DNA from: Amoebophrya sp. A120
Taxonomy: Eukaryota; Protista; Dinoflagellata
Length of the DNA stretch: 64,000 nt
Assembly: GCA_905178155.1 (NCBI GenBank)
Contig: CAJINV010000006.1
Span: forward strand, 2,088,230-2,152,229
Direction of reading: 5' to 3'
Shown: positions 1 through 64,000 of the stretch, piece after piece
Numbering within the stretch: position 1 is the first letter of the stretch
Layout: each line of letters starts with the position of its first letter
The notes under the pieces: model-generated
What the model was told of the DNA's origin: nothing
What the model saw: the letters and a program-made list of their open reading frames with translations, nothing else
Databases searched by the model: none
Translations under genes and position numbers: made by a program

Positions 1-235
1 TGCTGCACCTCATGGAAAATCATACCCTAGTTCCAGTACTAGTGTTCCTCCGCGCCAGGGTCAGAGCGGCCCACAGGGTGAACGACGCGAGCTGCGTGAA
101 GTAGATGTAGATCACGGCCGCCGGAGGTCGTCGTGCGCGGCCAGTTTACATTCTGATCCTGGGCCCAGGACGTCGAGGTCGACCTCCGCCTGGAGTTGTG
201 AAATAAGTGAGCCACCAGTTGCTGACGGCAGCATC

Positions 236-3200
236 TTGCCGGCGCGACAGGAAGAACCACGACCGAGCGACAGCAGCAGCAGCAGAAAGATAACCCCCAC
301 CGTAGATGAAGAAATACAAGTAGAGGCCAGTACCACCACCACGTCAACAATCCCGGTCCGAAATTCTCTGACCGGGGAGACAATTCTGGATTTTCCCAAG
401 CAAAAACTACCTGCCCCGCCCGTCTTTCCGTCTCAACATCTCGGTGCCGCCGTCCTTGCCTCGTCCTCGACCTGCTCTGCAGCAGTAGAGGCTTCTGCTT
501 CTCCTTCTCCGCCGGCTGGAAATAAATTTATTGGCTCTTGCTCTTCGTTGAATTTTTTATTACGAACCGAGTTTTATACCGACGAAAGGGAAAAACAAGG
601 AGCTACACGACGAGTCGGAGAAATAAGCAACAGACAGTGCAGTAGCACTGCACAAACTTCTACGGTTCAAGACTTGATCAACAGTGTTCGGGACCTGAAA
701 TCCATTGCTGCCTCGAGTGGCAAGGAGGTAAAGATTTCAGCGACGTACGAAAGTGGAGGTCCTGCTGCACCACCGCAAAAATCGCCCCCATTAGGTCGTC
801 CCAGCTTCCTGGACCCCCGAGAAAAGGTGGATTTCACCGGAAAAACCAACTACTTCGCAACCATCCTTCCCCAGACCCTGCTTGCGTCACACTTCCAAGA
901 GCTGGCGAATGACGCTTTAGTTGAGGACGCGGACTGCTTCTGGAAGAAGTTTTTCGGCGATGATGATGATGATATTGCAACAGGTAAAAATGTTGTTGCG
1001 GACGAAGATCTTCGTACAAAAACAAAACCAGCACCGGGGAGGTCGTCCTCACAAGGTCCACAACTTGATGCCGGTCTCGGTGGTCCTGCACCTGCTTTTG
1101 TCTCCCCTGCGGAAGTCGAATTCCACAGACAGCACGTGCTTTCCGCACTTCTTGATGAAGGTGCAAATGCGGACGTCGACGAAGCGCAATTGCTCCCACG
1201 AGGACGACACGCGATCACGACGGGGCAGCTGTTGCAGCGATTCATTCAGACGCAAAACTTGATTCTATCAAGTGTAAAAATGTCTGGGTCTGGAAGAATG
1301 CAACCTGTCATGCTAAATCTGAAGCATGCAAAAATCTGTGTTGCATGATTACCAAAAGTCGTCCTGTTTTGACCAAGTCGAGAGGGAGTTTCTCATGCAG
1401 GATAGGCATGAGAAAGATCGCACAGAATCTGTCATGCTAGGTCCTGCATTCCAGACCTTATGGGTCATGGAAAAGCTGCATGACAAGTCGCGCATTCTTC
1501 CAGACCCAGACATTTTTACATTTGATAGATTCCAGATGAAGACGAAAGGGCAGCAGTGAAAACCGCTTTGGAAACAGATACCGGGGTGTTCCACAAAACT
1601 GCTCAACTACAGGACGTGTGCAATATTAAAAGTGATGGCTCACCCTGGTCCCACCTTCAAGATACTACCGGCGCCACGCTGGAAATCTTTGCTAAAGATG
1701 CGTCCTCCGCGAAAATAAAACCGAGCGCAGATGACGAGATTTTTCAATCTGCGATTTGGTCCGAGACCTTACGGCAAGGTGGGGATAGGTACAAAGACTT
1801 GTTGTACTACAATTCTGGTGGTGAAAACAAGATGAAACGGAAGTACCAGCGCGACGCAGAAGACAGTCCTCTCATCCCGCCCACTTTTCTCAACCAACTC
1901 GCGAAATTGTTGCAGCAGGAAATTTTCGACGCTCCTGCTGTCCCGGAGTTTTCCGTGCCGATCTTGCATCAGATACTGGGTGGAGATGATGATGAAGGGT
2001 TGCTGAATTATGTTGGTTTCGAGGATAGTACGACGAGGCCCGCCAACGCTGGTGCTGGACCAGCAGCAGACGCAGGGGGATCTTTCATCCGGAGCAGGCC
2101 GCCAACAGTCAAATGGCGGGTGAAAGAGATGGAGATTCATTCCAACACTGGATTGAATGACATGGAAATGGGCGAGAATGGTAAGATTTCGGCCCGCACA
2201 AACAGGTACAGGACGGACCCGCCAATCACCGTTGAGGATTTCGTATCCTGTGCAAAAGTATCGTACTAGTAGAAACCAGCCATGCTCCGGCTGCCGCCGG
2301 AGCGCAAGGCTGTTGGGCCGGGGCAAGACTGTTTGCCGATCGGACCACAACCCCGCGGGCCTATGCACAACGAAACATATTGCGCCTCGCCAACCCGCAG
2401 GACCACTTGCGCGCTTCCCGCGCCTGTGGGCGCTCTGCGCAGGGAGCAGCTGCAAAGAACACCGGGGGCGAACAGAAGCCGCCCGGCGGGAGAGGGTAGC
2501 GCGAGAGGGTGGCGCGAGAGGGTGCGCGAGAGGGTGGCGCGAGAGGGTGGCGCGAGAGGGTGCGCGAGAGGGTGGCGCGGAAAGGCGCCGAACAAAACAG
2601 CTCCGCGAATGGCCTGCAGTGCCAAATATGGGTAGTGCCATGCGGATTCGCGCCCGCTTCTTTGTGTTTTACCCTCTCGCAGACCTCTCGCAGACCCTCT
2701 TTTTGGCCTCTTTTGGGGGTCCCCGCTAATAATCCGGCTATACTCGCGGGTAGAGGTCGACAGAGGTGGCCGAGAGGTGGCCAAGAGGGTCCGCGAGAGG
2801 TCGCCCCTTATTCGCGCCACCTCTCGCCACCTCTGTCGACCTCTCGCGCCCCCTCTTTTTGACCTCTCTGCACCCTCTGTGCCACTTAGGCGGCGCCTAA
2901 GGGTGGGCCCTTACTGTGGGCCTCATTCGCGCACCCTCTCGCGGACCCTCTCGAACGGGGTCCCGCGCCACCTCTCCACCTCTGTCGACCTCTTTTCTAC
3001 CTCTGTCGACCTCTTTTTTACCTCTCGGCCACCTCTCTGGGACCCTCTGTCTACCTCTTTTTTCGCATTAATATAATGTATAAGTAATCGCAATACAAAT
3101 TTCCTTAGCATTAAAAATAAAGTTTGTAATGCGGATTTGCCTTACGAAAAAAAATTGTAATGCATGACTGCGATGAGTACGAGTAGTACGATACTTTTGC

Positions 3201-5110
3201 ACAGGATATTTCGACTATGAATTCCGCCGCAGACTGTTCGACAAACAGATGTGGGACTTTGTATGCATTGCAAAAATGTCTGGGGCTGCTGGAAGGTAGT
3301 AGCAACTTGTGATGCGGATTGTGGAACGAACAATAACAAAAATCTGCGTTGCGTTGTCACCAAAAGACGTCAGATTTTTGTGTCCACGATCGGATTGTAT
3401 TTCTCATGCAGACTAGGCATCATGGAGAGACCTTCGCAGAATTTGTCATGCTTCGCATGCATTCCAGACCTTCTTTATTCAGATGCAAAAACTGCATGAA
3501 GAAAATTCTCCAGTCCCTCTCCTCGTCGAGACCCAGATCGATGATTTGCCATGCATACTTCGCCCTGAACGACAACAGCCTAGACACCCGCGTGATTCGC
3601 ATTTTTGGCCCCTATAGCGAGGACGTCGAGACCCAACTGCGCGGGCCGCGAGTCCGCAGTGACAAAGTCTACGTCTCGGTTGCTTACACGACCAAAATAT
3701 CAAGTGCAAAAATGTCTGGGTCTGGAAGAATGCATGTTTGTCATGCTTGTCTGGCATGACTCTTAAATCTGTCATGCACGTTACCCAAGAGCTCCATTTT
3801 TCTGTGATGCAGGAACGCAGTTTGTCATGCAGAATAGGCAACACCTAGAAGCTCAGAAACTTGTCATGCTGAGCCAGCATTTGTGGCCTCATCATGAGAC
3901 GCCACCCAGCATCACAAGTTTCCAGACCCAGACACTTTTACACTTGATACAAATTTGACGTGGAGAGGCTGCGAGACCACCCAGAATACGACTACTCGCA
4001 CCATTTTAATTTCAAATCAGACCTGCGCCCGCCGGTGAGTCATCGGTGGAGCGGGCAGACGCTGATTTTCACCTACCGTTTCGATTTCAAGCACCACCGT
4101 GGCCGGAGCGAAGCGATAGCGCGTCGGCAGCAGATACCGGAATGGGTGCGCGGAGCTGAGTATCAACTGCAAATATGTCTGGGTCTGGAAGAATGCCTGA
4201 CTTGTCATGCAGGTTTTCCATGACCCATGAGGTCTGGTATGTAGGACATAGCATGACAGATTTTGTGATAGTTCTATGATGCCTATTCTGCAAGAGAAAC
4301 TGCATCTCGATTAGGTCACAAGTGGACACCAGCTTTTGGTAATCATGCAATACAGATTTTTACATGATTCAGATTTAGCATGACAAGTTCCAACCTACTT
4401 CGAGAGCCAGACATATTTGCAATGCATACCGAACAAGTGCAGGCGGACGATGCAGAGTCGGAACGAGAGCGAAAAAATCAGGCGCTACGAAATGCAAATA
4501 TGTCTCGGTTTCCTGGAAGGATGTTGCAAGGTTTGTCATGCTTGTCTGGCATGAGTAAAGAGTTTGTCGTGCGTGTCCAAGAAAAGACGCTGTTGCTCGT
4601 TATGCAAAAACGCAGTTTGTCATGCGAGAACCGCAATAACAAAGCCTCGCAAATACTTCTCATGCTTGGCGGTGCATTACAGAGCATTCGCTATAATTCG
4701 CAGCCCAGCATTACAAGGTTCCAGACGACCCAGACATATTTGCATTTGATAGGAGTTCTACCAAAACAAACTTCTCCCGCGAATCTCCGGCTTCCAACTT
4801 GACGCCTTCCCGTCACGGTACGACTTTTATTCCGTCGACCGGCTTACGGGGAAGAGCGAAATCCAGTCTATCACAAGAAAAAGCGTTAACATTAACGGTT
4901 TTCACAGATTACAGTCATGCATCACAAACGTAGCCCAACATGCATGCTATGCATGACAAATTCTGGCACGTCTTGTGATGCATTTCTGCATCACAAATTG
5001 CGTTAACGTTAACACTTTTTCCTGTGATACAGTCGGGGAAAATGCAACGGTTGCGTCTCTGGTTGGAAAATGGGCCGGAGGATCAGGACGCGAGCCCAGG
5101 GTTTGACTAA
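236..5110 (+). CDS. Hypothetical protein split by 7 introners; start uncertain
   Basis: Removing each element plus one 5-bp repeat joins ORFs 236, 1556, 3349 and 3960 in frame (e.g. NLI|PDEDERAAVKTALE; VEDF|DYEFRRRLF) through to TAA at 5108-5110. No ATG located in frame. Confidence 0.7.
1266..1527. mobile_element. Introner family A
   Basis: TIR tatcaa.tgtaaaaatgtctgggtctggaagaatgc; DR gattc/gattc. Confidence 0.92.
2244..3208. mobile_element. Introner family B carrying Helitron-like insert
   Basis: TIR tatcctgtgcaaaagtatcgtact; DR tttcg/tttcg. Confidence 0.9.
2276..3087 (-). mobile_element. Helitron-like non-autonomous element, copy 1, nested in a family B introner
   Basis: On - strand starts ttacttatacatt, ends hairpin+atggctgg; host site gcga|tttctactagt, no TSD. 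Confidence 0.75.
3262..3557. mobile_element. Introner family A (degenerate)
   Basis: Degenerate TIR; DR ctttg/cttcg. Confidence 0.8.
3698..3949. mobile_element. Introner family A
   Basis: TIR; DR caaaa/caaat. Confidence 0.9.
4161..4428. mobile_element. Introner family A
   Basis: TIR; DR ctgag/ccgaa. Confidence 0.85.
4486..4751. mobile_element. Introner family A
   Basis: Degenerate TIR; DR ggcgc/ggagt. Confidence 0.8.
4869..5029. mobile_element. Introner family C
   Basis: TIR tatcaca.gaaaaag.gttaac.ttaacg; DR cagtc/cagtc. Confidence 0.9.
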
Positions 5111-5879
5111 AGAATACAACTATGTATTGGTGAGTCGAATAGTTGGGAGATTTACAACCCTACCTGATGGACAAAGGAGGTCCTAGTAAAGCTACTTATT
5201 CGCAATTGTATAGCTCCTGCATATTGTTATTTCCTTTTTTTAGCATGGTCATCCATAATGAGATTTTGGTGCAAAAAAAGAAACCCTGCACAACTTCTTC
5301 CCACAATATTTTGCGAAAAGATTTATAATTGCGCCAAAAATTTTGTGCTCATTTTGGTGTTTACCAGTACCGCAACATTCTCTGGCCCCGCATGCAGATA
5401 TGACTCTTTGTCATCCTTTGCAGGCATGTGCCCCACCATCAATCCATATATTAGAATTTCTCTGTTCAAAATAGAGGAAGACGAAGGGCAACTTTGTTTT
5501 CCCCAGAAGTACCCATGTACGGAATCTTCGAGAGACGTCCTTTTTTTGTAAACAACAACAAAGCGAAGGGTGCAACAAGAGGAGATATCCTCTGAGAGAG
5601 TTCTTGTACAAGTCGAGTCAGGAGTGATGTGACGTCTTTATTTTTTTTTTCTTGGTCACATTGAGGAAGTTCAAGTAGATCTTCTTCTTTGATCTTTACT
5701 GATTCTCATCGTCCGAGGGGACCCGTCGCACAGAAGTTCGTTGATCTTTACTCCGCAGCGAAATAAACAGAGACTCGACGATATGCCGAGGGAGCCATGA
5801 GGTGAACAAAAATGCGTGTAGCGGCCCCCGCGACATCAACATCGGCCTCCACACGACCACCACGCCGGGCGGGGGTGCA

Positions 5880-6030
5880 CATGCAGTGCAAAAGTATCGT
5901 ACTCGTATAAATGCATTACGATTACAAATTTCCTCAGCATGAGAAATAAAATTTGTAATGCTGGTTTACCTTGAGAAAAACATTTGTAATGCATGATTGC
6001 AATACGAGTACGATACTTTTGCACAGGATA
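5880..6030. mobile_element. Introner family B (upstream of the tentative ATG)
   Basis: TIR; DR gtgca/gtgca. Confidence 0.9.
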
Positions 6031-6044
6031 GTGCAAATGCAATC

Positions 6045-9000
6045 ATGATCAGCAAGAACATCAGCATGGAGGTTAATATTTCCTCCCTCGAATCCAAGTT
6101 GTTTCTGTTGCGGAAAAAGCTACACAAAGTCCAAGACGAAAAGCGGTGGCAGCTGCAGCTGCGAGACCGGGTGTTCTCATCCTTCGTTCCTGCGAATTAC
6201 GAGTTCAGGCAGGAAAGTCGCAATATGGGGGTGCCAGGATTGAAATCGTCAAAGTTGAAATAGTTTGTGATGCATAAAACATATACCAGTTGGAAGCCCA
6301 ATTTCCAAGCGGCGCATGACAAATTTCGACTTCATCGAAATCCAGATTGTCATGCTGTTTAGCGAAAGAAGACATCCTTTGTCATGCTACTTTAGCAGCT
6401 CTATCCCAAATCCGAAGCAGGCTCACAATCGGCCTCACTTGCAATTCCTGCAAGACAGTCACTTTGTGCCTTGCATTTCATGCATCACAGATTATTTCAA
6501 CTTTGTCGGTTTCAATCCTGACACACCCATACGCAAGTGGCACTGGATAAAAACGCAGGCGGCGGTGCGCATTCAAAAATCCGTCCGGGGATATTTCACG
6601 CGGAAGTACCTGTCCAAAACCATCTACCCGGCTTTTTTCGACGAAAACACAAAATTGCTGAACGAGGCGAAAACAACCCGACTGCTGCCGCAACTACTGG
6701 AGCTCCGAAGGTATCAAATGCATGTACTTATACGTCTGGGTCTGGGTCTAGAATAAGCAACATGTAAACTTCTGATGCGCATCGTAGAGCAGACAGAAAT
6801 CTGTCATGCATGGACCGCAGAAGCTGCTCAGGTCTTGTCCTCACCCAAAGAGGGGACTAGTCATGCGCATTGGGCATTGCGAAACCTGCTCAACAAAACC
6901 TGTGATGCCTGGAATTGCATACCAGACATTCTGTGTCATGCACAAACAGCATAAGAATCTACCTCCAGACCCTGACATACACATTCACATATTTGCATTT
7001 GATAGAAGGCAGTGCCACTCGCTGCTGTACGATCGCGATGAAGAGAAGCGAAACGCCAGTGCGACTTTGATCCAAAAAACCTGGCGGGGCGCCCGCGTCT
7101 ATCGGCGGATTTGGGTTTGGAAGCGGTTTTTCTATACGCATTGCAAAAGCATCGTAGTCGTACTCGTATAAATGCATTACAAATTTATTCCTCAGCATGA
7201 GAAATAAAATTTGTAATGGGGATTTACCTTAGGAAGAAGATTTCTCATGCATATTTGCAATTGTACGATACTTTGGCGGTGCATATTCTACATCAAAAGA
7301 CAACTGGAGCTCGAAGTAGAGGCGGTGACAATTCTGGCAAGTTTTTGGATATCTTCACAGGAAAAACTGGTAACGCTCACAGACTTTGTGATGCGGCAAT
7401 GCATGACAAAACGTGCCCAGTAAATTTGTCATGCATAGCATGCGTACTAGGCTAATTTTGTGATGCATGGCTGCAGTCCGTAAAACGTTAACACTTTTCC
7501 TTGTGATATTCAAGAGGGTACAAGCAGAGATTCCTGTTTCAGCACCAGCTGGAGCTGATTCGTGCGGAAAACGCCGCGATTGTGATCCAGCGGTTTTTAT
7601 GAATTGCAAAAATGTCTGGGTCTGGAAGGTGGCAACTTGTCATGGTAAATCTGAAGCATGCAAAAATCTGTGTTGCATGAGTGCCAAAAGCTGTCCACTT
7701 TTGACCAAGATCGGCATGATAGGTATCTCGCAGAATCTGTCATGCTAGGTCCCGCATTGCAGACGACATGGATCATGGAAAATCTCCTGCGTGACAAGTT
7801 TACACTTTTCCAGACCCAGACATTTTTGAAATTGATAGTTTTGGCGTAGGTGGCTACGCGATCTGCAAATGATCGTCGGGCGTTTTACGATATCCTGTGC
7901 GAAAGTTGTATCGTTCTTGTAGCAAAAATCGCAAGCTTCACGCATTACAACACTGGTTCCAAAGGGTATTCAGCATGACAAATGTCACTTCTCATGCTGA
8001 GCTAATTTATTGTAATGCAAGCACTCATCACTAGCACGATGCAAAACATTTGCAGTGCATATACGACCTTCATGTCCGAGCAGGAGCGCAGCGAGATGAG
8101 CGACCTTTTCGAGAGACAGGACGAATGTGGAGGTGTTGATGATGCCGACCAGCATAATGATTCATCGCGGGGACGGCACTACAACAAGAACAACAACCTC
8201 CACCTCTACGGCTTGTTACTAGAGCAGCATGATGAGCAAGATCATACCTTTTCCTTTGGCGAGGGAGAAGCAAGTGAAAAACACGACCTTCAAGAACCTC
8301 CGGCACTCCACGACCTGCGTGGAGAAAAAATCGGTGTAGGTGTAGGAGGAGCGCCTTCAACATCCTCAGGCGGGGCAAGAACCCGAACCGCAATAACTAC
8401 GCCGACAACGACAACCTCCAAGCGGGGCCGGAGTCGGTTTGGCGCTGTGCGAATGCAGAGTGCGCACTGGAGAGAGAAGAAGGACGAGAGCGAGGAAATA
8501 GTAGAACTTGATGGGCCGCCCGCTCTTGATCTTGAGAAACATAAACACCACGCCAATGACACGACAGCGGCAGATGAACAAGTGAGTGTCTCAGCGGCGA
8601 CCTCTTGCTCGGCTCCCGCTCCGCCCAGCACATCTTCCTCCTCTTCTTCTAAAACAAAACTCTTGGAGCGCGTCCGGACCGCGAAAAGTGTGGTGTTTGA
8701 AGATGAGGGAGAGCGACCAGAAATAAAAAATGGTGGAGCGAACAATTTCTCGGCGCACAGCTGCACTACGGCTACAACAACTTCCTCCAACGCAATGAAG
8801 TCCTCTTCCTCCACGCCAAGGGCAACAGCCATCCAAGGCAAAAACGCTGCTGGCAAGAATCACGACACAAGAACTACGACCGCTATACAACAACGGACAA
8901 CTACTACTCGTGGTGTACCTGCCGCGAAGATGGCATCAGGTGTTGAAGCTGTAACTTTAAAGACGGCACCAGATTCAAAAACTAGCGGTACAACAACCTC

Positions 9001-9742
9001 CAGTACTAGTAGCAGGAGAACAAATACAACTTCGCAAACGAGAAAATCGAAGAACCAGCATGCTTGTGCTTCAACAAGGATGAGGACGAAAGAAGGAGAC
9101 AACAATCAAACTGCAGGCGTTCCCGGAGGTCCTGCTGGCGCGGTACCAGCGCCCTCCTCGTCTTCGACCCGACCAGGTGTAGTCGGTTCTGCTACGGGCG
9201 GCGGGGGCAAAAAGTTGAAGAAAAAGACCACGCGGACGAGGATTGATTTGGACGCCGCGAGGACTACAAGCACGCTGGACAGTGAAGACGTCGTTGTCCT
9301 CGGAACTAGTAGTACAACGGAGAAGAAAGGTGCAGTTGGAGGAGCAGGACAGCAACGTCAAGAACGGAACAGTGACATGAACCAGGTCAAAGTCTCCAGC
9401 AGCTCCGCCAGTGTCGAGGCCCTGGTGCAAGACGAGAAGGAAGGTGACACACCGCAAAGCCAAAATGATAGGACGAAAGCAGCAGTTGTTGTGGTAGAGG
9501 CAGCTGAAAGCAATGGTGTGGACGTCGATTGCCCAGGACCACCTGCTTCAACAGAAGAAGATGAAGCTCCTCAATTTGTCCACCCGATGCTGGATATAGA
9601 TTTGGATACCATTCAACATCTGGAAAGTAGAGGTGATCGTGATGGTTCCGCGCACCCCGGGAGGTCCTCTGCACTCGACCTGTTTCTCGACGTAAAGCAG
9701 TATTCGCCGCTGTTGAATACGAAGGACGTGTTTTCTCCATAG
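6045..9742 (+). CDS. IQ calmodulin-binding motif protein with long S/T-rich low-complexity C-terminus
   Basis: Spliced frame gives AAVRIQKSVRGYFTRK, SATLIQKTWRGARVYRR, AVTILASFWRGYKQR and AAIVIQRFWRRWLR, then joins ORF 8015..9742. 6 introners in the CDS; start ATG tentative. Confidence 0.8.
6224..6531. mobile_element. Introner family D
   Basis: TIR tatggg.gtg.caggattgaaa.cg.caaagttgaaata; DR cgcaa/cgcaa. Confidence 0.92.
6712..7004. mobile_element. Introner family A
   Basis: TIR; DR gaagg/gaagg. Confidence 0.88.
7135..7285. mobile_element. Introner family B
   Basis: TIR; DR ttcta/ttcta. Confidence 0.88.
7350..7508. mobile_element. Introner family C
   Basis: Degenerate TIR; DR ttgga/ttcaa; frame restored. 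Confidence 0.78.
7598..7837. mobile_element. Introner family A
   Basis: TIR; DR gtttt/gtttt. Confidence 0.9.
7891..8061. mobile_element. Introner family B
   Basis: TIR; DR tacga/tacga. Confidence 0.88.
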
Positions 9743-11731
9743 GAATAGGAATTCCATAGGTATGAATTAAGTAAGTAGAGTACACGAATTTGAGTTCTGA
9801 TTTCCCCTGCTGTCGTCCCTCATTTGCAATGCAAAATTGCAACTTAAAGCTCTTCCTCCAACAGTCCGAAGCCTTCATTGGCTTGGTTGAGTTGACACTC
9901 AAACTGGGGCATCGAAGTAAGTTGTAACAGTAGAATGAAGCTGTACGCAGTGATGAAGTTGTTGACGTCGGTGCCAGCAGTAGTGATGACGTCGGTGCTT
10001 TCGTATTTTGATGCACTAGTGACCAGCACCTTGTTCTAGATGCCTTTCCTCCTTCATGGGAAAAGAGATCGCAGATGTGAGGAGAAGCTCCGCTGATGAT
10101 GAGATCGGTGGTCCTGGTCCCGCTCGGTGAAGTGTCTAAAGAGATTCGGTGTAATGTTTCTGCAGAACGTATGACGATGACGGCCACGAAGAAGGACTAC
10201 ATACCAAAATGAAGAATGTGAATTAGAATGCGAAGCATATTCATCTAGACACCTATTTATTCGCGACCTCAGCGATCGCAAATTGCGGTCGCAATAATTC
10301 GCGACACCTATTGCGATTCGCAATATATAAAGATTTCGGTCGTCATAAAAGTCAATGTCGAGAATCCTCTTCCTCGTATCAGGAGGCAACGAGTCTGCTC
10401 AAGGGACGATTTTGCATAAATCTAAATCACGTAGCGCCCCTGACAAATTGGAGAATTGCGATTGACGAGTCATTGTCATTTTTTTTTTTTGAAGCAAGCA
10501 GACAAATTTTAAGCAAGCACCAGTCTACAGATCATATTACCATTTTTAATTGTACCTCGAAAGTATGGTGAAGTTTGGGGTGTTGACTGCAGTTTTGATG
10601 CTTTGCGCGCAGGCTGCAGACGTTGAACAAGAAAAACAAACGTCGGCTCTCCTAAACGACCGCACCGACAGACGGCTGGGGCCAGAGCGACAGTCCCGCC
10701 CGGATTGGCTTCCAACTTTCGACCTTTTTTGAGCTTCTTTTCTGAGGAGTTAGCTAGTTCACAAATAAAAACTTTAGACCCTAAACCCTAAACCTTTTAG
10801 CTAAACGTGCCAGCACTTTATCAAATTACAACTCATGAAGATGATGATGAAGTCGTGTGTTCTTCCTAGCTACGACGATGATGAAGCAGTGCGGTCTTCA
10901 GGCTTTCGGCAGGGTCGGATCCGCAGCCTGACGTCGGGATTCCGGCAACCCTGAGACCCTTTTTTTTTGGATCCTGAACAGCTGTTTTTTTCGACCCTTA
11001 AAAATTTGAATATATCGGTAGCGGTAGTAGTTGCACTTTCGATACCTGAGCTGTATATGATCATATCATGTGAGCAATACTTTCTAGCTGTATATTTGAA
11101 TTTTGTAGTTTCGCGCCCCCCACGAGATGCGCGAAAAAATGAGATGACAGGCGTCCTGCCTCGTGTGGACTGTTTTTTTTACCCCGGCCGCCTCGACGGG
11201 GCCAGCGCGAGCGTGCGCACGGAAAGACAGGGGCGATCTCATTGACCGAATAAGTGGAGATGTGCAAGATGAAGATAAAAAAGAAAAAAAAAGCCGGGAA
11301 CTACTGGTGCCGAAATCGTTTGGCGACGGCTGGAAGGACCATGTGTTCAGCTTCAGGCACTTGGGTTTCTTGCTAAAATCTATGATAGCCCTGAGCGACG
11401 GTTATTTGTTTTCATGACCATAACCGCGATCCGGTCCTATTGAAAAATAACTACGAGGGAGAGATTGTTCTTGTTATGTTGAGCGAGAAGCGAGACGACG
11501 ATGAGTCGGAATGTCCCACCTCTTTCCTTCTATCTTTCCGTGGCTCTGTGACTGAGTTGGGTCTTCTTGTTGGTTTGATTTCTTCGGCCTGGAGATCATC
11601 TTCTGCACAAAAAGTGATAGCTGATGTAGTTCTTCGGCCAATACTTATTTTGACAGGCACACACAGAGCGCTGCGTTGCCTTCGGGAATAATATCGATCC
11701 TCGAAAACCAAAAAAACACTCAAATCCGAAG

Positions 11732-14292
11732 ATGGAGCGCTTCCTCCGGAAGGTGAAAAACCTCCCCCGGGAATGGTTTTTGCCTTTCCTGAAGGACTAC
11801 GTTTTCTACGCAGTTTTCATCGTGCTTTTTTCCCAAATCTTCCAGGCACTGGATGGTATGGTGAATGGTGCAGCAGATGATGTTGAAGCAGATCCTCAGG
11901 CGGAACTTCTTTCACACGACGACAAAGATCTCGCTCTCGTCGATTCCCGGATTCTCCTCATCGCGATTACCACCTTCCTCTGGGCCTGGGTGTTGATTTT
12001 TTTCTACATGGCGCTGCAAAAGTCGGAATATTTGTTGGAAACCAGTTCTCTGGTGCATGGGCTCAGCACGGAGATGCGGAACACGTACACCCTGCCGATA
12101 TGCAGCGGAAAACTATTGTATCAACCGGAGTCTAGTTGGTCAGCATGAAGAATGAAATTCAAATTTGCAATACCTGTTAGCGTACAAAGATAGATCTGTC
12201 ATGCTGCACGACTGGGAATCATTACAACTACGACTACGATACTTTAACTTTTGCAATGCATAGCCGAAGTTCATTGGCGAAAAACTGTGCTTCGACGATG
12301 TCAAGTGGAACTGCCTGCGGAACCAGGTTGTGTACTATCCTGTGCAAAAGTATCGTACTCGTGGTAATTGCAGTATATGCATTGCAAAGTTCTTTCTCAA
12401 GTCAAATCCGCATTACAAATTTCATTCCCCATGCTGAGGAAGTTTGTCATGCGATTTCTACTAGTACGATAGTTTTGAAATTCATATGTACTTCGTGCTC
12501 GCGATGTTTGTTTTCCGCTTATTCGCAGTGGACTCCTTCGCTGCCGCGCCGGCGAACTATGACAGTGCACAACTCCACCGCCTCCTCGTCATTTGTCATG
12601 CAAAACCTCAAATCCAGTCGCTCCCTTATGGCACTGTTTGCATGACAAGTTGTGGTAGCCCAAATAGCACTACACTTGAGTGATGTAAATTTGTCATGCA
12701 AAACCGGCACTCTTGCTGATGCTTGTATTGCCGTTCATGCTATACAAACGAGGGAAAGCGGGAGCTGTGCACTCTCATACGAACGTAATCGAGGTCTTAA
12801 TCGGTGTCGTCGTGTACATGGTCGTATTTGACGTCTTGCTCTCCATTGGCCACCGGGTTTTGCACACGCATCTGTATTTCTGGCACCGGCAGCACCATTC
12901 CCAAAGGGGGAGCCTGCCCGCGGGCGGATGGTAGTACTAGATTTTGGCTTTTTTTGGCCCACCTGGAGCCCACTGTTTGAGAATTATACCCGGGATGTGG
13001 ACCGCTACAGATGTAGGTTGTGCAATAATAATTTACCGCGTCATCATCTTCGTCGGGTTGACGACGAATGTCACAAAAACACGGCATCATGAAGACAACT
13101 CACTTCTTGACTTCGCAGGTACATGCACATTTGCGACCTGTTTATTGAGCTGTGGATCCCGATTTTTCTCCCGCCTTTGCTCTTCAAGGCAAACTGGCTT
13201 ACCATCTGGACCTGGCTTTTTCTGGTCGAATGGGACGGGGTGCACACGCACTCGGCGCTGGACTTATATCATATGTAAAAACGTCCCCACCCCATAGTCG
13301 AGTTGGGAACTTAGCAGCACAAATCCAGAAGTTTTGGGAGCCACGCATGACAAGTTGCAGTCCGTAGTGTAGCTCATGTTAGCAAGGACAATCGCAAATC
13401 AAATCCGTCTGCTTATCCTGTTTACAGCATCACAAATTCCAAAATGCGATTAGTAATGCCTGGCATGGACATGCGCATTACAAATCTTCCTGTCATCGTA
13501 AATCTGCATGACAGCTCTCGGCTGGGGACGTTTTTACATAGGATAACTTACTCCCCGGCATCATCCCGGGCCCGAAGCGGCACTGGCTGCACCACATGCT
13601 ATGCAGTGCAAAAGCATCGTACTCGTGCTAGTAATTGCGTTTATGCATCACAAATCTTTTTCATAAAGGTAAATCCGCATTACAGATTTTCTTTCTCATG
13701 CTGAAGAAATTTGTATATGCATGTATAATAATGCGATGCCTGTCCTTTTGCACTTTATACATGCTCTATTTCTGCAATTTCGGACCGGGACTAGGCGACT
13801 ACTTTCTGGACACAGAGTCGCGGCCGATCCGGATTTATCCACAGGAAGTAATTTATTCCCGTACACGTCGTACAAAGTTCATCACAAATGTAGTAGCCAA
13901 CAACTCACAGCATGTTGATGCCACTTCTCATGCTCTACTAGGATCGAAGGCAAGCTTTGTCATGCAGAAGCCGCATAATTTGCACGTCGTGTATAGGAAA
14001 TTTCCTGTGGATAGGATTTGCGACGAAGTCATGGAGAAGCTTCCGAAGGATGGGGAAGAACGCAGTGCGGTTGGTGGGGGCAGTGATATGGATGTCGCGG
14101 CTCAGATCGTCGAGAAAAACAAGGAGTTTGTGAGAAGCAAGACAACACGGGATCTGCTCACCAGCGTGCAAGAGTTTAAGCGGACGCAGAGAGGTAAGTA
14201 CTTAAGTAACTGTACGTTAGATCTACTGCTCGAGATCACGACCTAGCTGTTTTTGTCGTGTACTCTTCGTTTTTGCAGCTAGGTGGTCTTGA
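11732..14292 (+). CDS. Fatty acid hydroxylase / sterol desaturase superfamily membrane enzyme
   Basis: Spliced protein has His boxes HRVLH, HRQHH, HTHS and HWLHH, then NFG..D..., plus several hydrophobic segments. 6 introners and GT-AG introns 12931-13118 and 14194-14278. Ends at 14246 if the last intron is not used. Confidence 0.85.
12099..12262. mobile_element. Introner family B (degenerate)
   Basis: DR gccga/gccga; tat...ata ends. Confidence 0.85.
12336..12486. mobile_element. Introner family B
   Basis: TIR; DR tgtac/tgtac. Confidence 0.9.
12558..12779. mobile_element. Introner family I
   Basis: TIR tatga.agtgcaca.ctcc; DR cgaac/cgaac. Confidence 0.88.
13267..13545. mobile_element. Introner family E
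   Basis: TIR tatc.tatgtaaaaacgtcccca; DR actta/actta. Confidence 0.9.
13600..13759. mobile_element. Introner family B
   Basis: TIR; DR catgc/catgc. Confidence 0.88.
13836..14013. mobile_element. Introner family G
   Basis: TIR tatccacaggaa; DR ggatt/ggatt. Confidence 0.88.
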
Positions 14293-14427
14293 CAGAAACC
14301 TAGAATTCTTTCCTCCAACGTCTACGTCTGCGTCGGCGCGCATGTTGACCACGTTGACCACGACAGAAGCGATTGGAAATTCACTTTAAAAAAAACAGCT
14401 CTGTCGAACCAAAATTTCCGGCAAACC

Positions 14428-15031
14428 ATGGTGGGGAAGCTCCTGGACTCATTCCAAATTCCCCTGTATCGCCAAGAAAAAAGCGTTTGTCGCTGCGATT
14501 TTAGGTTTGGGGAGCATGTTGTAGTACTCGATCGCAAATTTATCTTTATGATCTTGCAAAGCCTTGAGCGTCTGCAAGAACTGCATGCTAATCAATACAA
14601 CTTGCGGAAACAGTGAATAAGTCGCTGTTGCAGCGCTTTCTCCGGACCGCATGACAAATTCACTTGCAACCGCTACCACTTTTTGTTGTGATACACTGGA
14701 GTTTGAGTCCAGTGACGAGGACCGGTTGCTCTTTTACCACGGTTATCCGGTGCAAAAGAAGTACTGTCGCAACAATTGTTACTAGAACTTGCGTCACACT
14801 AAGACAAATTTTCTTTCCTACCTGTTCCTGCATTACATCTCTGTTCTTACTGAAATCGAAATGTGAAATTATTTGTGATGCAATTACAAGCAGATGTACT
14901 GCTAGTTCTAGCACGATACAACTTTTGCAATGCATAACGGCATGGAGGTCCCCGAAGGGCAGCCCGCGTATTATGCGGATTTGGCCGGATTGGAGGGAGA
15001 GAGGCGAGGGCTGACGTATATACGGATGTAG
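14428..15031 (+). CDS. Small hypothetical protein (or extension of the upstream gene), 2 introners
   Basis: Removing 14467-14693 and 14744-14936 gives MVGKLLDSFQIPLEFESSDEDRLLFYHGMEVPEGQPAYYADLAGLEGERRGLTYIRM*. Confidence 0.5.
14467..14693. mobile_element. Introner family C-like
   Basis: Weak TIR; DR ccctg/cactg. Confidence 0.72.
14744..14936. mobile_element. Introner family B (degenerate)
   Basis: DR acggt/acggc. Confidence 0.8.
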
Positions 15032-16019
15032 GATTTTTACTGTTTCAACACTGGCATGTAGTTTATTCAACAATCGAATGTACAAGTTCTTCTCAACCTA
15101 CAAATGCAAAAATCCTGTAGACCAAAGATGAACACAAGTTTCGGAAGCAGTTATTATAGCTAGTTCTGAGCTGTGTGACGATCAGCACATGTTGATCTTC
15201 CTGTTTCAGTGGATAATTTGTGTTGGGTTATCATGATACAGCAGCACCAAAGACTATAGACATGTACAGATTTTGACGGAATAGATGGACGAGAAAATCC
15301 TGAAAATGTACTTCTACAATTTAGCAGTTCTACTTCCGCTCCTTGCGTGGGGCGCACGTGGCTGGGCACTTCCACTTGCCCCTTTGTCGGCCGCAGGACC
15401 GAAATTATGTTTCGGTCACGGAAGAAGTAGCTGGATAAAGTAATGTGACTTCCTAGTACTTCGGAAAATAAAATAAATGGTTCATCATTTACTACGAGGT
15501 GGAGCTGGTGGGTGCGTTTTTAGCCTTGTCTTGGCTAGAGGACACGACCTCAACGAGATGTTGTGCGAAAAAAATAATCATCCCACTGAGGAGGTTAACT
15601 GCTCCAGAGCGGAGCGAAGCGCGCAAAGAAATATACATGAACTGCTAGTAGGCTCTACTTCCTTATAGTTTCCGAGGAGACAGATGAGTGGCAGCCACGA
15701 TTGACTATTGCAGACGATATTGTTCCTCCTGCGCTATTATTTCTTGGGGAATCAAGCTATAAGATAGCCGTGACCTCCGCGGCATGACTATCATTATCAA
15801 TGAAAATTTCCCAGTAGGCCCAGGCTACTGAGGCACCGTCGAGTGAGAGTAGCAAAAGGACGAGCAATGCGGGAATCAACGAACAAGATGTAGCCTCCCG
15901 ACCGTTCTTCGCGGGACGAAAGTCTTCGCGCGAGCCGGAACGCCACCTCCGCGAGAAGCAAGAGGATTTCTTTGTGTTGGGTGGGACGAGCTGCAACGGC
16001 CAGCGCACGTCAACAAATT

Positions 16020-19000
16020 ATGCGACGGAGCCGCAAGAAGAAGATGAGCTGGCCATGCTCCCGTCGAGGTCCTCTTCCCACGACGTCCCCCTCGCTGTTG
16101 CAGCAACTCGTCTTCCGTGGTGGTGGTCCAGGGGCTGCTCTCGTCTTCTTCTTTTCCTCAGCACCTTTGGCAGGCCGCGCGACCAGGAGCTGGTGGACCA
16201 AAGCACAATCACAAAATGAAGTGGACAGCACCAGTATCAAATGCAAATGTGTCTGTGTCATGCAAAAGCAGCATGGTGCTGCTTTTGCATGGGCATGGAA
16301 GCTCTAGCATCACAGGTTTCGAGAAGCTTCCGCAATGCCGAATCCGTGTGACAAATGCCCCACTTTGGTGACAGAAAGTGGGCAGCTTTTGCCGCCTCTG
16401 CATGACAGATTTTTATGTCGTGTTGTGAAATGCGCATGACAACAAGTTTGCTTTCTTGCAGACCCAGACAAATTTGCAATCCATAAGCAGCGCCAGCAGT
16501 AGAGATCAACTCGCAGCGGGTCGCGCAGTGGCTTGTCAGCAACAGGACCCGAAAATGAATCCATTCGCGGTCACCAATTTGGAAATTTTCGAATCCAGAG
16601 TGGGGGATAGCGTCGATGATTATGGGGTGGCACCAGACGGTAACTGGAACTCCAACTCCTTGTTCCCGGCTAGCAGTAGTAGTAGTAGTAGTGCACCGAA
16701 TTTGCTGGAAAACAAGCAGCGGAAACAACTACAACAGGAGAAGGAGCAAAACCTCCAGAAAACGAGAGTACTAAAAGTAGCCTCTTCATCGCAAGAAAAG
16801 CAGCAGAAGTCTCAAGGCACCGAAAACCAAAAATCCTCCTCGTCGTCCGCCGACAATAACTACCTGAAACGCGGTGACGTTCTCCACCTCTTCTCTCCCT
16901 GGGAATCGGAAAGAGCAGGAAGAGAAAACGGAGTCAACCTGGTGCAGCAAAAAACGAGCCACTTGCTGATGCAATCAAAACAGGACTTGGACGCGGAAAA
17001 ATGGCTCGCGAAAAACGGTATTAATAAGAAGCAACGACAGCTGCAGCAGGGAAGCTCCGTGAGGAATGGGTTGAAGTGCTTAGACGTGCGGAACGGAATG
17101 AATTCGGCGCAGCCGTTGGACTATGGGGATGGCTCCTCTATGTCATCGTCCGCAGGAGGAGCTTCACCATCTTCAGGCGGAGCAATATTCGCGCAGCAAG
17201 AAACGCGGTTCGCCGCGCCAGGTGGGAATCTAGGGGAATTCATTCTGGCGCTAGACACGTATTTTGACAGTACGAATTTCTACGAACAGGACGTGTCTAT
17301 CTCGATGGAGGAGGAGAAAAGAAGAAAGAAAATTTATGCAAGAAGAAAACCGTGTATAGATGACAGTGTAACTTGGCGCTGTCCTCTTCACGTACTGGCT
17401 GCGCGTGAGAGGAGGGCTCCTTTGTCATGCCGAGCAATTAATTTACTGAAATGCTGTCACTGCAAGCCACCTATGCTAACACTGTTTCTTTCTTGGATAA
17501 AATTCTTGCGGATACCAATGCCTACCACTGGGAGAAAACTTCGACAGGTATAAACTTGAATTGATTTTTCTTGGTCTACGTCTACCCTCTTTACGCATGA
17601 AGATCAGAAAACCAAAAAATAATTAAGGGAAATCTGTACAAGTAGCTAATCAATGCAGAAGATCCCCCAGAGAACAAAATACCAACATCTCTCTTCAGGC
17701 TGGTGGTTTGTCCCTGACGCAAAAGCACAGAAGCAGCTTAGCGATTTGCAGCAATTGAGATCGTACGCATTGCAAAAGAGGAAAAGTATCGCACCTCAGC
17801 ATGAAAAAACACCGCATGACAATTTTGAAAAAAAGTAAGGAACTTGTCGTGCAAAAAAAAATACATGAGACGGCAGATCTGTCACGCATGACAACTTCTG
17901 CCATTACTTTTATATGGGTGCAATATTGAAGATGCTTTTGCTTCTGCAGTGGATAGGCCATTAGGCGGGAAGAAGAAAATCCAGCAAAGCATGAAATTGT
18001 ACAACGACTACGAGAAACAGAAAGCCGCCGCTTTGGAAACTGCTTCCGAGGAGGCAGGTACAACTAGTAGTACCGCATATGGAAGCGCCGTCAGGATTGA
18101 AATCGTGAAAGTTGAAATAGTTTGTGATGCATAAAATGCAACCCACAGAGTGCCTGTCTTGCAGAGTAGGCAAGGGAGGCAGATTGTAAGCCTGTTGAGG
18201 GGTAGGAATACAGCTGCTAAAGTAGCATGACAAAAGGCGTCGTCCTTACCCAAACAACATTACAAACTGGATTTCCGTTCTACCCAAATTTGTCATGCGC
18301 CATTTGAAAACTAGGCGCCAACTGGTATCCGTTTTATGCATCACAAACCATTTCAACTTTGTCGATTTCAGTCCTGACACTTCCATACCGCAGTAGCTCC
18401 TATTACAACAACTAGTAGCAAAGGAGAAACCTCTTCTCCATCCTCACAGCTCCAAACCAGCACTGGCAGCGACATATGGCGTTGTCAAACGTTACATTCT
18501 CAACTGTTACGCGATTTGTCATGCAAAACGAACACCAAACTCCACACGGTGAAGCTACTTCGCATGACAAATTTCGGAAAATCTAAACAGCATGGGTATC
18601 TGTGCCACATTTGTAATGCAAGAGCTGCAAGCTCCGTCCTTTCGTTCCCTTTTGCCATTCTTGCATCACAAATCCATGTAACAGCTGAGACTAATGTAAC
18701 AGTTGAGAATGTAACAGTTGAGAACGCCATACGACAGCACCGCCTCAGGGACGAAAACCAGAGGACAACAGCAAGACGGCGAAGCCACTGTCAATGCACT
18801 TCAAGGAGCAAAGCAACAGGAAGTAGATGAAGACATCGTTCTTCTCGACCCCAGCCTATGCATTCCAAATATGTCTGGGTCTGGAAGTAAGTGCCAGATC
18901 TGTCATGCATATCTTCCATGACCCATGATGTCTGTGATGCTTGCCGTAGCATCACAGCTTCTGCGCGGGCTTTCTGATGCTCATACCGCACGAGAAGCAC

Positions 19001-22000
19001 CCTCTCGTCCGCGCAGCAAAAACTGGAGCTCTTTTGCTGTTCATGCAAAACAGATCTTATTTAGGATCCAAAGATGGCATAACAAGTTGCATCCTTCCAG
19101 ACCCAGACACGTTTGCAGTTGATATAGCCTGTACAAGGACAAAATTTTCGAGCGCAACACGGAGAAACGACAATTGTTGAGTAAGAAGGTCTACTACTAC
19201 TTCCGCAAGTGGGTACAGGAGGGCGAGAAGGCGGAGAGTGGGGATCTGGGGAAAAAATTCCACTACTGCACGGACGACCGGGCGATTGCGCATATCAAAT
19301 GCAAATTAATATGTCTGGGGCTGGAGGAGTGGAATTTGTGATGCTAACTTTGGAGTCTAAAAAATCAAAAATTTGTGTAGCATGAAGAGCAAGAGGACTC
19401 CAGTTGTTGCTATGCAGAGAGGGAATTTCTCATGCGGGAGAGGCATCAAGAAACCCGTGAAATAAAACCTGTGATGCAGCTTTGGCATGCACCACAAACG
19501 TGATGGGTCATGCAAAATGTGCATGACAAACGTTCCAGTCTTCCAGACCCAGACATATGTGCAGTTGATAGTGCATCTGGAGAACCAATTACAGAAGGAG
19601 AACTTGAACATTTTCGACGTGCGAGGCGATATGCAAAGAAAAAAATTAAAGTTTTACAAAAATTACACACAGTGATGCAAAACGTGCAAGACAGATGACC
19701 TGTGCCATGCCCAAAATGCTTGCGGGTCTCGTTTCGTGTGTGTTTTGCACTATGATCTCTGCATTACAAGTTTTCTTCGTCATGCGAGGCAACGTTGTAA
19801 TGCTGAATTCACTACAAATCCAATGTGTTGTGTAACTGTAACACTTTTTTTTCTTGGATAGGCGAGGACCCGAAATTAGTGGAGAAAATGCTCTTTCTGC
19901 TGATAAAGACTGCAGAAGCCCCCCTCACCGTCATTTGTATTGCATGAGCAGCAGTACAAGTGTCAGCGAGAATGCAGGTTTTGCATGACAAATCTGAACA
20001 GGAGTGTAGTGCTATTTCGGCTCCTGCCAGAACTTGTCATGCAAAAAATTGCAAGAGGCACAGGGTGGATTTGGTGCTTCGCATTACAAATGAGCGGGAC
20101 GAGGGGGAGTTGTGCCCTCTCATAGCTGACCACCCACCCACAGAACCAGGGTGACGCGTACTTGCGGCTGCTGTTGAAAATGCCGGAAAAGTTCGGATAT
20201 CAAATGCAAAAATGTCTGGGTCTGGAAGAGGCGGGACTTGTCATGCACATTTTGCATGACCCGTGAGGTCTGTGACGCAGGTCCTAGCATCACAGATCTT
20301 TTGAGGCCTTCTCGATGCTTATCACGCATGAGAAATGCCCTCTCCGCGTGCCAAGAACTGTCTCCTCTTGCTCCTCATGCAACACAGATATTTTTAGAAT
20401 CCGCAGACAGAATTACAACTTGCATTCATCTTCCAGACCCAGACACTTTTACATTTGATATCGGAACCTCGCGGTATTTGGTGCAGGAGGTGCTGAAAAA
20501 TTTCTACTTGCTTTTGTGGGAAAAAAACCGGAGACTGGAGCGGCAGAACAGCATCGCAAAGCAGCCCATGCGGATCAATGACGTGAGTCTGGTGGAACTC
20601 GACGTGATTCGGGACGACGAAGATCTTGACAGTGACGCCGATTTTTTTTACAACAGCAACTCCGGAGGTGCAACCTCCTCAACATCCACCCTCCGTGCCT
20701 TCATCGATCTCGAGACTTCCCAAGGAACGAAAAGCATCGAAGCAAGTTTGATGGAGAGCCGGCGAGAAGAAGATTTTTCAGTAGCTTCTGCAACTGGCAA
20801 CTGCCCGGAAGATCTCTCCGCGGAAGCGGATATTTTAGCTACGCCGATTTTTGTCGGGTTGAGTGATCCAGACGTCGATTATGGTTTGGCGGTATCAAGT
20901 GTAAAAATGTCTGGGTCTGGAAGAATGCAACTTGTGATGCTGCATTTGGAGTCCAGAAAAATCTGTATTGCATGAGTACCAAAAGGAATGTAATTTTTGC
21001 TACGCGGATAGGGCATTTGTCATGCGGAATAGGCACCAGGAAGCTCTCAAAAAATCTGTGATGCTAGGGCATGCATCACAGACATCAGGGCTCATGCAAA
21101 ACGTGCATGACAAGTGTCCGAATCTTCCAGACCCAGACATTTTTACAGTTGATAAGCGGATGGAAGTTCGGGAGGAGGTGCGGATGGAAAATTTTCCTCC
21201 TCCAGTACCTCTCCAGCGATGCTGACCCTAGCAGAGACGAAACGCAGGCGGGAAGATCTTGGTGACTCAGAGTCTGGACGAACATCAAGCGACACAAGTG
21301 CGGGGAGTAATATTAGGGAAACCGCTGATTTGGAAACCGGCACTGGCATTCTTGCAACAACTACAGCATCTAGTTCCCACGGTTTGCGCGAGTTTGGGAG
21401 GAAGGCCGAGAGGAGGAGGAACAAGCAATTTCAACACGAAACAGGCCGTCCAGGAGGCTCGACGGAACTAGTACCGGGTGCTGGAGCGAACATTTCGTCT
21501 TCTCGCCGGGGAATGAAGCACGCGAGCAGAAATCACAGTGTGACGCAAGAACGGCAGCTTCTGACATCACGGAATTCATCCCGACAGCCTCTTCTCGGAC
21601 GGCGCGGTATCAAATGTAAAAATGTCTGGGTCTGGAAGGATTCATGTTTGTCATGCTCGTCTGGCATAACTCTTAAATCTGTCATGCACATTACCCAAGA
21701 GCTCCGCTTTTCTGTGATGCAGAAGCGCAGTTTGTCATGCAGAATAGGCAACACCTAGGACCTCAGAAACTTTTCATGCTGAGCCAACATTTGTAGCCTC
21801 ATCATGAGACGCCGCCCAGCATCACAAGTTTCCAGACTTCCACCCAGACACTTTTACATTTCATACGCGGCGTGACTGCACAATTTCAATCCCAACAGCA
21901 ACAGCAGCCTGCGACGAACTTTATCTACGGCTACAATCCGTATAATCCACCGGGGCAGCTGGTGGGAATGACAGCAGTCTTACCTCCTGGCGCGCCTGCG

Positions 22001-23163
22001 TATAATTACGGCTACACCTACAGCCCAATGCAGCAGTTCCAGCCTATGGCGGGCGTTTTTATGCCACCGCAAATTGCACCAGGAGGAGCTCCGGTGATGA
22101 TGCAGCAACCGTCGCAGATGATGATGCCAGCGGGAGGTGGCGGTGGAGCTCCTGCGCCAGGAGCCGTGCTGCCACAAGAAGGTGCTAGTATGTACAATGG
22201 TTTCATGGGAGGTGGATCACCCGTGTCCACGTCTCAACCGATGATGTACAACTTCAGCCCACAACAGCCACCGATGCAGGTGTACAACTACGGAGCAGCA
22301 AGCTACGGCCCACCCGTGCAGCAGCAAGAACTGTTGCAGCAGCAAGAGGCGAGAACGAACACAGGAGCATCTTCTGGCGCCGGTGAAATAACTACGGAAG
22401 ATGAAGTTGTGTCGCCTGATCATCAGACGCAAAACGGAGAACTGGAACAACGTGGGGGGCAGCTTGTTCCGGACGATGCTGTTGTTGACCAGGACCAAGA
22501 TCAACAAGAACGGGATGAGCAGGTGTCGTCGACCAGTAGTACATCAGATGACCAAGCAACTGCATCACCACCTGCAGGCACCACTCGATCTACAAACGAG
22601 CTGCTCCAAACGTCGTCCGCAGGGGGTGGCTCTTACTTTCTCCCGCCACAACAACCGGCATTGTACTTTACGTCGTTCCTGCAGGAAAAAGAACAGTTCT
22701 CGGCGAGCGCTGGAACCAGCAGATCATTCACCAAAACCACTAGCAACAAGAGAAAATCCAACCAGCTCAACGTGATGATCTACTACCGGGATGCGGTGCG
22801 GCATGAGTAGGAATTGCAAAAGTGATGTCGTGCTAGTTCTACTAGTAATTGCAATCCAAATTTTCTCAGCGCGCGCATGCCAAATGGAGTTTCTTGTAAT
22901 GCTGCTTTAGCCTAGAAAGGCGATTTGTCATGCATATCTGCAATTAGCACGACCACGAGTTGCGCGATCAGACTTTTGCAATGCATAACAAGCGGCGGAA
23001 GCTGATTCAGTTTTTCGACCAGGAAACCAGTGATTTTCCGCTGGACAAGGTGGAATTTTTCAAGACGTTGGAGGAGAAGGGGGACCGGAATTTGCGGCTG
23101 TTGCTCCAGCATTCGGTGGCGGTGGACAAAGACACGCCGTATTTCAACCTGGTGTATTCCTAG
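16020..23163 (+). CDS. Large hypothetical protein with Q/P/Y/M-rich low-complexity region, 13 introners
   Basis: Frame continuity across elements links ORFs 15972, 16456, 17653, 17949, 20238, 21219, 21872 and 22960 to TAG 23163. Junction phase at 17335-17658 is unresolved. Confidence 0.65.
16235..16485. mobile_element. Introner family A (degenerate)
   Basis: DR accag/agcag. Confidence 0.8.
17335..17499. mobile_element. Introner family C-like
   Basis: TIR tat.caagaa(a)gaaa; DR aaatt/aaatt. Confidence 0.7.
17764..17955. mobile_element. Introner family B (degenerate)
   Basis: Weak TIR; DR eroded (gatcg/ggcca); frame restored. Confidence 0.7.
18078..18387. mobile_element. Introner family D
   Basis: TIR; DR ccgca/ccgca. 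Confidence 0.92.
18475..18731. mobile_element. Introner family J
   Basis: TIR tatggcgtt.tcaa..gttacattctcaactgttac; DR cgaca/cgaca. Confidence 0.9.
18857..19124. mobile_element. Introner family A
   Basis: TIR; DR cagcc/tagcc. Confidence 0.88.
19293..19570. mobile_element. Introner family A
   Basis: TIR; DR gcgca/gtgca. Confidence 0.88.
19630..19860. mobile_element. Introner family C
   Basis: TIR; DR ggcga/ggcga. Confidence 0.88.
19904..20124. mobile_element. Introner family I (degenerate)
   Basis: DR gctga/gctga; frame restored. Confidence 0.78.
20198..20460. mobile_element. Introner family A
   Basis: TIR; DR tcgga/tcgga. Confidence 0.92.
20893..21154. mobile_element. Introner family A
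   Basis: TIR; DR ggcgg/agcgg. Confidence 0.9.
21608..21865. mobile_element. Introner family A
   Basis: TIR; DR cgcgg/cgcgg; very similar to 3698-3949. Confidence 0.92.
22808..22987. mobile_element. Introner family B (degenerate)
   Basis: DR atgag/acaag; frame restored. Confidence 0.75.
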
Positions 23164-25978
23164 ATGAGAGGATGAGGAACGATTAAGTTTAGTACGGGAA
23201 GCAGCTCCTGAGGAGGGGTGTTGATGATGGGGAGGAGCTGCATCAACTGGGGGTGAGTGACCACGAAAGATCGTGACACTGGAAAGTGACAAGAGCCGCA
23301 ACATACTTGTCTGGTCAAGAAGCTGCCCTGTCAGAAGAAGTAGAACCGATCCACTACCCACAACGACCGCAGCCACAGCAGGGCTGATAATTTGCAACTA
23401 TTTCAGAACAGAAGAACACTTTTTTTTTCACAGACTTATTTTCAATAAACTTACCTTTCAGCATTCTATACTTTTCGCACAAATGGTAATGGTTTTAAAT
23501 CAAATACGTTTCGTTTCTTTTTCAAAATGAGGACAGCATGGATAGTTGTTCGTCAAGCAGCGTTGAAGATGAAAAACTCCTGTACAGAATAACATTGATA
23601 GGATTGAGTTTGAACAGATCATTGGTTCGCAAGAAAAATGTATTTCTGCGACGTACCGATGATGTTAAAGCACCACGGGGGCTTCTTGCAAATATTTGTT
23701 TCGCGAGGCCGGTTCACTTGTGTTCCCGCTTTGCCAGCGAGGCGGCGGCGTCTTTGTATGTTGTGTCGAAGTTGTGCAAAAAGTATTCACCACAAGAGAA
23801 AACGAGGGAGGGGCGCAGCAGTGTGCTGGGTCTGTGAGGCCCTCGGCCGGCGAGGTGTTGCGCCCTTCCTGCCATGGAGGGGGTGGCGGCCGGCGGGGTT
23901 TTTATATTTTTCCCGAATGGAAACGACGGGCGCCGCTGCTCGTCAGGCGATTGCGCTGGTTCCTGAAGTTCTTGAGCGACTGTGGAGCGGGGCCATCGGG
24001 GGGCACATTGTTGGCGCACCAGCGCCCGGAGGGCGACGCGGGCCGCCGTTGTGGATATGGGTGACGGAGTGGGCGGGCTATCGGTCCGGCCAGTCTGGCG
24101 GCAGGCTCGCTGACCCGGAGAGGGAGCCGACGGAGGTCCGGGCGGAGGTTTCTCCGGCGTCGTGCCACCAGCTGGACACGAAAAACGCACACCCGGGAAA
24201 GAAGCCGCCGGCGGGCCCCCTGGTCAGTCTGCCTGCCTTTCGTAGCGAGGGAGCGAGGCGCGTCAGCGGCCGGCGCAGTTTGTGCACCCATCGGCGCCGG
24301 TAGCGATGGGGGCGGGCCTTGTCTGTGTCGCAAGGAAGCCCTGCCGCGCGCTTGGGGGCCTGTATGGCGGCCGCCCTTCGCTTCGTGGAGCGAGGGCGGC
24401 CGCCCTTCCTTTGGGCGTGTGCCTGTGGGTTTCATTTCATTCGCGCCGGCCGCGAGCTAGCGGCTGCGGCGGGGCGGGAAAAGCGAGGCGGCCTGGCGCA
24501 ATGATCTACCCTGGCGCCCGTCGGGCCCCGCCAGCGAGCGCTAAAAAGGACCTGGAACAACGCAGCCGCCTCCTCTGATGCGCCTCCCCCCCGGGCCGCA
24601 GAAGCCCCGGGCCGTGTATGTTCCCGCCGCCTGGCCGGCCGCCGGCTGGCTGCCGCCCGCCTCTCCCCGGGCCGGTACCTGGTTGCCTACCAGGCTGTGG
24701 ACCGGTGGCCGGCCCTGCCAAACGCTGGTGGGGCCCTTTCTTTGTCGGCCCGCGCGCGATTTGTAGGCAGGCCGGCCGGCCCGGTCCGGACGGAGCGGTC
24801 GCCTCCTGTCGCGCCGCCGCCCGCGGTTGGGGCGGGCCCGCCCGCCGGCCGGGCGAAGGACTAAATTTGTTGGCTTGTGTTTGGCCGACCCCATTCATTG
24901 GCAGGCAGGCCTGGCAGAGTGATTGCTGGGCCTGCCAAGGCAGGGCCGGGCGGGCGCCCGCTGGGCTGGATGGTTCTTGCCTCCCCATCTTGCGAAGCAC
25001 TCTGCGCGACCACGCCCCCGACGAAGGGGCCGCCCGGTGTTGCAGCATGCAGGGAGGCACCTGGGTGGGCACCCAGCATGCGTCGTCCATCCAACCTACC
25101 ATTGACGGCCGCCTTCGTGCCGCGGTCGGTGAAACGAAGGATAAAAGGGCCCAACGTCAGGCGTCCCAAGGTGGAAGCGTGCATTCCCATAATCTCAGCC
25201 GCGTCGCAGCTGTGTGGGTGTCCTCTGGCCCGTCCTCGATCCCTGCCCTAGTTGTGTCTGTGTTCTCATTGTTGTCGCAGATGACGATTGTTCTGCGCAG
25301 AAGCTGAAGCAGGTCTCCTGCTACAGCGGGTCCTTTCCCTGCAGTCATCCGATGAGCCCCATCGGGGTTGAAGGTACCTCGCTAGCCGCAAGCATACCAA
25401 GTTGCCAAATAGCTACCTACCAGCACTCGCAGCACAGCATCTTTACTGCCACTTATTGCCGCACGAATCCTTCATCGACCTCCTCTTGGCAATATTGAGT
25501 AGATTAAGATATCTCTTCGCGTGCTGATGGAGTGACAACCTGCGCGACTTGACTATACTACATCAAGTTGAACCAACATGAAAACTTTCACGAACAAGAA
25601 GACGAGCACGACTGTTAATATTCGGAGCGTTGACCACGTCGAGAAGGAGAAGATGACAAAGCGCCAAAATTCATTAATTTCGTATGTGAAACACGCCTGC
25701 TCTCGTCCACCTGTGGATGTAGTGGCACTGCTCGGTGCAAGCAACATAAAATCTTCGAGAATACAGACGAGAATGTCCACAAGAACTACTTCTACTTGTA
25801 CTACCTGGGGAGATTCTTCTGTGACGTGAAACTAGTAACTCCGCCGGCCTCGTCGTCTTCCCCGCCGCAATTACCTATCTATTGCTTCAATTCTTGGAGT
25901 TATCCCCACACCGAGAACGAGGCGGGCCAAGTGCGTGCAACATCGAGTGACCGCGACCCGCGCAGCACAGTTGCCACG

Positions 25979-28900
25979 ATGACCGTGCTCTCGGCCGCTG
26001 GGCCCGCGAAAGAACCACCCGGCGTGATGAACCCGGCTTCGCAGGGTGGTGGTGCAACTGCCGCGGGGACCTCCAAACCGCCTGGTGGTACAGGGACTGG
26101 CGCAAGTGTCGAGGAAATCGAACAAACATTGTCGGAGATCTTCGACTTTTACGCAACACGGCCGCATTCCAAAAGTGCTTTGCTCTTTACATTTGTCATG
26201 CGTGCTACGACGTGGTCGAGAAGAGCATGGATTAGGATTTGTCCTTCATAATATTGGTAGCGCAGCAGAATGCATAGACTGCAACTTGTCGTGCTGCTAG
26301 GTCTGCGACAGTGACGAGGAAGATCATGCACATGATAATTTTTCAACACATCGTCCGCATTAACAAACCACTGCACCTTCAGGTACCGGCTCCTCTGTCC
26401 TAAAGTCTGCCAAATTCATGAAGATGTGTCTGGACGCCGACCTGGTGGACGACATGCAAAGCACCCAGGCTTCCGACCCACACGCGCGGTCGAAGCTGTT
26501 GACGTCTGCACGGTATCCTGTGCAAAAGTGTCGTACTCGTATTTTTGCAGTCAAGCTCATTACAAATCTTTTTCTCGAGGTAAATCACCGTATACAAATT
26601 TCATTTCTCATGCTGAGAAAATTTGTAATGCAATTCATACTAGTACGATATTACTTTTGCAATGCATACGCGGGTCGACTTGATTTTCAAAAAGTTGTGC
26701 GGGAACCGAACGACCATGACTTTTGAGCAGTTCATGAACGCTTGCGTCCAAATCGCGCTCACCAAATACCCGCACGTCAGCAAAGCCTACGAAGCCTTGT
26801 CAATTCTGTACGAGGATATGCATTGCAAACCAAGTACTCGTGCTAAAGATTGCAGACAAAGACATGCATTAGTGATATTATAAAATGTAAATCAGCATGA
26901 CAAATTCCAGTTGTAATGCTGAGATACAATTGCAATTCCTGCTAGGTCGACGAGTATACTTTATTTGCACTCTATAGAGGAGCACTTTTCGAAATTTCTC
27001 AACCCGCACGCGGAGCTCCTTGGCGTGTTCCTAGGCGGGCAACAGGACCACGCGGGCATTGGGGAGGAGTCTTTTTTCGAAGCCATCGCACCGGTCAAGG
27101 AGGCCGTGCTGACGCTCTATCAAGGGTATAATTTCATTTTCACGTTTTTCTGAAACCACTCAACGCATCTACTTTCTTACTTTCTATCTCTAATTCTACG
27201 TATGCAGCTTGCACCGATTCGTTTGGATGATATTTTGTTGCATGACAGTCGCCCTTTGGTTTTGCAGGTGCTGTTGAAGCAGAAATTCATTCTCATGCGG
27301 GCTCTACAACAACTACATGAAAGCAGGATTACGATTAGCAACGCCAATCTCGAATCAAAGGTACTTCTGCCAGGAGCTTAATCCGCATTTTCAGCAGCAA
27401 ACGGCAAGCCTCTATGCTGCGCAAAAGCATCGTACGAGTATGAATCGCATGACAAATTTCCTCAGCATGAGAAAGAAAATTTGTAGTGCGGATTTAACCT
27501 AAGAAAGAAATTTGTAATGCATGAATGCGATTAGTACGAGCACGATACTTTTGCGCAGGATAGCCTCGAATCGCAGTCGATGAAGGCCTTTCTCGCATGT
27601 CTGCACGACTTCGAGATCGCTCCGAATTTGGTTCCGAAACCGATCTGCTTATCGGTTTTCCGGGAGGTACTACTAGATGGCAAAACAGTTTTCATCTACG
27701 GAGGCTGTGGAGTTTGAGTTTGTCATGCATGCATGAACTTCGAGGGGAAGATGTGGTGCAATAGGGGTTTCATACAGTAGACTTGAAGTTCTAGGGGTTT
27801 CATACAGTAGACTTGGAATTTGTCATGCGGAAAGATATTAAAGCCCAAATCATACTTAATTGACCACGACAGGTCCTGAAAGCGAAAATTCCGGAAGAGT
27901 TTTTCGCTCAGTTTTTGAAGACCTCGGAGCTCACGGAGGAAGAACTGCAAAGCAAACCGATTTTGACACCTGAGGAGCTCTCTCTGAAGGGCCGGCTGTT
28001 CACCATCGGACACTTTGTGATTGGACTCTATTTGGTCGGAAAAAAACTCCGAAACGACCCGGCTGGGCTTTTGCAGCAACCGTCTCCGGCAGTGGTGATA
28101 ACCGAATTGCTGGAGAGGATGGACGTGTCAACGCCAGGAAAAATCATCTTCACTGCGGAGCGTATTGATCAATGTCGATGTCGTTTAGTTTTCTTGTGCA
28201 TGATTGATCGCATTTGCTAGTTATTGTTTGCGTGGCCCGCATGATGACATCAGCCTGCCAGGGCATATAACTGAAATAATCCTACAACTACATGACAAAC
28301 TGGTGATCTCCCCTCATCTCTCATTTCAGGCGCCCGGTCCCTCCCTCTCTCCAGTGCTTTCAACGCGCCAGGGAAAGTTCCGTTTTCGTTCTTCCCCGAA
28401 CCCAGGCCGCAATCAACATCTTCTCATAGTACCGGACAAACCGGCGCACCAGCTTCGTCATCTTCATCTAGTCAACAAAACTACAAAAAACCGACATCCC
28501 AGCACCTGCAACAAATCGGCGGCAGTTCGTCTTCCAGTAGCAGCGCGACGAGGCCTATCCAGGAAAAAACACCCATCCCCATCCATGTTTTGCATGACAA
28601 GCACTAGATTTTATGCCTGTTTTGCATGACGAATTGGATGGGGATGGGTGTTTTTTTGTGGATAAGGGCCAGGGCCGGGAGCACGCGAAGCCCAACCACG
28701 GGGATCATGAAGAATGGTTTGTCTAACAACTTCGCTAACCGGATTAATAATTCTGGGTCTTCCGCCGGGAGAAGAAATTTTTCGAAATTTCTCATTCCGG
28801 ACGACGTCGGGGTTTTCCTCCAACAGCAACTAAAACTGAAAGAAGACGACGATGGATCGGTTCTTTCCGGCGAGGAGATTGACCACCTGCTCCAGCAGCT

Positions 28901-31900
28901 CTTCCTTTACTACAGCTCGCTCGGAGACCCTCTGAACCGAAATAGCATGAGCTCCATGAAGTTTAACCGGTTCCTCCGCGACGCGGGTTTACTCCCTAGG
29001 GATTGCAAATATTTCTGGGTCTGGATAAGTGGAACTTGTAATGCTGTCCGCGGATTCTAAGAATATCTGTGTTGCATAAGCAGCAAGAGGAGTCAGCTCT
29101 TGGCACGCGGAAAGGGCATTTCTCATGCGTAATTAGCATCAAGAAGCTCTCAAAAAATCTGTGATGCTAGCAACAGCATCACAGACCTCACGGGTCATGC
29201 AAAATGCGCATGACAAACCCCGACTCTTCCAGACCTAGACATTTTTGCAATCCATACTCCCCGCGGAATTGCCGAAGGGCGCTCTGTCTTTTGACCAGAA
29301 ATCGCTGCAGGTAAAATCAAAGCTGTACAGCAACTACGCGCAATTACACGACGCCGGGGACTACCACGGGAGCGGAAAATGCACCAGGACCGCGAATCTG
29401 GAACGGTTGGTGGAAAACAGCGATTTCGTGTTGAATCAAGTGGATGTGGATTTGATCTTTCTGCAGGCAACAAATTACGAGAGGAAAAAACAGCATTCCT
29501 CCGGGCACCAAGTACGACACTTGCTGACCGTAAAAAGCTGGCGCAGGGCGGTCGCGGACATTGCAGTGAGACGGTACCTGGAATTGTTCGGCGTGGGGGT
29601 GGAACGGCTCATGCAGGAACAGCCGGAGGCGGTGATATTTGCAAGTATACTTTTTTACACAATCTTTGACTACTTTCGAGCTTTGCTGGACAATCTCGTC
29701 GGAGTGAACTAGCTACAACACAACTCTCCTGCTATTGACTTTGAATGAAACAAAAACTTAATAGCCGCCATCACCTCCTTTGCGGAGGCCATTCTGCAGC
29801 CGCTTTGCAACGCACTAGATTTTCAGTCCCACGTCGACGTTTCGAACTTTGCGGTGGAGATGGGTAGAAAGGAGATGGTGGAGTTATTCCATTCGCCAAA
29901 TATCAGTGACGGAATTTCCAAAATTTTCGCCTATTACGTATGCATTGCAAAACTCTAGTATCTTGGTCGTTATCGCAATACAAATACTAGCGCTTAGCAT
30001 GACAACATCAAATGGAATCTGTCATGCAAATTTTTTAGGTCGGGAAGGCGATTTGTCGTGCATGGTTGCGATAATTTATTACAACTACAACTACGGTGCA
30101 CAGCTTTTGCAATGGATACCATGCTGACCAAACCTACACAACATCTGCGGCGAACGCAAACTCCGCAATGATGAACTTGAATTCCCTTCGCTGGACTGTC
30201 AACAGCTTTCTAAAGTATAAAATTCCAAGTTGGATAATTTTGATTTTTTAGTTCAGTGAATTTCATCAATTTTTTCCCATGTAAGTTTCTCTTTCTTCTC
30301 GATTGAGTGATCTGCTGGTACCAAACTGTCATGCAATAGATCCTAATGTTGTACTGTACAGTACTAAAAATATGAGCAGAAGACAACTTCTCAAAAGCAA
30401 AAGTACACCCATACAATCATGTACCACTTTTTGAAATAGGTTTTGTGCCGACTTTGAGATCCAGGAGGAGCTATCGCACCTTCCTATCCATAAACAAACA
30501 CCCATCCCCATCCAATTTGTCATGCAAAATATGCGTCAGAGCCATTGTCTGCCATGCAAAAACTTGATGGGGATGGTTTTTTTTTGTGGATACTTCCCCT
30601 CCAGAGGATCTTCCAGGATTGCGCACAGGTGGAATTTATGCATTGGAAACATGTAGTGTTTGGGTCTGGATCATTGCAAGAGCTGCAAGACTTGGAATGC
30701 CGGAACGCATGTTGCGCAACGGTGCTGCTCGTCTGTGCTGTGCTGCAATGAAAATGCGGCTTTGCATGCACAGATCGCAGTAGATAGCCGCTTTTAGAAA
30801 AGCAAAATTGTCATGCGCTTTCTGCGTACGGGCTCGTCAGATGCACAACACAGTACGGTGACAACTAAGTACTTTGCATTTGCTCCAGAATTACGCCAGA
30901 TATGTTTGCAATGCATAGAACTGGTGGAAAAACGAACAGCGAATACTCTTCCGACTTCCAAAGCGGAAAAGGCGTCGGGGGACCAGTTAACGCGATTGGG
31001 GTTTCAACTCTCCTTGGTTCTGCTTGCCGTCAAGCTCAACAAAGCCGACTCCTCTCTACCGTCCCTGCAAGACCAGGTGATCGCGCTGTTACACAAACTC
31101 AACCACGCTCAGGGCGGGATGAAGGTATACTCCTAAAATCATACTTGGGTAGTTATTTGGGCAGTTTGTGTTGCATGAATCTGGAGGTTTAGCATTTCGA
31201 TTTCCACTAAAGCTAACAGTCCGTAATTCGCATGACACCACCTTGGGATATTCTTATTTACGTCGAGGTGCATGAACTAAAAATCAGGACCGTCCCTCCG
31301 TCGCCAGCTTAACCCGCAAAGGGATGCTGTTCACCAACTTACCGCCGCTTATGCAAAGCAAATATGTCTGGGTCTGGAAGGTTGAAACTTGCCATGCTAA
31401 CTCTGAATCATGCAAAAATCTGTGTTGCATGAGTGCCAACACCTGCCTCCTTGTGAGCCAGTTCGTTGGGCGGGAGTTTCTCATGCAGGATAGGCACGAC
31501 AGAGACATCGCAGAGTCTGTCATGCTAGGTTCGCATTCCAGGCCTCATTGGTCATGGGAAACCTGCATGAGAAGTTGACAGGCCTCCAGACCCGCCAGAC
31601 ATATTTGCATTTGATACCGCTCGGGACGTTACAACTGGATAATTTCCGGAGGAGTTTTGATTCCACTTCCGTGGAGAATGTGAATTGGAATTCTGTGAAA
31701 TATATGGATTGCAAATATGCCTCGGTCTGGAAGAGTGGAACTTGTAATGCTGTCTGCGGATTCTTAAGATATCTGTGTTGTATGAGCAGCAAGAGGAGTC
31801 AGCTTTTGGCACGCGGAGAGGGCATTTTTTCTCATGGGTCATTAGCATCAAGCAACTCTCAAAAAATCTGTGATGCTAGCACCAGCATCACACACCTCAC

Positions 31901-32100
31901 GGGTTATGCAAAATGTGCATGACAAGCCCCGACTCTTCCAGACCCAGACATATTTGCAATCCATAAAATCCGAAGAGATGTTTCTCCGGAACTCCTTCAA
32001 TACCGTAGCTGGGACGACGAGCTCATCTTCTATGGGTGGCGGTGGCAGTACGGCACCGAAGCTGTTAACGGAGAGGTTTTTCAGGACGCTACGGACTTGA
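25979..32100 (+). CDS. p25alpha(TPPP)/EF-hand-like repeat protein
   Basis: Units LSEIFDFYA...KFMKMCLDADLVD...VDLIFKKL...MTFEQFMNAC and LQQLFLYYS...MSSMKFNRFLRDAGLL...VDVDLIF, plus two DFEI units. 10 introners and several AG-ending introns; two donor sites unresolved. Confidence 0.65.
26514..26668. mobile_element. Introner family B
   Basis: TIR; DR cacgg/cgcgg. Confidence 0.9.
26817..26976. mobile_element. Introner family B (degenerate)
   Basis: DR gagga/gagga. Confidence 0.85.
27413..27562. mobile_element. Introner family B
   Basis: TIR; DR gcctc/gcctc. Confidence 0.9.
27762..27814. repeat. Short tandem duplication in an intron
   Basis: taggggtttcatacagtagactt twice, period 30 bp. Confidence 0.8.
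28556..28664. mobile_element. Introner family F
   Basis: TIR tatcca..aaaaaacacccatccccatcca; DR aggcc/agggc. Confidence 0.88.
28997..29256. mobile_element. Introner family A
   Basis: TIR; DR ctccc/ctccc. Confidence 0.9.
29939..30118. mobile_element. Introner family B (degenerate)
   Basis: Weak TIR; DR eroded (ttacg/ccatg). Confidence 0.72.
30485..30592. mobile_element. Introner family F
   Basis: TIR; DR cttcc/cttcc. Confidence 0.9.
30637..30917. mobile_element. Introner family A (degenerate)
   Basis: TIR tatgcattg.aaacat; DR gaatt/gaact. Confidence 0.8.
31350..31616. mobile_element. Introner family A
   Basis: TIR; DR ccgct/ccgct. Confidence 0.9.
31703..31965. mobile_element. Introner family A
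   Basis: TIR; DR aaata/aaatc; very similar to 28997-29256. Confidence 0.9.
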
Positions 32101-34933
32101 GAGGAAGAGGGTGTTGTAGCAGGGGGAGGAGTTTCTTCAGTTTTACTCGGCTAGTTTGGAGTAGAGCTACAACTGTGCTGGCTTGTTAATACACTTCATG
32201 TAGTCAGCACCCACGCAAATCTAAGGAAAAAAACGACATAGACAATAGAGCTTTCGCATCTCATCCACCAGGGACAACTCGCCGATAATCATTTATTCCA
32301 CAGCTATACCAAAACGAGGCTTGTTTCGTGCTTTCAAGAAAATTTTATACTCGTGTCGAACAAAATATCACCGTGTCGGTTAGCCGTAAGGCAGCAGCTA
32401 AGACAGATTCACAGCAAATTCAAATATACGATATACGCTTTCGATCGCCGAAGAGTCCTTACACAGATATTACCACATCCACATTTTTACTGCAAGAGTC
32501 GCACATCACAATCACTGTAGCAAAACTACTATAAAGCGCATCAGACTTCACTCACAAGACGAAAGTTTCATTCGGATCGATAGGTGACAAGGTAGTTGTC
32601 GTATTGTAAAAACGCCTTTAGGTAGTTGTACTGCCGAGATGATGCACTCTGAAATTCATCTCGGACTACGACGATGCAACAAATGAACTTGATGCTACAT
32701 CAAATTATAGTCGCACACATCCTACCCTGTTAGAATGAACGCAAATGTATCAACTGTGACGCTGCTGTAAGTGCCTCTTTCTACCATTTCAAAAATGTCT
32801 TTTTAACTCTGCTCTGTCGGTTCACAACTCGTCTCCTGAGTCTGCTTTTTTGGAATATGAGAAAACTGCACCTGAAAGTGGAAATGGAAATCAGAAAAGC
32901 GAAAGGTATGAAAAAAGCGGCTGCAGAGTATGCCCGTTGTGTGGGCCGCGGCATTTTAATGATAGTAGATGACGCACACACCGTCGTCAGCCGGGACGAT
33001 CATTCACGGACGTGCTCACGCCCTTCTGAAGCTGAACATAACCAGCCGAGTTTTGTGCTCACTGTGTGCCAGATGATCCCCAGTATAACTGCGCAAACTC
33101 AGACAGCCTCCCTCACTTGACGATCTGGGTGCGCAGCCGCGTCGGGCGTGCTCCAACGCCCGGCCGAAGGAGTCACAAGCAGCGCGGGGCCGTGGCGCGA
33201 CCAGCGTGCCGCGCCCCCATATTGCAAGGGAGCACACAGGCGGGGACGCCGCCCGAGCTGCGGCGCGTTTCGTCATTGGCTGCGTCGCGGATTGGCCTGC
33301 AGGGGCGGCCCCGACGATTGGTGGGCGGGGCGGATTTTGATGGGGGTCAGGGGGTCGCAAGTTGGGGCCCCGTCATTATTGAGGCATCCTACGCCACCCC
33401 CCTGGGGAGCGGAGTCCCCGCGGAGGCGCCGGACGGGGATGCAGGGCGCCGGCGTGTTCTTCAGGGGCGGGGGCACGGGGCCCCCGGGGTGGCCCTTTGG
33501 CGGTGTGGCGTCGTGCCTGTTCGGCCCCCCGCCCCCGCCCGCGCGCAGGCCGGCCCATCTAGGCCGGAAAAGTTTGTTGAAGTCACGCTTACCGAGGTGA
33601 ACAGCGCAGCGGCGGCGGGGGCGAGCGGTTTTGTCGGCTAATATATATGGCCGCGCGGTTGCTCCGCCCGCCGGCCGACCCCTTTCGTTGTTCGGTGCTT
33701 GACCGCCGTCCGGGCCCTCTCGCTAATCACATTGCATGAAGAACAGCGCGCGGCCAACTTGCGCCGGCTGCGTGCGCAGCCCGCTCGGTGCAGTTGCCCG
33801 AAGAAGAGGAGGCCGTCGCGAAGGTTGAGCAGCTATGGCGAGGCTGGTGCGTCGATTAAGGGGACGGGCGGCGCACCCTTGGCGAGCCGGCCGACGCCTT
33901 CAAATCAACGAACCAACGCGACCAGGGCGCATCGGGGGCGGGCCGGCGGAATGCAAACGCCCGCCCGGCGGCTGGCGCCGGGATTGGTGTACCGACCCCC
34001 GCGGCGCCCCACGCGTTCGCGATGGGCCGCCGAAAATGAAACGCCGGAAAATTGGCGACGGCGCCCCCCCGGCTGACAAGGTTGCGAAGGACAGGGCCGC
34101 GGTGCGGCCGCACGTCCGTCGGCCCCCCCCTTCTTTGTTTTCGCGCGCGGGCGCTTGCGAATAGTGCCCGCCCCCCCCCCTTGTGTGGGCTGTGGTTGCG
34201 CGCGTATTTGTGTCCGCCCCCCTTTCACTCCGCCCCAAATTGTAGAGGCGCGCGGCGCAGTCGGGGCGCCGCCGGAGAGAGATAGAGTGGCGCGGCTGGG
34301 TCCCCGGCCCGGCCGGCATCATCTGGTGGATGGTTGGCTTGGTCGGCGTGGTCATTGGTTCCTTCGTCTTCTGGCCCATTACAACTTGGTTTGCGCCCAG
34401 GCTCGCCCGCCGGCTTGCTAGCTTGGCTTGTATTGGGGCGCCGTCGCACCCTGCAAACGTGGTTGGGTGTCCGCTGCCTGGCGTCGTGAGTGAATGAAGC
34501 AAGGCCCGCGGCCGGGCCTCTGTCAAAGGCCCCCCGTGGCGGGCCTAAGTGTGTTTATGTGTCTGTGGGCATGGAGGCCTTCTCGCCCTGCTCGTACGTT
34601 GTTTCTGTTCATCTCCATTTCGGCGAGATTATTGCTTGTTGGCTTGCATTTGGGCCGTTCCTGTTTCTTAATCAATGTTTTCACAGGCGGATCCTGCTTT
34701 CATTGTCACGGTTTCACTTCTCCACGGTAGCTCATAGCCTTTTCACGGTCGCCGGCAATGCCTACGCGTGCTGTTCGCGTGAAAAAGATCCATTTGTGTA
34801 CGTACGCAAGCTCGTCGCTTTCTTGACTCTAAATTAAGGATTTTCTTGTTTCCGCTGTTGCTCGTCTATTTGGTGTTGTCGTGTATTTCGGTGTAGTTAA
34901 ATTCTCCTTTACATACGCATCCCCCAGCTCCAG

Positions 34934-37900
34934 ATGGTGATCGTCGGCGCCGTCCCGCACGAGCGGGGTTTTAACCAGCAGGAACTCCAAAATTACCCAC
35001 CGTCTACATCTAGCGGTGTTCGTGTAGAAACCGGCCGCTTCGCCTCCTCCTCCTCGAGCTCATCAACAGCACCACAGTACCCCACCAATTACAATGCCAA
35101 CCCCTACTCAACATCAACCCGAAACACCCCTTCCTACCGGCAGAACCAGTCCAGCCCCTCCCTCACTAAACGCATCAAAAATTTTCTCCAACTCCACTGT
35201 CGGGACTTCAAGGCGCCATTTAAGGTTTTGATTGAAAAAACCTGCTGGTGTTACCCTTCCAACCAGTTGAAGAAGAAAAGATCGCTGTATCATCAACTGG
35301 TGGAGCTCGAGGAAAACGAGGAGGATTGTACAACAGCCTCACCAGTTTTGTTGGAGACGCAATACTATGCATTGCAAAAGCATTGCACTAGTGCTGTGGA
35401 TCGCATGACAAATTAGCTCAGTTGTATGAGTAGATATGGAATCTGTCATGCTGAATTGCCTTGGGATGGAGGTTTGTAATGCATGACAGCGATTACTACC
35501 ACGAGTGCGATACTTTTCTTTGCGGTGGATAAATGCTTGGTGGATAAGGTCGGAGATTTCTTCATCTACCTCGCGATGGCGTTGATGGGCTTTTTTCTCG
35601 TGAAGGTGATCTTGCAAGACAATGATAACAACGCGAACAAGACCGGCGTGAAGATAAAAGACGATCCCGGAATTGAGAAGCATCCTTTCGAGGTTTTCGA
35701 TTTTGAGTATCCTGTGCAAAAGTATCGTACTCGTAGTAATCGCCATCGCGGTCATGCATTACAAATCTCCTTCTCAACCTATATCCGCATTACAAATTTC
35801 ATTTTTCATGCTGAGGGAATTTGTCATGCGATTACTATATATTATATTCATGCGAAAAAAGAGGTAGACAGAGGGTAAACAAGAGGTGGCCGAGAGGTCA
35901 AAAAGAGGGCAAAAGAGGTAAAAAAGAGGTCGACAGAGGTGGAGAGGTGGCGCGGGACCCCTTTCGAGAGGGTCGGCGAGAGGGTGCGCGAGTATAGCCC
36001 GCCGAAGGACCCACCTTAAGGCGGCGCCTAAGTGCCTCAGAGGGTGCAGAGAGGTCAAAAAGAGGGGGCGCGGGAGGTCGACAGAGGTCGAGAGAGGTGG
36101 CGCGAATAAGGGCCAACCTCTCGCGCACCCTGTCGGCCACCTCTGGGCCACCTCTGTCGACCTCTACCCTCGAGTATAGCCGGACTATTAGCGGGGACCC
36201 CCAAAAGAGGTAAAAAAGAGGGTCTGCGAGAGGTCTGCGAGAGGGTAAAAACACAGAGTAGCGGGCGCGAATCCGCATGGGAGTCCCCACATTTAGCGTT
36301 GCAGGCTCTTCGCGGAGTTGTTTTGTTCGGCGCCTGTCCCCGCCACCCTCTCGCGCACCCTCTCGCGCCACCCTCTTGCGCCACCCTCTCGCGCACCCTC
36401 TCGCGCCACCCGCTCGCGCGACCCTCTCGCGCCACCCTCCCGCGCCACCCTCTCGCGCCGGGCGGCTTCTTTTCGCCCCCGGTGTTCTTTGCAGCTGCTC
36501 CCTGCGCAGAGCGCCCACAGGCGCGGGAGGCGCGCAAGTGGTCCGGCGGGTTGGCGCGGCGCAAACTCCAGCATGCTTCGTTGTGCACAGGCCCGTGGCG
36601 TTGTGGTCCGATCGGCAAACTATCTTGCCCCGGCCCAACAGCCTTGCGCTCCGGCGGCAGCCGGAGCATGGCTGGTTTCTACTAGTGCGATGCTTTTGCA
36701 TTTCATATTGGGCGGGACGCGCCGATCTTGATTATGGAAGCGTCAGGTTTGAGATCGACAAAGTTGAAAAGATTTGTCATGCATAAAATGGATACCAGTT
36801 GGAAGCCCCATTTCCAAGCGGCGCATGACAAATTTTCGGAGCACTGGAATCCAATTTGTCATGCTGCTTGGGCGCAGAAGACTGCTTTTGTCATGCTACT
36901 TTAGCAGTTCTACCTCTATCCCAAACCCAAACCCTGAATAGGCTCACAATCTGCCTCACTTGCCATCCCGGCAAGACAGGCACTTCATGCCTTGCATTTT
37001 ATGCATGGCAAATCATTTCATTTTCAACCTTGACGATTTCAATCCTGACAGATCCATATTGATTTTGGTGACCATATGCGAGATTTTGTTTTGCGGGGCG
37101 AGTTGCAAAGCCGCGGCAAGTATGTTCCGCACGCGCGAGCACGCCCTGAAACACCCCCGGACGAAGTTGATAGCGGCGAACGCGATAAGTCGCAGCTCTG
37201 CTTCGGCGGATGTTCGCGGTGCAACTGCTCCTGCAGTTGTAACAATCGGCACAACTACCTCAGCAACTACTCGCGGGCAGCCAGCTGCTGGTAATGGTAT
37301 TGCTAGTAACACATCTACTACACAACTCCCATCTGCCACCGACGTCATCCCCATTTTCCTAGAGAGAGCGAATTTAGCGGAAAAGTGGGGCATTCTGTAC
37401 CGGCCGAGTTCGGATGGCTTGGAGTGCCTGTTGGTTGACGGGATATCGTGAGAAAAAAGTGTTACAGTTACACATTGTGTTGCAGGCCAAGCAAGACAGA
37501 CAAGCTCTGTCATGCCGGATATGCACAGCAGCCTCGTTTCATAGGTGTTTTCCCGTAGGATTTCTGCATTGCAAGTTTTCTTTCTCATGCAGATAAATTT
37601 GTGTTGCTGAATTGACATACAAATGTGGAACTGTAACACTTTTTTCTTTGCATACGGGGTTGTGGATTATCAATACGACTTGGGCCCCAGTAGCACATCA
37701 TCTTCAACTTCAGGGCAGCCAACTGCGTTTCTATCGCAAGCAGCCACAACTTCGCAACTCACCCCGGCCGCAGTCTGGAACCAAAAGTTTAACGCCTACT
37801 TAGCAGCAGACAGCGCGAGGTTCGGAGTGCTTCAATTTGGGCCAAGGAATAGGGTATCAACTGCACCAAATATGTCTTGGTCTGGAAGAATTGGGGAGTT

Positions 37901-40900
37901 TGTCATGCGGATTTTACATGACACACGATATCAGCCATGCACACTCTAGCATCAACACAGGTTGCAGCGCGAAGGCTTGGTCATCCCAATCCTGCATTAG
38001 AAATGCCCTCTACTTCGGGTTGCTGCAAGAGTCTCCGTTGCTTTTGCTGCTCATGCAATACAGATTTTTTCATCATCGAAAGTTAGCATCACAAGTTTCA
38101 TTCTCTCCAGACCAAGATGACACATTTGCATTTGATATAGCGAGATAGATTTCTCGTTAGACCACGACTTGGCGATATTGGCGGTCAACGATTGCTATGC
38201 ACTGCAAAAGCATCGTACTCGTAGTAATTGCTTTTATGCATGACAAATTTCTGTCCCAAGCCGAATCCGCATTAGAAATTTCATTTCTCATGCTGAGAAA
38301 ATTTGTCATGCGGTTCATACTAGTGCGATCATGCTTTTGCAGTGCATAATTGCCACGCGGACGTTTTCTCCATGCAGAAGGAGTTGCTCACGAGTTTTTC
38401 CGTAGCTTTGTATTGCCGGCGAATCAACAAAGACACCATTCATATGGAGAGAAAAAAGTTTGTCACAGTCACTAACTTGCAGGTTTTGCATTACAAATTT
38501 TCTTAGCATCACAAACTTTCCTTGTATTGCAGAAACACTAGGGAAATCCCTTACGAAGTTTGGCTGTGATGCATTTTTACGCATGACAGCCAATTTTGTA
38601 TTGCAAAAATGCGCATGAGTGATCGTGACGAACTTTTTTTGTTTGATAATTCACGAGATGGATAGTGGAAATAATAGAACGGGTTCAACGTCTACTAACG
38701 ACGTGCTCCGTCCTCCAGTCGGCGCAAGCAGTGACGATATTTCTTCACGAAGGGATGTTGATCAACAGATGGGTGCGAGTCACTTTCGGAACCCTTCTTC
38801 CGTGATGGTTCTCATGGACCACAGAGTAACTACAACGAATGGAGAAACAAACGAGAATGGAGATGAAGGCAACGGCACAAGCACCATAAGCAACACCACC
38901 ATGCAGCGAATCAGCGAAACAAGAACTGACCAGGAACAGCAGCAATCCACTTTATCCAGAACCTTCTCCATCACCAGTTTTGAGGATGAAGACCTGGTAA
39001 CGCTGTATCAACTGCAAACATGTCAATGAATGTCTGGGTCGGGAGAAATTATTAAACCTGTGTTGCGTGGGTGTCAAACATAATGAAATTGAAAAATCTG
39101 TATTGCATGAACAGCAAAAGCTCGACACTTTCGCCATGCAAAGTCGCAGTTTGCAATGCGTGCTGCGCATGAGAAAACGATTGAAAATCTTGGACAGAAA
39201 TTTGTCATGCTTCAGTGCACTTAATGGCGCACTCAATCATGATCATTCAGCATTACAAGTTTCCAGACCCGGACGTGTAATTTGCATTGCATTCACTAAG
39301 CCGCTGGATTATTTGCGGAATGATTTTCGGATGGATCACCCTGATCCCAACGTTTATGGAAGCGTCAGGTTTGAAATCGTCACAGTTGAAATAATTTGTA
39401 ATGCATGAAATGCATGACGCGAGGCATGTGTATTGCAGAGCAGGCAAGTGAGGCCGATTGTAAGCCTGTTTGGGGTTAGAGCTCGAGCTGCTAAAGTAGC
39501 ATGAGAAAATCCCTCTTCTTTGCCTAAACAGCATGACAAACTGGATTTAAGGACCACCAAAATTTGTCATGCGCCACTTGGAAACTGGGTTCCAACTGGC
39601 ATCCATTCCATGCATGGCAAACTATTTCAACTTTGTCAATTATTTCAATCCTGACACATCCATAACGCTGCTGATCAAACCGCACTTCTTCAAGAGGCGG
39701 CAGCAATTGTTTCGAGAGGTTTTTCTGAATGCGGGCGGAGCAGCGTCCTCAGGATTCAACCTTTTCGTCAACAATTGGAAGAACTTCATTCTCCCACTCT
39801 GGCTTTTTCTCTGGGTGGTCGACGGGATAGAAATAATGGCACATGTGCGCTTGTTGGGCCCGCCGTTTGTGTACTTCCTGTCCACGCACGTGGTTTTGGC
39901 GAGTGTGGTCGTAGTGTTGGGGATGCGGTTATGATCCACAAAAGAAGACCCCATCTTGTTCATCCATTTTTTGCATGACAGGTACGGGATTTTATGGATG
40001 TTTTGCATGGCAAATTCGATGGGAATGGGTGCTTTTTTTCTGGATAACGGCTGCAGCAGAAGGATGAGGAATTGGTTTTGGAACAGAGGCGGATTCGGGA
40101 CGGGGAGTTTCTACTTGGCAGAATTTCTATCCTGTGCAGCAAAGTATCGTACTCGTAGTAGTTGCAGTCATGCACTACAAATCTCCATCCCAACGCAAAA
40201 CAGCATGACAAATTCCATTTGTCATGCTGAGCTAATAATTTGTATTGCAATTACTACTACGTGCGATGCATTTGCAGTTCATAATTTCTCATGCTGGACA
40301 AGAAGACGTTGGCGTTGCTGTAGCGGTCGAGGAAACCACCTCCTCTTCATCCTCGGCAGCAGGTGATGCTGACGGGGACCCCGGCGGAAAAAAGGAGAGC
40401 GAGGTAGAGAAAAGATGTGATGCTAGTACAACATCTTGTTCATTCCCGCTACGACCGGTCAGAACAGCGCCAGGACTCTTTGTTGCTAAACAACACTTTG
40501 GTCGTTTGTGACGGCATAAGCTGTAGAAAATGAAAGCAAAAACCCTTAAATTCCCATGCTGGTCTTCCCAATTTCTCGTCCCATTTATCCACTTACTTAC
40601 AAAAAAAATGAAGAGGAACAAGTATTGAACATCTATGCCACATTACTTAGGTGTCCACCACTATCACAATCCTGACCCGAGACGGCATAATCTTCTACGA
40701 CCCACGCAAGAACTTCAGGCGAATTAAAGATCCCAACCAGCTTCTTCGCGGGATATCAACTGCAAATATGTCTGGGTGTGGAAGAATGCAAGTTTGTCAT
40801 GCTTGTCCCACATGATGACTCTTGAAGCTGTAATGCGTGAGCAGGAAAAGTAGTGCCTTTTGCCTGTCGTGAAAAAATGTAGTTTGTCATGCGGAAAGCG

Positions 40901-42023
40901 AAACACAAAGGAGCCCAGAAACTTGTCTTGCGTAGCTGCCTATCGCAGTGTTATTACAATTCATAAATTAGCATCACAAGTTTCCAGACCCAGACATATT
41001 TGCATTTGATATGGGATAGCGGAGAACCACCCTGAGATCGTCAATTATAATTCCGCAGAAACTACGATAGCAGGAGCTCCTGCTAACCAAGAGAATCAAC
41101 TGACACAGGGTAGTAGTACCTTCAAGGCGAGTTTTGTGCCGAAAAAGATAGAGCTGGAGAGGAAAACTATCGGGGGTGATCAACATTTGGGGCAGGACGA
41201 TCCAGAAGCGAGAATTATGTACCGAGATTTGCAAACGGACATCTTATTTGCGGATGATGTGGACGGTACGTTGGAATCTCTTCTAGAAGACGGTGGAACA
41301 TCAAGACAGAGACAGACAAAAGCAAAACTCGGAACATCTTCTAGCAATGCCAATGACCATCAAACATCGTCATCACCCTCTACTGGTGTTCTTGGCTCCA
41401 CCACCGCATCACAAACCACCAAAATCTGCGAAGAACCCGCGCCGATTCTCCTCCGGGAGCTTCTGATCTCCAACCCATTTGGGATTGTGTGGATAGGGTT
41501 ATTTCTGTCTCTGACGATCATTCTGTCGCAATTACTCTACCCACTGCAGACGAAGCGAGGGAAATTGGCACAAAGTTACCTGCTAACCATGTACTCTTCT
41601 CTACTGTCCCTCCAGCTGTTCGGTTTGATTGTGATCTTGAACATGAAATTTGAGAATTTGCCGACGACGTACTTACACGCGTTTCTGCTCCTGTTCTCCT
41701 ACCCCTGTTTGTGCAGCTACTGTGTCTGCTTGTGTTGCTCGGCGAACTACTCCCGGGCGGACATGTTGTTGGTTTTGGATCAGAGGAAAGCGGGATTGAT
41801 GACGGGGAGATTTGATAGTGTTGGTGAGGGTTTTGGGAGTAGCAGCGGTGGTGTGGTGGAAGATGGAGGAAGCGCAGCAACAACAGCTGCGAATGGAAGT
41901 CGTGTAGTTGCAACAAGAAATGCGAGTGCGAATACAAATGAGCTGAACGTTGACAAGCATTTGGAAGCAATATTAGCGGAGGAAAGTAATAGTCGGGAAG
42001 GAATGTTGAGTTACTATGTGTAG
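34934..42023 (+). CDS. Multi-pass membrane protein with PDZ-like segment, 12 introners
   Basis: Spliced frame runs from ORF 34934 to ORF 41136..42023 with several hydrophobic helices and LERANLAEKWGILYR...LLVDGV...DLAILAVND (PDZ-like by motif resemblance only). Confidence 0.65.
35366..35531. mobile_element. Introner family B
   Basis: DR aatac/aatgc. Confidence 0.85.
35708..36707. mobile_element. Introner family B carrying Helitron-like insert
   Basis: TIR; DR ttgag/ttggg. Confidence 0.88.
35832..36675 (+). mobile_element. Helitron-like non-autonomous element, copy 2, nested in a family B introner
   Basis: Starts ttactatatatt; hairpin gctccggc-ggca-gccggagc at 36648-36667; ends CTGG; A|T site; empty site seen in 12336-12486. 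Confidence 0.75.
36733..37058. mobile_element. Introner family D
   Basis: TIR; DR ttgat/ttgat. Confidence 0.9.
37444..37654. mobile_element. Introner family C
   Basis: TIR aaaaaagtgttacagtt; DR cggga/cgggg. Confidence 0.9.
37855..38137. mobile_element. Introner family A
   Basis: TIR; DR taggg/tagcg. Confidence 0.85.
38196..38348. mobile_element. Introner family B
   Basis: TIR tatgcactgcaaaagcat; DR attgc/attgc. Confidence 0.9.
38443..38648. mobile_element. Introner family C-like
   Basis: DR attca/attca; tat...ata ends. Confidence 0.82.
39006..39293. mobile_element. Introner family A (degenerate, ends att)
   Basis: DR cgctg/cacta; frame restored (TLSRWII). Confidence 0.75.
39355..39664. 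mobile_element. Introner family D
   Basis: TIR; DR acgtt/acgct. Confidence 0.9.
39930..40046. mobile_element. Introner family F (degenerate)
   Basis: DR gcggt/acggc. Confidence 0.78.
40128..40283. mobile_element. Introner family B
   Basis: TIR; DR atttc/atttc. Confidence 0.9.
40754..41011. mobile_element. Introner family A
   Basis: TIR; DR cggga/tggga. Confidence 0.9.
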
Positions 42024-44184
42024 CTGAAAATGAAAATATCGTGTTGGCGACGGACCAAGACTGTCGTCGTCAGTGCGAAGAAAAGCGCGTGCATCGCTGT
42101 GTAAAGTCAGTGCAAAAGTGCCTGACCCCGCTGGCGCAAAAGAACAAGGGCGGATTGCAGAAGCTGTTCAACTGTGAATAAATGGTTTCACCACTTTGCA
42201 TTAGCTTCGTGCCTGGTGTTTGAGCTTCATCGATTTTCACGTTTGTCATTGTCCGGGCAGAATCTTTGCTCCGAATTCGCCGGCAGAGCGAGCCGGTGGG
42301 CGCGCATCTTCGTGCACAGTGGCCCCCCGGTCAAGGTGGTGCCAGGGGGCGAGAGCCGCCGGAGAGCGGCCGGCCCCATCCGCCGCGCCCGCCGCGGGGC
42401 GGCACGCAATTCAGCGGCGCCGAGCGGGAAGGGCGCGACGCCGGTACTTAAGCCCTGTCGCAGGCCGTCGGGCCCTTTCGCGCCCTCTGGTTAGCAGCGC
42501 ACGAAACCCAGCGCCCGGGCTGCGTATTTGGGGCGTCCGACCACCGCGCAGGGCGAGGGAGCGGCAGCGGCTGCAGCACGCACATGACCGCCCGGGCAAG
42601 TAGGGGGGCCCCGCAGCAAATCGGGAAGCGCCACGCCCGTGCGTGTGGCGCGCGGCAGCTGGCGCCCTAGTGGCGCCAAGGATGCCGCAGGAACGAAGTG
42701 CCTGGGACGGATGGAGAAAGCCACGCCCGGCGGTGGGGGCGGCGGCACAGACCTACTCGGCCCGCAGAGGTGAGCGCGCCGCCGTCGCGGCCCCAAGCTT
42801 GCTAGCAAGCGAGGGCAGGCGACCGCGGGGCGCCTCTAACCGGCTTGGCTTGTGCTGTGCCCAAAGCCCAGTAGAGCGCCAAAGCCCAGCAAATATGGAG
42901 GCCGCGGGCGTTGTGCCTTCAGCTGTTGCCTGGTTTGTCATGCGACTGAAAGGGCCCCCGGCTTGGCGGCAGGCAGCCGGCGGCCTGTTCGGGGCGGGGC
43001 CCTAGGGCACCAGGGGCGGGGCCGGGCGAATGTTTCGAGAAAAGTAAGGGAGGGGGCCCGGTGGACAGGTGTCGCGCCCGCAAGTCTTCCGGGTGGCAAC
43101 CCCATCCACCGGGGGGAGAGCGCCAGGCTTTGTCGGCGTGCTTGGGCGGCGCCGGCCCGCGCGGCCGATGGACCGCCGGCCGGCCCGGGCCGGCGCGTGG
43201 GTGCGAGTCGAGTTCAGCTACGCGCGGCCGGCAAAAGGTCCAAAGATAGAAGCGGAGCGCTCGCCCATGGATACCTTTGCGCTCGTTGTCTGCGCCAGCA
43301 GGGCGATGGGCTTCGATCGCGTAGCCACGAGAGCCGGGCCCGCCGGCGCTGTCCCGCCCCCCCCTTCCTGGGTTGAGGGGAGGAGCACGCCCCCGGGGGG
43401 TTTGGCCCTTTGGGTGGGCTTGTTTCCGCCGCCGGGCGGCTTCGTGTTCGCCTCGTTTGCCACCCCGACCCCCCCGGGGGGCGCCCGGTTGGCCCCCAAG
43501 CTTCCCAGCGCCTGGGGCCGCCTTCGCCTTGGGGCCCTCCCCATGGAGGGCCGCGGGGTCTTCGCCTGGCTTCTAGCGTCTTTGCCTCGCCGGCTCCGGC
43601 CTCCCGCGCAGCCTGCGGCCGGCGGGGCGAGTGTGTGTGGCCGTGCCCCGGCTGGCCCCACCCGGCAGTCGAGGTTGGCTATTGGTTGTGCTGGCTCGCT
43701 GGGCCATTGTGTCGCTCGTTGGTTGGTTTAAATGGCCCTCGTCGGACGGTCGGGGCGCGGGCCATGCTGCCCTGTAGCCGCCCGTAGGACCGGCTCCCCC
43801 GCCCGGTTGTTGTTATCCGCCGCTGCACGGGCCCTCGCGGGCAGCGCGGGCCTGCAGGCCCAGTCCCAGCGTCCGTTCGCGCACGTCATCTGTGACTTTC
43901 GTTCGCCACCGTCTGGTCAATGTTGTGTGTGTGTCCCGTCTGTGTGTTCGCAATTTTCTGAGAGGTCCAGACGCCGCAAAAGTAAAAAGAGTGGCGCCGA
44001 GCATTAACACGTATGCGCTGCATGCACTCTGCCGCGATGTAGTTCCTCTTGTGTGTAGATGTAGTGGCGTCGTGTTGGCAGTGATTGTTGTTGATCGGTG
44101 ACGCGACCCGTCTTCTTGCCTGTCCCTTCTTCCGGAGGACGGAGCTGCTCATCAATCTCATTCCACCATCAGCAATCACTCACC

Positions 44185-47100
44185 ATGGGTTGCAATCAGT
44201 CCGCGACCGCTTCCCCTGACGGTCCCCAGGCCGCGTCCCCCGGCTCCAACAAAACCAGTCCGACCGGAGAGAACAACCAGAGCCCCAATTCCAGTCGTGG
44301 CCCAAACAGCCCGGACTCCACCAGAGCAGGCAGTTCGTACCGTCGGAAAGTGAATGCGAGTAGTACAACAGGCGAACTCCAACTACAACAGCAGAACAAA
44401 AGTCCACGAAGCGCCGCAAACACACAAAATGCCCAGTCCCCACAGAACCGTTCGCAACAGCTGAAAGAGCGAAGAAATTTGGTGTTGCACCAAGCAACAT
44501 TAAACAACCCCGTCGCCCCGCCACCCGCCCCTCCCACCCCGCCAAACACAGGGCTGCCGGCTTTCTCACAAATCAACAAAACCAGTCCGAATAGAGGGCC
44601 GGCGGCAGGAGGTGGCGCAGTTTCCGGGTTTAACACAACAAGCACTACTGGCGGCGCAGCTACCAGCTCCTCAAATTTTCCCAACACATCCCCGACCTCA
44701 GCTGGTGCGCCCGCTACGCCGCAGTATAATGTGAACTACATGGTGAATACGCCGCCTATCTCGCCAACGAGTGCGGCGAGCAGAAGAACGCCAACGGGAG
44801 GCGGAGGCCCAAGCGGACCAGCCTCTGGCGGACTGCTGCTTGGTGGCAGGATATCTCAAGAAAAAAGTGTTACAGTTACACACTGTGTTGCAGGCTAAGC
44901 AAGACAGACAATCTTTGTCATGCCGGATATGCATAGGAGCCTCGTTTCATATGTGTTTTCTCGTAGGATCTCTGCATTACAAGTCTTCTCTTTCATGCAA
45001 AGAAATTTGTGTTGCTGCCTGAATTCACTACAAATGTGTAACTGTAACACTTTCTTCGTGGGATACAGGACTTCCAACAGCATCCCAAGTCTAAACCCCA
45101 ACGCACATCAGCAACAGCAAGCGCATCAACAGCATAATTTGTTCGGGCAGCAACAAGGAGTTGCAGCTCCTGGTGGTCAACAAATCTTAAATCAGCAAAA
45201 TAACAACTATAACTCTTCCCTCAGCGGCACGGCGAATTTCGGTCTTCTACAGCAGTACCTCGAGCCGTTGACAGAGTTGGAATTTCACGACTCGGATCCA
45301 GAAGAGCTGAACGGGCACTTCAGCTCACCCAGCAACTCTCCCACACAGAAGTTGAACGAACGAAGGGCGGGGTTGGGCGGCGTGTCAACGATCAACATCT
45401 CCGTCCCGCCGACACCGACGAGCGTCAGTCACATGGGTATACGCATTGCAAATGTATCGAAATCGTACGTGTGCGTCGAGTATATCTGCATGACAAACTT
45501 TTTCAAGAAAAAATGTTCAGTTGGTCATGCATATTCTGGTGGGAAAACAGATCTGTCGTGCAAGATTGCGATGAGTAAGAATACTTTTGCAATGCATAGA
45601 AGAGTAGCAGCAGGCCGACGGTGAATTTTGGCCCGGCGACGCCGACCATGGGTGGCGGAAACAATCCCACCTCGTTATCCTGAGGAAAAGCGTCCCCACC
45701 CCAAAGTTGTCATGCAAATCTGCATGCTCAAAATGTTTCTCATGCGGAGCACCATGACAAGCATGATTTGATGTTAGTCGTGTTTTCTCATTTGTAATGC
45801 TCCAATCAGCATAATAGACTAGATCTGTGATCATGCCGCTGAACAAGCTAAACAGGATTTTTACACTACGAGGCCAAATTTGTCATGCGCAGCAACCAAA
45901 TCTGGCTGATTTGTCTAGCAGATTTCCCATCTTGACTTATACGGCGGGGACGTTTTTGCTCAGGATACTCGTCCTCTACCGCACCTACGCCGACCCACGT
46001 ATGAAAGCCTCAGAATGGAAATCCTCAAAGTGGAAATAATTTGTGATGCATGAAATGCAAGGCAAAAAAGACTGCATTGCGGAGGACACAATGGAGGCCG
46101 ACTATTGTCCTGCTAGGGGTGAAGAATTGGGCTGCTGATTAGCACGACAGAAGGGCACCCCTTTGCCTAACTAGCATGACAGACACGTTTTGAGTACCCG
46201 GGAAATTTGTCATGCGCCGGCTACAAATGGCACTTCAACTGGAGTCGATTTTTTGCATTACAGATTATTTCCACTTTGAGGATTTCCAACCTGAGGCTTT
46301 CATACCACGCCTCCTCGAGCAGCACCGGCGGCGGCTTTTATCTGCAATCCCCGAAACACAGACGGATCTCTGACAGCATCAACAGAAACGTGCCGCTGTT
46401 CTGCTACAAGATTGCGCATAAGAAGGAGCTATCAACTGCAAAAATGTCTGGGTCTGGAAGATTGCCAGGCTTGTCATGCATATTCTGCATGACCCATGAT
46501 GTCTGTGATGCATGACCTAGCATAAGCATCGCAGATTTCTTTTAGGGGGTTTCCTTATGCCTAACCCGCATGAGAAATGCCCTCTCCGTGTGGGCTCCTC
46601 TTGCTGGTCACGCAATACAGATTCTTTTGGAATCCAGAGACAGCATCACAAGTTTTTACCACCTTCCAGACCCAGACACTTTTGCATTTGATAGGAGCAG
46701 AACCAACCATCCGGGACTACAGGTACTTCTAGGGGCAACAGAAGGATAAGGAAATTGATCGCGGAAAACATTGATGTGAAGCTGGGGAACATGATCGGGA
46801 AAGGCTCCCACGGCACGGTCTACGAGGCAAGGCGGGAGGATACGGGGCAGATCATTGCCTGCAAAATCACCCCGGTCGACCATCCAGAAGCGCTGAAGGC
46901 GATGATATGCATTGCAAAAGATTCGTACTAAGTACAAATCACATTACAAATTAGCTCAGCATGACAAAGGGAATTTGTAATGCTGTATGAGCTCAGTAAA
47001 AAGATTTGTCATGCATATCTGGAATTAGTACGAGTGCGATTCTTTTGCAATGCATAGATGAAAAAGGAAGTGGACTTGCTACAGCGGTTGAACCACCTAT

Positions 47101-50100
47101 CCAGTGCAAATATGTCTGGGTCTGGAACCTTGTGATGCTAAAATCTTACTGATGGGCGCACTGCAACGGGCAGCCAAGCATGACAAATCTCTCGGCTGGT
47201 GCTATTGTGTTTCGTTTTCCGCATGACAAGCTGCGTTTTTGCATGACTGACAGGAAGCCTGTTGCCTGCTTATGCATCACAGATTTATGAGTCATGCCAG
47301 ACAAGCATGACAAACTCGCACTCTTCCAGACCCAGACATATTTGCATTTGATACGACCCAAACTGCATCAACTTCCTCGGAACGCGGGTGGTTTTCACGT
47401 ATGGAAGCGTCAGGTTTGAAATCGTCAAAGTTGAAATAATTTGCAATGCATAAAATGCGACACAGAAAGTGACTCTATTGCAGAGGACCCACGGGAGGCA
47501 GATTATAGTCCTGGTAAGGGTCAAAAGTTGAACTGCCAACTAGCATGACAGAGGGCAGCTCTTTTGCCCTAAACCGCATGACAGACTCGCTTCCAGGACC
47601 GGGAAAATTTGTCATGCACCGACTACAAACTGTAGGTCTAACTGGTATGCGTTTTGTGCATGACAAACTATTTCAACTTTGACGATTTCAAACCTGACAC
47701 ATCCATATCACGGACAACGAAAATAATGGCTCACCATCTTCTCACGGACAGAAGTTTATCCACACATATTTGGAGTTCATTCCCGGCGGCACGATCTCGG
47801 ATTTGGTCCAGACGTTTGGCTATGGAATGCAAAAGTATCGTATTGGTAGTGGTACTGCAATCATGGATTACAAATCTTTTTCGTGAGGTGAATCAGCATT
47901 ACAAATTTTAATTTTATTTCTCATGCTATAGAAATAGAAATTTGTAATGCATTTTTTATACGAGTGCGAGACTTTTGCAATGCATATTGGCCGGATCGAG
48001 GACAAGTTTTTGCTCCGTTCCTTGACCTACCAGGTGACTTTGGGGCTGCAGTACTTGCACAAGAAGGGGGTCGTCCATCGGGATCTGAAGGGATCGAACG
48101 TGCTGCTAACCGTGTATGAATTGCAACCGTAGCGTACTCCTGCTACTCGTATAAATGCATTACAAATTTCGATTTCCTCAGCACGAGAAAGAAAATTTGC
48201 AATGCTGATTTACCTTAAGAAAAAGATTTGTAATGCATGACTGCAAAAATACGAGCACGATACCGATACTTTTGCACAGGATACCGTGTCCGGCGAAGCG
48301 ATTCTGTCCGACATGGGGATATGGAGGCGTCAGGTTTGAAATCGTCAAAGTTGAAATTACTATCTATTATATTCATGCGAAAAAAGAGGTCTACAGAGGG
48401 TCGACGGGAGGTGGCCGAGAGGTCAAAAAGAGGCCACAAGAGGTCAAAAAGAGGTCGACAGAGGTGGAGAGGTGGCGCGGGAGGTCATTCGAGAGGGTGG
48501 CCGAGAGGGGGCGCGGGTATAGCCGGCCGAACCGTTCACCCGAAAGCCGCGCCTATAGGGACCAGAGGGGGCTGAGAGGGTCCCGAGAGGGTAAGCGATA
48601 GGGGGATAGGGGTGCCGAGAGGTTGTGCGAATAAGGGCGAACCTCTCGCGCACCCTCTGGGCCACCTCTCGGCCACCTCTGTAGACCTCTACCGGCGAGT
48701 ATAGCCGGACTATTAGCAACACCTCTCGGGAGAGGTCAAGAAGAGGGCTTGCGAAAGGGTAAAAAAGACCCGAAGCCGCCCGGCACGCGGCCGATTTTGT
48801 TGGGACTGTTTCATGGCGCAGGCCCACACCTCTTGCGCTACCCTCTCGCGCACCCTCTCGCGCACCCCCTCGCGCCACCCTCTCGCGCTAACCGCTCGCG
48901 CCAACAGTTTCCGCCGGGAAGCCAGTTGGGAGGGCGGGGGCGGGTGTGTATGTGATCAACAGAGGGCAGCGCGGTCCCAGTTCTGCTTCGGCACCTATGC
49001 CGAGGCGGCTTCTCTTCGCCCCCGAGCTTCGTTGCAGCTGCTCCCTGCGCATAGCGCCTGAAGGCGCGGGAAGTGCGCAGGAGGCCCTGCGGGTTGACAT
49101 AGCGCAAACCGGCGCCAGTACTTCCTTCGACCTATCACGCTGTCCGTAAACTAAAGCCCTGTCGCTGCGGCCCGATCCGCAAATAGTCCTGCCCCGCCCC
49201 AACAGCCTTGCGCCCCGGCGTCAGCCGGGGCATGGCTGGTAGTTTGTCATGCATAAAATGCAGCCCTCAGAGTACCTGTCTTGCAGAGTAGGCAAGTGTG
49301 GCAGATTGCAAGCCTGTTGAGGAGAAGAAACTGAGCAGCTAAAGTAGCACGACACAAGGCGTCTTTCTTACCCAAACAGCATGACAAACTGGGTTTCGGC
49401 TCTACCCAAATTTGTCATGCGCCACTTAGAAACTGGGTCACTACTTTTATCCATTTTATGCATTACAAGTTATTTCAACTTTGACGATTTCAATCCTGAC
49501 GCTTCCATAGGGGACGGCGTTTATCGCGGTATCACAGTGCACAAGAACTCCCCGTCGTCCCCCTCATTTGTACTCATATCGTATGGACAGCAATACGAAC
49601 ACCACACCAGGTGGACGCTATGCATGACAAGTTCATAGCCTGAGTGTAGTGAGGTTCAGTAGTGTTCCCAAATTTGTGATGCAGACAGCGCCACAGACTA
49701 GCAACTGGATTTGACATTTTCGCATGACAAATGACCATGAGGGGGACGCAGAGCAGTTGTGCACTTTCATACGCGGGGAGCAAAAACGCAAATTTCTATG
49801 CGGGAGCGACTTTGTCCGCATTTCAGGGAAATGGGCGGGGTGGGAACAATAAACGGAACTCGCTGACCATACCCGGAAGTGGTCAACATTCGCAGCAAGA
49901 CAAAGACCAATTGGAGGAAACCATGCAGAATTTACTAAACGAGACCACCAACCAACTAGGGCAGTCCGCCACGATACTGATGCAAACCATGTGCGGCTCC
50001 ATTCCCTGGATGGCTCCTGAAGTGTTAACCGGAAACAACACCGGTCAGAGCAATGCTGCTTCGGGCTACAAGAAAACCGCAGATATTTGGTCTCTAGGGG

Positions 50101-50480
50101 GCTTAATCATCGAGATGGCCTCCGGATCGCCGCCCTGGAGTGAGAAGAAATTCGACAACCCGATAGCGCTGATGATGGCGCTCAGTATGGGCAAGGGGAT
50201 ACCAGGATTGCCGGAAGACAACAGCGCGCTCGGGGAATTCCACTTCAACAGCGAGAGTTTTTTCGAGGACGAAGAGGATGAAGAAGAGTATCACGGTGCA
50301 ACCGGTGGTGACGCAGCCACCATATCTCCGGGCGCAAAGTTCCTCCAGGACTGCTTCCACCGAGATGCGGCCTTGCGCCCAAGCTGCACCGAACTGCTAG
50401 ACTATGACTTCATCCGAGATATGCGAGATCTGCACTACAGACCTGTTTTGATCACTTCGCCGTTAAATGTAGATCTTTGA
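44185..50480 (+). CDS. Ser/Thr protein kinase, STE11/MAP3K-like, probably N-acylated
   Basis: After removing 12 introners: IGKGSHGTVY, IACK, KEVDLLQRLNHPNCINFLG, LEFIPGGTI, HRDLKGSNVLL, DMG, GSIPWMAPE, ADIWSLG, RPSCTELL. N-terminus is MGCNQS. Confidence 0.92.
44852..45065. mobile_element. Introner family C
   Basis: TIR; DR cagga/cagga; similar to 37444-37654. Confidence 0.9.
45440..45598. mobile_element. Introner family B (degenerate)
   Basis: TIR ta.gcattgcaaa; DR eroded; frame restored. Confidence 0.72.
45676..45967. mobile_element. Introner family E
   Basis: TIR tatcctgag.aaaa.cgtcccc; DR ctcgt/ctcgt. Confidence 0.9.
46000..46304. mobile_element. Introner family H (related to D)
   Basis: TIR tatgaaagcctcag..tggaaatcctcaaagtggaaataat; DR ccacg/ccacg. 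Confidence 0.92.
46430..46693. mobile_element. Introner family A
   Basis: TIR; DR ggagc/ggagc. Confidence 0.9.
46906..47056. mobile_element. Introner family B
   Basis: TIR tatgcattgcaaaaga; DR gatga/gatga. Confidence 0.92.
47098..47353. mobile_element. Introner family A
   Basis: TIR; DR ccacc/cgacc; splits kinase HPN. Confidence 0.9.
47400..47707. mobile_element. Introner family D
   Basis: TIR; DR tcacg/tcacg. Confidence 0.92.
47821..47986. mobile_element. Introner family B
   Basis: TIR; DR ttggc/ttggc. Confidence 0.9.
48115..48283. mobile_element. Introner family B
   Basis: DR ccgtg/ccgtg. Confidence 0.9.
48320..49509. mobile_element. Introner family D carrying Helitron-like insert
   Basis: TIR tatgga.gcgtcagg.ttgaaatcgtcaaagttgaaat; 4-bp DR ggga. 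Confidence 0.88.
48357..49239 (+). mobile_element. Helitron-like non-autonomous element, copy 3 (diverged), nested in a family D introner
   Basis: Starts ttactatctatt; hairpin gccccggc-gtca-gccggggc at 49212-49231; ends CTGG; site gttgaaa|tagtttg, empty site in 18078-18387. Confidence 0.75.
49529..49771. mobile_element. Introner family I
   Basis: TIR tat.a.agtgcacaa; DR cgcgg/cgcgg. Confidence 0.88.
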
Positions 50481-51940
50481 CGCTTGATCAAGAACATGAG
50501 GGAATAAATAAGTAACGCGCTCGCATTACTCGCCCGAGAAGGTCAAGGTTCCTTTTGAAGTAAGTAAGTACGTAGATCTTTCCGGACAGCTTCTAATATC
50601 CTGAGCTGGCTATTAAAAGTTTAAGTTTTACTTGAGAACACTAGAAGCACATAGATCCTCACAACAAGTTCTTCGCAAATGATATATGATAATGAACGTC
50701 TGCACCAGCTTCAGCTTGTCGCTTTTATGGTACCAGCTCGTTCTTGGAATGAAATATGCGAATAGCGAATGCAAAAATGAAGTCGCTACAGCAAAAAACA
50801 AATTAAAAACGCGATCGGGATGATGAATTGAAGGATCGAGGTCTACTCGTCGATCTCCACCGAGGATGGGAGGAGCTACTTCATACTTCACGTGTGGTCC
50901 TCTTCCTCTGCTGTGGCAAAAATCCGTGAAATAAATCTTCTACATCGTGGTCTTTTGTTTTCCAACGTGATTGAGGGGTCGAAAACATGATAAAGAGCCG
51001 AGATATAGAAGTTCTACTTTGGTCCGTCTTAGAAGAAGTACAGGGGATGATGATCTTCTATCTACGGAGATGAGTAGAGGTTGATCTGAAGCGGAAAATT
51101 AAATCCACGTACTAGCAGTCTGTGTAGTTGACGAAAATGAATTTAAAAGTCTTGCTCTTCAAGTACTCTTCGCGAAAATTAGGTCGAGGAACTGCAGACT
51201 TGGATCTTGAGTTCAATTTCGAAGGGGTCCTTGATTAGAGGTAAAAGTAGAGTAAAAAAACACACCGTACTCAGAATCAGCAGCACGCAACATCGGGGCT
51301 TTAGTTGCATTTCGTGACAAAGAACAAGGATATCTTCGATAACTTGAACTTATTCAGCTGGTTCTTTCTGAGGGCAGTTCATCTCTAGTAATGCTAATAC
51401 GGGACGACGACATGACGGATTTCACAAAGCGATAAGGACCTCCTGGTGTATGATTTATTAGAAAGCGACTAATTTTTTATGCAAGCAGTTGACGACGCAA
51501 AGAGACTCATTCTTGTCTCCTCGATACGGGAAACTACTCCTGCCAAAATGTTGATGCGCGACAACTATTTCCCCTAGAGGAAGAAGCCCCTAGCTTTTTT
51601 TTTCCCTACGTAAGAGTCTTCGAGGACACGACCGGCCTTCCGGGGAGACGAGGAAAAAGAGCGCCTGATATATTGTTTCACACAAGTTGAAAAGTCTTAG
51701 TCGCACATAATTGCTGAATTAGTGAAGTACACCAAATCTTCTAGAACCGCAGAAGGGGGACGAGCTTCTAGCGTGCTACGGGACAACGAGTTACTTTAGA
51801 ATACAGATTAGGTTCTTTACATACTTTTTCAACATATTACTTTCTATCCTTTACCTTGAGTTGTTGTCTGATCTCATACACAACTCTCCTTTCTGTTTCT
51901 ACACTACCCTCACACCACCACCGCTTATATCCTACACAAG

Positions 51941-54900
51941 ATGGAAGTCCGTCCGAAGGAGCGGATGAACATTTCCGCCGCGTACCACATGGCGATGACG
52001 CACGCCGAAGAAGGCATGCAGCCCATGGCGGTGCCGCTCCCCCAGAACTTCAGCTCGTTCGAAGAGGCGGTAGAAAAGGCGGAGACCTTCCAATATCCTG
52101 AGCAAAAACGTCCCCAACCCATAGTCAAGTTGGTAAATCTGCAACACAAATCGCCCAGCTTTGGAAGTTGTGCATGACAAGTTTCCGTCTGTAGTATAGT
52201 GTTGCTTAGCAAGGAAAGCCGCATGAGAAAGCCAATCTCTCATCATATTTACAGCATTACAAATGCCAAATCACGATTTGAAACGCCTCTCGTCATGGGA
52301 ATGCGCATTACAAATGTTCCTGTCGTTGCGCATTTGCATTACAGCCTTGGGGTGGGGACGTTTTTGCTGTGGATATCCAAGACGCGGTGATCTGGCAGTA
52401 CCACCAAGCGAAGAAGCGAAAGGTCATCGCCAAGGGCGTGCCGCCGCGGCAGACCGGGCTGGTAATAAACGGCATCGGGCAGGAAAAAATCGAGGACATC
52501 TCAATGGAAAGCTACGCCCTGACCTCCATTTGCGCAAAGCCGAGATCAAACGGCGCCGCTGACGCACCCTCCGAATTTAGAAAAATGGCACAGGACATGC
52601 GGGCGGGGAGATTGAGAACGAGGAAAAGGAAGTTTCCCAGCAGAAAATTCCGTATTGTTATTGATTGTTTCTACGTACAATTTTTGTTACAGCGGCATTT
52701 TGGGTGGTTTGCGTTTGGTTGTTTGCATGACAAACCGCTCTTCCTTGATTGTCGTGTCACAACCAGAAACTACTTTGTGATGCATATACTCAATAGTTCT
52801 TTCATTATCGTTATCGTTATCAAGCAGCGCGTCAAATAATGATAGAATCCAAAAGCAAAATAAATCAAAAACATCACAGAGGACAAGGACATTCTAGACG
52901 GCAACATCTCCTCCGACTCCGAGGGCCACCCGGGGTACGGCTCTGACAAGGAAAAGGAACGGGCCCGTGGTGACTACATTGCGCAACAAAAAGCCCAGCA
53001 GGGCTTAAACAAGGCGTATGTGAGGCCGAATCGACACAGCAGCATGTCCTCCCGAGACGGGTCGGATTCCGGTTTTCTGTCCGTCGGCGCGAGTCCCATG
53101 AGCTACCTGCAAACCCCGGACCGGACGCCGGAGAGTGAATTTGGGAGAACGCCCGGCACGAATATGGATTTTTATCCCACGAAAAAACTGTTTCACTGTG
53201 GTGCTTTTGCAAGATCTGCATCACAAGTTTGTATACACATGTCACGGAAATAAATTTGCCATGCGCGCTTTCCAAGGGAAAACAGGCTTCAAAATCCAGA
53301 ATGTCTTGCAAGTGTAGCAAGACAAACACTTTGGTGCTTCGTTCTCTGCATCACAAGTTCACAGGGAAACAGTTTATTTTCCTTGCGATAATTGTACCGG
53401 GGGAAATAGCAGCATGATGGCGTTGACAAACGACGCACACAGCGACGCGGGCGACAGCGTGGATAACCAGAGCTTGGCGCTGAGTATTTCTTATTGCAAT
53501 CATGCATTACAAATCTTTTTCTTGAGGTAGATCAGCATTAGAAATTTCAGTTCTCATGCTGAGGAAATTTGTAATGCATTTATTATACACATGAAACTAT
53601 CAGGCCAACTCGCGGCGGGTGATGGGAAAGTAGCCTACAACAAGAGAAAATTCGCCGCGCAAAAAGCCGAGCGCGTATGCATCACAAAAGTATCGTACTA
53701 GTAGAAATCGCATTACAAGTTCGGTCAGCATGACAAGAGGAATCTGTCATGCTAATTTACCTACACAACTAGATTTATAATGCATACCTACACAACTAGA
53801 TGATGATGATGATGATGATGATGATGCATAAACGCGATTAGTACGAGCGCGATAGTTTTGTAATGCATAACGGGAAGCCGCGAATAAAATCTTGGCGGCC
53901 CAGAAGAACGGGTTTGGCAAACAGCAGTTTTTGATTGACCACAGAACACCGACGAGACTGACGGAAATCCTGGAGCATAGTACTAAATGTGGTTTTCATA
54001 ATTGCTATTGCTCTGTAAAAAATGCTGGCGTGGTAATAAGGCAATAGGAGTGACGAGAACTTGTGAAGTAGATGTTGATCATGCACAGCATGCCAGCGCT
54101 GTTGTTCTTGTTGTATTTTTGCATGACACCGAAAATAAGAAATTCCGACACTTCAAGAATAGAGAACAAATAAATCGATTTTGTTCATCATTTAATCAAA
54201 CCCACTTTATCAACAACAAACAGACAAGAGAATCGACAAGCACCCCCTCCCTGTGATTACCATCATCCTCCCGCCCCGCGCTTCCTCCCTCATCAACATT
54301 TGCAACTGCATGCCGTTTATCAACGGCAAATATGTCAGTCTGGGTCTCGAAGCTTGTGATGCTGAAGTATGCATAAGTCAGCTGCTTTCAAGTGCAGCCA
54401 AGCATGACAAGTTTAGTTGACACCGTCTGATTCGTAGCACGCATGACAAACTGCTTGGTCGCATCTCAAAAAAGTGGCGCCTTTGCTGGCTGTATGCAAC
54501 ACAGATTTTTCAGGAATGCAAGACATGCAACACAGATTCCACTTTTCCAGACCCAGACATGTTTGCAACTGCATGCCGTTCTTCGAAGAGCACAAGTGGA
54601 CCCCGTTAACCCGACAGGAGAAGATGTTTTTTAACAGCTACCGTATCAACTGCAAATATATCTGGGTCTGGAAGAGTGTAAACTTGTCATGCAGGTTTTC
54701 TATGACCCACGAGGTCTGGAATGCGGGACCTAGCATGACAGACTCTGTGAGGTCTCTGCCATGCCTATCCTGCATGAGAAACTCCCTCCCAACGTGCTCG
54801 AAAGTGGACAGCTCTTGGCACTCATGCAACACAGACTTTTGTAAGATTCAGATTTAGCATGACAAGTTGCACCCTTCCAGACCCAGACATTTTTGCATTT

Positions 54901-57900
54901 GATATACCGCACGCCGAAACACTTCGAAAAGGCGCTGTTCAACAAAAAACACAAATTCCGGATCCAATTTGTGGACAACGCGAGTCAAATCGAGAACTGG
55001 CTCTCCGTATCAAATGTAAAAATGTCTGGGTCTGGGAACTTGTGATGCTGGGTAGCGTCTCATGATGAGGCTACAAATGCTGGCTCAGCATGAAAAGTTT
55101 CTGAGCTCCTAGGTGTTGCCTATTCTGCATGACAAACTGCGCTTCTGCATCACAGAAAAGCGCAGCTTTTGGGTAACGTGCATGCCAGATTTCAGAGTCA
55201 TGCCAGGCAAGCATGACAAACATGAATTCTTCCAGACCCAGACATTTTTACAGGTGATACTCCGTTTGTGCAGTGTTTCTGGACCCGAAGATGGAAAACG
55301 ACTGGCAGCTGAACGAGTACCCCTTCGCGAAGCACGTCCACTTGTTCACGGCGGTTAGAGGGTTTTTCGTAAACCATGAGAAAGCGCCGGTGAAGAGCAC
55401 GATCTGCGCGAACTGCGACCTGAAGGAGTTAACCTTGCCGCAATCCGTCCGCTATCCTGTGCAACAGTATCGTACTCGTACCAATGCAAGTTTAGCATTA
55501 CAAATCTTGTTTCCATGGCAAATCTGCATTACAAATTTTATTTCTCATGCTGACGAAGTTTGTCATGCATTTATACGAGTACGATACTTTTGCACAGGAT
55601 ATCCGCCACAAGGACGACCAAGTATTGGCGAACTTCTGGCTGGAAATGGAGCGATTTCTGCAAACGATATGAAAGCCTCCGGTTGGAAATCCTCAAAGTG
55701 GAAATAATTTGCAATGCAAAAAACCACTCCAGTTGAAGCGCCACTTCTAGGCGGCGCATGACAAATTCCCCGGGCATCTCAAAGTATGTCTGTCATGCGG
55801 GTTAACGCAAAGGGGTGGTCTTCTCTCGTGCTAATCAGCATTCCAAGTCTGAACCCGTAGAAGGACAATAGGCGGCCTCCATTGCGTCCCCTGCAATACA
55901 GTCTTTTTTGCGTCGCATTTCATGCATCACAAATTATTTCCACCTTGAGGATTTCCATTCTGAGGCTTTCATAAACGAGAAGTCACATGGCGTACATGCA
56001 GCCGAATTTGAAGTTGATTGACGCGGCAAGCGTGAAGCGGGTGGTGCCCAAACCCGACTGGACGGAGCAGCAGAAGAAGGAGTTTGAAGAGCGGGTCGAA
56101 TCCAACAAACAGCTGCAACTGACCATCACGCACAACAATTTGGAAAACTCCGGGGCGGGCGTGATGGAGGTGGATAAGTCCAGGCCGCTGATTACCGAAA
56201 CGATTGACAAAAATTTACTCATCGTCGACAAGGAATCCCTAGTATCCTGTGCAAAAGTATCTGATACTCGTATTGCAATCATGCATTACAAATTTTTTTC
56301 TCAAGGTAAATCTGCATTACAAATTTCACTTCTCATGCTGAGGGAGTTTGTGATGCATTTATAGATACGAGTGCGATACTTTTGCAGTTCATACCTGAAC
56401 CCCCGGTTCTACCGACCTGATTTCGACCTGCAGCGAAAGCGAATGGGGAAACCAACCCTGGCGGAGGAGCAGCAGGCCCTACCGATCGCTCTGAAGCAAA
56501 AGATCGAGAAGGGAGAGAAGTTGACGCAAAAAGAGTTGAACGATTTGAACAAGGAGGGAAAAGTATTCCGAGGAAAAACGTCCCCACCTATCCAGAGTCA
56601 TCAACTTGGGAAGTCTGCTAGACAAATCAACAAGCTTTGCTTGCTGCGCATGACAAATCTAACGAAGGCTCGCCGTAATGTAGTCCGATGTTTAGCTTCT
56701 AGCTCAGAAGCTGCATCACAGATCTAGCCTATCATGCTGATTCGAGCATCGCAATAAATCATCTCAAAACACGACTAGAATAAAACTATGCTTCTCAGCA
56801 TGGGGCTCCGCATGACAAATATTTTCAGCATGCAGATTTGCATGACAAGTACGAGGTGGGGACGTTTTTGCACAGGATAGAAAGTGCCGGATTTCGATGC
56901 GGAGGATGAAAACGGCTTCGACTGGGCGGCACAGCCGATTGCCGCACACACCTTGGACATCGGCGCCGGGCGGCAGATATCAATTGCAACTATGTTGTCC
57001 GGGTCTGGATGAACACAGCTCAGGTGTTTGTCAAGCTGTCTCTGCTTGACTCTGAAGGTCTGGCATGCAAGCCCTAGCACGAACACAGGTTTTTGCAAGG
57101 CCTGCCAATGCGTGATCCGCATGACAAACTTCCGCTTTGTTCGGTGACAAGAAATAACGGGATAGTTTTCTTGCTGTTTATGCATGACAGATGATTTTCC
57201 TGTGATCTAAAATGCGCATCACAAGTCTGCATGTCTACTCCAGACCCAGACATATTTGCGATGCATAGGAGGTCAAGATGCACATCAACGACGAGGAGGA
57301 CAAGACGAAATTTGACAAACAGATCATGAAGCTGATCGAAGACGTATTATTTGGCTTCTGATTTTTTTTCGATAGTTTCAATTTGTCAAACGACCCTTGT
57401 TTGATTGTATTTTCATGCTATTAATTTTTGAACAACTCCCATATACAACACAACATCATAAACAGTGCATCCTCAAGAAGAAGAAGGAGGACAACAGACC
57501 GGAGTTTATCGGAAAGAAAACCAAATAGCTTGGCACCTCCCAATAGCAGCTCCTTTCCTTCTTCATCTTCGTCTTGCATTTGTTCAAACTTGTAAAATTG
57601 TCATGCACCTTATGCAATGTAAATTTCCTGTACATGTACAGAATGCATGACAGATTTCGCTAACTTGCTGTGTCCAACTTGTCATGCTACACTAGGATTG
57701 AAGGCAAGTTTTGTCATGGAGAGACTGCATTTGTACATGTACAGGAAATTTACTGTGGATACACCTAGTAATTCTATATTCATCTCCGGTGCTTTTTTGT
57801 ACCAGTACAACCGTGTGACTGAACGCAGATGTTGAAAAAAAGAGAACAAGGCTCTTCTAGGAACAAGCCCTGGGAGGTGATGATTTTTTCCCCTGTACAC

Positions 57901-60900
57901 GCTTTCGGAGGTGGAACGACAAAATAGGCCGGGAAGAACTCCACAAGGAGAACTTCGTGAAGTGGGTGAACGACAACTTTGACTGTGACAAGGCCTATAC
58001 GGCAGGGAAATTGCACGACGTTGGCTTTTATGCATTGCAGAAGTAACGTCCTAGTATAAATTGCATTACAAATTTTGGCAAGAAGAAAAGTGGAATTTGT
58101 AATGCTGTTTTAACTTAGGAGAGAGATTTATCATGCATATTTACAATTAGTACAAGCACGATACTTTTGCACAGCATAGCTTTGGCCACGCACTAAAAAC
58201 TGACATCGGCTACTACTACCACAAGGACATCAAGCTGGACGCGTTTAAGAGTAAGAAATACGCCAGACACCGCTGTCGAATGAACTATCCTGAGTAAAAA
58301 CGTCCGCCCCAAAGTCAAGATGGGGATTTTGCAACAGAAATCGAGAAGTTTTGGAATTCGGATTCACGCATCACAAGCTGCAGTCCCGATAGTGTAGTGC
58401 AGGCTATAGCAAGGACAAACGCACCACAGATCCATCTACTTAGCCTGGTTACAGCATTGCAAATGCCAAAACACGACTAGAAATGCCTCTCATGGAGATG
58501 CGCATTGCAAATCGATTCCTGTCATTGCGAGTCTGCATGACAACTCTGGGGTGGGGACGTTTTTACAAATGATATTCACACCGAAGTAATGCTCGTGGAG
58601 TGGTACGACCGCCCCGGCGCAAAAATGATCAGCTACATCACAGTATCGAATGTAAAAATGTCTGGGTCTGGAAGAATGCAAGATTTGTGATGCAGGTTTT
58701 CCATGACCCATGAGGTCTGGAATGCGAGACCCAGCATGACAGATTTTTTGAGGTCTCTACCATGCCCTTCCTGCATGAGAAACTCCCTCTCAACTTGGTC
58801 AAAAGCGGCCAGCTTTTGGTACTCACGCAACACAGATTTTTGCATCATTCAGATTTAGCATGACAAGTTCTAACCTTGTTCCAGACCCAGACACTTTTAC
58901 ATTTGATACACAGCAGAAGACAAGGCCAAGCAGGAACGCGACGCAGAGTATGCTGCAGCGGAGAAGGCGCAAAAGCGAGCGGCCAGGGACGAGAAAAGAA
59001 AGGAGCATATCGTAAGGAAAAATCCCCCCTCCCCATATCAAAAAGGCAGCCTTTTGAAAATTTGTAATGCTGATTTGTGGTCACAAATTAGGTCAGTGTT
59101 GCAAGAGAGCAAGGCCAGAGCGTGCGCCGCCTTACGCAGGCGGTTTGTAATGATGCGCCAACAGGGCAGAGCAGACGTCTGCCATGCTGAGTGCCTATCT
59201 CTAGCCAGCCCCTTCCAGGCACTGTAAGCATCTGCCTGCAGTCCTCCTCTGGAAGACAAAGCTGATTTGTGCACACGAATCCCGCAACACAGATTGCCAT
59301 TTTGATATGGGGGAGGATTTCTCAGTTCGATAAAACAGGAGAAAAAAAACGGTGGCGATTGGGACAACTACAAGAAAAACGATGAATGGAAACAGTCTTC
59401 CAGCTGGCTATGCATTGCAAAAGTATCGTACTCGTAGTAATCCTAATCGCAATCATGCATTACAAATCTCCATCCCAAGGTAAAACAGCATGACAAATTC
59501 CATTTGTCATGCTGAGCTAATTTGTTTTGCAGTTACTACTAGGGCGATACTTTTGCAGTTCATACTGACAACAAGGAAACAACACTTACAACTCGTCCAG
59601 CTGGAATAACAGCAGTGGAAACAACTACAATTCAGGAAACGACTGGAACCAGGGAGGTGGTGCTGGTTCTTGGGGTGCTGGCGACTGGAACAACAAAACG
59701 ACTTCCGGGTACAACAATAATTCCTCAAGTTGGAACAATGACTACGGTAAAACTAGCTGGAAGAATGACGATAAAAAAGACAACTGGGACAACAGTTACA
59801 ACAAGTACGACAAAACTTCTTCCTACGAAAATGCTGACAAGAAGGCAGCGTCCTACAACGCGTTCAACGCCCCTGCCGCACCAGCGGGAGAGCCGAGTGA
59901 TAAAAAGAATTCCTTCGAGGTTGAAGAGTCTGTTGTCCCCCGACCTGGTCGCGGCGGAAGCAAAGAAAAAGAGAGACAAAAGTCCCCAGAGCGAGGACGG
60001 GGAGGCAGTAAGGAGAAGGAGCGCGGTACTACGTCTGCTGCTAGCAGTTCTCAAAACAAGTTTCTCTTCTACGAAGGTAGAAATGAGAACACCCGTCGAG
60101 AGGACGACGTGGAGCGGTACCATCGATCGAGTAAGTACAGGGAAGATTATCATGATAAAGATGACTACAACTACCGGGGTGGCAGCAAGCACAAAGACTA
60201 CAACCAGCCATCTCGGTACAGCCGCAGCCGGGGGCGGGATAGAGGAGCCAGGAGGTCAAAGGAAAAGGAGGACGAGAGAGACCGGTACGACCGCCGCGAC
60301 CGTAGTCGATCCAAAGAAGTGAATAAAGAGGAAAACAACGGCCGGGGGAGGAGTCGGTATGGAAACAGACGGGACGGGAGTAAGGACAAGGATATCAAAG
60401 ACAAAGGGGATATCAAGAAAGAAACAACTACCTCCCGCGACGCAAAATCGAAAGCAAAGGACAATATCACCGCCAAGGAAGAGAAGAAACCCCCACCTCC
60501 TCCGCCTGCTAAGAAGAAAGCTGCAGCTGCTGCGTCCTCTTCCTCAAGTTACAAACCCGGTGGCGGCGTGGAGGAATATTTGGCGGCGAAAGCGAAAAAG
60601 GAGGCTGAAGAGGCGGCGGCGGCAAGTGCGAGGGAGGTGAAATCTAGTCCGGTTATTGACTACACGAAGGTTAGAGCGGCGGATTTGTTGGCGGATGGAG
60701 ACAGGTATGTTTATATTGCAATCATGCATTTACAAATCCTTTTCCTAACGTGAATCCGCATTACAAATTTCATTTCTCACGCTGAGGAAATCGAAATTTG
60801 TAATGCATTTATGCGAGTGCGATACTTTTGCAGTGGATACGTTTTTCATCGTCATGCCACCTGAACTTGTCATGCAAGTTGAACAAATCAAAATGAAAAT

Positions 60901-61062
60901 CTTTCGAATCTGTGTTGCAACTTACTACTTATGTTGTAAACTATGAAACGAAACACGACAATCAATATGAATATCAGCTTCAAGCTCGACAAGGCGGAGT
61001 CTGTGGCGAGTAAGAAGGAAGAAGAGAAGAAGCAGGTCAGTGTCAACATGGACGAGTTGTAG
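51941..61062 (+). CDS. Large hypothetical protein with Trp-spaced N/G/S-rich region and RS/RD-rich C-terminus
   Basis: Frame continuity across 16 introners and several AG-ending introns; last intron 60705-60977 leads to TAG 61060-61062. Some internal donors unresolved, so it could be two genes. Confidence 0.6.
52094..52375. mobile_element. Introner family E
   Basis: TIR; DR tccaa/tccaa. Confidence 0.9.
53172..53390. mobile_element. Introner family C-like (degenerate)
   Basis: Weak TIR; DR about atttt/attgt; left end +/-1. Confidence 0.65.
53484..53603 (+). other. GT-AG intron derived from a family B core (TIRs lost)
   Basis: gtatttc...ctatcag restores frame (LAL-S-QLA); interior matches the core of 56243-56393. 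Confidence 0.75.
53676..53869. mobile_element. Introner family B containing (GAT)n microsatellite
   Basis: TIR; DR gcgcg/acggg; gat repeat ~53800-53826. Confidence 0.85.
54318..54575. mobile_element. Introner family A with extended direct repeat
   Basis: DR ccgtt/ccgtt, extending to 19 bp. Confidence 0.8.
54644..54904. mobile_element. Introner family A
   Basis: TIR; DR taccg/taccg. Confidence 0.92.
55008..55259. mobile_element. Introner family A (inverted relative to 3698-3949)
   Basis: TIR; DR ctccg/ctccg. Confidence 0.92.
55453..55601. mobile_element. Introner family B
   Basis: TIR tatcctgtgcaa.agtatcgtactcgta; DR tccgc/tccgc. Confidence 0.92.
55668..55973. mobile_element. Introner family H (inverted relative to 46000-46304)
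   Basis: TIR; DR aacga/aacga. Confidence 0.92.
56243..56393. mobile_element. Introner family B
   Basis: TIR; DR cctag/cctga. Confidence 0.88.
56564..56879. mobile_element. Introner family E
   Basis: TIR aaaaacgtcccc; DR aaaag/gaaag. Confidence 0.88.
56978..57267. mobile_element. Introner family A (degenerate)
   Basis: DR gcaga/ggagg. Confidence 0.78.
57611..57761. mobile_element. Introner family G, apparently inside a larger conventional intron
   Basis: TIR ...taaatttcctgtacatgtaca; DR cacct/cacct. Confidence 0.85.
58029..58178. mobile_element. Introner family B
   Basis: DR gcttt/gcttt. Confidence 0.88.
58286..58574. mobile_element. Introner family E
   Basis: TIR; DR tgaac/ttcac. Confidence 0.85.
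58644..58908. mobile_element. Introner family A (inverted relative to 1266-1527)
   Basis: TIR; DR cacag/cacag. Confidence 0.92.
59008..59332. mobile_element. Introner family K
   Basis: TIR core ctcccc(c)atatcaaaa.ggca; DR gagca/aaaca. Confidence 0.8.
59409..59564. mobile_element. Introner family B
   Basis: TIR; DR ctggc/ctgac. Confidence 0.9.
60705..60977 (+). other. GT-AG intron containing a family B remnant lacking its left TIR
   Basis: gtatgt...atatcag; B core and right TIR end at ~60839. Confidence 0.7.
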
Positions 61063-64000
61063 TGGGTGGAAAAGAACGGGAGAATTGTGTAACAAGCCGA
61101 CGATGACGAGAACGCCGAAGGGAATAAACAAAAGTAGAACACGAAGCAAAAATGACCAAAATGCAGCCGCCCCTCCTCGTCATAAAAGCACGAGCACCTC
61201 TAATTATACAACCTGTATCACCAAAATAAAGCCGACGAAGAACCTTCACACTACTCCTTTCAGCACATCTGCAACAGCAACACCCAAGAAACGGAGGTTT
61301 CAAGCAGGATACCGACGAGGAGGAGGTTCCTGCGGGAGTAGAGACATTTTTAAGATTTTTACTCAGATTCGAAACAAGACAACTACCCACTTCAGGACTT
61401 TAAATAGGATTATAACATCAGAAAAACGATAAAAGTGACGTATTAGTCCCGAACTTTTACGCCAGAGAAAGGACGCTAATTTCAAAACCATGCAACAATA
61501 ATAGATACTCTCATATACAAAAAAAACACCAAATGCGCGAAAAATTCTTTTTTTTTCATTTTTTCAACACTAGGATTAGTCTGCGAGTTTGACAGGGGCG
61601 GGGGCGCAGATCTTCATGGGGAAATGAAGCAAGCGGCTTGTTTCTGTCGAACCGAAGAGAAAAATTGCAATCGAAAGATAAGAATTCAACCACGACTGGG
61701 GTGAAGAAGAGGATGTGAAGACTTCGCCTAGATTGCATATACTTCTTTTTACGCACCCCTAGTACTAGCTCCACCAAAAAAATTGTGTCGTCTTTCACGA
61801 CCTTTGCCTTTCCAGCACTCATCTGATAGCCAACTAGTAACTGTGTCACACCACGGCGCGACAAAAAGTTGATATTTGGATAAGTACAAAGTCGTATTTG
61901 CTCATTTTTCCGCCTCAGGAGATGAACTTGCTTCCGGCGCAAGCAGGCGCAGAAGATGAAACTATTGCTAAAGATGGGCAAAGAGAATCTTATCCAAGTC
62001 GCAGTCACTCGTTTATTTTACGCCGTTTATTATTCTTTGTCTTTGTCAACAGAAACAACAGGTGTATCACCACAGGAATAGAATCACCTTGTTTAACGTC
62101 AGAATACAAATCTCAATTTTACGCTTGAAGACTTGTAATGCAGCTTTTTTGCATTCTCGAATGACCCTGTACAAAAACATCCTTTGATAGGACGAGAAAT
62201 GGAACTTTTCAATATTGTCTTTCTCTTGTACCTTTTGTTCATCACCAGCTTGTTTTGCAGCCGGCGCACCCTTGTGTCGTGTTGTAACTGCCAGCGCAAC
62301 TGCAGGGGTTCAAAATCTTCTGATGGTCTTCGTCGACGTTGTTCTTCACAAGCAAGTGAGTTGTGATGAGCACCGGTCAGAGTTAAAGAAGGCAGTGCAC
62401 TTTGAGACTCAGAAGAGAGATGTAGGAGATGAGATTGCAGACTGTTGCTTCCGAGTTAGGAACACATGAGGCGCAGACGACATGTCGAGCATGACGAGGA
62501 TGAGCAAAGGAAAAGAGAGGAGGCGCGCGCGGGAGGGCGCGCAGCAGTGCGCCCATTTTGTTCGTCGTCGTGCGGAATGCACCCAAATTAGGCTCCGCTA
62601 GCGTTGGTGTGCAAGCTTCGAGCCGGCTTGCATTGTGCTTATTATCCGCACGCCGCCCGTCAAAGTGGGCGGCTTCGCCGGTCATTGCTGGTTTGGAAGG
62701 CGGGCGCAGAGCCTGGGTCTGTGATTCGTCCGCGAGGGGCGTCGCGGCGACGGTGACCTATCCGGAGAGCGGCGAGGAGAGGGCGCTCCTTTTTTGGCGC
62801 TATGACCTCTAAGTGTCCAGTCTGCCGCCCTGCCCGAGCATCTGGCCCTGCAAATACCGCAAGCGCCGCCGTTGCAACGCCGCACGCCGCGGGCGTTTGG
62901 GGCGTCTGCCGTTCATAAATTTGCCCCGCGGCCAGGCCCACCAAGGCAGGCCCCGTTGGGCCCAAGGCGCAGCGCCAATAGTGCGCCGAGCGGGGTGCTC
63001 TGCTTACCCTCGTAGGCCATCCAACTTTTAAGCAACCACCGCCGCGGGGCGACGTAGCTACCGAAAGAATGGACGTCGGTCGGTGCGGGGGTGATGGAAG
63101 AATGGCTGGCAGCGCGTGGGATTGATTCGCGTCCCGAGGGGGCGAGGCAGATAATTGATTAGCCGCCCGCCCTGCCCGGGCGGGGGCCGGCAGGGGGGAT
63201 CGATGGATGGATAGAAGACGCCCCGCCTCAAATGGCCTGGCGCAGCTGTAGAAATACGTGTGTGGGCGGTCCATTGGGTCCTGCCCATGCATTCAACTAG
63301 GACGGCGGGCGCAGGGGTTCCAGACCTCGTTTTCTTGCCGCGCGCGGCCCATCATGTTGCAATTAGTGGTGCGCAATCATGTCAAGTCAATGTATAACTT
63401 CGCCTCCTTCGTACATGTGTCATTTGGCGGGTTGACCTGTGTTATTCGTCGTTGATCTTGAGATGCCAAGAAGTGCTGCAGTGTTTAGAGAGCGTCTTTT
63501 AGGTTCTTGGGTCCTGGTGCGTGTGAGTGTTGAATGCTTGTTATTAAGATATCTCAGACAACGTTTGTTATTTGGAAAAGCAGTGCGTGAGCTCTGGGCC
63601 TAAACGGTTGTGGGACCGCTCGAGAAGAAGTGACAGCGTGTGTTGACCCGCGGAGCAGGCAAAAAAGCGCTGAGCATGCCGCTCCGCCCCATGATTACTC
63701 TTATGGAAACTCGTTCTCCGTCTCCGTTTTGTTGGCGCCAGGAATGTGGTAAGCAGCGCCCAGGGCCGCGGCCCGTGGCCAGTAGTTGTCTGAGCCGTAT
63801 CGCCAGAAGCAAGGGGCGCGCGGGCAAGCGTGGCGCCGGCGCGGCCCTCAGTTGCGGCATGCTTGTGGGGCCCTAATGGCGTCGGGTTGGTTGGGGCCCC
63901 CTCTGATTGCGCGCGGCCGGCCGCGTCAGGGGCGCCGTGTGGCCGTCGGCCCCGCGCGAAGACAATGAAAAGCGAGCGCATTCCGGAGGGGCGTGCCGCG

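Follow-up and report, generated by a model that had tools for sequence, protein, structure and literature searches.

A stretch of 64,000 nucleotides from the genome of Amoebophrya sp. A120, referred to here as the window, raises the question of how genes are expressed when inverted-repeat elements interrupt them again and again, and of where exactly and by what agent these elements are removed.

Elements and genes of the window

Between positions 1266 and 59564 we count 87 elements with terminal inverted repeats (TIRs) that interrupt genes, each 108-1190 bp long and together about 22 kb, one third of the window; all eight recognisable genes carry them. A scan supplied 81 of them, four were found by eye, 57507-57899 came from RNA joints and 39006-39293 from annotated protein P0025, and the bounds of 54318-54575 were reset from RNA joints. 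A strict scan for TIRs with flanking repeats gives 60 matches in the window, whereas 15 windows simulated with a Markov model give 0-1 each. Together with RNA and protein support, this establishes the TAT...ATA elements that a first-pass annotation had noticed in these genes, although its count of 86 is now 87. The exons are 99-100% identical to named A120 proteins, which places the window in the A120 genome itself; the elements are thus the introner elements described for this organism by Farhat et al. 2021, a system that was already known and to which the first-pass annotation had rightly linked them.

All genes lie on the forward strand. Gene A encodes a protein of no assigned kind (P0026) and is present as its 3' part (1-5107), with seven elements (1266-1527, 2244-3208, 3262-3557, 3698-3949, 4161-4428, 4486-4751, 4869-5029). 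The IQ-motif gene (5745-9739) also has seven, the first possibly in the 5' untranslated part (5880-6030, 6224-6531, 6712-7004, 7135-7285, 7350-7508, 7598-7837, 7891-8061). The fatty-acid hydroxylase/desaturase gene (11732-15028, 430 aa) combines eight elements (12099-12262, 12336-12486, 12558-12779, 13267-13545, 13600-13759, 13836-14013, 14467-14693, 14744-14936) with GT-AG introns at 12931-13118 and 14194-14398. Gene E, again of no assigned kind and rebuilt from open frames only (15894-23160), holds 13 (16235-16485, 17335-17499, 17764-17955, 18078-18387, 18475-18731, 18857-19124, 19293-19570, 19630-19860, 19904-20124, 20198-20460, 20893-21154, 21608-21865, 22808-22987). Ten interrupt the p25-alpha-domain gene (P0027; 25980-32097, start approximate): 26514-26668, 26817-26976, 27413-27562, 28556-28664, 28997-29256, 29939-30118, 30485-30592, 30637-30917, 31350-31616 and 31703-31965. 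The membrane protein gene corresponding to A120 protein P0025 (34934-42020) has 12 (35366-35531, 35708-36707, 36733-37058, 37444-37654, 37855-38137, 38196-38348, 38443-38648, 39006-39293, 39355-39664, 39930-40046, 40128-40283, 40754-41011), as does the protein kinase gene, A120 protein P0001 (44185-50477; 44852-45065, 45440-45598, 45676-45967, 46000-46304, 46430-46693, 46906-47056, 47098-47353, 47400-47707, 47821-47986, 48115-48283, 48320-49509, 49530-49771). The Cdc73-like gene, of which 51872-60704 is the part within the span, carries 17 elements, 16 of them inside the RNA-covered stretch (52094-52375, 53173-53390, 53676-53869, 54318-54575, 54644-54904, 55008-55259, 55453-55601, 55668-55973, 56243-56393, 56564-56879, 56978-57267, 57507-57899 with 57611-57761 nested in it, 58029-58178, 58286-58574, 58644-58908, 59008-59332, 59409-59564), and GT-AG introns at 53484-53603, 53980-54223 and 57344-57465. 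Ordinary GT-AG introns thus coexist with the elements in the genes of the window. Element-like sequence also occurs within the GT-AG introns at 53484 and 60705.

When each element is removed together with one repeat copy, frames of 867, 829, 912, 582 and 869 aa are obtained across 7-12 elements each, and kinase, IQ, fatty-acid hydroxylase, p25-alpha and Cdc73 domains are found on the exons, in keeping with the earlier claim that such removal rebuilds coding motifs. Retention introduces a stop or a frameshift in 83 of the 84 elements tested, in keeping with the earlier statement that the elements must be removed for the genes to be expressed.

Removal at the RNA level

RNA contigs with spliced GT-AG introns omit 30 of the 87 elements precisely; the four RNA-type runs behind them represent one sample, their RNA type is guessed, and contigs drop rare forms. 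Each run contains one contig of 5.1-5.2 kb that omits 16 elements and three GT-AG introns between 52880 and 60704 (15 of the 19 joints are listed, and the other four were set by contig positions), leaving a frame open across 3,286 nt. Two further RNA contigs have lengths that fit, to the base, the loss of eight and of six elements, the latter in the IQ-motif gene. The contigs join at the direct repeats, as claimed beforehand, and not at the cryptic GT/GC/GA-AG sites that had been named as the contrary outcome. The elements therefore leave at the RNA level, and we regard this, jointly with their identity as A120 introners, as practically certain. Raw RNA reads from two other runs (X12, 595 reads; X13, five reads) match element ends only, at 90-95% likeness, and not exons.

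A fixed register of the cut

Among elements whose two repeat copies differ, and which are for that reason informative, all fit one register, in which the exon keeps bases 1-4 of the left repeat and base 5 of the right repeat; we hold this with high confidence. The intron would accordingly very probably be N-TAT...ATA-NNNN, that is, the last left-repeat base, the element and the first four right-repeat bases. All 21 informative elements are compatible with four left bases kept (k = 4), nine of them judged from RNA and 12 by way of the annotated proteins P0001, P0025, P0026 and P0027 (which may themselves rest on like reads and an aligner), as against 14 for k = 5 and 13 for k = 3. When junctions were drawn at random and independently, a common register came up in 20 of 200,000 trials (3,524 with RNA only, 2,644 with proteins only). 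In-frame stops rule out k of 3 or less at 59409-59564 and k = 3 at 7350-7508, and a single element alone fixes k = 4. The intron at 56242-56397 (forward strand), one left-repeat base plus element 56243-56393 plus four right-repeat bases, is fixed by RNA: it ends GT..TG, and its joint, 56241 to 56398, has an ambiguity of 0 in four runs from one sample. Even the degenerate element 57507-57899, with TAT/ACA ends and the nested 57611-57761, is removed precisely (intron 57506-57903, forward strand). Among 57 cases from related loci examined for stop codons, none was informative about the register.

A fixed register restores exactly one target copy and hence brings back the codons as they were, whatever the site or phase, which accounts for harmless insertion wherever it occurs. 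What had been described as the lack of a splicing signature becomes the rule N-TAT...ATA-NNNN, by which gene models can be corrected and the map positions of any lariat, circle or linear ends predicted, making the chemistry of splicing testable. The position of the register is new here: Farhat et al. left the border open, their text describing splice sites as variable and saying of the border that it "remains unknown" (PMC7789003), though this position may already appear in their figures as the most frequent one.

Anatomy and families

The elements start with TAT in 78 of 86 cases tallied and end with ATA in 84, and the inverted-repeat end reads TAT, about seven variable bases, AAA. The flanking direct repeat is exactly 5 bp: its copies agree in 72-78 of 86 elements at each of the five positions, and beyond these the agreement of left and right drops to 18-23. 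Of these repeats 50 are perfect, 22 match at four of five bases, ten at three and four at two. The first-pass description of nearly all elements as bounded by TAT/ATA and a 5-bp duplication is thus accurate; its estimate of about 11 TIR families is replaced by eight multi-member clusters (26, 26, 8, 5, 4, 3, 3 and 2 members) and ten singletons. Each of the two largest families is split 14/12 between orientations. Of 83 elements, 63 are predicted to pair at their three terminal bases and 68 at positions 8-14.

The statement that none has GT-AG ends holds for all but one: 6712-7004 alone in the window gives a GT-AG intron in the fixed register (6711-7008, forward strand), as do 10 of 407 elements when related loci are included, and GT/GC/GA-AG can be read in some register in eight of 86. 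As a class, the elements lack the canonical U2 donor and acceptor pair (GT/GC with AG). No Rfam model, of group I or II introns or of any other RNA family, matched the window at gathering score, and the TIR pattern had no match in viral contigs.

Mismatched repeats alter the encoded residue between copies in 24 of 36 cases in the window and, for related loci, in 31 of 57, so matched codons are not enforced on the two copies. The idea that both copies are kept to the same residues was rejected, half of the mismatches falling at codon positions 1 or 2 (27/54 and 28/57). Nor do mismatches drift towards G or AG among 407 oriented elements (87 from the window, 320 from related loci). A drift to G at intron -1, seen in 7 of 14 cases in the window, was not replicated elsewhere (4 of 16), and an invariant branch A at -7 was weakened as a candidate (0 versus 7 of 87 in the window; 3 versus 7 of 320 in related loci, p 0.34).

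Agent of removal

Taken as a whole, the explanation that we somewhat favour is that MITE-like elements are cut from pre-mRNA by a relaxed U2-type spliceosome at a fixed register; for the spliceosome as the agent, our confidence is even or barely above. A U2-type spliceosome needing neither a G at +1 nor a terminal AG would remove the elements, whose inverted repeats, once paired, would hold the two intron ends close to each other. N-U-A(-U) would serve as the 5' site, in the manner of G-U-A in ordinary host introns, and the 3' site would be measured four bases past the stem, not read as AG. The register puts U-A at intron +2/+3, as in host GT-AG introns: all seven such introns read in the window begin GTA (two via the donor only), and the elements have U at +2 in 85 of 86 and a purine at +3 in 86 of 86, a pattern that may follow from the transposon tip, so that U-A as a spliceosome signal may merely mirror the symmetry of that tip. 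Farhat et al. report for A120 83 of the 89 spliceosomal proteins, together with U2, U4, U5 and U6 but no U1 snRNA, and the nine commonest non-canonical motifs in A120 (Table S4) all have T as second base, which may be an aligner preference (PMC7789003). A bolder reading, which we rate as somewhat less likely than not, is a splicing code for A120 in which a U1-less spliceosome would recognise nothing but N-U-A on the 5' side, would locate the 3' site by counting four bases from the RNA stem that the transposon supplies, and would dispense with both terminal G's. Under such a code any element with TAT-tip TIRs and a 5-bp duplication would make a perfect intron wherever, in whatever phase and whichever way round it had landed, and the geometries of transposon and splicing would be matched (1 + 4 = 5).

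Established spliceosome chemistry relies on the G at +1 and the G at -1. Against the spliceosome, 130 of the 407 oriented elements have G at +1 and 28 close with AG, much as in the flanks. This is a point in favour of a strong rival, which we judge possible though on balance doubtful, in which the same elements are cut in the same register, one base before and four after the stem, by non-spliceosomal machinery: either a structure-guided endonuclease working with an RNA ligase, or a second, divergent complex of the sort suggested for Euglena. That elements leave in both orientations fits this rival, as do the nonconventional introns of Euglena, which share the layout, with a paired motif, fixed unequal spacers (3 and 5-6 nt), junction repeats, a proposed MITE origin and GT-AG introns alongside (PMC12501133, PMC11282704), and which reportedly exit in the form of circles instead of lariats (PMC11282704). 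Those introns differ in having CAG/CTG motifs and a purine exon start in an unrelated lineage (PMC12501133); the elements of the window, with ends N-TAT and ATA-NNNN, spacers of 1 and 4 and no base preference or purine bias at the exon start, do not carry the euglenid signature N3CDG / CHGN5-6|R. The U-A shared with host GT-AG donors and the near-complete spliceosome argue against the rival, and so does the precise absence from RNA of 54318-54575 and 57507-57899, neither of which has a predicted terminal stem. The upstream tip T (intron +2) is also better kept than the downstream one (1 versus 9 deviations among 407; Fisher p 0.02), a weak asymmetry, since three positions were tested and the signal comes from related loci (0 versus 7 of 320; window 1 versus 2 of 87). 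If the agent is the spliceosome, the range of that machine widens to work without +1 G and AG; if not, this is a second case, beside euglenids, of bulk non-spliceosomal splicing of mRNA.

Stage- or nucleus-specific excision from DNA, like that of ciliate internal eliminated sequences, is very improbable. The ends are transposon-like, and the DNA-like run X1 may represent one life stage only; its contigs, however, run unbroken through seven elements (6712, 7891, 12099, 14467, 14744, 17335 and 17764) at a depth of 27-31, like unique DNA, and contigs free of elements are also free of GT-AG introns. We know of no germ/soma split in this parasite. More improbable still is that the skips are reverse-transcriptase template switches between repeats at the hairpin base, with elements kept in mRNA and the cell coping in some other way, such as ribosomes that hop from one matched codon to the other: the transcript data are all cDNA-based, a hairpin with a short direct repeat is a known setting for this artefact (PMC2923612) and one full codon always lies inside the 5-bp repeat, but the joined form is the main contig at a depth of 40-140, depth inside 56564-56879 is zero in all four runs, a contig within 57507-57899 reaches 3.4 versus 139.6, the joint there is exact with two of five repeat bases agreeing, the register is single, and the residue-changing mismatches speak against copies constrained to matched codons.

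Related systems and mobile origin

Like the A120 introners of PMC7789003, the elements have TAT + 7 variable bases + AAA, a border direct repeat, non-canonical ends, RNA-backed removal and families in the same genome, with no internal transposase in that description; the published introners are given 3-5 nt repeats and variable splice sites, in contrast to the exact 5 bp and single register found here. Non-canonical introns make up about 65% of A120 introns (PMC7789003, Table S4). Gozashti et al. 2025 (PMC12130899) report 58 A120 families; among 11 of these from one part of a table, most are classed as TIR DNA elements with many non-canonical ends, as in the window, and the passages concerned state no fixed register. 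Fritillaria borealis likewise has bulk MITE-derived non-canonical introns, for which a modified U2 spliceosome is named, but with defined AG-AC/AG-AT ends from a TAC target, in contrast to the free terminal bases here (PMC11282704). Short non-autonomous TIR elements with constant target duplications that become introns are also known as MITEs and as introners of Aureococcus and Micromonas, the latter with canonical splice sites (PMC7789003), unlike the elements of the window.

The elements are short and non-coding, with TIRs, a target duplication of constant length and many copies in both orientations, and are likely to be non-autonomous, MITE-like transposon derivatives. Their insertion would be the work of a DDE transposase or integrase whose gene lies elsewhere and which makes a 5-bp staggered cut. 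The anatomy thus agrees with the MITE-like origin proposed earlier, but no such enzyme was found in the window or in the related-locus ORFs searched: Pfam showed no transposase, integrase or reverse transcriptase in 102 of 336 long ORFs of related loci or in six of the window's ORFs that are GC-rich or intergenic, in line with the earlier remark that the window encodes no transposase. A long coding copy with the same TIRs was found neither in the window nor in related loci. Family 38, with TIRs and ORFs similar to Copia/Gypsy sequence (PMC12130899), is a candidate mobiliser.

Five elements with perfect repeats exceed 600 bp. Three carry or resemble a GC-rich insert of about 850 bp (approximately 35836-36680, no strand assigned), which is nested in 35708-36707, has relatives inside 2244-3208 and 48320-49509 and lacks a target duplication; the other two have no stop-free frame above 137 aa. 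Members of these families are also present in a related assembly, where two sites that are empty in the window carry insertions. In one of its loci (L095, covering one flank only of each insertion), element ends flank both sides of a 67-bp exon piece that is 97% identical to, and uninterrupted at, positions 59962-60028 of the window.

The introner system of the window

The element system in this window is real and striking, yet it has already been described in the A120 genome. The last exon of the kinase gene (44185-50477) matches a named Amoebophrya sp. A120 protein at 100% identity, and a second A120 protein matches an exon of another window gene at 99%. In the sections of Farhat et al. 2021 (PMC7789003) available to us, A120 introner elements have inverted repeats of TAT, seven variable bases and AAA, flanked by 3-5 nt direct repeats, with no clear splicing signature reported; the border position is said to remain unknown, and neither a U1 snRNA nor a transposase was found. 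The first-pass annotation's link to the Amoebophrya introners thus holds, and the window elements are a rediscovery of that published system; what is added here is a rule that fixes the junction, together with the tests this permits.

Searching for TAT...ATA pairs whose arms and flanks match gave 60 strict matches, versus 0-1 per window for 15 simulated ones. The tally rose to 87 elements (about 22 kb, spanning 1266-59564), against the earlier count of 86, once looser ends, joints in RNA and an annotated protein were included; the five-base repeat and TAT/ATA ends noted earlier stand. The elements measure 108-1190 bp, fill the three frame classes about equally and cluster into eight families with several members plus ten singletons, both largest families showing a 14/12 split between orientations. 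Flanking repeats measure exactly five bases, with 72-78 of 86 elements matching at each position and chance level further out. All eight recognisable genes lie on the + strand and are interrupted by elements, and the same set also holds ordinary GT-AG introns. Long frames open once each element and one repeat copy are taken out, and in 83 of the 84 elements tested retention is predicted to bring in a stop or shift the frame. Between genes lie mutually dissimilar GC-rich blocks of up to 72% GC (~23800-25400, 33000-34800, 42100-44000 and 62300-64000), the first three upstream of genes; five ORFs tested from these blocks are without a Pfam match.

Removal at the RNA level

In each of four runs, typed as RNA by guess and all from one sample, a single contig of 5.1-5.2 kb covers 52880-60704, within the span of a Cdc73-like gene, and lacks every one of the 16 elements and the three GT-AG introns there; 15 of the 19 joints are listed directly and the other four are set by contig positions. 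The frame on this contig is open across 3,286 nt, and depth within element 56564-56879 is zero in all four RNA-type runs. Two further contigs fit the loss of eight and six elements, exact to the base, bringing RNA support for removal to 30 of the 87 elements, as seen in assembled contigs, which hide rare forms. A further 41 are missing from four annotated proteins (three mapped; that of the p25-alpha-domain gene read by eye), and for the remaining 16 it is the open frames that support removal. In a DNA-like run (X1), contigs pass through seven elements without a break at unique-DNA depth. Taken together, these results make excision from DNA and template switching both unlikely sources of the skips.

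Raw RNA reads of two runs with the same species label (X12, X13) match only element ends, at 90-95%, and not exons over 1001-21000; they come from a more distant strain sharing related element ends. Between the IQ gene (5745-9739) and the desaturase gene (11732-15028), a 759-nt RNA-type contig (10504-11262; depth 18.8) is unspliced and has no gene assigned.

A fixed register of junctions

Mismatches between the two repeat copies make it possible to read from the transcript which copy supplied each base. The joint at element 56243 is unambiguous, the exon keeping left bases 1-4 and right base 5; with the skips on contigs that also lack GT-AG introns, this upholds the proposed excision at the direct repeats. 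RNA gave register ranges for another eight elements, and annotated proteins for twelve. Four retained left bases fit all 21 informative elements, five fit 14 and three fit 13, mismatched elements with a synonymous or unseen outcome being left out of this count; when junctions were drawn independently at random, a single register fitted them all in 20 of 200,000 trials. In-frame stops rule out shorter left shares at 59409 and 7350. The complete fit and these exclusions define the intron as N-TAT...ATA-NNNN, with one free base before the stem and four after it, whose sum is the five-base duplication. The same register holds for the removal of element 57507-57899, although its repeat matches at 2/5, it ends in ACA and it contains a nested element; repeat identity is thus not required.

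As excerpted from Table S4 of Farhat et al. (PMC7789003), T stands second in all nine commonest A120 non-canonical motifs, and all nine commonest A25 motifs start with TT; these fit the register, but aligner preference could yield the same pattern. The register is not stated in the portions we retrieved of the literature since 2021 on Amoebophrya introners and transposase or splice sites and spliceosome, a scope outside which Roy et al. 2023 (Curr Biol) falls; Fig. 3, S19 and S23 of Farhat et al. may bear on it.

The exon stretch 54299-54317, directly upstream of element 54318-54575, repeats that element's right end (54562-54580), giving a 19-base ambiguity at the RNA junction. Element 5880-6030 is the only one in the window with a CAT upstream tip, and the IQ-gene RNA contig starts at precisely the right end of this element, which may weakly hint at poor removal or just mark where the transcript begins.

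Agent of removal

For most elements, the two ends are predicted to pair. The fixed register places U-A at +2/+3, as in all seven GT-AG donors read in the window, and element-like sequence is present inside GT-AG introns too; in the sections available of PMC7789003, the A120 spliceosome is near complete, with U1 not detectable. On balance we lean towards a relaxed U2-type spliceosome, for which a ruler would set the 3' site. Removal by a separate, non-spliceosomal machinery is a tentative second reading: both terminal G's are free in these introns, which counts against the spliceosome, and Euglena nonconventional introns are reported, in the part of PMC11282704 at hand, to leave as circles by a machinery described as unknown. 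Those introns have paired ends and, according to an extract of PMC12501133, fixed spacers of 3 and 5-6 nt, whereas the window elements have 1 and 4. Two GT-AG introns (53484-53603 and 60705-~60978) start with GTAT and contain internal sequence of the 150-bp element family, possibly through conversion of an element to a canonical intron or insertion beside a donor.

Relatives and insertion

By end-motif scan, one other assembly has at least 157 matching loci (594 kb). Among the relative loci listed, the same families occur at up to 97% identity, with at least 343 elements (329 starting with TAT, 333 ending in ATA). The detector used for this count ignores the first three bases and requires a 4/5 repeat; in the window it picked up 65 of the elements. 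At one locus (L095), a 67-bp exon piece has element ends on either side, and the matching piece of the window runs through without interruption; these filled and empty sites indicate that insertions differ among close relatives. The coding strand oriented 320 of the 343, giving with the window a pooled set of 407, in which neither G at +1 (130) nor an AG end (28) is preferred among the loci listed and the window. In this same set, T at +2 deviates in 1 upstream versus 9 downstream ends (p 0.02); for the third tip base the figures are 14 versus 3 (p 0.01). Each signal comes mostly from one of the two sets, and three positions were tested.

Terminal inverted repeats together with a constant duplication point to insertion through a DDE transposase or integrase, which would recognise bipartite ends (a TAT tip with an A-run inside) and cut the target with a five-base stagger. 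Neither enzyme was found in the window or the listed relative loci by long-copy search and by Pfam on 102 of 336 long ORFs of those loci and six GC-rich or intergenic ORFs of the window, in agreement with the first-pass annotation for the window. A120 family 38, bounded by terminal inverted repeats and carrying Copia/Gypsy-like ORFs in the extract available of Gozashti et al. 2025 (PMC12130899), is an odd candidate for the insertion enzyme. At L031 (another related locus), an 834-bp member of the 260-bp family (632-1465) carries ~580 bp of unrelated sequence in which there is no long frame.

A GC-rich insert of ~850 bp that contains short tandem repeats lies within elements of two families (window 2244-3208, 35708-36707 and 48320-49509; related locus L022, 505-1608). 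It begins with TACTA, ends in a small hairpin, sits after AT and makes no target duplication, and we take it to be a Helitron/Helentron-like candidate. The elements at 2244 and 35708, which lie in opposite orientation, are 87% alike across 995 bp, host element included; the composite thus moved as a unit.

Follow-up and report, generated by a model that had tools for sequence, protein, structure and literature searches.

A short internal motif common to introner families of Amoebophrya sp. A120 is a candidate binding site for a shared protein

Introduction

The transposons Ac/Ds, En/Spm, Tn7 and Mu carry arrays of sites at their ends, and Ginger and other integrase-type transposons have TGT-type ends and an integrase-like enzyme. 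In zebrafish Harbinger3_DR, a 9-bp motif is described as bound by a Myb-like protein (PMC9710019). SOS splicing in animals is described as spliceosome-independent and needs AKAP17A, CAAP1 and RTCB (PMC12779559). According to the text of the Amoebophrya genome paper (Farhat et al., PMC7789003), no transposase was detected in A120, U1 snRNA was detected in neither strain, and introner mobility and splicing are stated as open questions. The text of a further study describes a TIR family of A120 that has integrase-like ORFs but not Ginger termini (PMC12130899).

The elements in the window, which is the whole 64-kb stretch of A120 DNA analysed here, fit the introners of A120 type as presented in the text of PMC7789003. 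In agreement with the published descriptions (Farhat et al. 2021, PMC7789003; Gozashti et al. 2025, PMC12130899), they start with TAT running to at least three A, are flanked by short direct repeats and have non-canonical junctions. The introns formed by introners here start 0 or 1 base before TAT, and a start one base before TAT predicts the commonest 5' pairs given in those texts, GT, CT, AT and TT. The published family lengths of 106, 149, 208, 252-260, 278 and 305 bp match those found here, which cluster near 107, 150, 210, 260 and 305-325 bp, whereas the direct repeat of 5 bp (perfect in all five bases in 407 of 495 elements) differs from the 3-5 bp published. The text and supplementary files on A120 introners yielded no report of an internal motif, of a spacing rule or of a motif in canonical introns, nor did searches of the wider literature find the motif, although figures S19 and S25 of PMC7789003 may show it.

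Distribution of the motif

GCAT[G/C/T]ACAA has 195 exact matches on the two strands of the window (108 with G, 51 with T and 36 with C), and GCATAACAA occurs twice. Since 2.4 matches are expected for the three forms together under a first-order Markov model (15.9 under a fourth-order model), the enrichment is about 80-fold and a chance origin is ruled out. The preliminary description had staked its reading of the motif on enrichment over background and on decay slower than that of adjacent sequence, and its expectation is borne out on the former point. Introners with TAT…ATA ends and 5-bp target duplications hold 183 exact sites in 19.4 kb, 95 on the plus and 88 on the minus strand. Nine RNA-confirmed GT-AG introns hold 7 sites in 1.75 kb (0.12 expected from shuffles) and predicted canonical pieces 2 in 0.9 kb. 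With intergenic and exon labels assigned by hand from ORF breaks, exon or other DNA has only 1 site over 23.9 kb and intergenic DNA 2 over 15.5 kb, so the scarcity reported earlier for these compartments holds. The depletion between genes rules out a promoter element, and the absence of the motif from the 2.5 kb of nested GC-rich inserts in the window rules out a general repeat mark. A-tracts flank the motif.

Of the 87 window elements, 80 contain an exact site, and all 87 have an internal site if one mismatch is allowed. Individual features are listed in Table 1, including the 262-bp element that had served as the first example of the motif and does carry it.

Table 1. Introners and introns of the window discussed in the text.
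Feature	Positions	Strand	Sites and remarks
Family-0 introner	1266..1527		262 bp, TAT…ATA, 5-bp duplication GATTC; exact GCATGACAA at 1478, variant CTGTCATGC at 1305
Family-0 introner	20893..21154		3 exact sites; excised with one 5-bp repeat in RNA-type contigs, joint 20888 to 21156
Family-8 introner	28556..28664		109 bp; two same-orientation sites 32 bp apart (GCAUGACAA sense on RNA); spliced
Family-8 copy, reversed	30485..30592		only UUGUCAUGC on RNA; removal inferred from open frames
Family-6 introner	46000..46304		305 bp; first site 42 bp from end
Family-1 introner	55453..55601		149 bp; same-direction sites 31 bp apart (55495, 55526)
Family-3 introner	56564..56879		5 sites, one orientation; skipped between RNA contig pieces 56398-56559 and 56881-56974
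GT-AG intron without TIR	26175..26382	+	exact site 26193, variant 26286
GT-AG intron	27126..27360	+	one-mismatch sites 27240, 27290
GT-AG intron	27667..27872	+	exact sites 27720, 27820
GT-AG intron	28162..28329	+	one-mismatch site at 28290 only
GT-AG intron, spliced counter-example	29645..29764	+	zero sites
GT-AG intron	30215..30439	+	central one-mismatch site 30326
Single-copy GT-AG intron	52652..52879	+	exact sites 52725, 52775; joint seen; run X5 depth about 23-31
Family-1 core with GT-AG ends, TIRs lost	53484..53603	+	4 sites; intermediate from introner to canonical intron
Single-copy GT-AG intron	53980..54223	+	one-mismatch site 54121
Predicted GT-AG intron	60705..60977	+	eroded family-1 copy, then unique part with sites 60849, 60867; orthologue L063

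Architecture of the introner families

Elements were searched with a query that specified TAT and not the A-run and required at least 4 of 5 duplication matches; reversed sequence as a control gave 12 candidates. All families have in common TAT…ATA ends, a run of A over positions 11-15 and the 5-bp duplication, and terminal base counts over the 495 elements describe an inverted repeat of TAT, about seven looser bases and then at least three A. The elements show the traits of MITEs, being short, non-coding and multicopy with TIRs and a target duplication. The summed depth of run X5 is hundreds to more than 100,000 over elements and about 25 over unique DNA.

The motif is present in all 16 multi-copy TIR families of the window and a sister assembly, of whose loci (734,661 bases) 610,719 bases, about 611 kb, were used after dropping overlaps and pieces shorter than 500 bp. 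None of the 619 full-length copies lacks an internal site at up to one mismatch, the mean number of internal sites per element is 2 to 6 in either orientation, and 11 of the 12 families examined occur in both orientations relative to the gene. The motif-free GC-rich inserts are nested in motif-bearing elements in all four cases observed. The earlier statement that the motif lies in all families thus applies to the multi-copy TIR families and not to the nested inserts. The same statement had called the families otherwise unrelated, and this holds for the most part only. When motifs and ends are masked, the 66 pairs of consensuses reach a z of at most 4.3; against this, the ends, the A-run and the duplication are common, and the unmasked family pairs 2-10, 4-6, 5-7, 5-11 and 7-11 have z of 22-35, indicating that some families are kin. 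Often the TIR can itself be read as a variant site (GCATTGCAA at position 4), suggesting that the motif is tied to an end-binding protein.

Conservation and spacing of the sites

The identity to consensus is 0.90 for the motif core, 0.76 for its free base and 0.80 for spacer, and private substitutions are 0.047, 0.096 and 0.101, respectively. The core changes at about half the rate of adjacent bases, and the variable base changes at the adjacent rate, in agreement with the predicted slower decay. Young copies already have 0.0385 in the core and 0.088 in the spacer. After insertion the core does decay, by +0.0195. In copies with decayed duplications, restricted to those with intact ends to avoid boundary errors, the core increment is 0.59 of the spacer rate with a 95% interval of 0.33-0.93 that narrowly excludes 1, and TIR positions 9-30 gain 0.028 as compared with 0.033 in spacer. 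The effect after insertion is modest, with P = 0.016 over all copies, 0.12 when family 0 is excluded and 0.15 for copies with mutated TAT ends. At the free base A is avoided, with 17 occurrences in the sister assembly against 1312 of the other forms.

Measured on sites that read TTGTNATGC inward, the distance from an element end to the start of the first site is 32-33, 40-44 or 53-55 bp. The consensuses of 11 of 12 families contain same-direction sites 30-33 bp apart (mean of 2.7 under the null; none of 5000 permutations reaches this number), and opposite-direction sites lie 15-17 or 46-50 bp apart, such pairs being found in 10 of 12 consensuses (null 5.3, P = 0.003), where the spacing windows were picked after inspection of the histogram and some of the families are kin. 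Same-direction spacings of 18 and 49 bp fall off the rule, and a periodogram gives 10.5 bp in one of five classes only. In the family-0 terminal pair the free bases match in 55 of 206 copies, as compared with 91 expected if independent, and co-variation of the free base expected of an RNA pair is absent from the 5 families examined.

Since the strands are used evenly, the spacing is about three helical turns and RNA-pair co-variation is absent, recognition of double-stranded DNA is favoured. The preliminary description had proposed a shared protein-binding site, either a transposase subterminal site or an intron-marking signal for the splicing machinery, and had suggested a look for complementary snRNA-like RNAs. 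The enrichment and the slower core decay support a shared protein-binding site as a candidate, and strand symmetry, helical spacing and absent co-variation argue against a signal read by a complementary snRNA or on single-stranded RNA in general. In predicted folds, 78% of motif bases are paired, 36% with other motif bases, and the paired fraction of spacer is 0.59; the pairing of the motif leaves room for a contribution of RNA. Rfam gave no match within the window.

Sites in canonical introns and removal from RNA

The preliminary description had also placed the motif in AG-ending introns. Exact sites at 26193, 27720 and 52725 lie in RNA-confirmed GT-AG introns, whereas the copy placed near 28271 is only ACATGACAA at 28290, and canonical introns carry sites only in part. 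Introns of the sister assembly were taken from our own predictor, which recovers exactly 7 of the 9 confirmed window introns; once rows in the window, nested rows, introns with weak donors or short flanks and those with lengths outside 60-320 had been removed, 89 of 360 predictions remained, and a further 3 with family hits were set aside to give 86. Fourteen of these TIR-less GT-AG introns have an exact site (0.7 expected), and 63 have no tolerated site. Their strict positions show 6 mismatches, close to a background of 4.6, whereas a relic diverged by 30% predicts 26 (P = 4e-6). Outside families and TIRs altogether, exact sites number 64 where 11.3 are expected, the mismatch count at the strict positions 1, 2 and 5 is not raised (87 versus 115.6), and 11 of 25 orphan same-direction pairs are spaced by 30-34 bp (1.2 expected). 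The sites of single-copy TIR-less GT-AG introns, which keep the spacing seen in the elements, are too clean for neutral relics.

In canonical introns the sites lie at variable distances from both splice sites, 0-148 nt in the case of the 3' end. The donor GTAT, which equals G plus an element end, is found in 17 of 23 motif-bearing and 23 of 63 motif-free predicted introns (P = 0.003, possibly inflated by false predictions). Of the 4 sites derived from family 1 in the one orthologous intron, 3 have been disrupted by small insertions, in one or other of the lineages. Because most predicted introns and the RNA-confirmed spliced counter-example of Table 1 have no site, the motif is dispensable for splicing. 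The use of both strands, the variable 3' distance and the siteless introns lead us to reject a branch point and argue against an snRNA-paired splicing signal, and a simple RNA stem is rejected by the lack of co-variation and by the splicing of introns that carry sites in one orientation only, whichever orientation it is.

All 13 element joints among those listed remove exactly the element and one repeat in RNA-type contigs (X1-X3, the RNA type being assigned by an automated guess and confirmed introns being joints among those listed); none of the 13 is seen in run X5 where X5 covers them. All 13 are positioned by the element ends. The earlier proposal that the motif explains a single removal system for many families is not upheld, since the joints are set by ends and so many predicted canonical introns are siteless.

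Possible role of the motif

These observations lead to a reading, evenly poised in our judgement between holding and failing, that GCAT[G/C/T]ACAA is a candidate double-stranded DNA site of one sequence-specific protein that would help to mobilise all TAT…ATA families and would be retained by the host to mark introns. Proteins bound at such sites, which lie about 3, 1.5 or 4.5 helical turns apart, may occupy matching faces of the double helix, much as they do in the end complexes of transposons. A single trans-acting transposase could act on any DNA with suitable ends and sites, which would explain many families with one kit; the 5-bp duplication suggests that this enzyme would probably be integrase-like. 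A transposase or integrase family was not found in the 259 scanned of the 350 long ORFs (at least 190 aa), nor was an autonomous element or a transposase found among four long TAT…ATA candidates, less than 1 Mb of sequence being covered overall, and the family-0 end pattern has no match in viral contigs. The same protein may have a role at host introns, most likely by aiding co-transcriptional recognition in an organism in which no U1 snRNA has been found, and such a role would account for the persistence of sites in inserted elements and in some of the TIR-less GT-AG introns. It is likely that the ends, rather than the motif, set the cut positions, the base before TAT together with TAT being read as a GTAT donor and the TIR hairpin placing the acceptor. 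An intron mark on DNA would outlast the decay of the element ends. A bolder and tentative extension, against which we lean, is that introns are partly defined on DNA, where a domesticated transposon end-binding factor on helically phased site pairs recruits or paces the splicing machinery and replaces the missing U1 snRNA; this would explain how tens of thousands of non-canonical introners are tolerated.

It is conceivable, although unlikely, that the motif is a transposon subterminal site and nothing else, selected while the element is mobile and decaying later, so that sites in GT-AG introns are relics of introners with canonical ends. The phasing of first sites to element ends, the post-insertion decay of the core, the family-1 core that has acquired GT-AG ends, the bias to GTAT starts (with the caveat on false predictions), the broken sites of the orthologous intron and the precedent described for Harbinger3_DR (PMC9710019) all agree with it. 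However, orphan sites are as clean as those of intact elements even though TIR, duplication and homology are gone, and they retain the 30-34 bp spacing; family profiles detect copies at 60-67% identity, yet non-self hits occur in only 3 of 86 orphan introns; and the interval of the increment ratio narrowly excludes 1. The converse, a host mark on intron DNA only, with a transposase that reads the ends alone and siteless elements purged by poor splicing, is rather improbable. The end phasing seen in introners and absent in canonical introns, the siteless majority of predicted canonical introns and the TIR that resembles a site all speak against it, whereas it would fit the similar constraint in young copies and in the later increment, the lack of siteless full-length copies and the confinement of the motif-free inserts to motif-bearing elements.

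Only a slim chance is left for action at the RNA level, by stems between opposite copies, by an RNA-binding protein site or by snRNA-like pairing. Opposite copies are complementary, predicted folds pair the motif more than the spacer, and 33 and 16 nt are compatible with A-form turns too, but the free base does not co-vary, single-orientation introns of both kinds are spliced, strand bias is absent, the distance to the 3' splice site varies widely, and simple pairing leaves the avoidance of A at the free base unaccounted for. Chromatin packaging or DNA modification unrelated to mobilisation or splicing, such as bending, nucleoprotein spacing or a methyltransferase target, is highly improbable: the clustered element lengths and the flanking A-tracts would suit it, but not the near absence of sites from exons and intergenic DNA, the strict base identity at most positions and the phasing to element ends.

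A motif and a spacing rule common to all families provide a bait for isolating the protein. The shared motif argues for one mobilisation system across hundreds of families, and the sites that persist in TIR-less GT-AG introns suggest that what was a signal of transposons now serves the host. This bears on the maturation of introner-derived introns into ordinary ones and on a possible sequence-based marking of introns on DNA.

Comparison with known systems

Ginger elements have TGT-type ends, unlike the TAT ends here, and an integrase-like enzyme was not found in the 259 scanned ORFs. PIF/Harbinger elements are described with a 3-bp duplication (PMC9710019), and the 5 bp found here sets the introners apart from them. 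In SOS splicing (PMC12779559) and in the TIR-guided non-canonical introns of euglenids and Fritillaria (PMC11282704), as here, ends rather than GT-AG define the removal of TIR elements from mRNA. As described in the text of these sources, those systems rest on terminal pairing, and an internal, strand-symmetric, helically spaced motif was not found in that text; the 13 of 13 listed joints here are, in distinction, precise to the element plus 5 bases. The closest likeness in layout is with the subterminal arrays of DNA transposons, as outlined for Harbinger3_DR (PMC9710019), since several short sites near the ends, in both orientations and at set end distances, are conserved above the spacer. 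Unlike the arrays so described, the sites here fill the whole element, are common to 16 or more families and are met again in GT-AG introns of the host.

Motif Abundance in Introners

The genes of this eukaryotic window are co-oriented on the plus strand and interrupted by 87 short elements. The motif GCAT(G/C/T)ACAA, taken on either strand, is real, as it is found 195 times in the window compared with 2.4 expected. At its fifth base (the free base), G, T and C all occur, but A is nearly absent, with 2 cases in the window and 17 compared with 1312 in the loci, pieces of a sister assembly. These 144 loci come from a pattern scan of metagenome contigs and comprise 610,719 bases once overlaps are removed; the selection pattern was that of family 0 and includes one motif, so that family 0 is over-represented, and other families and canonical introns are unselected. 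In agreement with the preliminary description, the motif is scarce outside introns (Table). GC-rich long stretches between genes, with up to 68% GC per 2 kb, contain almost no motif, and the ORFs scanned in them have no Pfam match.

Sites and features in the window and the sister-assembly loci (L-numbers)
Feature	Position or extent	Content
Introners	19.4 kb of window	183 sites
RNA-confirmed GT-AG introns (n = 9)	1.75 kb of window	7 sites (0.12 expected)
Predicted canonical pieces	0.9 kb of window	2 sites
Exons	23.9 kb of window	1 site
Intergenic DNA	15.5 kb of window	2 sites
Nested GC-rich inserts	2.5 kb of window	0 sites
GC-rich intergenic stretches	window ~23800-25400, 33000-34600, 42200-43900, 62500-64000	
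GC-rich insert copies	window 2270-3070, 35846-36684, 48360-49238; L017 776-1572	
Introns with GCAUGACAA-sense sites only	window 28556-28664, 56564-56879	both spliced
Introns with UUGUCAUGC-sense sites only	window 26175-26382, 27667-27872	both spliced
Elements with RNA joints (examples)	window 29939-30118, 53676-53869	
Family-1 cores within GT-AG introns	window 53484-53603, 60705-60977	one or both TIRs lost
Composite element	window 48320-49509	1190 bp
Protein kinase gene	window 44185-50480	PF00069 in last exon; split by 13 introners
Region orthologous to L063	window 60025-63648	~86% identity
C-5 cytosine DNA methyltransferase gene	L014 2422-5877	PF00145
Perfect inverted duplication, 865 bp	L050 4570-5434, 14921-15785	~10 kb apart; overlaps long ORFs without Pfam match; either gene duplication or assembly artefact

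The 495 elements of the window and loci, 407 of them with a perfect 5-bp repeat, sort into 16 multi-copy families and 23 singletons. Exact sites are present in all 16 families and in 18 of the 23 singletons, and every one of 619 full-length copies has an internal site that is exact or differs by one mismatch, profile detection favouring site-bearing copies. With motifs and ends masked, the family consensuses show no clear similarity (highest z 4.3 among 66 pairs), and five unmasked pairs at z 22-35 indicate that some families are kin. The earlier statement that the motif lies inside all families holds for the multi-copy ones; that these are otherwise unrelated is true for most of them only.

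Element lengths bunch near 107, 150, 210, 260, 280 and 305-325 bp, successive clusters being some 50 bp apart. From position 4, the TIR often reads as the motif variant GCATTGCAA (TIR positions 4-13, all elements); positions 4-8 vary freely between the two ends of an element, with a private change rate of 0.134, above that of the spacer. A motif-free GC-rich insert of about 800-880 bp, which ends in a GC hairpin and looks Helitron-like, is nested in introners in all four copies (two in family 1, two in family 6), each time only a few bases from a motif.

Conservation and Geometry of the Sites

Copies agree with their family consensus at 0.90 in the core (the motif without its free base), compared with 0.80 in the spacer, 0.88 at the ends and 0.76 at the free base. 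Private substitutions relative to the five nearest copies (601 copies) amount to 0.047 in the core, 0.096 at the free base and 0.101 in the spacer, so the core decays more slowly than its neighbours, in line with the persistence claimed earlier. With target-duplication decay as a rough clock of time since insertion (382 perfect and 114 decayed copies), decayed copies have gained 0.033 in the spacer, 0.0195 in the core and 0.028 at TIR positions 9-30. The core/spacer ratio of this gain is 0.59 (0.33-0.93, P 0.016); the signal is fainter when family 0 is set aside (P 0.12) and when only copies with a mutated end are considered (P 0.15), and older lineages could also have differed already before insertion. 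In the single intron orthologous between the window and L063, sites in the unique part are intact, and small insertions in one lineage hit three of the four family-1-derived sites.

The sites are regularly spaced. Same-direction sites peak at 30-33 bp, with 14 families or singletons at 32, and opposite-direction sites at 15-17, 34 and 46-50 bp. A 30-33 bp same-direction pair occurs in 11 of 12 consensuses (null mean 2.7; reached in 0 of 5000) and an opposite pair within the peaks in 10 of 12 (null 5.3, P 0.003), in tests whose spacing windows were picked after viewing the data and whose kin families are not independent. The first site reading TTGTNATGC starts 32-33 (5 ends), 40-44 (9) or 53-55 (3) bp from the element end, and the first reading GCAT starts at 35-37 (2) or 43-48 bp (5). 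These steps approximate one helical turn, but the 18 and 49 bp spacings disagree with them, and 10.5 bp appears in the periodogram of only one of five classes.

Removal from RNA

All 13 element joints displayed among the X1-X3 contigs, whose RNA status is an automatic guess, excise the element plus 5 bases. Only an intron start at TAT itself or one base upstream fits all 13 (examples in the Table), including joints at which just two of the five repeat bases still match. A start one base before TAT mirrors the frequent canonical donor GTAT and agrees with the 5' dinucleotides GT, CT, AT and TT given for A120 in the accessible part of its description (PMC7789003). Joint positions and dinucleotides together suggest that the element ends, rather than the motif, likely define the cut.

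Sites in Canonical GT-AG Introns

Three of the four canonical introns cited in the preliminary description carry exact sites; the fourth (28271) lacks an exact site and carries just a one-mismatch one, at 28290. Outside all family matches and TIR pairs, 64 exact sites occur in 458 kb (11.3 expected), with no mismatch excess at the strict positions 1, 2 and 5. In an independent test of spacing, 11 of 25 same-direction pairs there are 30-34 bp apart (1.2 expected), several of them within clear GT-AG introns whose spacers are unrelated. The gene model reproduces 7 of the 9 confirmed window introns exactly. Its predictions for the loci include 86 family-free GT-AG introns; an exact site lies in 14 of these (0.7 expected) and a tolerated site in 23 (3.5 expected). 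Both strands are represented (18 and 13), and the distance to the splice sites is not constant. The other 63 have no tolerated site, which counts against a general splicing signal.

Strict mismatches in these introns number 6 compared with a background of 4.6, whereas neutral relics predict 17 at 20% divergence (P 0.002) and 26 at 30% (P 4e-6); a relic at 10% divergence would still fit the count (P 0.13). Since family profiles detect copies down to 60-67% identity, and two motif-bearing family-free window introns are single-copy by depth in sequencing run X5, the sites are likely maintained. The two family-1 cores in GT-AG introns are apparent intermediates of introner-to-canonical conversion. 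The canonical ends of the core at 53484-53603, together with a GTAT start in 17 of 23 motif-bearing compared with 23 of 63 other predicted introns, a contrast that false predictions may inflate, suggest that motif-bearing introns descend from introners.

Recognition and Possible Mechanism

The sites are strand-symmetric: window introners have 95 on the plus and 88 on the minus strand, 11 of 12 families show both orientations relative to the gene, and introns with sites of one sense only are spliced for either sense (Table). Recognition on double-stranded DNA is the simplest reading. Free bases of terminal pairs are equal in 55 of 206 family-0 copies, compared with 91 expected if independent, and match about as expected in four other families. 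Motif bases are paired at 0.78 in predicted folds, 0.36 with other motif bases, so RNA structure may contribute; action at the RNA level as the main role is nevertheless very unlikely, and a chromatin or modification role is more improbable still.

The best-supported reading, with a chance that we put at about even, is that a single protein recognises the phased sites as DNA, where it would help to build the end complex for every family and, through a host role at introns, would cause sites to be retained after the ends decay. The data establish the enrichment, conservation, spacing and strand symmetry of the sites and the precise removal of the elements; the protein itself, its part in mobilisation and its host role are what we infer. 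A site serving the transposon only is unlikely, and one that is a host mark only is slightly less likely again. No transposase was found among the 259 long ORFs scanned of 350.

Comparison with Known Systems

The elements are known A120-type introners: they run from TAT to ATA between 5-bp direct repeats, which matches the accessible part of the published description (PMC7789003). Family lengths agree with rows of the published introner table (PMC12130899; 22 of 118 rows), and the composite element equals in length the 1180-1190 bp TIR families in those rows. The motif array in them is real and is unreported in the literature and supplements searched (figures and most subscription papers were beyond reach). 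In the way it works, it resembles the subterminal sites that DNA transposons carry, Harbinger3_DR among them, but the 5-bp duplication excludes the elements from PIF/Harbinger as characterised in the accessible part of that source (PMC9710019). End-guided removal resembles SOS splicing and the introns of euglenids and Fritillaria, as far as the accessible parts of those accounts describe them.

Follow-up and report, generated by a model that had tools for sequence, protein, structure and literature searches.

The window analysed here, a stretch of 64,000 nt from Amoebophrya sp. A120 (GCA_905178155.1; contig CAJINV010000006.1, positions 2,088,230 to 2,152,229 of the forward strand), contains three genes interrupted by enlarged introners, each with a GC-rich element nested inside it (Table 1). 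All of the hosts are Amoebophrya-type introners that lie within coding sequence and have inverted-repeat ends and short direct repeats, and each element copy sits inside a TA...TA introner with a 5-bp target-site duplication (TSD). The host frames (667, 572 and 840 aa) are restored only by removing the introners; when the enlarged introner is kept, 13, 5 and 19 stops appear in the frames of copies 1, 2 and 3, respectively. The introner of copy 3 interrupts the DFG-equivalent motif of a protein kinase, the best homologue of which is named Amoebophrya sp. A25 (57% identity). Run X3, which is RNA only by guess, gave no splice joint among the 15 of 67 rows listed, a blank that weighs neither for nor against splicing; the exons beside the copy 3 host are just 20-36 nt long.

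Table 1. Positions in the window of the host genes, introners, element copies and element substructures.
Feature	Position	Strand	Description
Host reading frame of copy 1	602..5107	+	667 codons, stop-free when the introners are taken out with one TSD apiece
Host introner of copy 1	2244..3208	-	Family A, empty length 153 bp; TA..TA ends; 22/22 terminal inverted repeat; TSD TTTCG (5 bp); site 32 nt from host end
Element copy 1	2276..3087	-	812 bp; antisense to host gene
3′ hairpin, copy 1	2284..2303	-	Fold
Host reading frame of copy 2	34931..39026	+	572 codons after introner removal
Host introner of copy 2	35708..36707	+	Family A, empty length 156 bp; TSD TTGAG/TTGGG
Element copy 2	35832..36675	+	844 bp; subfamily shared with copy 1 (91.6%)
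5′ end of copy 2	35832..35849	+	AT-rich, starts TTAC; conserved in copies 1-3 and L001
Internal minisatellite	36341..36459	+	13-bp unit present in varying numbers; complementary to the AGAGG-rich repeats of the element's 5′ half
Outer stem, copy 2 hairpin	36639-36643/36670-36674	+	Extends hairpin to one base short of the element end
3′ hairpin, copy 2	36648..36667	+	8-bp stem, 4-nt loop
Host protein kinase gene of copy 3	44182..50477	+	840 codons after introner removal
Host introner of copy 3	48320..49509	+	Family B, empty length 307 bp; TSD GGGGA
Element copy 3	48357..49239	+	883 bp; divergent subfamily (about 80%)
3′ hairpin, copy 3	49212..49231	+	C-G where copies 1 and 2 carry T-A

The first-pass annotation had placed three copies in the window, and their coordinates and lengths were borne out exactly. 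Each copy has a GC content of 63%, and copy 3 is 79.5% and 80.3% identical to copies 1 and 2, respectively, compared with 91.6% between the latter two. No fourth copy lies within the window, where the best match outside the copies covers 24 nt (43429-43452); two further loci, L001 and L002, were found beyond it. Element contigs have depths of 820, 326, 103, 60 and 42 versus 26-29 in single-copy contigs, ratios that suggest some tens of copies, although depth is no copy number. No Pfam family was found in the four internal ORFs scanned, which overlap copies 1 and 2, and a search for the element end patterns in viral contig and genome contig collections returned no match. Rfam gave only four weak miRNA matches on copy 2, all far below gathering scores, and a guide-RNA (Fanzor-like) reading of the element is therefore unsupported speculation.

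Alignment with empty hosts places the insertion between A and T in all three window copies and in L001, with no target-site duplication and with a one-base ambiguity, as a T can be assigned to either end. The element-free hosts (153, 156 and 307 bp) align gaplessly at the site to 18 and 6 empty relatives. Four contigs of run X1, a sequencing run of the same strain that was compared as contigs, skip exactly 48357-49239 with joint ends TT..GG, and empty hosts therefore exist. The 3′ terminus is CTGG in five of five copies, and a 20-nt hairpin stops 8 nt short of the 3′ end (fold z-scores -1.8 to -2.4 for 70-nt pieces). The single compensatory pair in this hairpin (T-A to C-G, four sequences) is by itself weak evidence for it. 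No inverted repeat links both ends of copy 2. The A|T insertion without TSD, the TTACT start (confirmed as TTAC in all three copies), the CTGG end and the GC hairpin near the 3′ end with its T-A/C-G pair had thus all been described correctly. With regard to the Helitron hallmarks, the A|T site, the lack of a TSD, the hairpin and the CTRR end stand, but the 5′ TC does not, the terminus being TT in four of four full copies.

Ends and site accordingly fit the definition of HLE1 Helitrons save for the 5′ TC, and the TT in its place counts against this assignment, which is made from end structure. The earlier description of a non-autonomous Helitron-like element is supported, and we consider Helitron-type mobilisation probable. 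Other classes were rejected: HLE2 (Helentron/Helitron2), since copy 2 has no short terminal inverted repeats and insertion is at A|T, not T|T; a MITE or TIR DNA transposon, since the element has neither terminal inverted repeats nor a TSD; and a SINE or non-LTR retroelement, since the ends are fixed and there is no TSD, no tail and no Rfam match near the gathering score. A non-autonomous element moved not as a Helitron but by a site-specific recombinase, Crypton-like or of the serine type, with a single T as core, would also have fixed ends, no TSD, a 5′ TT, the one-base T ambiguity and strong site recurrence, and some CryptonV families are described as target-specific in passages of PMC8869645. 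We nevertheless regard such an element as improbable, given that the A|T junction, the hairpin followed by CTRR and the AT-rich left end all fit HLE1, and that the two ends have no direct or inverted terminal repeat in common.

It had also been proposed that the element is nested only in introners, which would act as havens. Nesting holds for the window (3/3) and for all five copies read with flanks (three in the window, two outside). Most of the aligned X1 junction contigs also show introner flanks, in a comparison biased to family-A flanks; one of the two unlike junction flanks listed cannot be clearly matched to an introner (5 mismatches in 21 at best). Opposite-strand joints from 49239-49243 to 49470-49472 in nine X1 contigs, considered as copies in the other family-B arm, were dropped because the inverted repeats of empty hosts give identical joints. 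Introners contain 44% of the AT dinucleotides in the window, and the 3/3 nesting is therefore unremarkable (p=0.084 with all AT sites as the null, p=0.23 with non-ORF AT sites) and weak evidence for introner preference. These proportions agree with an ordinary Helitron that inserts at random AT sites, selection sparing only the copies in introns. That reading, however, cannot give the same base in four of the five flanked copies and in about 20 more contigs; it is largely refuted by this recurrence, and we give it very little credence.

The stronger result, and the one that is new relative to the first-pass annotation, is recurrence at the same base in hosts whose divergence far exceeds that of the element. 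Copies 1 and 2, L001 and L002 occupy the same base of one introner family, family A (two of two outside loci), with the copy 2 site GCGA|TTTCTAC homologous to that of copy 1; a host offers ~18 AT sites, each usable in two orientations. X1 contigs add about 20-26 flanks at this site, in a comparison that favours family A, as unlike flanks leave about 30 nt to align, and that rests on 8 of 69 pieces and 6 of 9 loose-end rows listed. Of the 69 contigs, 27 extend beyond the ends of the compared stretch (the one listed is a left end), and only six are partly aligned. A second recurring site is found in family B, where the copy 3 host is interrupted at GTTGAAA|TAG, 37 nt from the host end, and an X1 contig enters the 46000/55668 host type, which shares 67% identity with the copy 3 host, at the homologous site, so that the homologous base is used in two family-B host types. 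Another X1 contig, with copy-3-type sequence, continues into a family-A flank. The family-A site, A|TTT(C/A)TAC, resembles the left junction of the element itself, A|TTACTA; read on the other strand, the family-B site is A|TTTCAAC.

Family-A elements are 92-94% identical, whereas their hosts share only 79-82%, which corresponds to divergences of 6.4-8.4% and 18-21%, respectively (Fisher p 5.7e-4, 6.0e-6 and 7.0e-7). This host comparison comprises the three full family-A hosts; the incomplete or repeat-expanded family-A members 53480, 53676 and 60706 are outside the identity, tree and window comparisons and inside the motif count. Filled-host identity equals the mean of 105 empty-empty pairs (80.0%). 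The 11 nt after the site are 93.9% alike in filled hosts versus 71.4% in empty triples, 1.1% of which reach the former value, and the full site motif is present in 3/3 filled versus 2/18 empty hosts. That one nucleotide is used again and again although the hosts differ far more than the elements points to site-specific insertion over safe-haven survival or simple hitchhiking, and we judge repeated independent insertion at fixed sites to be likely. The first-pass inference of at least two independent insertions from the two host families is supported, and its view of introners as havens stands as regards nesting but not as regards passive survival, as copies recur at the same nucleotide in diverged hosts.

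The element could instead have inserted once per host family, the enlarged introner then being copied whole by the introner's own transposase; the inner part would then have been kept alike by gene conversion, or the host arms scrambled by recombination with empty relatives. An identical site would follow automatically, and a single clade of the three filled hosts is not rejected (p-AU 0.053). All three filled family-A hosts also share a left-end type (96.7 versus 85.6%; 7.5% of triples), and they have a rare base in common at 27 nt before the site. A published 27-copy Amoebophrya family of 1,143-1,191 bp (A120 fam103), classed as TIR DNA, is near the 1,190 bp of the copy 3 host; being known by size, it is only a lead. 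Such hitchhiking is difficult to reconcile with hosts 2-3 times more diverged than their cargo, with four different right-end types among four filled hosts, and with the occurrence of two element subfamilies at the site in family A and of two types of host at the site in family B; we consider it unlikely. Homing by homology, in which a first Helitron insertion spread into empty family members by ectopic repair or with carried flank and the transposase had no target specificity, seems less likely still. Helitrons can carry 3′ flanks (PMC4778049), and filled-host likeness is limited to about 22 nt around the site, as expected from a short co-conversion tract; beyond it, filled hosts are 75.3% alike versus 76.1% in empty triples. 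Similarity does not, however, decay gradually with distance, a flank position 4 nt from the junction is polymorphic (C/A), a copy-3-type element is present in both host families, and no nuclease is known for cutting the empty site.

The best explanation overall is thus an HLE1-like, non-autonomous Helitron with repeated insertion at fixed sites in introners, and on balance we lean towards it. More tentatively, with chances that we would put a little short of even, a rolling-circle transposase could recognise fixed sites in the introner arms. The element would then be a site-specific Helitron parasitising intron-making transposons at low cost in coding genes, and the non-canonical introns of Amoebophrya would need only their ends for splicing, even when lengthened 4- to 6-fold. 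In the mechanism that we envisage, a rolling-circle transposase supplied in trans would copy the non-coding element, with RepHel nicking it at A|TTAC and stopping at the hairpin-CTGG. The local sequence might determine the choice of target, on single-stranded DNA that is exposed where the arm of the introner can fold back; the Helraiser transposase is described as cleaving single-stranded but not double-stranded DNA (passages of PMC4778049). The element recurs, likely by repeated independent insertion, at two fixed positions (A|T) that lie just inside the introner terminal inverted repeats. The introner ends would stay intact, so that the 0.97-1.19 kb intron may still be spliced and the insertion be nearly neutral. 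Targeting of these mobile introns is the likely reason for its recurrence at the same two bases; splicing there would conceal the element from the host gene.

If true, a family that targets one base of another mobile element would extend the multicopy safe-target strategy of R2, Dada and Pokey to rolling-circle elements, and would give a handle on target choice by an HUH transposase. Helitrons are generally held to need little beyond an AT dinucleotide. Tx1L is a target-specific element within Xenopus DNA transposons. How the non-canonical introns of Amoebophrya are spliced is unsolved, and the filled introners provide a natural experiment on this question: host frames are apparently intact despite a 0.8-0.9 kb GC-rich, strongly folding insert in either orientation 32-37 nt from the intron end, and the end stems and short motifs held in common should therefore contain the needed splice signals. 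Among the published 'TIR' introner families of ~1.1-1.2 kb, some may be composites of introner and element.

As described in PMC7789003 and PMC12130899, Amoebophrya introners resemble the hosts analysed here in their inverted-repeat ends, short direct repeats and non-canonical boundaries, with family lengths of about 105-310 bp. The word 'nested' is absent from the main texts of both, as is 'helitron' from that of Farhat (PMC7789003), and none of the 18 mentions of 'Helitron' in the Gozashti family table (PMC12130899) falls in an Amoebophrya row, which counts against the Helitron reading. What the latter work calls Helitron introners are either Helitrons acting as introns themselves (fungi, Polarella) or the reverse of the present arrangement, with introners lying inside Helitrons. 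Amoebophrya, Symbiodinium, Perkinsus and Polarella are all without an entry in the HELIANO supplement. As portrayed in passages of PMC11417382, PMC4778049 and PMC13286980, non-autonomous canonical Helitrons (HLE1; Helraiser/Helibat, wheat Xuan) share with the element A|T insertion without TSD, an AT-rich left end, a 3′ hairpin followed by CTRR, and the lack of terminal inverted repeats and of recognisable coding, but start with TC rather than TT (PMC11417382). Their expected hairpin length of 16-20 nt includes the 20 nt seen here, whereas the distance quoted from the terminus is 10-15 nt rather than 8 nt. Characterised Helitrons choose AT in AT-rich DNA without site specificity in these accounts (PMC4778049, PMC13286980), and de novo Helraiser and Xuan insertions show an AT preference only, whereas the present element recurs at one base of a multicopy target. 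The Paramecium Helitrons proposed to target telomeric repeats likewise come from an alveolate and, in that proposal, have a repeated, tolerant target, although theirs is a telomeric repeat of simple sequence and they have known transposase ORFs, whereas here the target is a defined base in a mobile intron (passages of PMC13085455). Dada, Pokey, CryptonV and R2, in passages of PMC8869645 that do not name introners as a target, use DDE, tyrosine-recombinase or retrotransposon enzymes, none of them rolling-circle, but share with the element the strategy of a fixed site in an abundant, dispensable target.

Three copies of the nested element lie at the positions reported in the first-pass annotation (c1, c2 and c3; see table), and the window holds no further copies, the next best match being 24 nt long. 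Without the element their host introners measure 153, 156 and 307 bp and can be aligned with 18 empty family-A and six empty family-B introners. This comparison places the insertion point between A and T without duplication, which bears out the A|T target without TSD claimed earlier, and four contigs of X1, a same-strain sequencing run, skip exactly c3. Full copies open with TTAC, within an AT-rich end, and terminate in a 20-nt hairpin plus ATGGCTGG; one hairpin pair is C–G in c3 but T–A in the others, as had been described. The interior, which consists of AGAGG-rich and complementary CCTCT-rich repeats, among them a 13-bp minisatellite whose copy number varies, folds much more strongly than shuffled sequence (z −8.4; 0/20 shuffles). 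Pfam gave no match for four ORFs overlapping c1 and c2, and Rfam nothing credible for the element. The element family is real and well bounded. In the L001 copy, from outside the window, the minisatellite has extra units and, near the 3′ region, a stretch of ~25 nt is duplicated internally; with the ends of the element fixed, length variation arises from internal repeats.

Coordinates of the nested element, its host genes and neighbouring features (window positions unless a locus is named)
Feature	Position	Length	Remarks
c1	2276-3087 (-)	812 bp	family-A host; antisense to host gene
c2	35832-36675 (+)	844 bp	family-A host; sense to host gene
c3	48357-49239 (+)	883 bp	family-B host, site GTTGAAA|TAG; sense to host gene
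L001	L001:1637-2530	894 bp	full copy; 151-bp host; perfect TSD
L002			3′ part of element; family-A site
Kinase gene	44182-50477		12 introners; shortest exons 20-36 nt; DFG-equivalent motif DMG
Family-A introners (examples)	12336-12486, 38196-38348, 55453-55601		several left/right end types
(GAT)9 microsatellite	53799-53826		expanded, within family-A introner 53676-53869
GC-rich blocks (60-72%)	~23800-25200, 33100-34600, 42300-43900, 62500-64000	1.3-1.6 kb	introner-free, between co-oriented genes
Element match	43429-43452	24 nt	E 0.001; inside GC-rich block 42300-43900

Introners hold 1,633 of the 3,732 AT dinucleotides in the window, so that nesting of all three copies has a chance probability of p 0.084 (p 0.23 with ORF sites discounted); on window data alone, nesting barely exceeds chance. 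The main point of interest, absent from the first-pass annotation, is recurrence at fixed introner bases. Copies c1 and c2 occupy the identical base of family A (GCGA|TTTCTAC), and a metagenome scan recovered two further loci, L001 and L002, both at this base. As each family-A host offers ~18 AT sites in two orientations, recurrence at one base needs either one origin or targeting.

Amplification of host and cargo as a unit would supply one origin, but the hosts of c1, c2 and L001 are more diverged than their elements (78.7–81.7% versus 91.6–93.6% identity; Fisher p 5.7e-4 to 7e-7), and 105 empty-host pairs have a mean identity of 80.0%, equal to that of filled hosts. Away from the site, filled hosts are 75.3% identical versus 76.1% for triples drawn from 15 empty hosts; over the 11 nt downstream of it the values are 93.9% and 71.4%, and the full site motif is present in 3/3 filled versus 2/18 empty hosts. 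The four filled hosts have four different right-end types. The three filled hosts do have the same left-end type and a rare base in common, and the AU test does not reject them as one clade (p-AU 0.053, 153 columns); we regard unit amplification as unlikely.

Measured from the introner end, the two target sites are 32 nt (family A) and 37 nt (family B) away, which puts both in the inner part of an arm. In family A the site is similar to the left junction of the element itself; in family B a comparable word is read from the opposite strand. According to the part of PMC4778049 consulted, double-stranded DNA is left uncut by the Helraiser transposase, which cleaves single strands. From this cleavage preference and the likeness to the left junction we infer that the recurrence most likely arises because targets are chosen by their local sequence where single strands are exposed. 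A mechanism is proposed where the element would be mobilized in trans by a RepHel (HUH and Pif1 helicase) transposase, which would choose its site by local sequence on exposed single-stranded DNA. Homing by homology to the same base is improbable, movement by a recombinase somewhat more so, and random insertion followed by filtering through selection very improbable.

X1 matches the window with zero differences over 368 nt at depth 29 and may be its own source. Aligning X1 contigs to the c2 3′ end plus 22 nt of flank gave 69 matched contigs; 27 extend beyond an end and six match only in part. Because one listed contig crosses the left end, ~20–26 rather than 27 run from the element into family-A flank, likely counting c1 and c2; the three of these listed are at single-copy depth. 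In a contig of 84 nt, c3-type sequence continues into family-A flank, thus indicating two subfamilies at that site, and a 130-nt contig carries a third element variant in a host of the 46000/55668 type, at its homologous GAAA|T site; this host type and the c3 host share 67% identity. The earlier claim that the element occurs only in introners holds for 3/3 window copies, but among the rows listed (8/69 pieces and 6/9 loose-end rows) one X1 junction flank resembles no introner clearly; flanks unlike family A align over ~30 nt and may escape detection. Confinement to introners appears well supported. A run of a different study, X9, contains one contig with family-A flank that may be the orthologue of c2.

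The window is gene-dense eukaryotic DNA with 84 curated introners (18,757 bp, 29%, nested element not counted), which have TA...TA boundaries, terminal inverted repeats and 5-bp direct repeats. They fit the Amoebophrya introner elements of the consulted part of PMC7789003, and the window is assigned to this genus or a close neighbour of it. When each introner is excised along with one copy of its repeat, long open frames appear on the + strand. The host frames of c1, c2 and c3 span 667, 572 and 840 codons with zero stops when all introners are removed, whereas retaining only the enlarged host introduces 13, 5 and 19 stops, indicating that the 965-, 1,000- and 1,190-bp filled introns are probably removed by splicing. 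The last exon of one gene encodes a protein kinase (Pfam E 1.7e-14; top homologue of 43 matches named Amoebophrya sp. A25, 57% identity), which the c3 host splits at the DFG-equivalent motif.

Introner families that are otherwise unrelated have a 10-nt motif in common (TTTGTCATGC / GCATGACAAA, with close variants). Of its 162 matches, 147 fall inside the 82 introners listed at that stage, 69 of these introners having one or more; several of the remaining 15 matches fall in introner-like stretches off that list. The nested element has zero matches. The motif is a candidate signal for splicing or for transposase binding in Amoebophrya non-canonical introns. End types are mixed between family-A copies; the inverted repeats of many members are therefore imperfect, though their 5-bp TSDs are intact; this pattern suggests recombination among copies. 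The GC-rich blocks may be promoter regions.

A literature search for Helitrons in Amoebophrya found only PMC12130899, although the Farhat supplement or subscription papers (e.g. Roy et al. 2023) might mention them. The main text of PMC12130899 lacks the word "nested", and its family table mentions Helitrons 18 times, never in an Amoebophrya row; its files 13–14 could contain a mention. Nothing relevant was found on site-specific or nested Helitrons. In the part of supplementary file 8 consulted, the introner families A120 fam103 (1,143–1,191 bp) and fam135 (1,180 bp) approach the filled c3 host (1,190 bp) in length and may be introner–element composites like it. The ends fit a non-autonomous Helitron of the canonical class HLE1, as described in the consulted parts of PMC11417382 and PMC13286980, except for the 5′ dinucleotide. 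The element would work like a non-autonomous Helitron; full HLE1 membership is not assigned because the 5′ TC is absent and the RepHel partner is putative.

Among target-specific elements, Tx1L sits inside Xenopus DNA transposons. The targets of Dada, Pokey, CryptonV and R2 are multicopy (PMC8869645, in part); the part of PMC3747384 consulted added nothing further to this comparison. For Paramecium Helitrons, the consulted part of PMC13085455 proposes an integration specificity for telomeres. De novo insertions of Helraiser and wheat Xuan show a preference for AT alone, as far as the consulted parts of PMC4778049 and PMC13286980 report, whereas the element described here recurs at the same base.

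What the first reader, a model, noticed from the sequence alone, without database searches (positions are those of the whole stretch)
1266..58908. Removal appears orientation-independent
Seen: close relatives occur in both orientations inside + strand CDSs, with frame restored either way (1266-1527 vs 58644-58908; 3698-3949 vs 55008-55259; 46000-46304 vs 55668-55973). Known: spliceosomal introns are polar. Inference: recognition relies on the TIR stem and the two-way motif rather than a donor, branch point and acceptor.
Basis: partly seen in the sequence, partly recalled or inferred. Interest (0 to 1): 0.7.

Follow-up and report, generated by a model that had tools for sequence, protein, structure and literature searches.

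The report
Transposon introns spliced in either orientation
Small transposon copies inside genes of the marine parasite Amoebophrya are cut out of its RNA exactly, whichever way round they sit and without GT-AG ends, at a fixed stagger around their inverted-repeat ends that a relaxed spliceosome likely reads.

Summary
The window is Amoebophrya sp. A120 DNA (source names), and the repeats are its published introner elements (Farhat 2021). The three named pairs are true inversions (86-92% identical reversed, ~60% forward) in + strand genes. RNA-type contigs lack all six: two as joint rows, four by exact length sums. Six families are spliced both ways. Each of 14 joints removes the element plus one 5-nt target duplication. 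Imperfect duplications fix one rule, N-TAT...ATA-NNNN, the only offset that reproduces all three annotated proteins; Farhat calls the sites variable. No G+1 or AG is needed, but inverting a TIR element leaves its ends unchanged. The cut is polar, N-TAT matches the local donors GTAY (6 of 6), and two-way introners are known in spliceosomal systems (Polarella, Aureococcus). Most likely a relaxed U2-type spliceosome reads signals in the symmetric ends (0.55); a Euglena-like stem-guided machinery is the main rival (0.3). Splicing efficiency was not measured; one superfamily is skewed 69:41. One earlier scan note (another genome, 8-bp duplication) covers the general phenomenon.

The parts
1266..1527 (+). 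Introner family A, reference orientation; intron 1265-1531; target duplication 5/5
   Evidence: RNA joint 1260>1528, skip 267, 4 of 4 runs
58644..58908 (-). Family A inverted, in CDC73; intron 58643-58912
   Evidence: 86% reverse identity to 1266; RNA contig length and P0002
3698..3949 (+). Family B, reference orientation; duplication mismatch at position 5 puts the cut at or before position 4
   Evidence: RNA joint 3692>3950, slide 4
55008..55259 (-). Family B inverted, in CDC73; intron 55007-55263
   Evidence: 92% reverse identity
46000..46304 (-). Family C, inverted relative to 55668, in the kinase gene; intron 45999-46308
   Evidence: 2208-nt RNA span and P0001 839/839
55668..55973 (+). 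Family C, reference orientation, in CDC73; intron 55667-55977
   Evidence: RNA piece resumes at 55973; P0002
4161..4428 (-). Family A inverted, in the same gene and RNA contig as 1266; cut limited to duplication positions 2-4
   Evidence: RNA joint 4157>4431
3262..3557 (+). Family A; cut limited to positions 4-5
   Evidence: RNA joint 3260>3562
4869..5029 (+). Family F, one orientation
   Evidence: RNA joint 4863>5030
7350..7508 (-). Family F inverted; cut limited to positions 4-5
   Evidence: RNA joint 7348>7513
6712..7004 (+). Element whose -1/+4 ends happen to read GT...AG
   Evidence: GT..AG at cut +4
56243..56393 (-). Family D inverted; cut fixed at exactly position 4
   Evidence: RNA piece ends 56241; P0002 residue 584 excludes position 5
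2244..3208 (+). Family D element carrying a nested ~800-nt GC-rich insert, still removed exactly
   Evidence: RNA joint 2237>3208, skip 970
560..5110 (+). Host gene 1 (5' part runs further upstream), 7 element introns
   Evidence: no Pfam match for 4 exon pieces
6004..9741 (+). Host gene 2 region; 7 element introns between 5880 and 8061
   Evidence: joints; open frame 8066-9741
16020..23163 (+). Host gene P0003 (1263 aa, no Pfam): 13 element introns, both orientations of family A, 1 canonical intron
   Evidence: annotated protein only; no RNA laid here
44186..50480 (+). Protein kinase gene P0001 (839 aa), 12 element introns
51941..61062 (+). CDC73 gene P0002 (1264 aa): 17 element introns and 5 canonical introns

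Best explanation
These are non-autonomous inverted-repeat DNA transposons (Amoebophrya A120 introners) that insert into exons in either orientation with a 5-nt target duplication and are removed from the RNA at one fixed stagger, 1 nt before the 5' TAT and 4 nt after the 3' ATA, likely by a relaxed U2-type spliceosome that reads signals built into the symmetric ends. Shown: insertion with a 5-nt duplication (empty sites), removal from RNA in both orientations, the fixed -1/+4 cut, and no need for G+1, AG or a matching duplication. Inferred: the 5' end N-TAT serves as a donor that kept U+2/A+3 but lost G+1; the terminal stem brings the ends together; the 3' cut is set by distance from the ATA (the A at -7 is a candidate branch point) and not by an AG. 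Because both ends are inverted repeats, either orientation presents the same signals, and removing element plus one duplication restores the pre-insertion mRNA at any length and phase.
For: 14 of 14 element joints skip element+5 nt. Five joints with imperfect duplications allow cut positions 4-5, 0-4, 2-4, 3-4 and 4-5, which share only 4. Position 4 is the only one of six offsets giving 0 differences in all of P0001-P0003. 42 of 86 window elements have RNA support, and six families (A, B, C, D, E2, F) are supported in both orientations. Lengths mod 3 are even, 14/14/14. The CDC73 ortholog in a related assembly (L046) has three extra elements where the window has a single 5-mer. Canonical donors are GTAT x5 and GTAC x1; element introns have T at +2 in 99%, A at +3 in 99%. 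Farhat Table S4: all nine leading A120 non-canonical sites start NT and all nine A25 sites TT. A120 keeps U2/U4/U5/U6 and nearly all spliceosomal proteins; U1 was not detected. In the yeast P complex G+1 pairs with G-1 and A-2 with the branch A, while U+2 pairs with U6 A51, so joint loss of G+1 and AG with U+2 kept fits one relaxed contact set (inference). End variants are polar: 5' end 3 changes at positions 1-2 and 11 at position 3; 3' end 9 and 3 (Fisher p=0.016, post hoc). Two-way introners are reported in Polarella and Aureococcus.
Against: No lariat, branch point or snRNP data were obtained, so the machinery is not shown. T+2/A+3 are also the transposon's own terminal bases and may be conserved for transposition. 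One RNA-supported element starts CAT (5880), so +2 T is not absolute. Intronic duplication copies do not drift towards G+1 (6 gains, 5 losses) and only weakly towards AG (17 gains, 8 losses, p=0.11). The yUnAy fit around A-7 is weak (T at -9 in 48%). The architecture (paired trinucleotides with fixed spacers) closely parallels Euglena's code, whose authors favour non-spliceosomal factors. The RNA evidence is contigs from 2 samples of 1 study labelled 'RNA?', and the annotated proteins may rest on the same data. Orientation is skewed in families A+B (69:41, p=0.01).
Confidence: 0.55

Rival explanations
1. A separate, Euglena-like machinery (non-spliceosomal or a distinct complex) recognises the paired terminal stem, cuts at fixed spacers on either side (1 nt and 4 nt) and ligates the exons. 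This is the structural part of the first reader's idea.
For: The ends are nearly symmetric in transcript orientation. Strong terminal stems are predicted in both orientations (z -12.8 and -8.2); terminal pairing is above 0.5 in 35 of 40 folded RNA-supported elements, mean 0.79 vs 0.78 by orientation. No G+1 or AG. A 970-nt nested element is still cut exactly. The Euglena code N3-CDG...CH'G-N5-6 was shown genetically to need paired motifs and spacers. U1 was not detected in A120.
Against: The offset lines TAT up with the canonical donor GTAY (6 of 6), and A25, with a different TIR (TTA), also keeps T at +2. 5 of 40 RNA-supported elements have weak predicted terminal pairing yet fit the same skip length. 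End decay is polar (p=0.016, post hoc). 15% of canonical A120 introns share the IR/DR build, whereas hybrids are rare in Euglena (0.8%).
Confidence: 0.3
2. The internal two-way motif (TGTNATGC / GCATNACA) is the main intron-defining signal, bound by a dedicated RNA-binding protein that marks any element copy for removal.
For: Present in 86 of 86 window and 226 of 226 related-locus elements at 14-17 per kb, against 0.08 per kb in coding and 0.13 per kb in intergenic DNA; both directions are equally common (158:157); it also occurs in 4 of 6 canonical introns.
Against: Same-direction copies recur at 30-34 nt spacing and about 30-49 nt from each end, as expected of subterminal transposase sites on DNA (recalled knowledge). 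Every non-canonical intron here is transposon-derived, so the association does not separate the two roles. The related-locus detector required the motif. Two of the canonical introns with it carry element remnants (seen by eye). The motif cannot by itself set a nucleotide-exact cut.
Confidence: 0.1
3. The elements are excised at the DNA level (like ciliate IESs) in expressing nuclei, so orientation is irrelevant and no RNA splicing is needed.
For: Removal restores the empty site exactly, and the runs are labelled only 'RNA?'.
Against: The same contigs also skip canonical GT-AG introns (pieces 52651>52880). DNA-type run X5 contigs run through whole elements (45440-45598, 49530-49771, 56978-57267; table 8). 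The cut is staggered with the transcript's polarity.
Confidence: 0.03

Closest known systems
Amoebophrya A120 introner elements (Farhat et al. 2021, PMC7789003)
   Same: Same organism by protein source name; TAT-starting IR with an A run, 3-5 nt direct repeats, ~240-nt non-canonical introns, hairpins, co-oriented genes.
   Different: [quoted passage not shown] 3 legend; Fig. S23 legend 1-5 nt), and it makes no statement on element orientation. Here the offset is single (-1/+4) and both orientations are spliced. Its figures could not be seen.
Polarella glacialis introner-like elements classes 2, 3, 6, 7, 8, 10 and Aureococcus introners (bioRxiv 2020.10.14.339549; Huff 2016 via PMC10228655)
   Same: TIR/TSD transposons that create introns in either orientation, with a bias towards one.
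   Different: They must recruit GT/GC/GA and AG from the duplication or the element, so target sequence is constrained. Here the duplication bases are free and neither G nor AG is needed.
Euglena nonconventional introns (PMC12501133)
   Same: Paired terminal trinucleotides, fixed unpaired spacers shorter at the 5' end, direct repeats at junctions, no GT-AG.
   Different: Spacers 3 and 5-6 nt and CDG/CH'G in Euglena vs 1 and 4 nt and TAT/ATA here; Euglena needs a purine at the exon start (about 60% purine here); unrelated lineage; Euglena introns are reported to leave as circles, unknown here.
Fritillaria borealis MITE-derived non-canonical introns (via review PMC11282704)
   Same: TIR/TSD-derived introns with non-GT-AG ends, attributed to a changed U2 spliceosome.
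   Different: Dominated by AG-AC/AG-AT ends; here the terminal bases are unconstrained.

Membership tests
Amoebophrya A120 introner elements | In the A120 genome | tested here: met
   Three exon queries match 100% to proteins named Amoebophrya sp. A120 by the source
Amoebophrya A120 introner elements | Terminal IR starting TAT, with an A run after ~7-10 nt | tested here: met
   End profiles of 86 window elements
Amoebophrya A120 introner elements | 3-5 nt direct repeat at the borders | tested here: met
   5-nt repeat; single copy at three empty sites against L046
Amoebophrya A120 introner elements | Repeated in families and removed from RNA | tested here: met
   Families; RNA joints
U2-type spliceosomal intron | GT (or GC) donor and AG acceptor | tested here: not met
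   7 of 312 are GT..AG; +1 and -2/-1 are near background
U2-type spliceosomal intron | Donor U+2 and local donor consensus | tested here: met
   T+2 99%, A+3 99%, T+4 96%; canonical donors GTAY 6 of 6; also the TIR's own bases
U2-type spliceosomal intron | Branch point adenosine and lariat | not testable with these tools
   Only contigs cover these genes; the one raw-read run laid (X9) did not cover exons. A-7 is 98% conserved but the yUnAy fit is weak
U2-type spliceosomal intron | Dependence on snRNPs | not testable with these tools
   Needs experiments; components present
Euglena-type nonconventional intron | N3-CDG...CH'G-N5-6 code with purine exon start | tested here: not met
   Code here is N1-TAT...ATA-N4
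Euglena-type nonconventional intron | Terminal stem in the pre-mRNA | tested here: inconclusive
   Predicted in 35 of 40; prediction only
Euglena-type nonconventional intron | Excised as a full-length circle | not testable with these tools
   No raw reads on these genes
Non-autonomous TIR DNA transposon (MITE) | TIRs, TSD, no coding capacity, insertion polymorphism | tested here: met
   copies up to 97% identical in a related assembly
Non-autonomous TIR DNA transposon (MITE) | Cognate transposase identified | not tested
   No whole genome held; a TIR element with Copia/Gypsy-like ORFs in A120 is reported

The most novel reading that the evidence does not exclude
Amoebophrya has evolved a second, GT-AG-free splicing code, N1-TAT...ATA-N4, in which a dedicated machinery measures from a transposon's paired ends. 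Any insertion of the element, at any exon site and in either orientation, becomes a perfect intron. This would converge independently on Euglena's nonconventional splicing.
Probability: 0.3. Interest if true: 0.8.

Novelty: new variant of a known kind. Interest (0 to 1): 0.5.

Why it matters
How Amoebophrya removes more than 60% of its introns without GT-AG has been open since 2021, and the published account leaves the borders undefined. A single rule (N-TAT...ATA-NNNN, both orientations, no sequence demand on the target) defines the substrate. It predicts where a branch point should lie, makes reporter and lariat tests straightforward, would correct junction calls and family counts (reverse-orientation copies may have been counted as separate families), and explains why these elements spread with so little cost. 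The elements themselves, and two-way introners in other algae, are already known.

Tried and rejected
No whole genome is held, so the genome-wide orientation test could not be run. The substitute was 138 loci of one related assembly found with a family A/B end pattern: 354 elements detected, 317 after removing duplicates and edge cases, 226 with a called host strand, 91 uncalled and dropped. The strand caller scored 45 right, 0 wrong, 4 uncalled of 49 in leave-one-gene-out, on + strand genes only. The detector found 67 of 86 window elements exactly. 68 of 312 elements had no family call. No listed holder was on record as RNA. In one search the DNA-type run swamped the joint table (15 rows shown, 2091 hidden), so joined forms in DNA could not be excluded from that table. 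One of 15 joint rows (3927>4407, depth 2.2, one run, 23-nt side, between two TIRs) was set aside as a likely repeat chimera. Contig depth cannot give splicing efficiency. Rejected: elements as whole palindromes; the direct repeat as the splice signal (2/5 matches still spliced at 45440 and 57507 by RNA length, 17764 by protein); offsets 0-3 and 5. A first model with a wrong end for 45440 gave 2210 nt and was corrected to 2208 using the RNA piece end, so that one border was fitted to the data. YTRAY counts at 3' vs reversed 5' ends showed no 3' excess (154 vs 178 of 312). Drift of intronic duplication copies to GT/AG was not significant. Rfam found nothing in the window. Earlier-finding look-ups by place and by sequence were empty. 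Huff 2016 is not held. A statement of two-way splicing or a fixed offset for Amoebophrya was not found in searches; subscription papers (such as the Curr Biol versions), figures and bioRxiv supplements were not visible and may bear on this.
Full report
What the window is. A self-comparison shows dozens of dispersed 110-330 nt repeats on both strands. Three long exons match 100% to proteins that the source names Amoebophrya sp. A120: a kinase (P0001, 839 aa), CDC73 (P0002, 1264 aa) and a protein with no Pfam match (P0003, 1263 aa). I catalogued 86 elements by script and by eye. They start TAT and end ATA with few variants, have terminal inverted repeats and are flanked by a 5-nt direct repeat. 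These are the introner elements of Farhat et al. 2021 (PMC7789003; I read passages, sections 10, 11 and 16, and supplement parts 2-3 of 5; figures not visible).

Checking the observation. The three named pairs are 0.86, 0.92 and 0.88 identical in reverse and about 0.60 forward. The gap widens when the TIRs are removed (0.84/0.92/0.84 vs 0.47/0.53/0.46), and each element is only 0.58-0.61 identical to its own reverse complement, so orientation is a real property. All hosts read on the + strand. All six elements carry stops in all three frames. The frame is restored by removing the element plus one 5-nt repeat, not the quoted span alone.

RNA evidence. Four RNA-type contig sets (2 samples, 1 study; labelled 'RNA?') were laid on 900-8300. 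Of 15 joint rows, 14 correspond to the 14 elements there, and each skips element+5 nt. The 15th is a low-depth row between two TIRs. Elements 1266 and 4161 (opposite orientations, 82% identical reversed) are both skipped in single contigs of X2 and X3. On 44100-61100 the joint table was swamped by the DNA-type run, but the contig pieces give exact sums. The kinase contig spans 2208 nt over 45066-50830, equal to the model with 11 elements removed (one border was corrected using the RNA piece end). The CDC73 contigs in X1 and X4 leave 764 and 825 nt across two gaps, equal to the sums of the skips mapped from P0002. These contigs also skip canonical introns, while DNA-type contigs of X5 run through whole elements. 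In all, 42 of 86 elements have RNA support, 14 more only annotated-protein support and 30 none. Six families are RNA-supported in both orientations. Contigs cannot give efficiency or strand; strand comes from the reading frames.

The cut is fixed. A perfect repeat lets a junction slide, but imperfect ones pin it. Five joints allow repeat positions 4-5 (3262), 0-4 (3698), 2-4 (4161), 3-4 (4486) and 4-5 (7350); only position 4 is common, and both orientations contribute. Of six offsets, only position 4 reproduces P0001, P0002 and P0003 with no difference (P0002 decides it; the annotation may derive from the same RNA). The intron is therefore N-TAT...ATA-NNNN. The repeat need not match: elements with 2 of 5 matches follow the same rule. 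Lengths mod 3 are even (14/14/14). Farhat's Fig. 3 legend calls the sites variable relative to the hairpin, which is what slidable junctions would look like. Their Table S4 nonetheless shows all nine leading A120 non-canonical sites starting NT.

Origin. A pattern scan returned 138 loci from one related assembly with copies up to 97% identical. Its CDC73 ortholog (L046) has three elements in an exon where the window has a single 5-mer (one of the three is cut by the contig end), which confirms insertion with a 5-nt duplication. A TIR element with Copia/Gypsy-like ORFs is reported in A120 (PMC12130899, passages); that such integrases make 4-6 nt duplications is recalled knowledge.

Orientation counts. 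Among 312 transcript-oriented elements (86 window, 226 related loci with predicted host strand), 244 had a family call: A 46:29, B 23:12, C 6:10, D 27:22, E 10:2, E2 5:5, G 8:2, I 8:8, J 4:9, and F, H, K 2:1, 1:1, 2:1. A and B together give 69:41 (p=0.01, post hoc; window alone 11:8). Both orientations are tolerated, perhaps not equally; Polarella classes show the same kind of bias.

What is recognised. Position +1 and the last four intron bases are free: G at +1 in 96 of 312, AG ends in 21, GT..AG in 7. But inversion cannot test signals that lie inside inverted repeats, and three results point to polar reading. First, the cut is staggered 1 nt/4 nt with the transcript. Second, N-TAT aligns with the 6 canonical donors mapped (GTAT x5, GTAC x1), and A25, whose repeats start TTA, also has T at +2. 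Third, end variants are distributed differently at the two ends (5': 3 at positions 1-2, 11 at position 3; 3': 9 and 3; p=0.016, post hoc, small numbers). In the yeast P complex G+1 pairs with G-1, A-2 with the branch A, and U+2 with U6 A51 (bioRxiv 212811, passages), so losing G+1 and AG together while keeping U+2 is a coherent relaxation. Against this: those bases are also transposon termini, 5880 starts CAT, drift towards GT/AG is not significant, and the branch-site fit at A-7 is weak.

Stem and motif. Terminal stems are predicted in both orientations (35 of 40 folded), but five weakly paired elements are still removed. The motif TGTNATGC/GCATNACA is in every element, almost absent from coding and intergenic DNA, equally common both ways and spaced 30-34 nt. 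It may be a splicing mark or a transposase site; nothing here separates the two.

Comparison. Intron creation in either orientation is reported for Polarella and Aureococcus introners, which still use G-donors and AG (bioRxiv 2020.10.14.339549, passages; Huff 2016 only second-hand via PMC10228655; Gozashti 2022 PMC9860276, passages, allows for opposite-orientation insertions). Euglena's nonconventional code, N3-CDG...CH'G-N5-6, is the closest architectural parallel and is thought not to be spliceosomal (PMC12501133, passages). Fritillaria introns are attributed to a changed U2 spliceosome (review PMC11282704, section 6). PMC12787238 (passages) added nothing.

Verdict. The elements are published. 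Their two-way removal and the single -1/+4 code were not found in print. Mechanism: relaxed spliceosome reading the symmetric ends 0.55, separate stem-guided machinery 0.3, motif-led definition 0.1, DNA excision 0.03. Interest 0.5.

Noticed in passing
window 2276-3077, 35837-36676, 48359-49241; L054: A GC-rich (63% for the first copy) ~800-880 nt repeat with internal GAGAGGGT-type repeats is nested inside three different introners (87%, 67%, 69% identical); it looks like a second mobile element that targets introners. Two of the host introns are RNA-supported as removed.
   Followed up: partly
window 54299-54317 and 54562-54580: A 19-nt direct repeat: the CDC73 exon just upstream equals the 3' end of element 54318-54575, which ends ATG, not ATA; the skip length still fits the rule.
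   Followed up: partly
window 57611-57761 in 57507-57899; 53484-53603; 60705-60977: Elements nested in another element and element remnants inside canonical GT-AG introns; the 60705 intron and its remnant are conserved in L046.
   Followed up: partly
L046 (CDC73 ortholog, 84-87% nucleotide identity): Three insertions in one exon that the window lacks: recent, lineage-specific intron gain.
   Followed up: yes
loose ends at 46000, 55974, 58819, 58908: Raw RNA run X9 has 50-180 reads each joining element ends to flanks from other loci, one also in X4: some copies elsewhere stay in abundant RNA (UTR, non-coding or unspliced; orientation unknown).
   Followed up: no
window ~24000-25200, 33100-34500, 42200-43900, 62500-64000: Long GC-rich (60-72%) intergenic blocks lie upstream of genes and lack the intron motif.
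   Followed up: no
window 10778-10794; loose end at 45029: Two plant-type telomere-like units (CCCTAAA) in intergenic DNA, and an element end elsewhere followed by TTTAGGG-like repeats.
   Followed up: no
whole window: All genes with evidence lie on the + strand, in line with the published co-oriented gene blocks.
   Followed up: partly
window 6540-7600: Host gene 2 has several IQ-like (calmodulin-binding) motifs by eye; gene 25980-32100 has p25-alpha-like stretches by eye (labels recalled, not tested).
   Followed up: no
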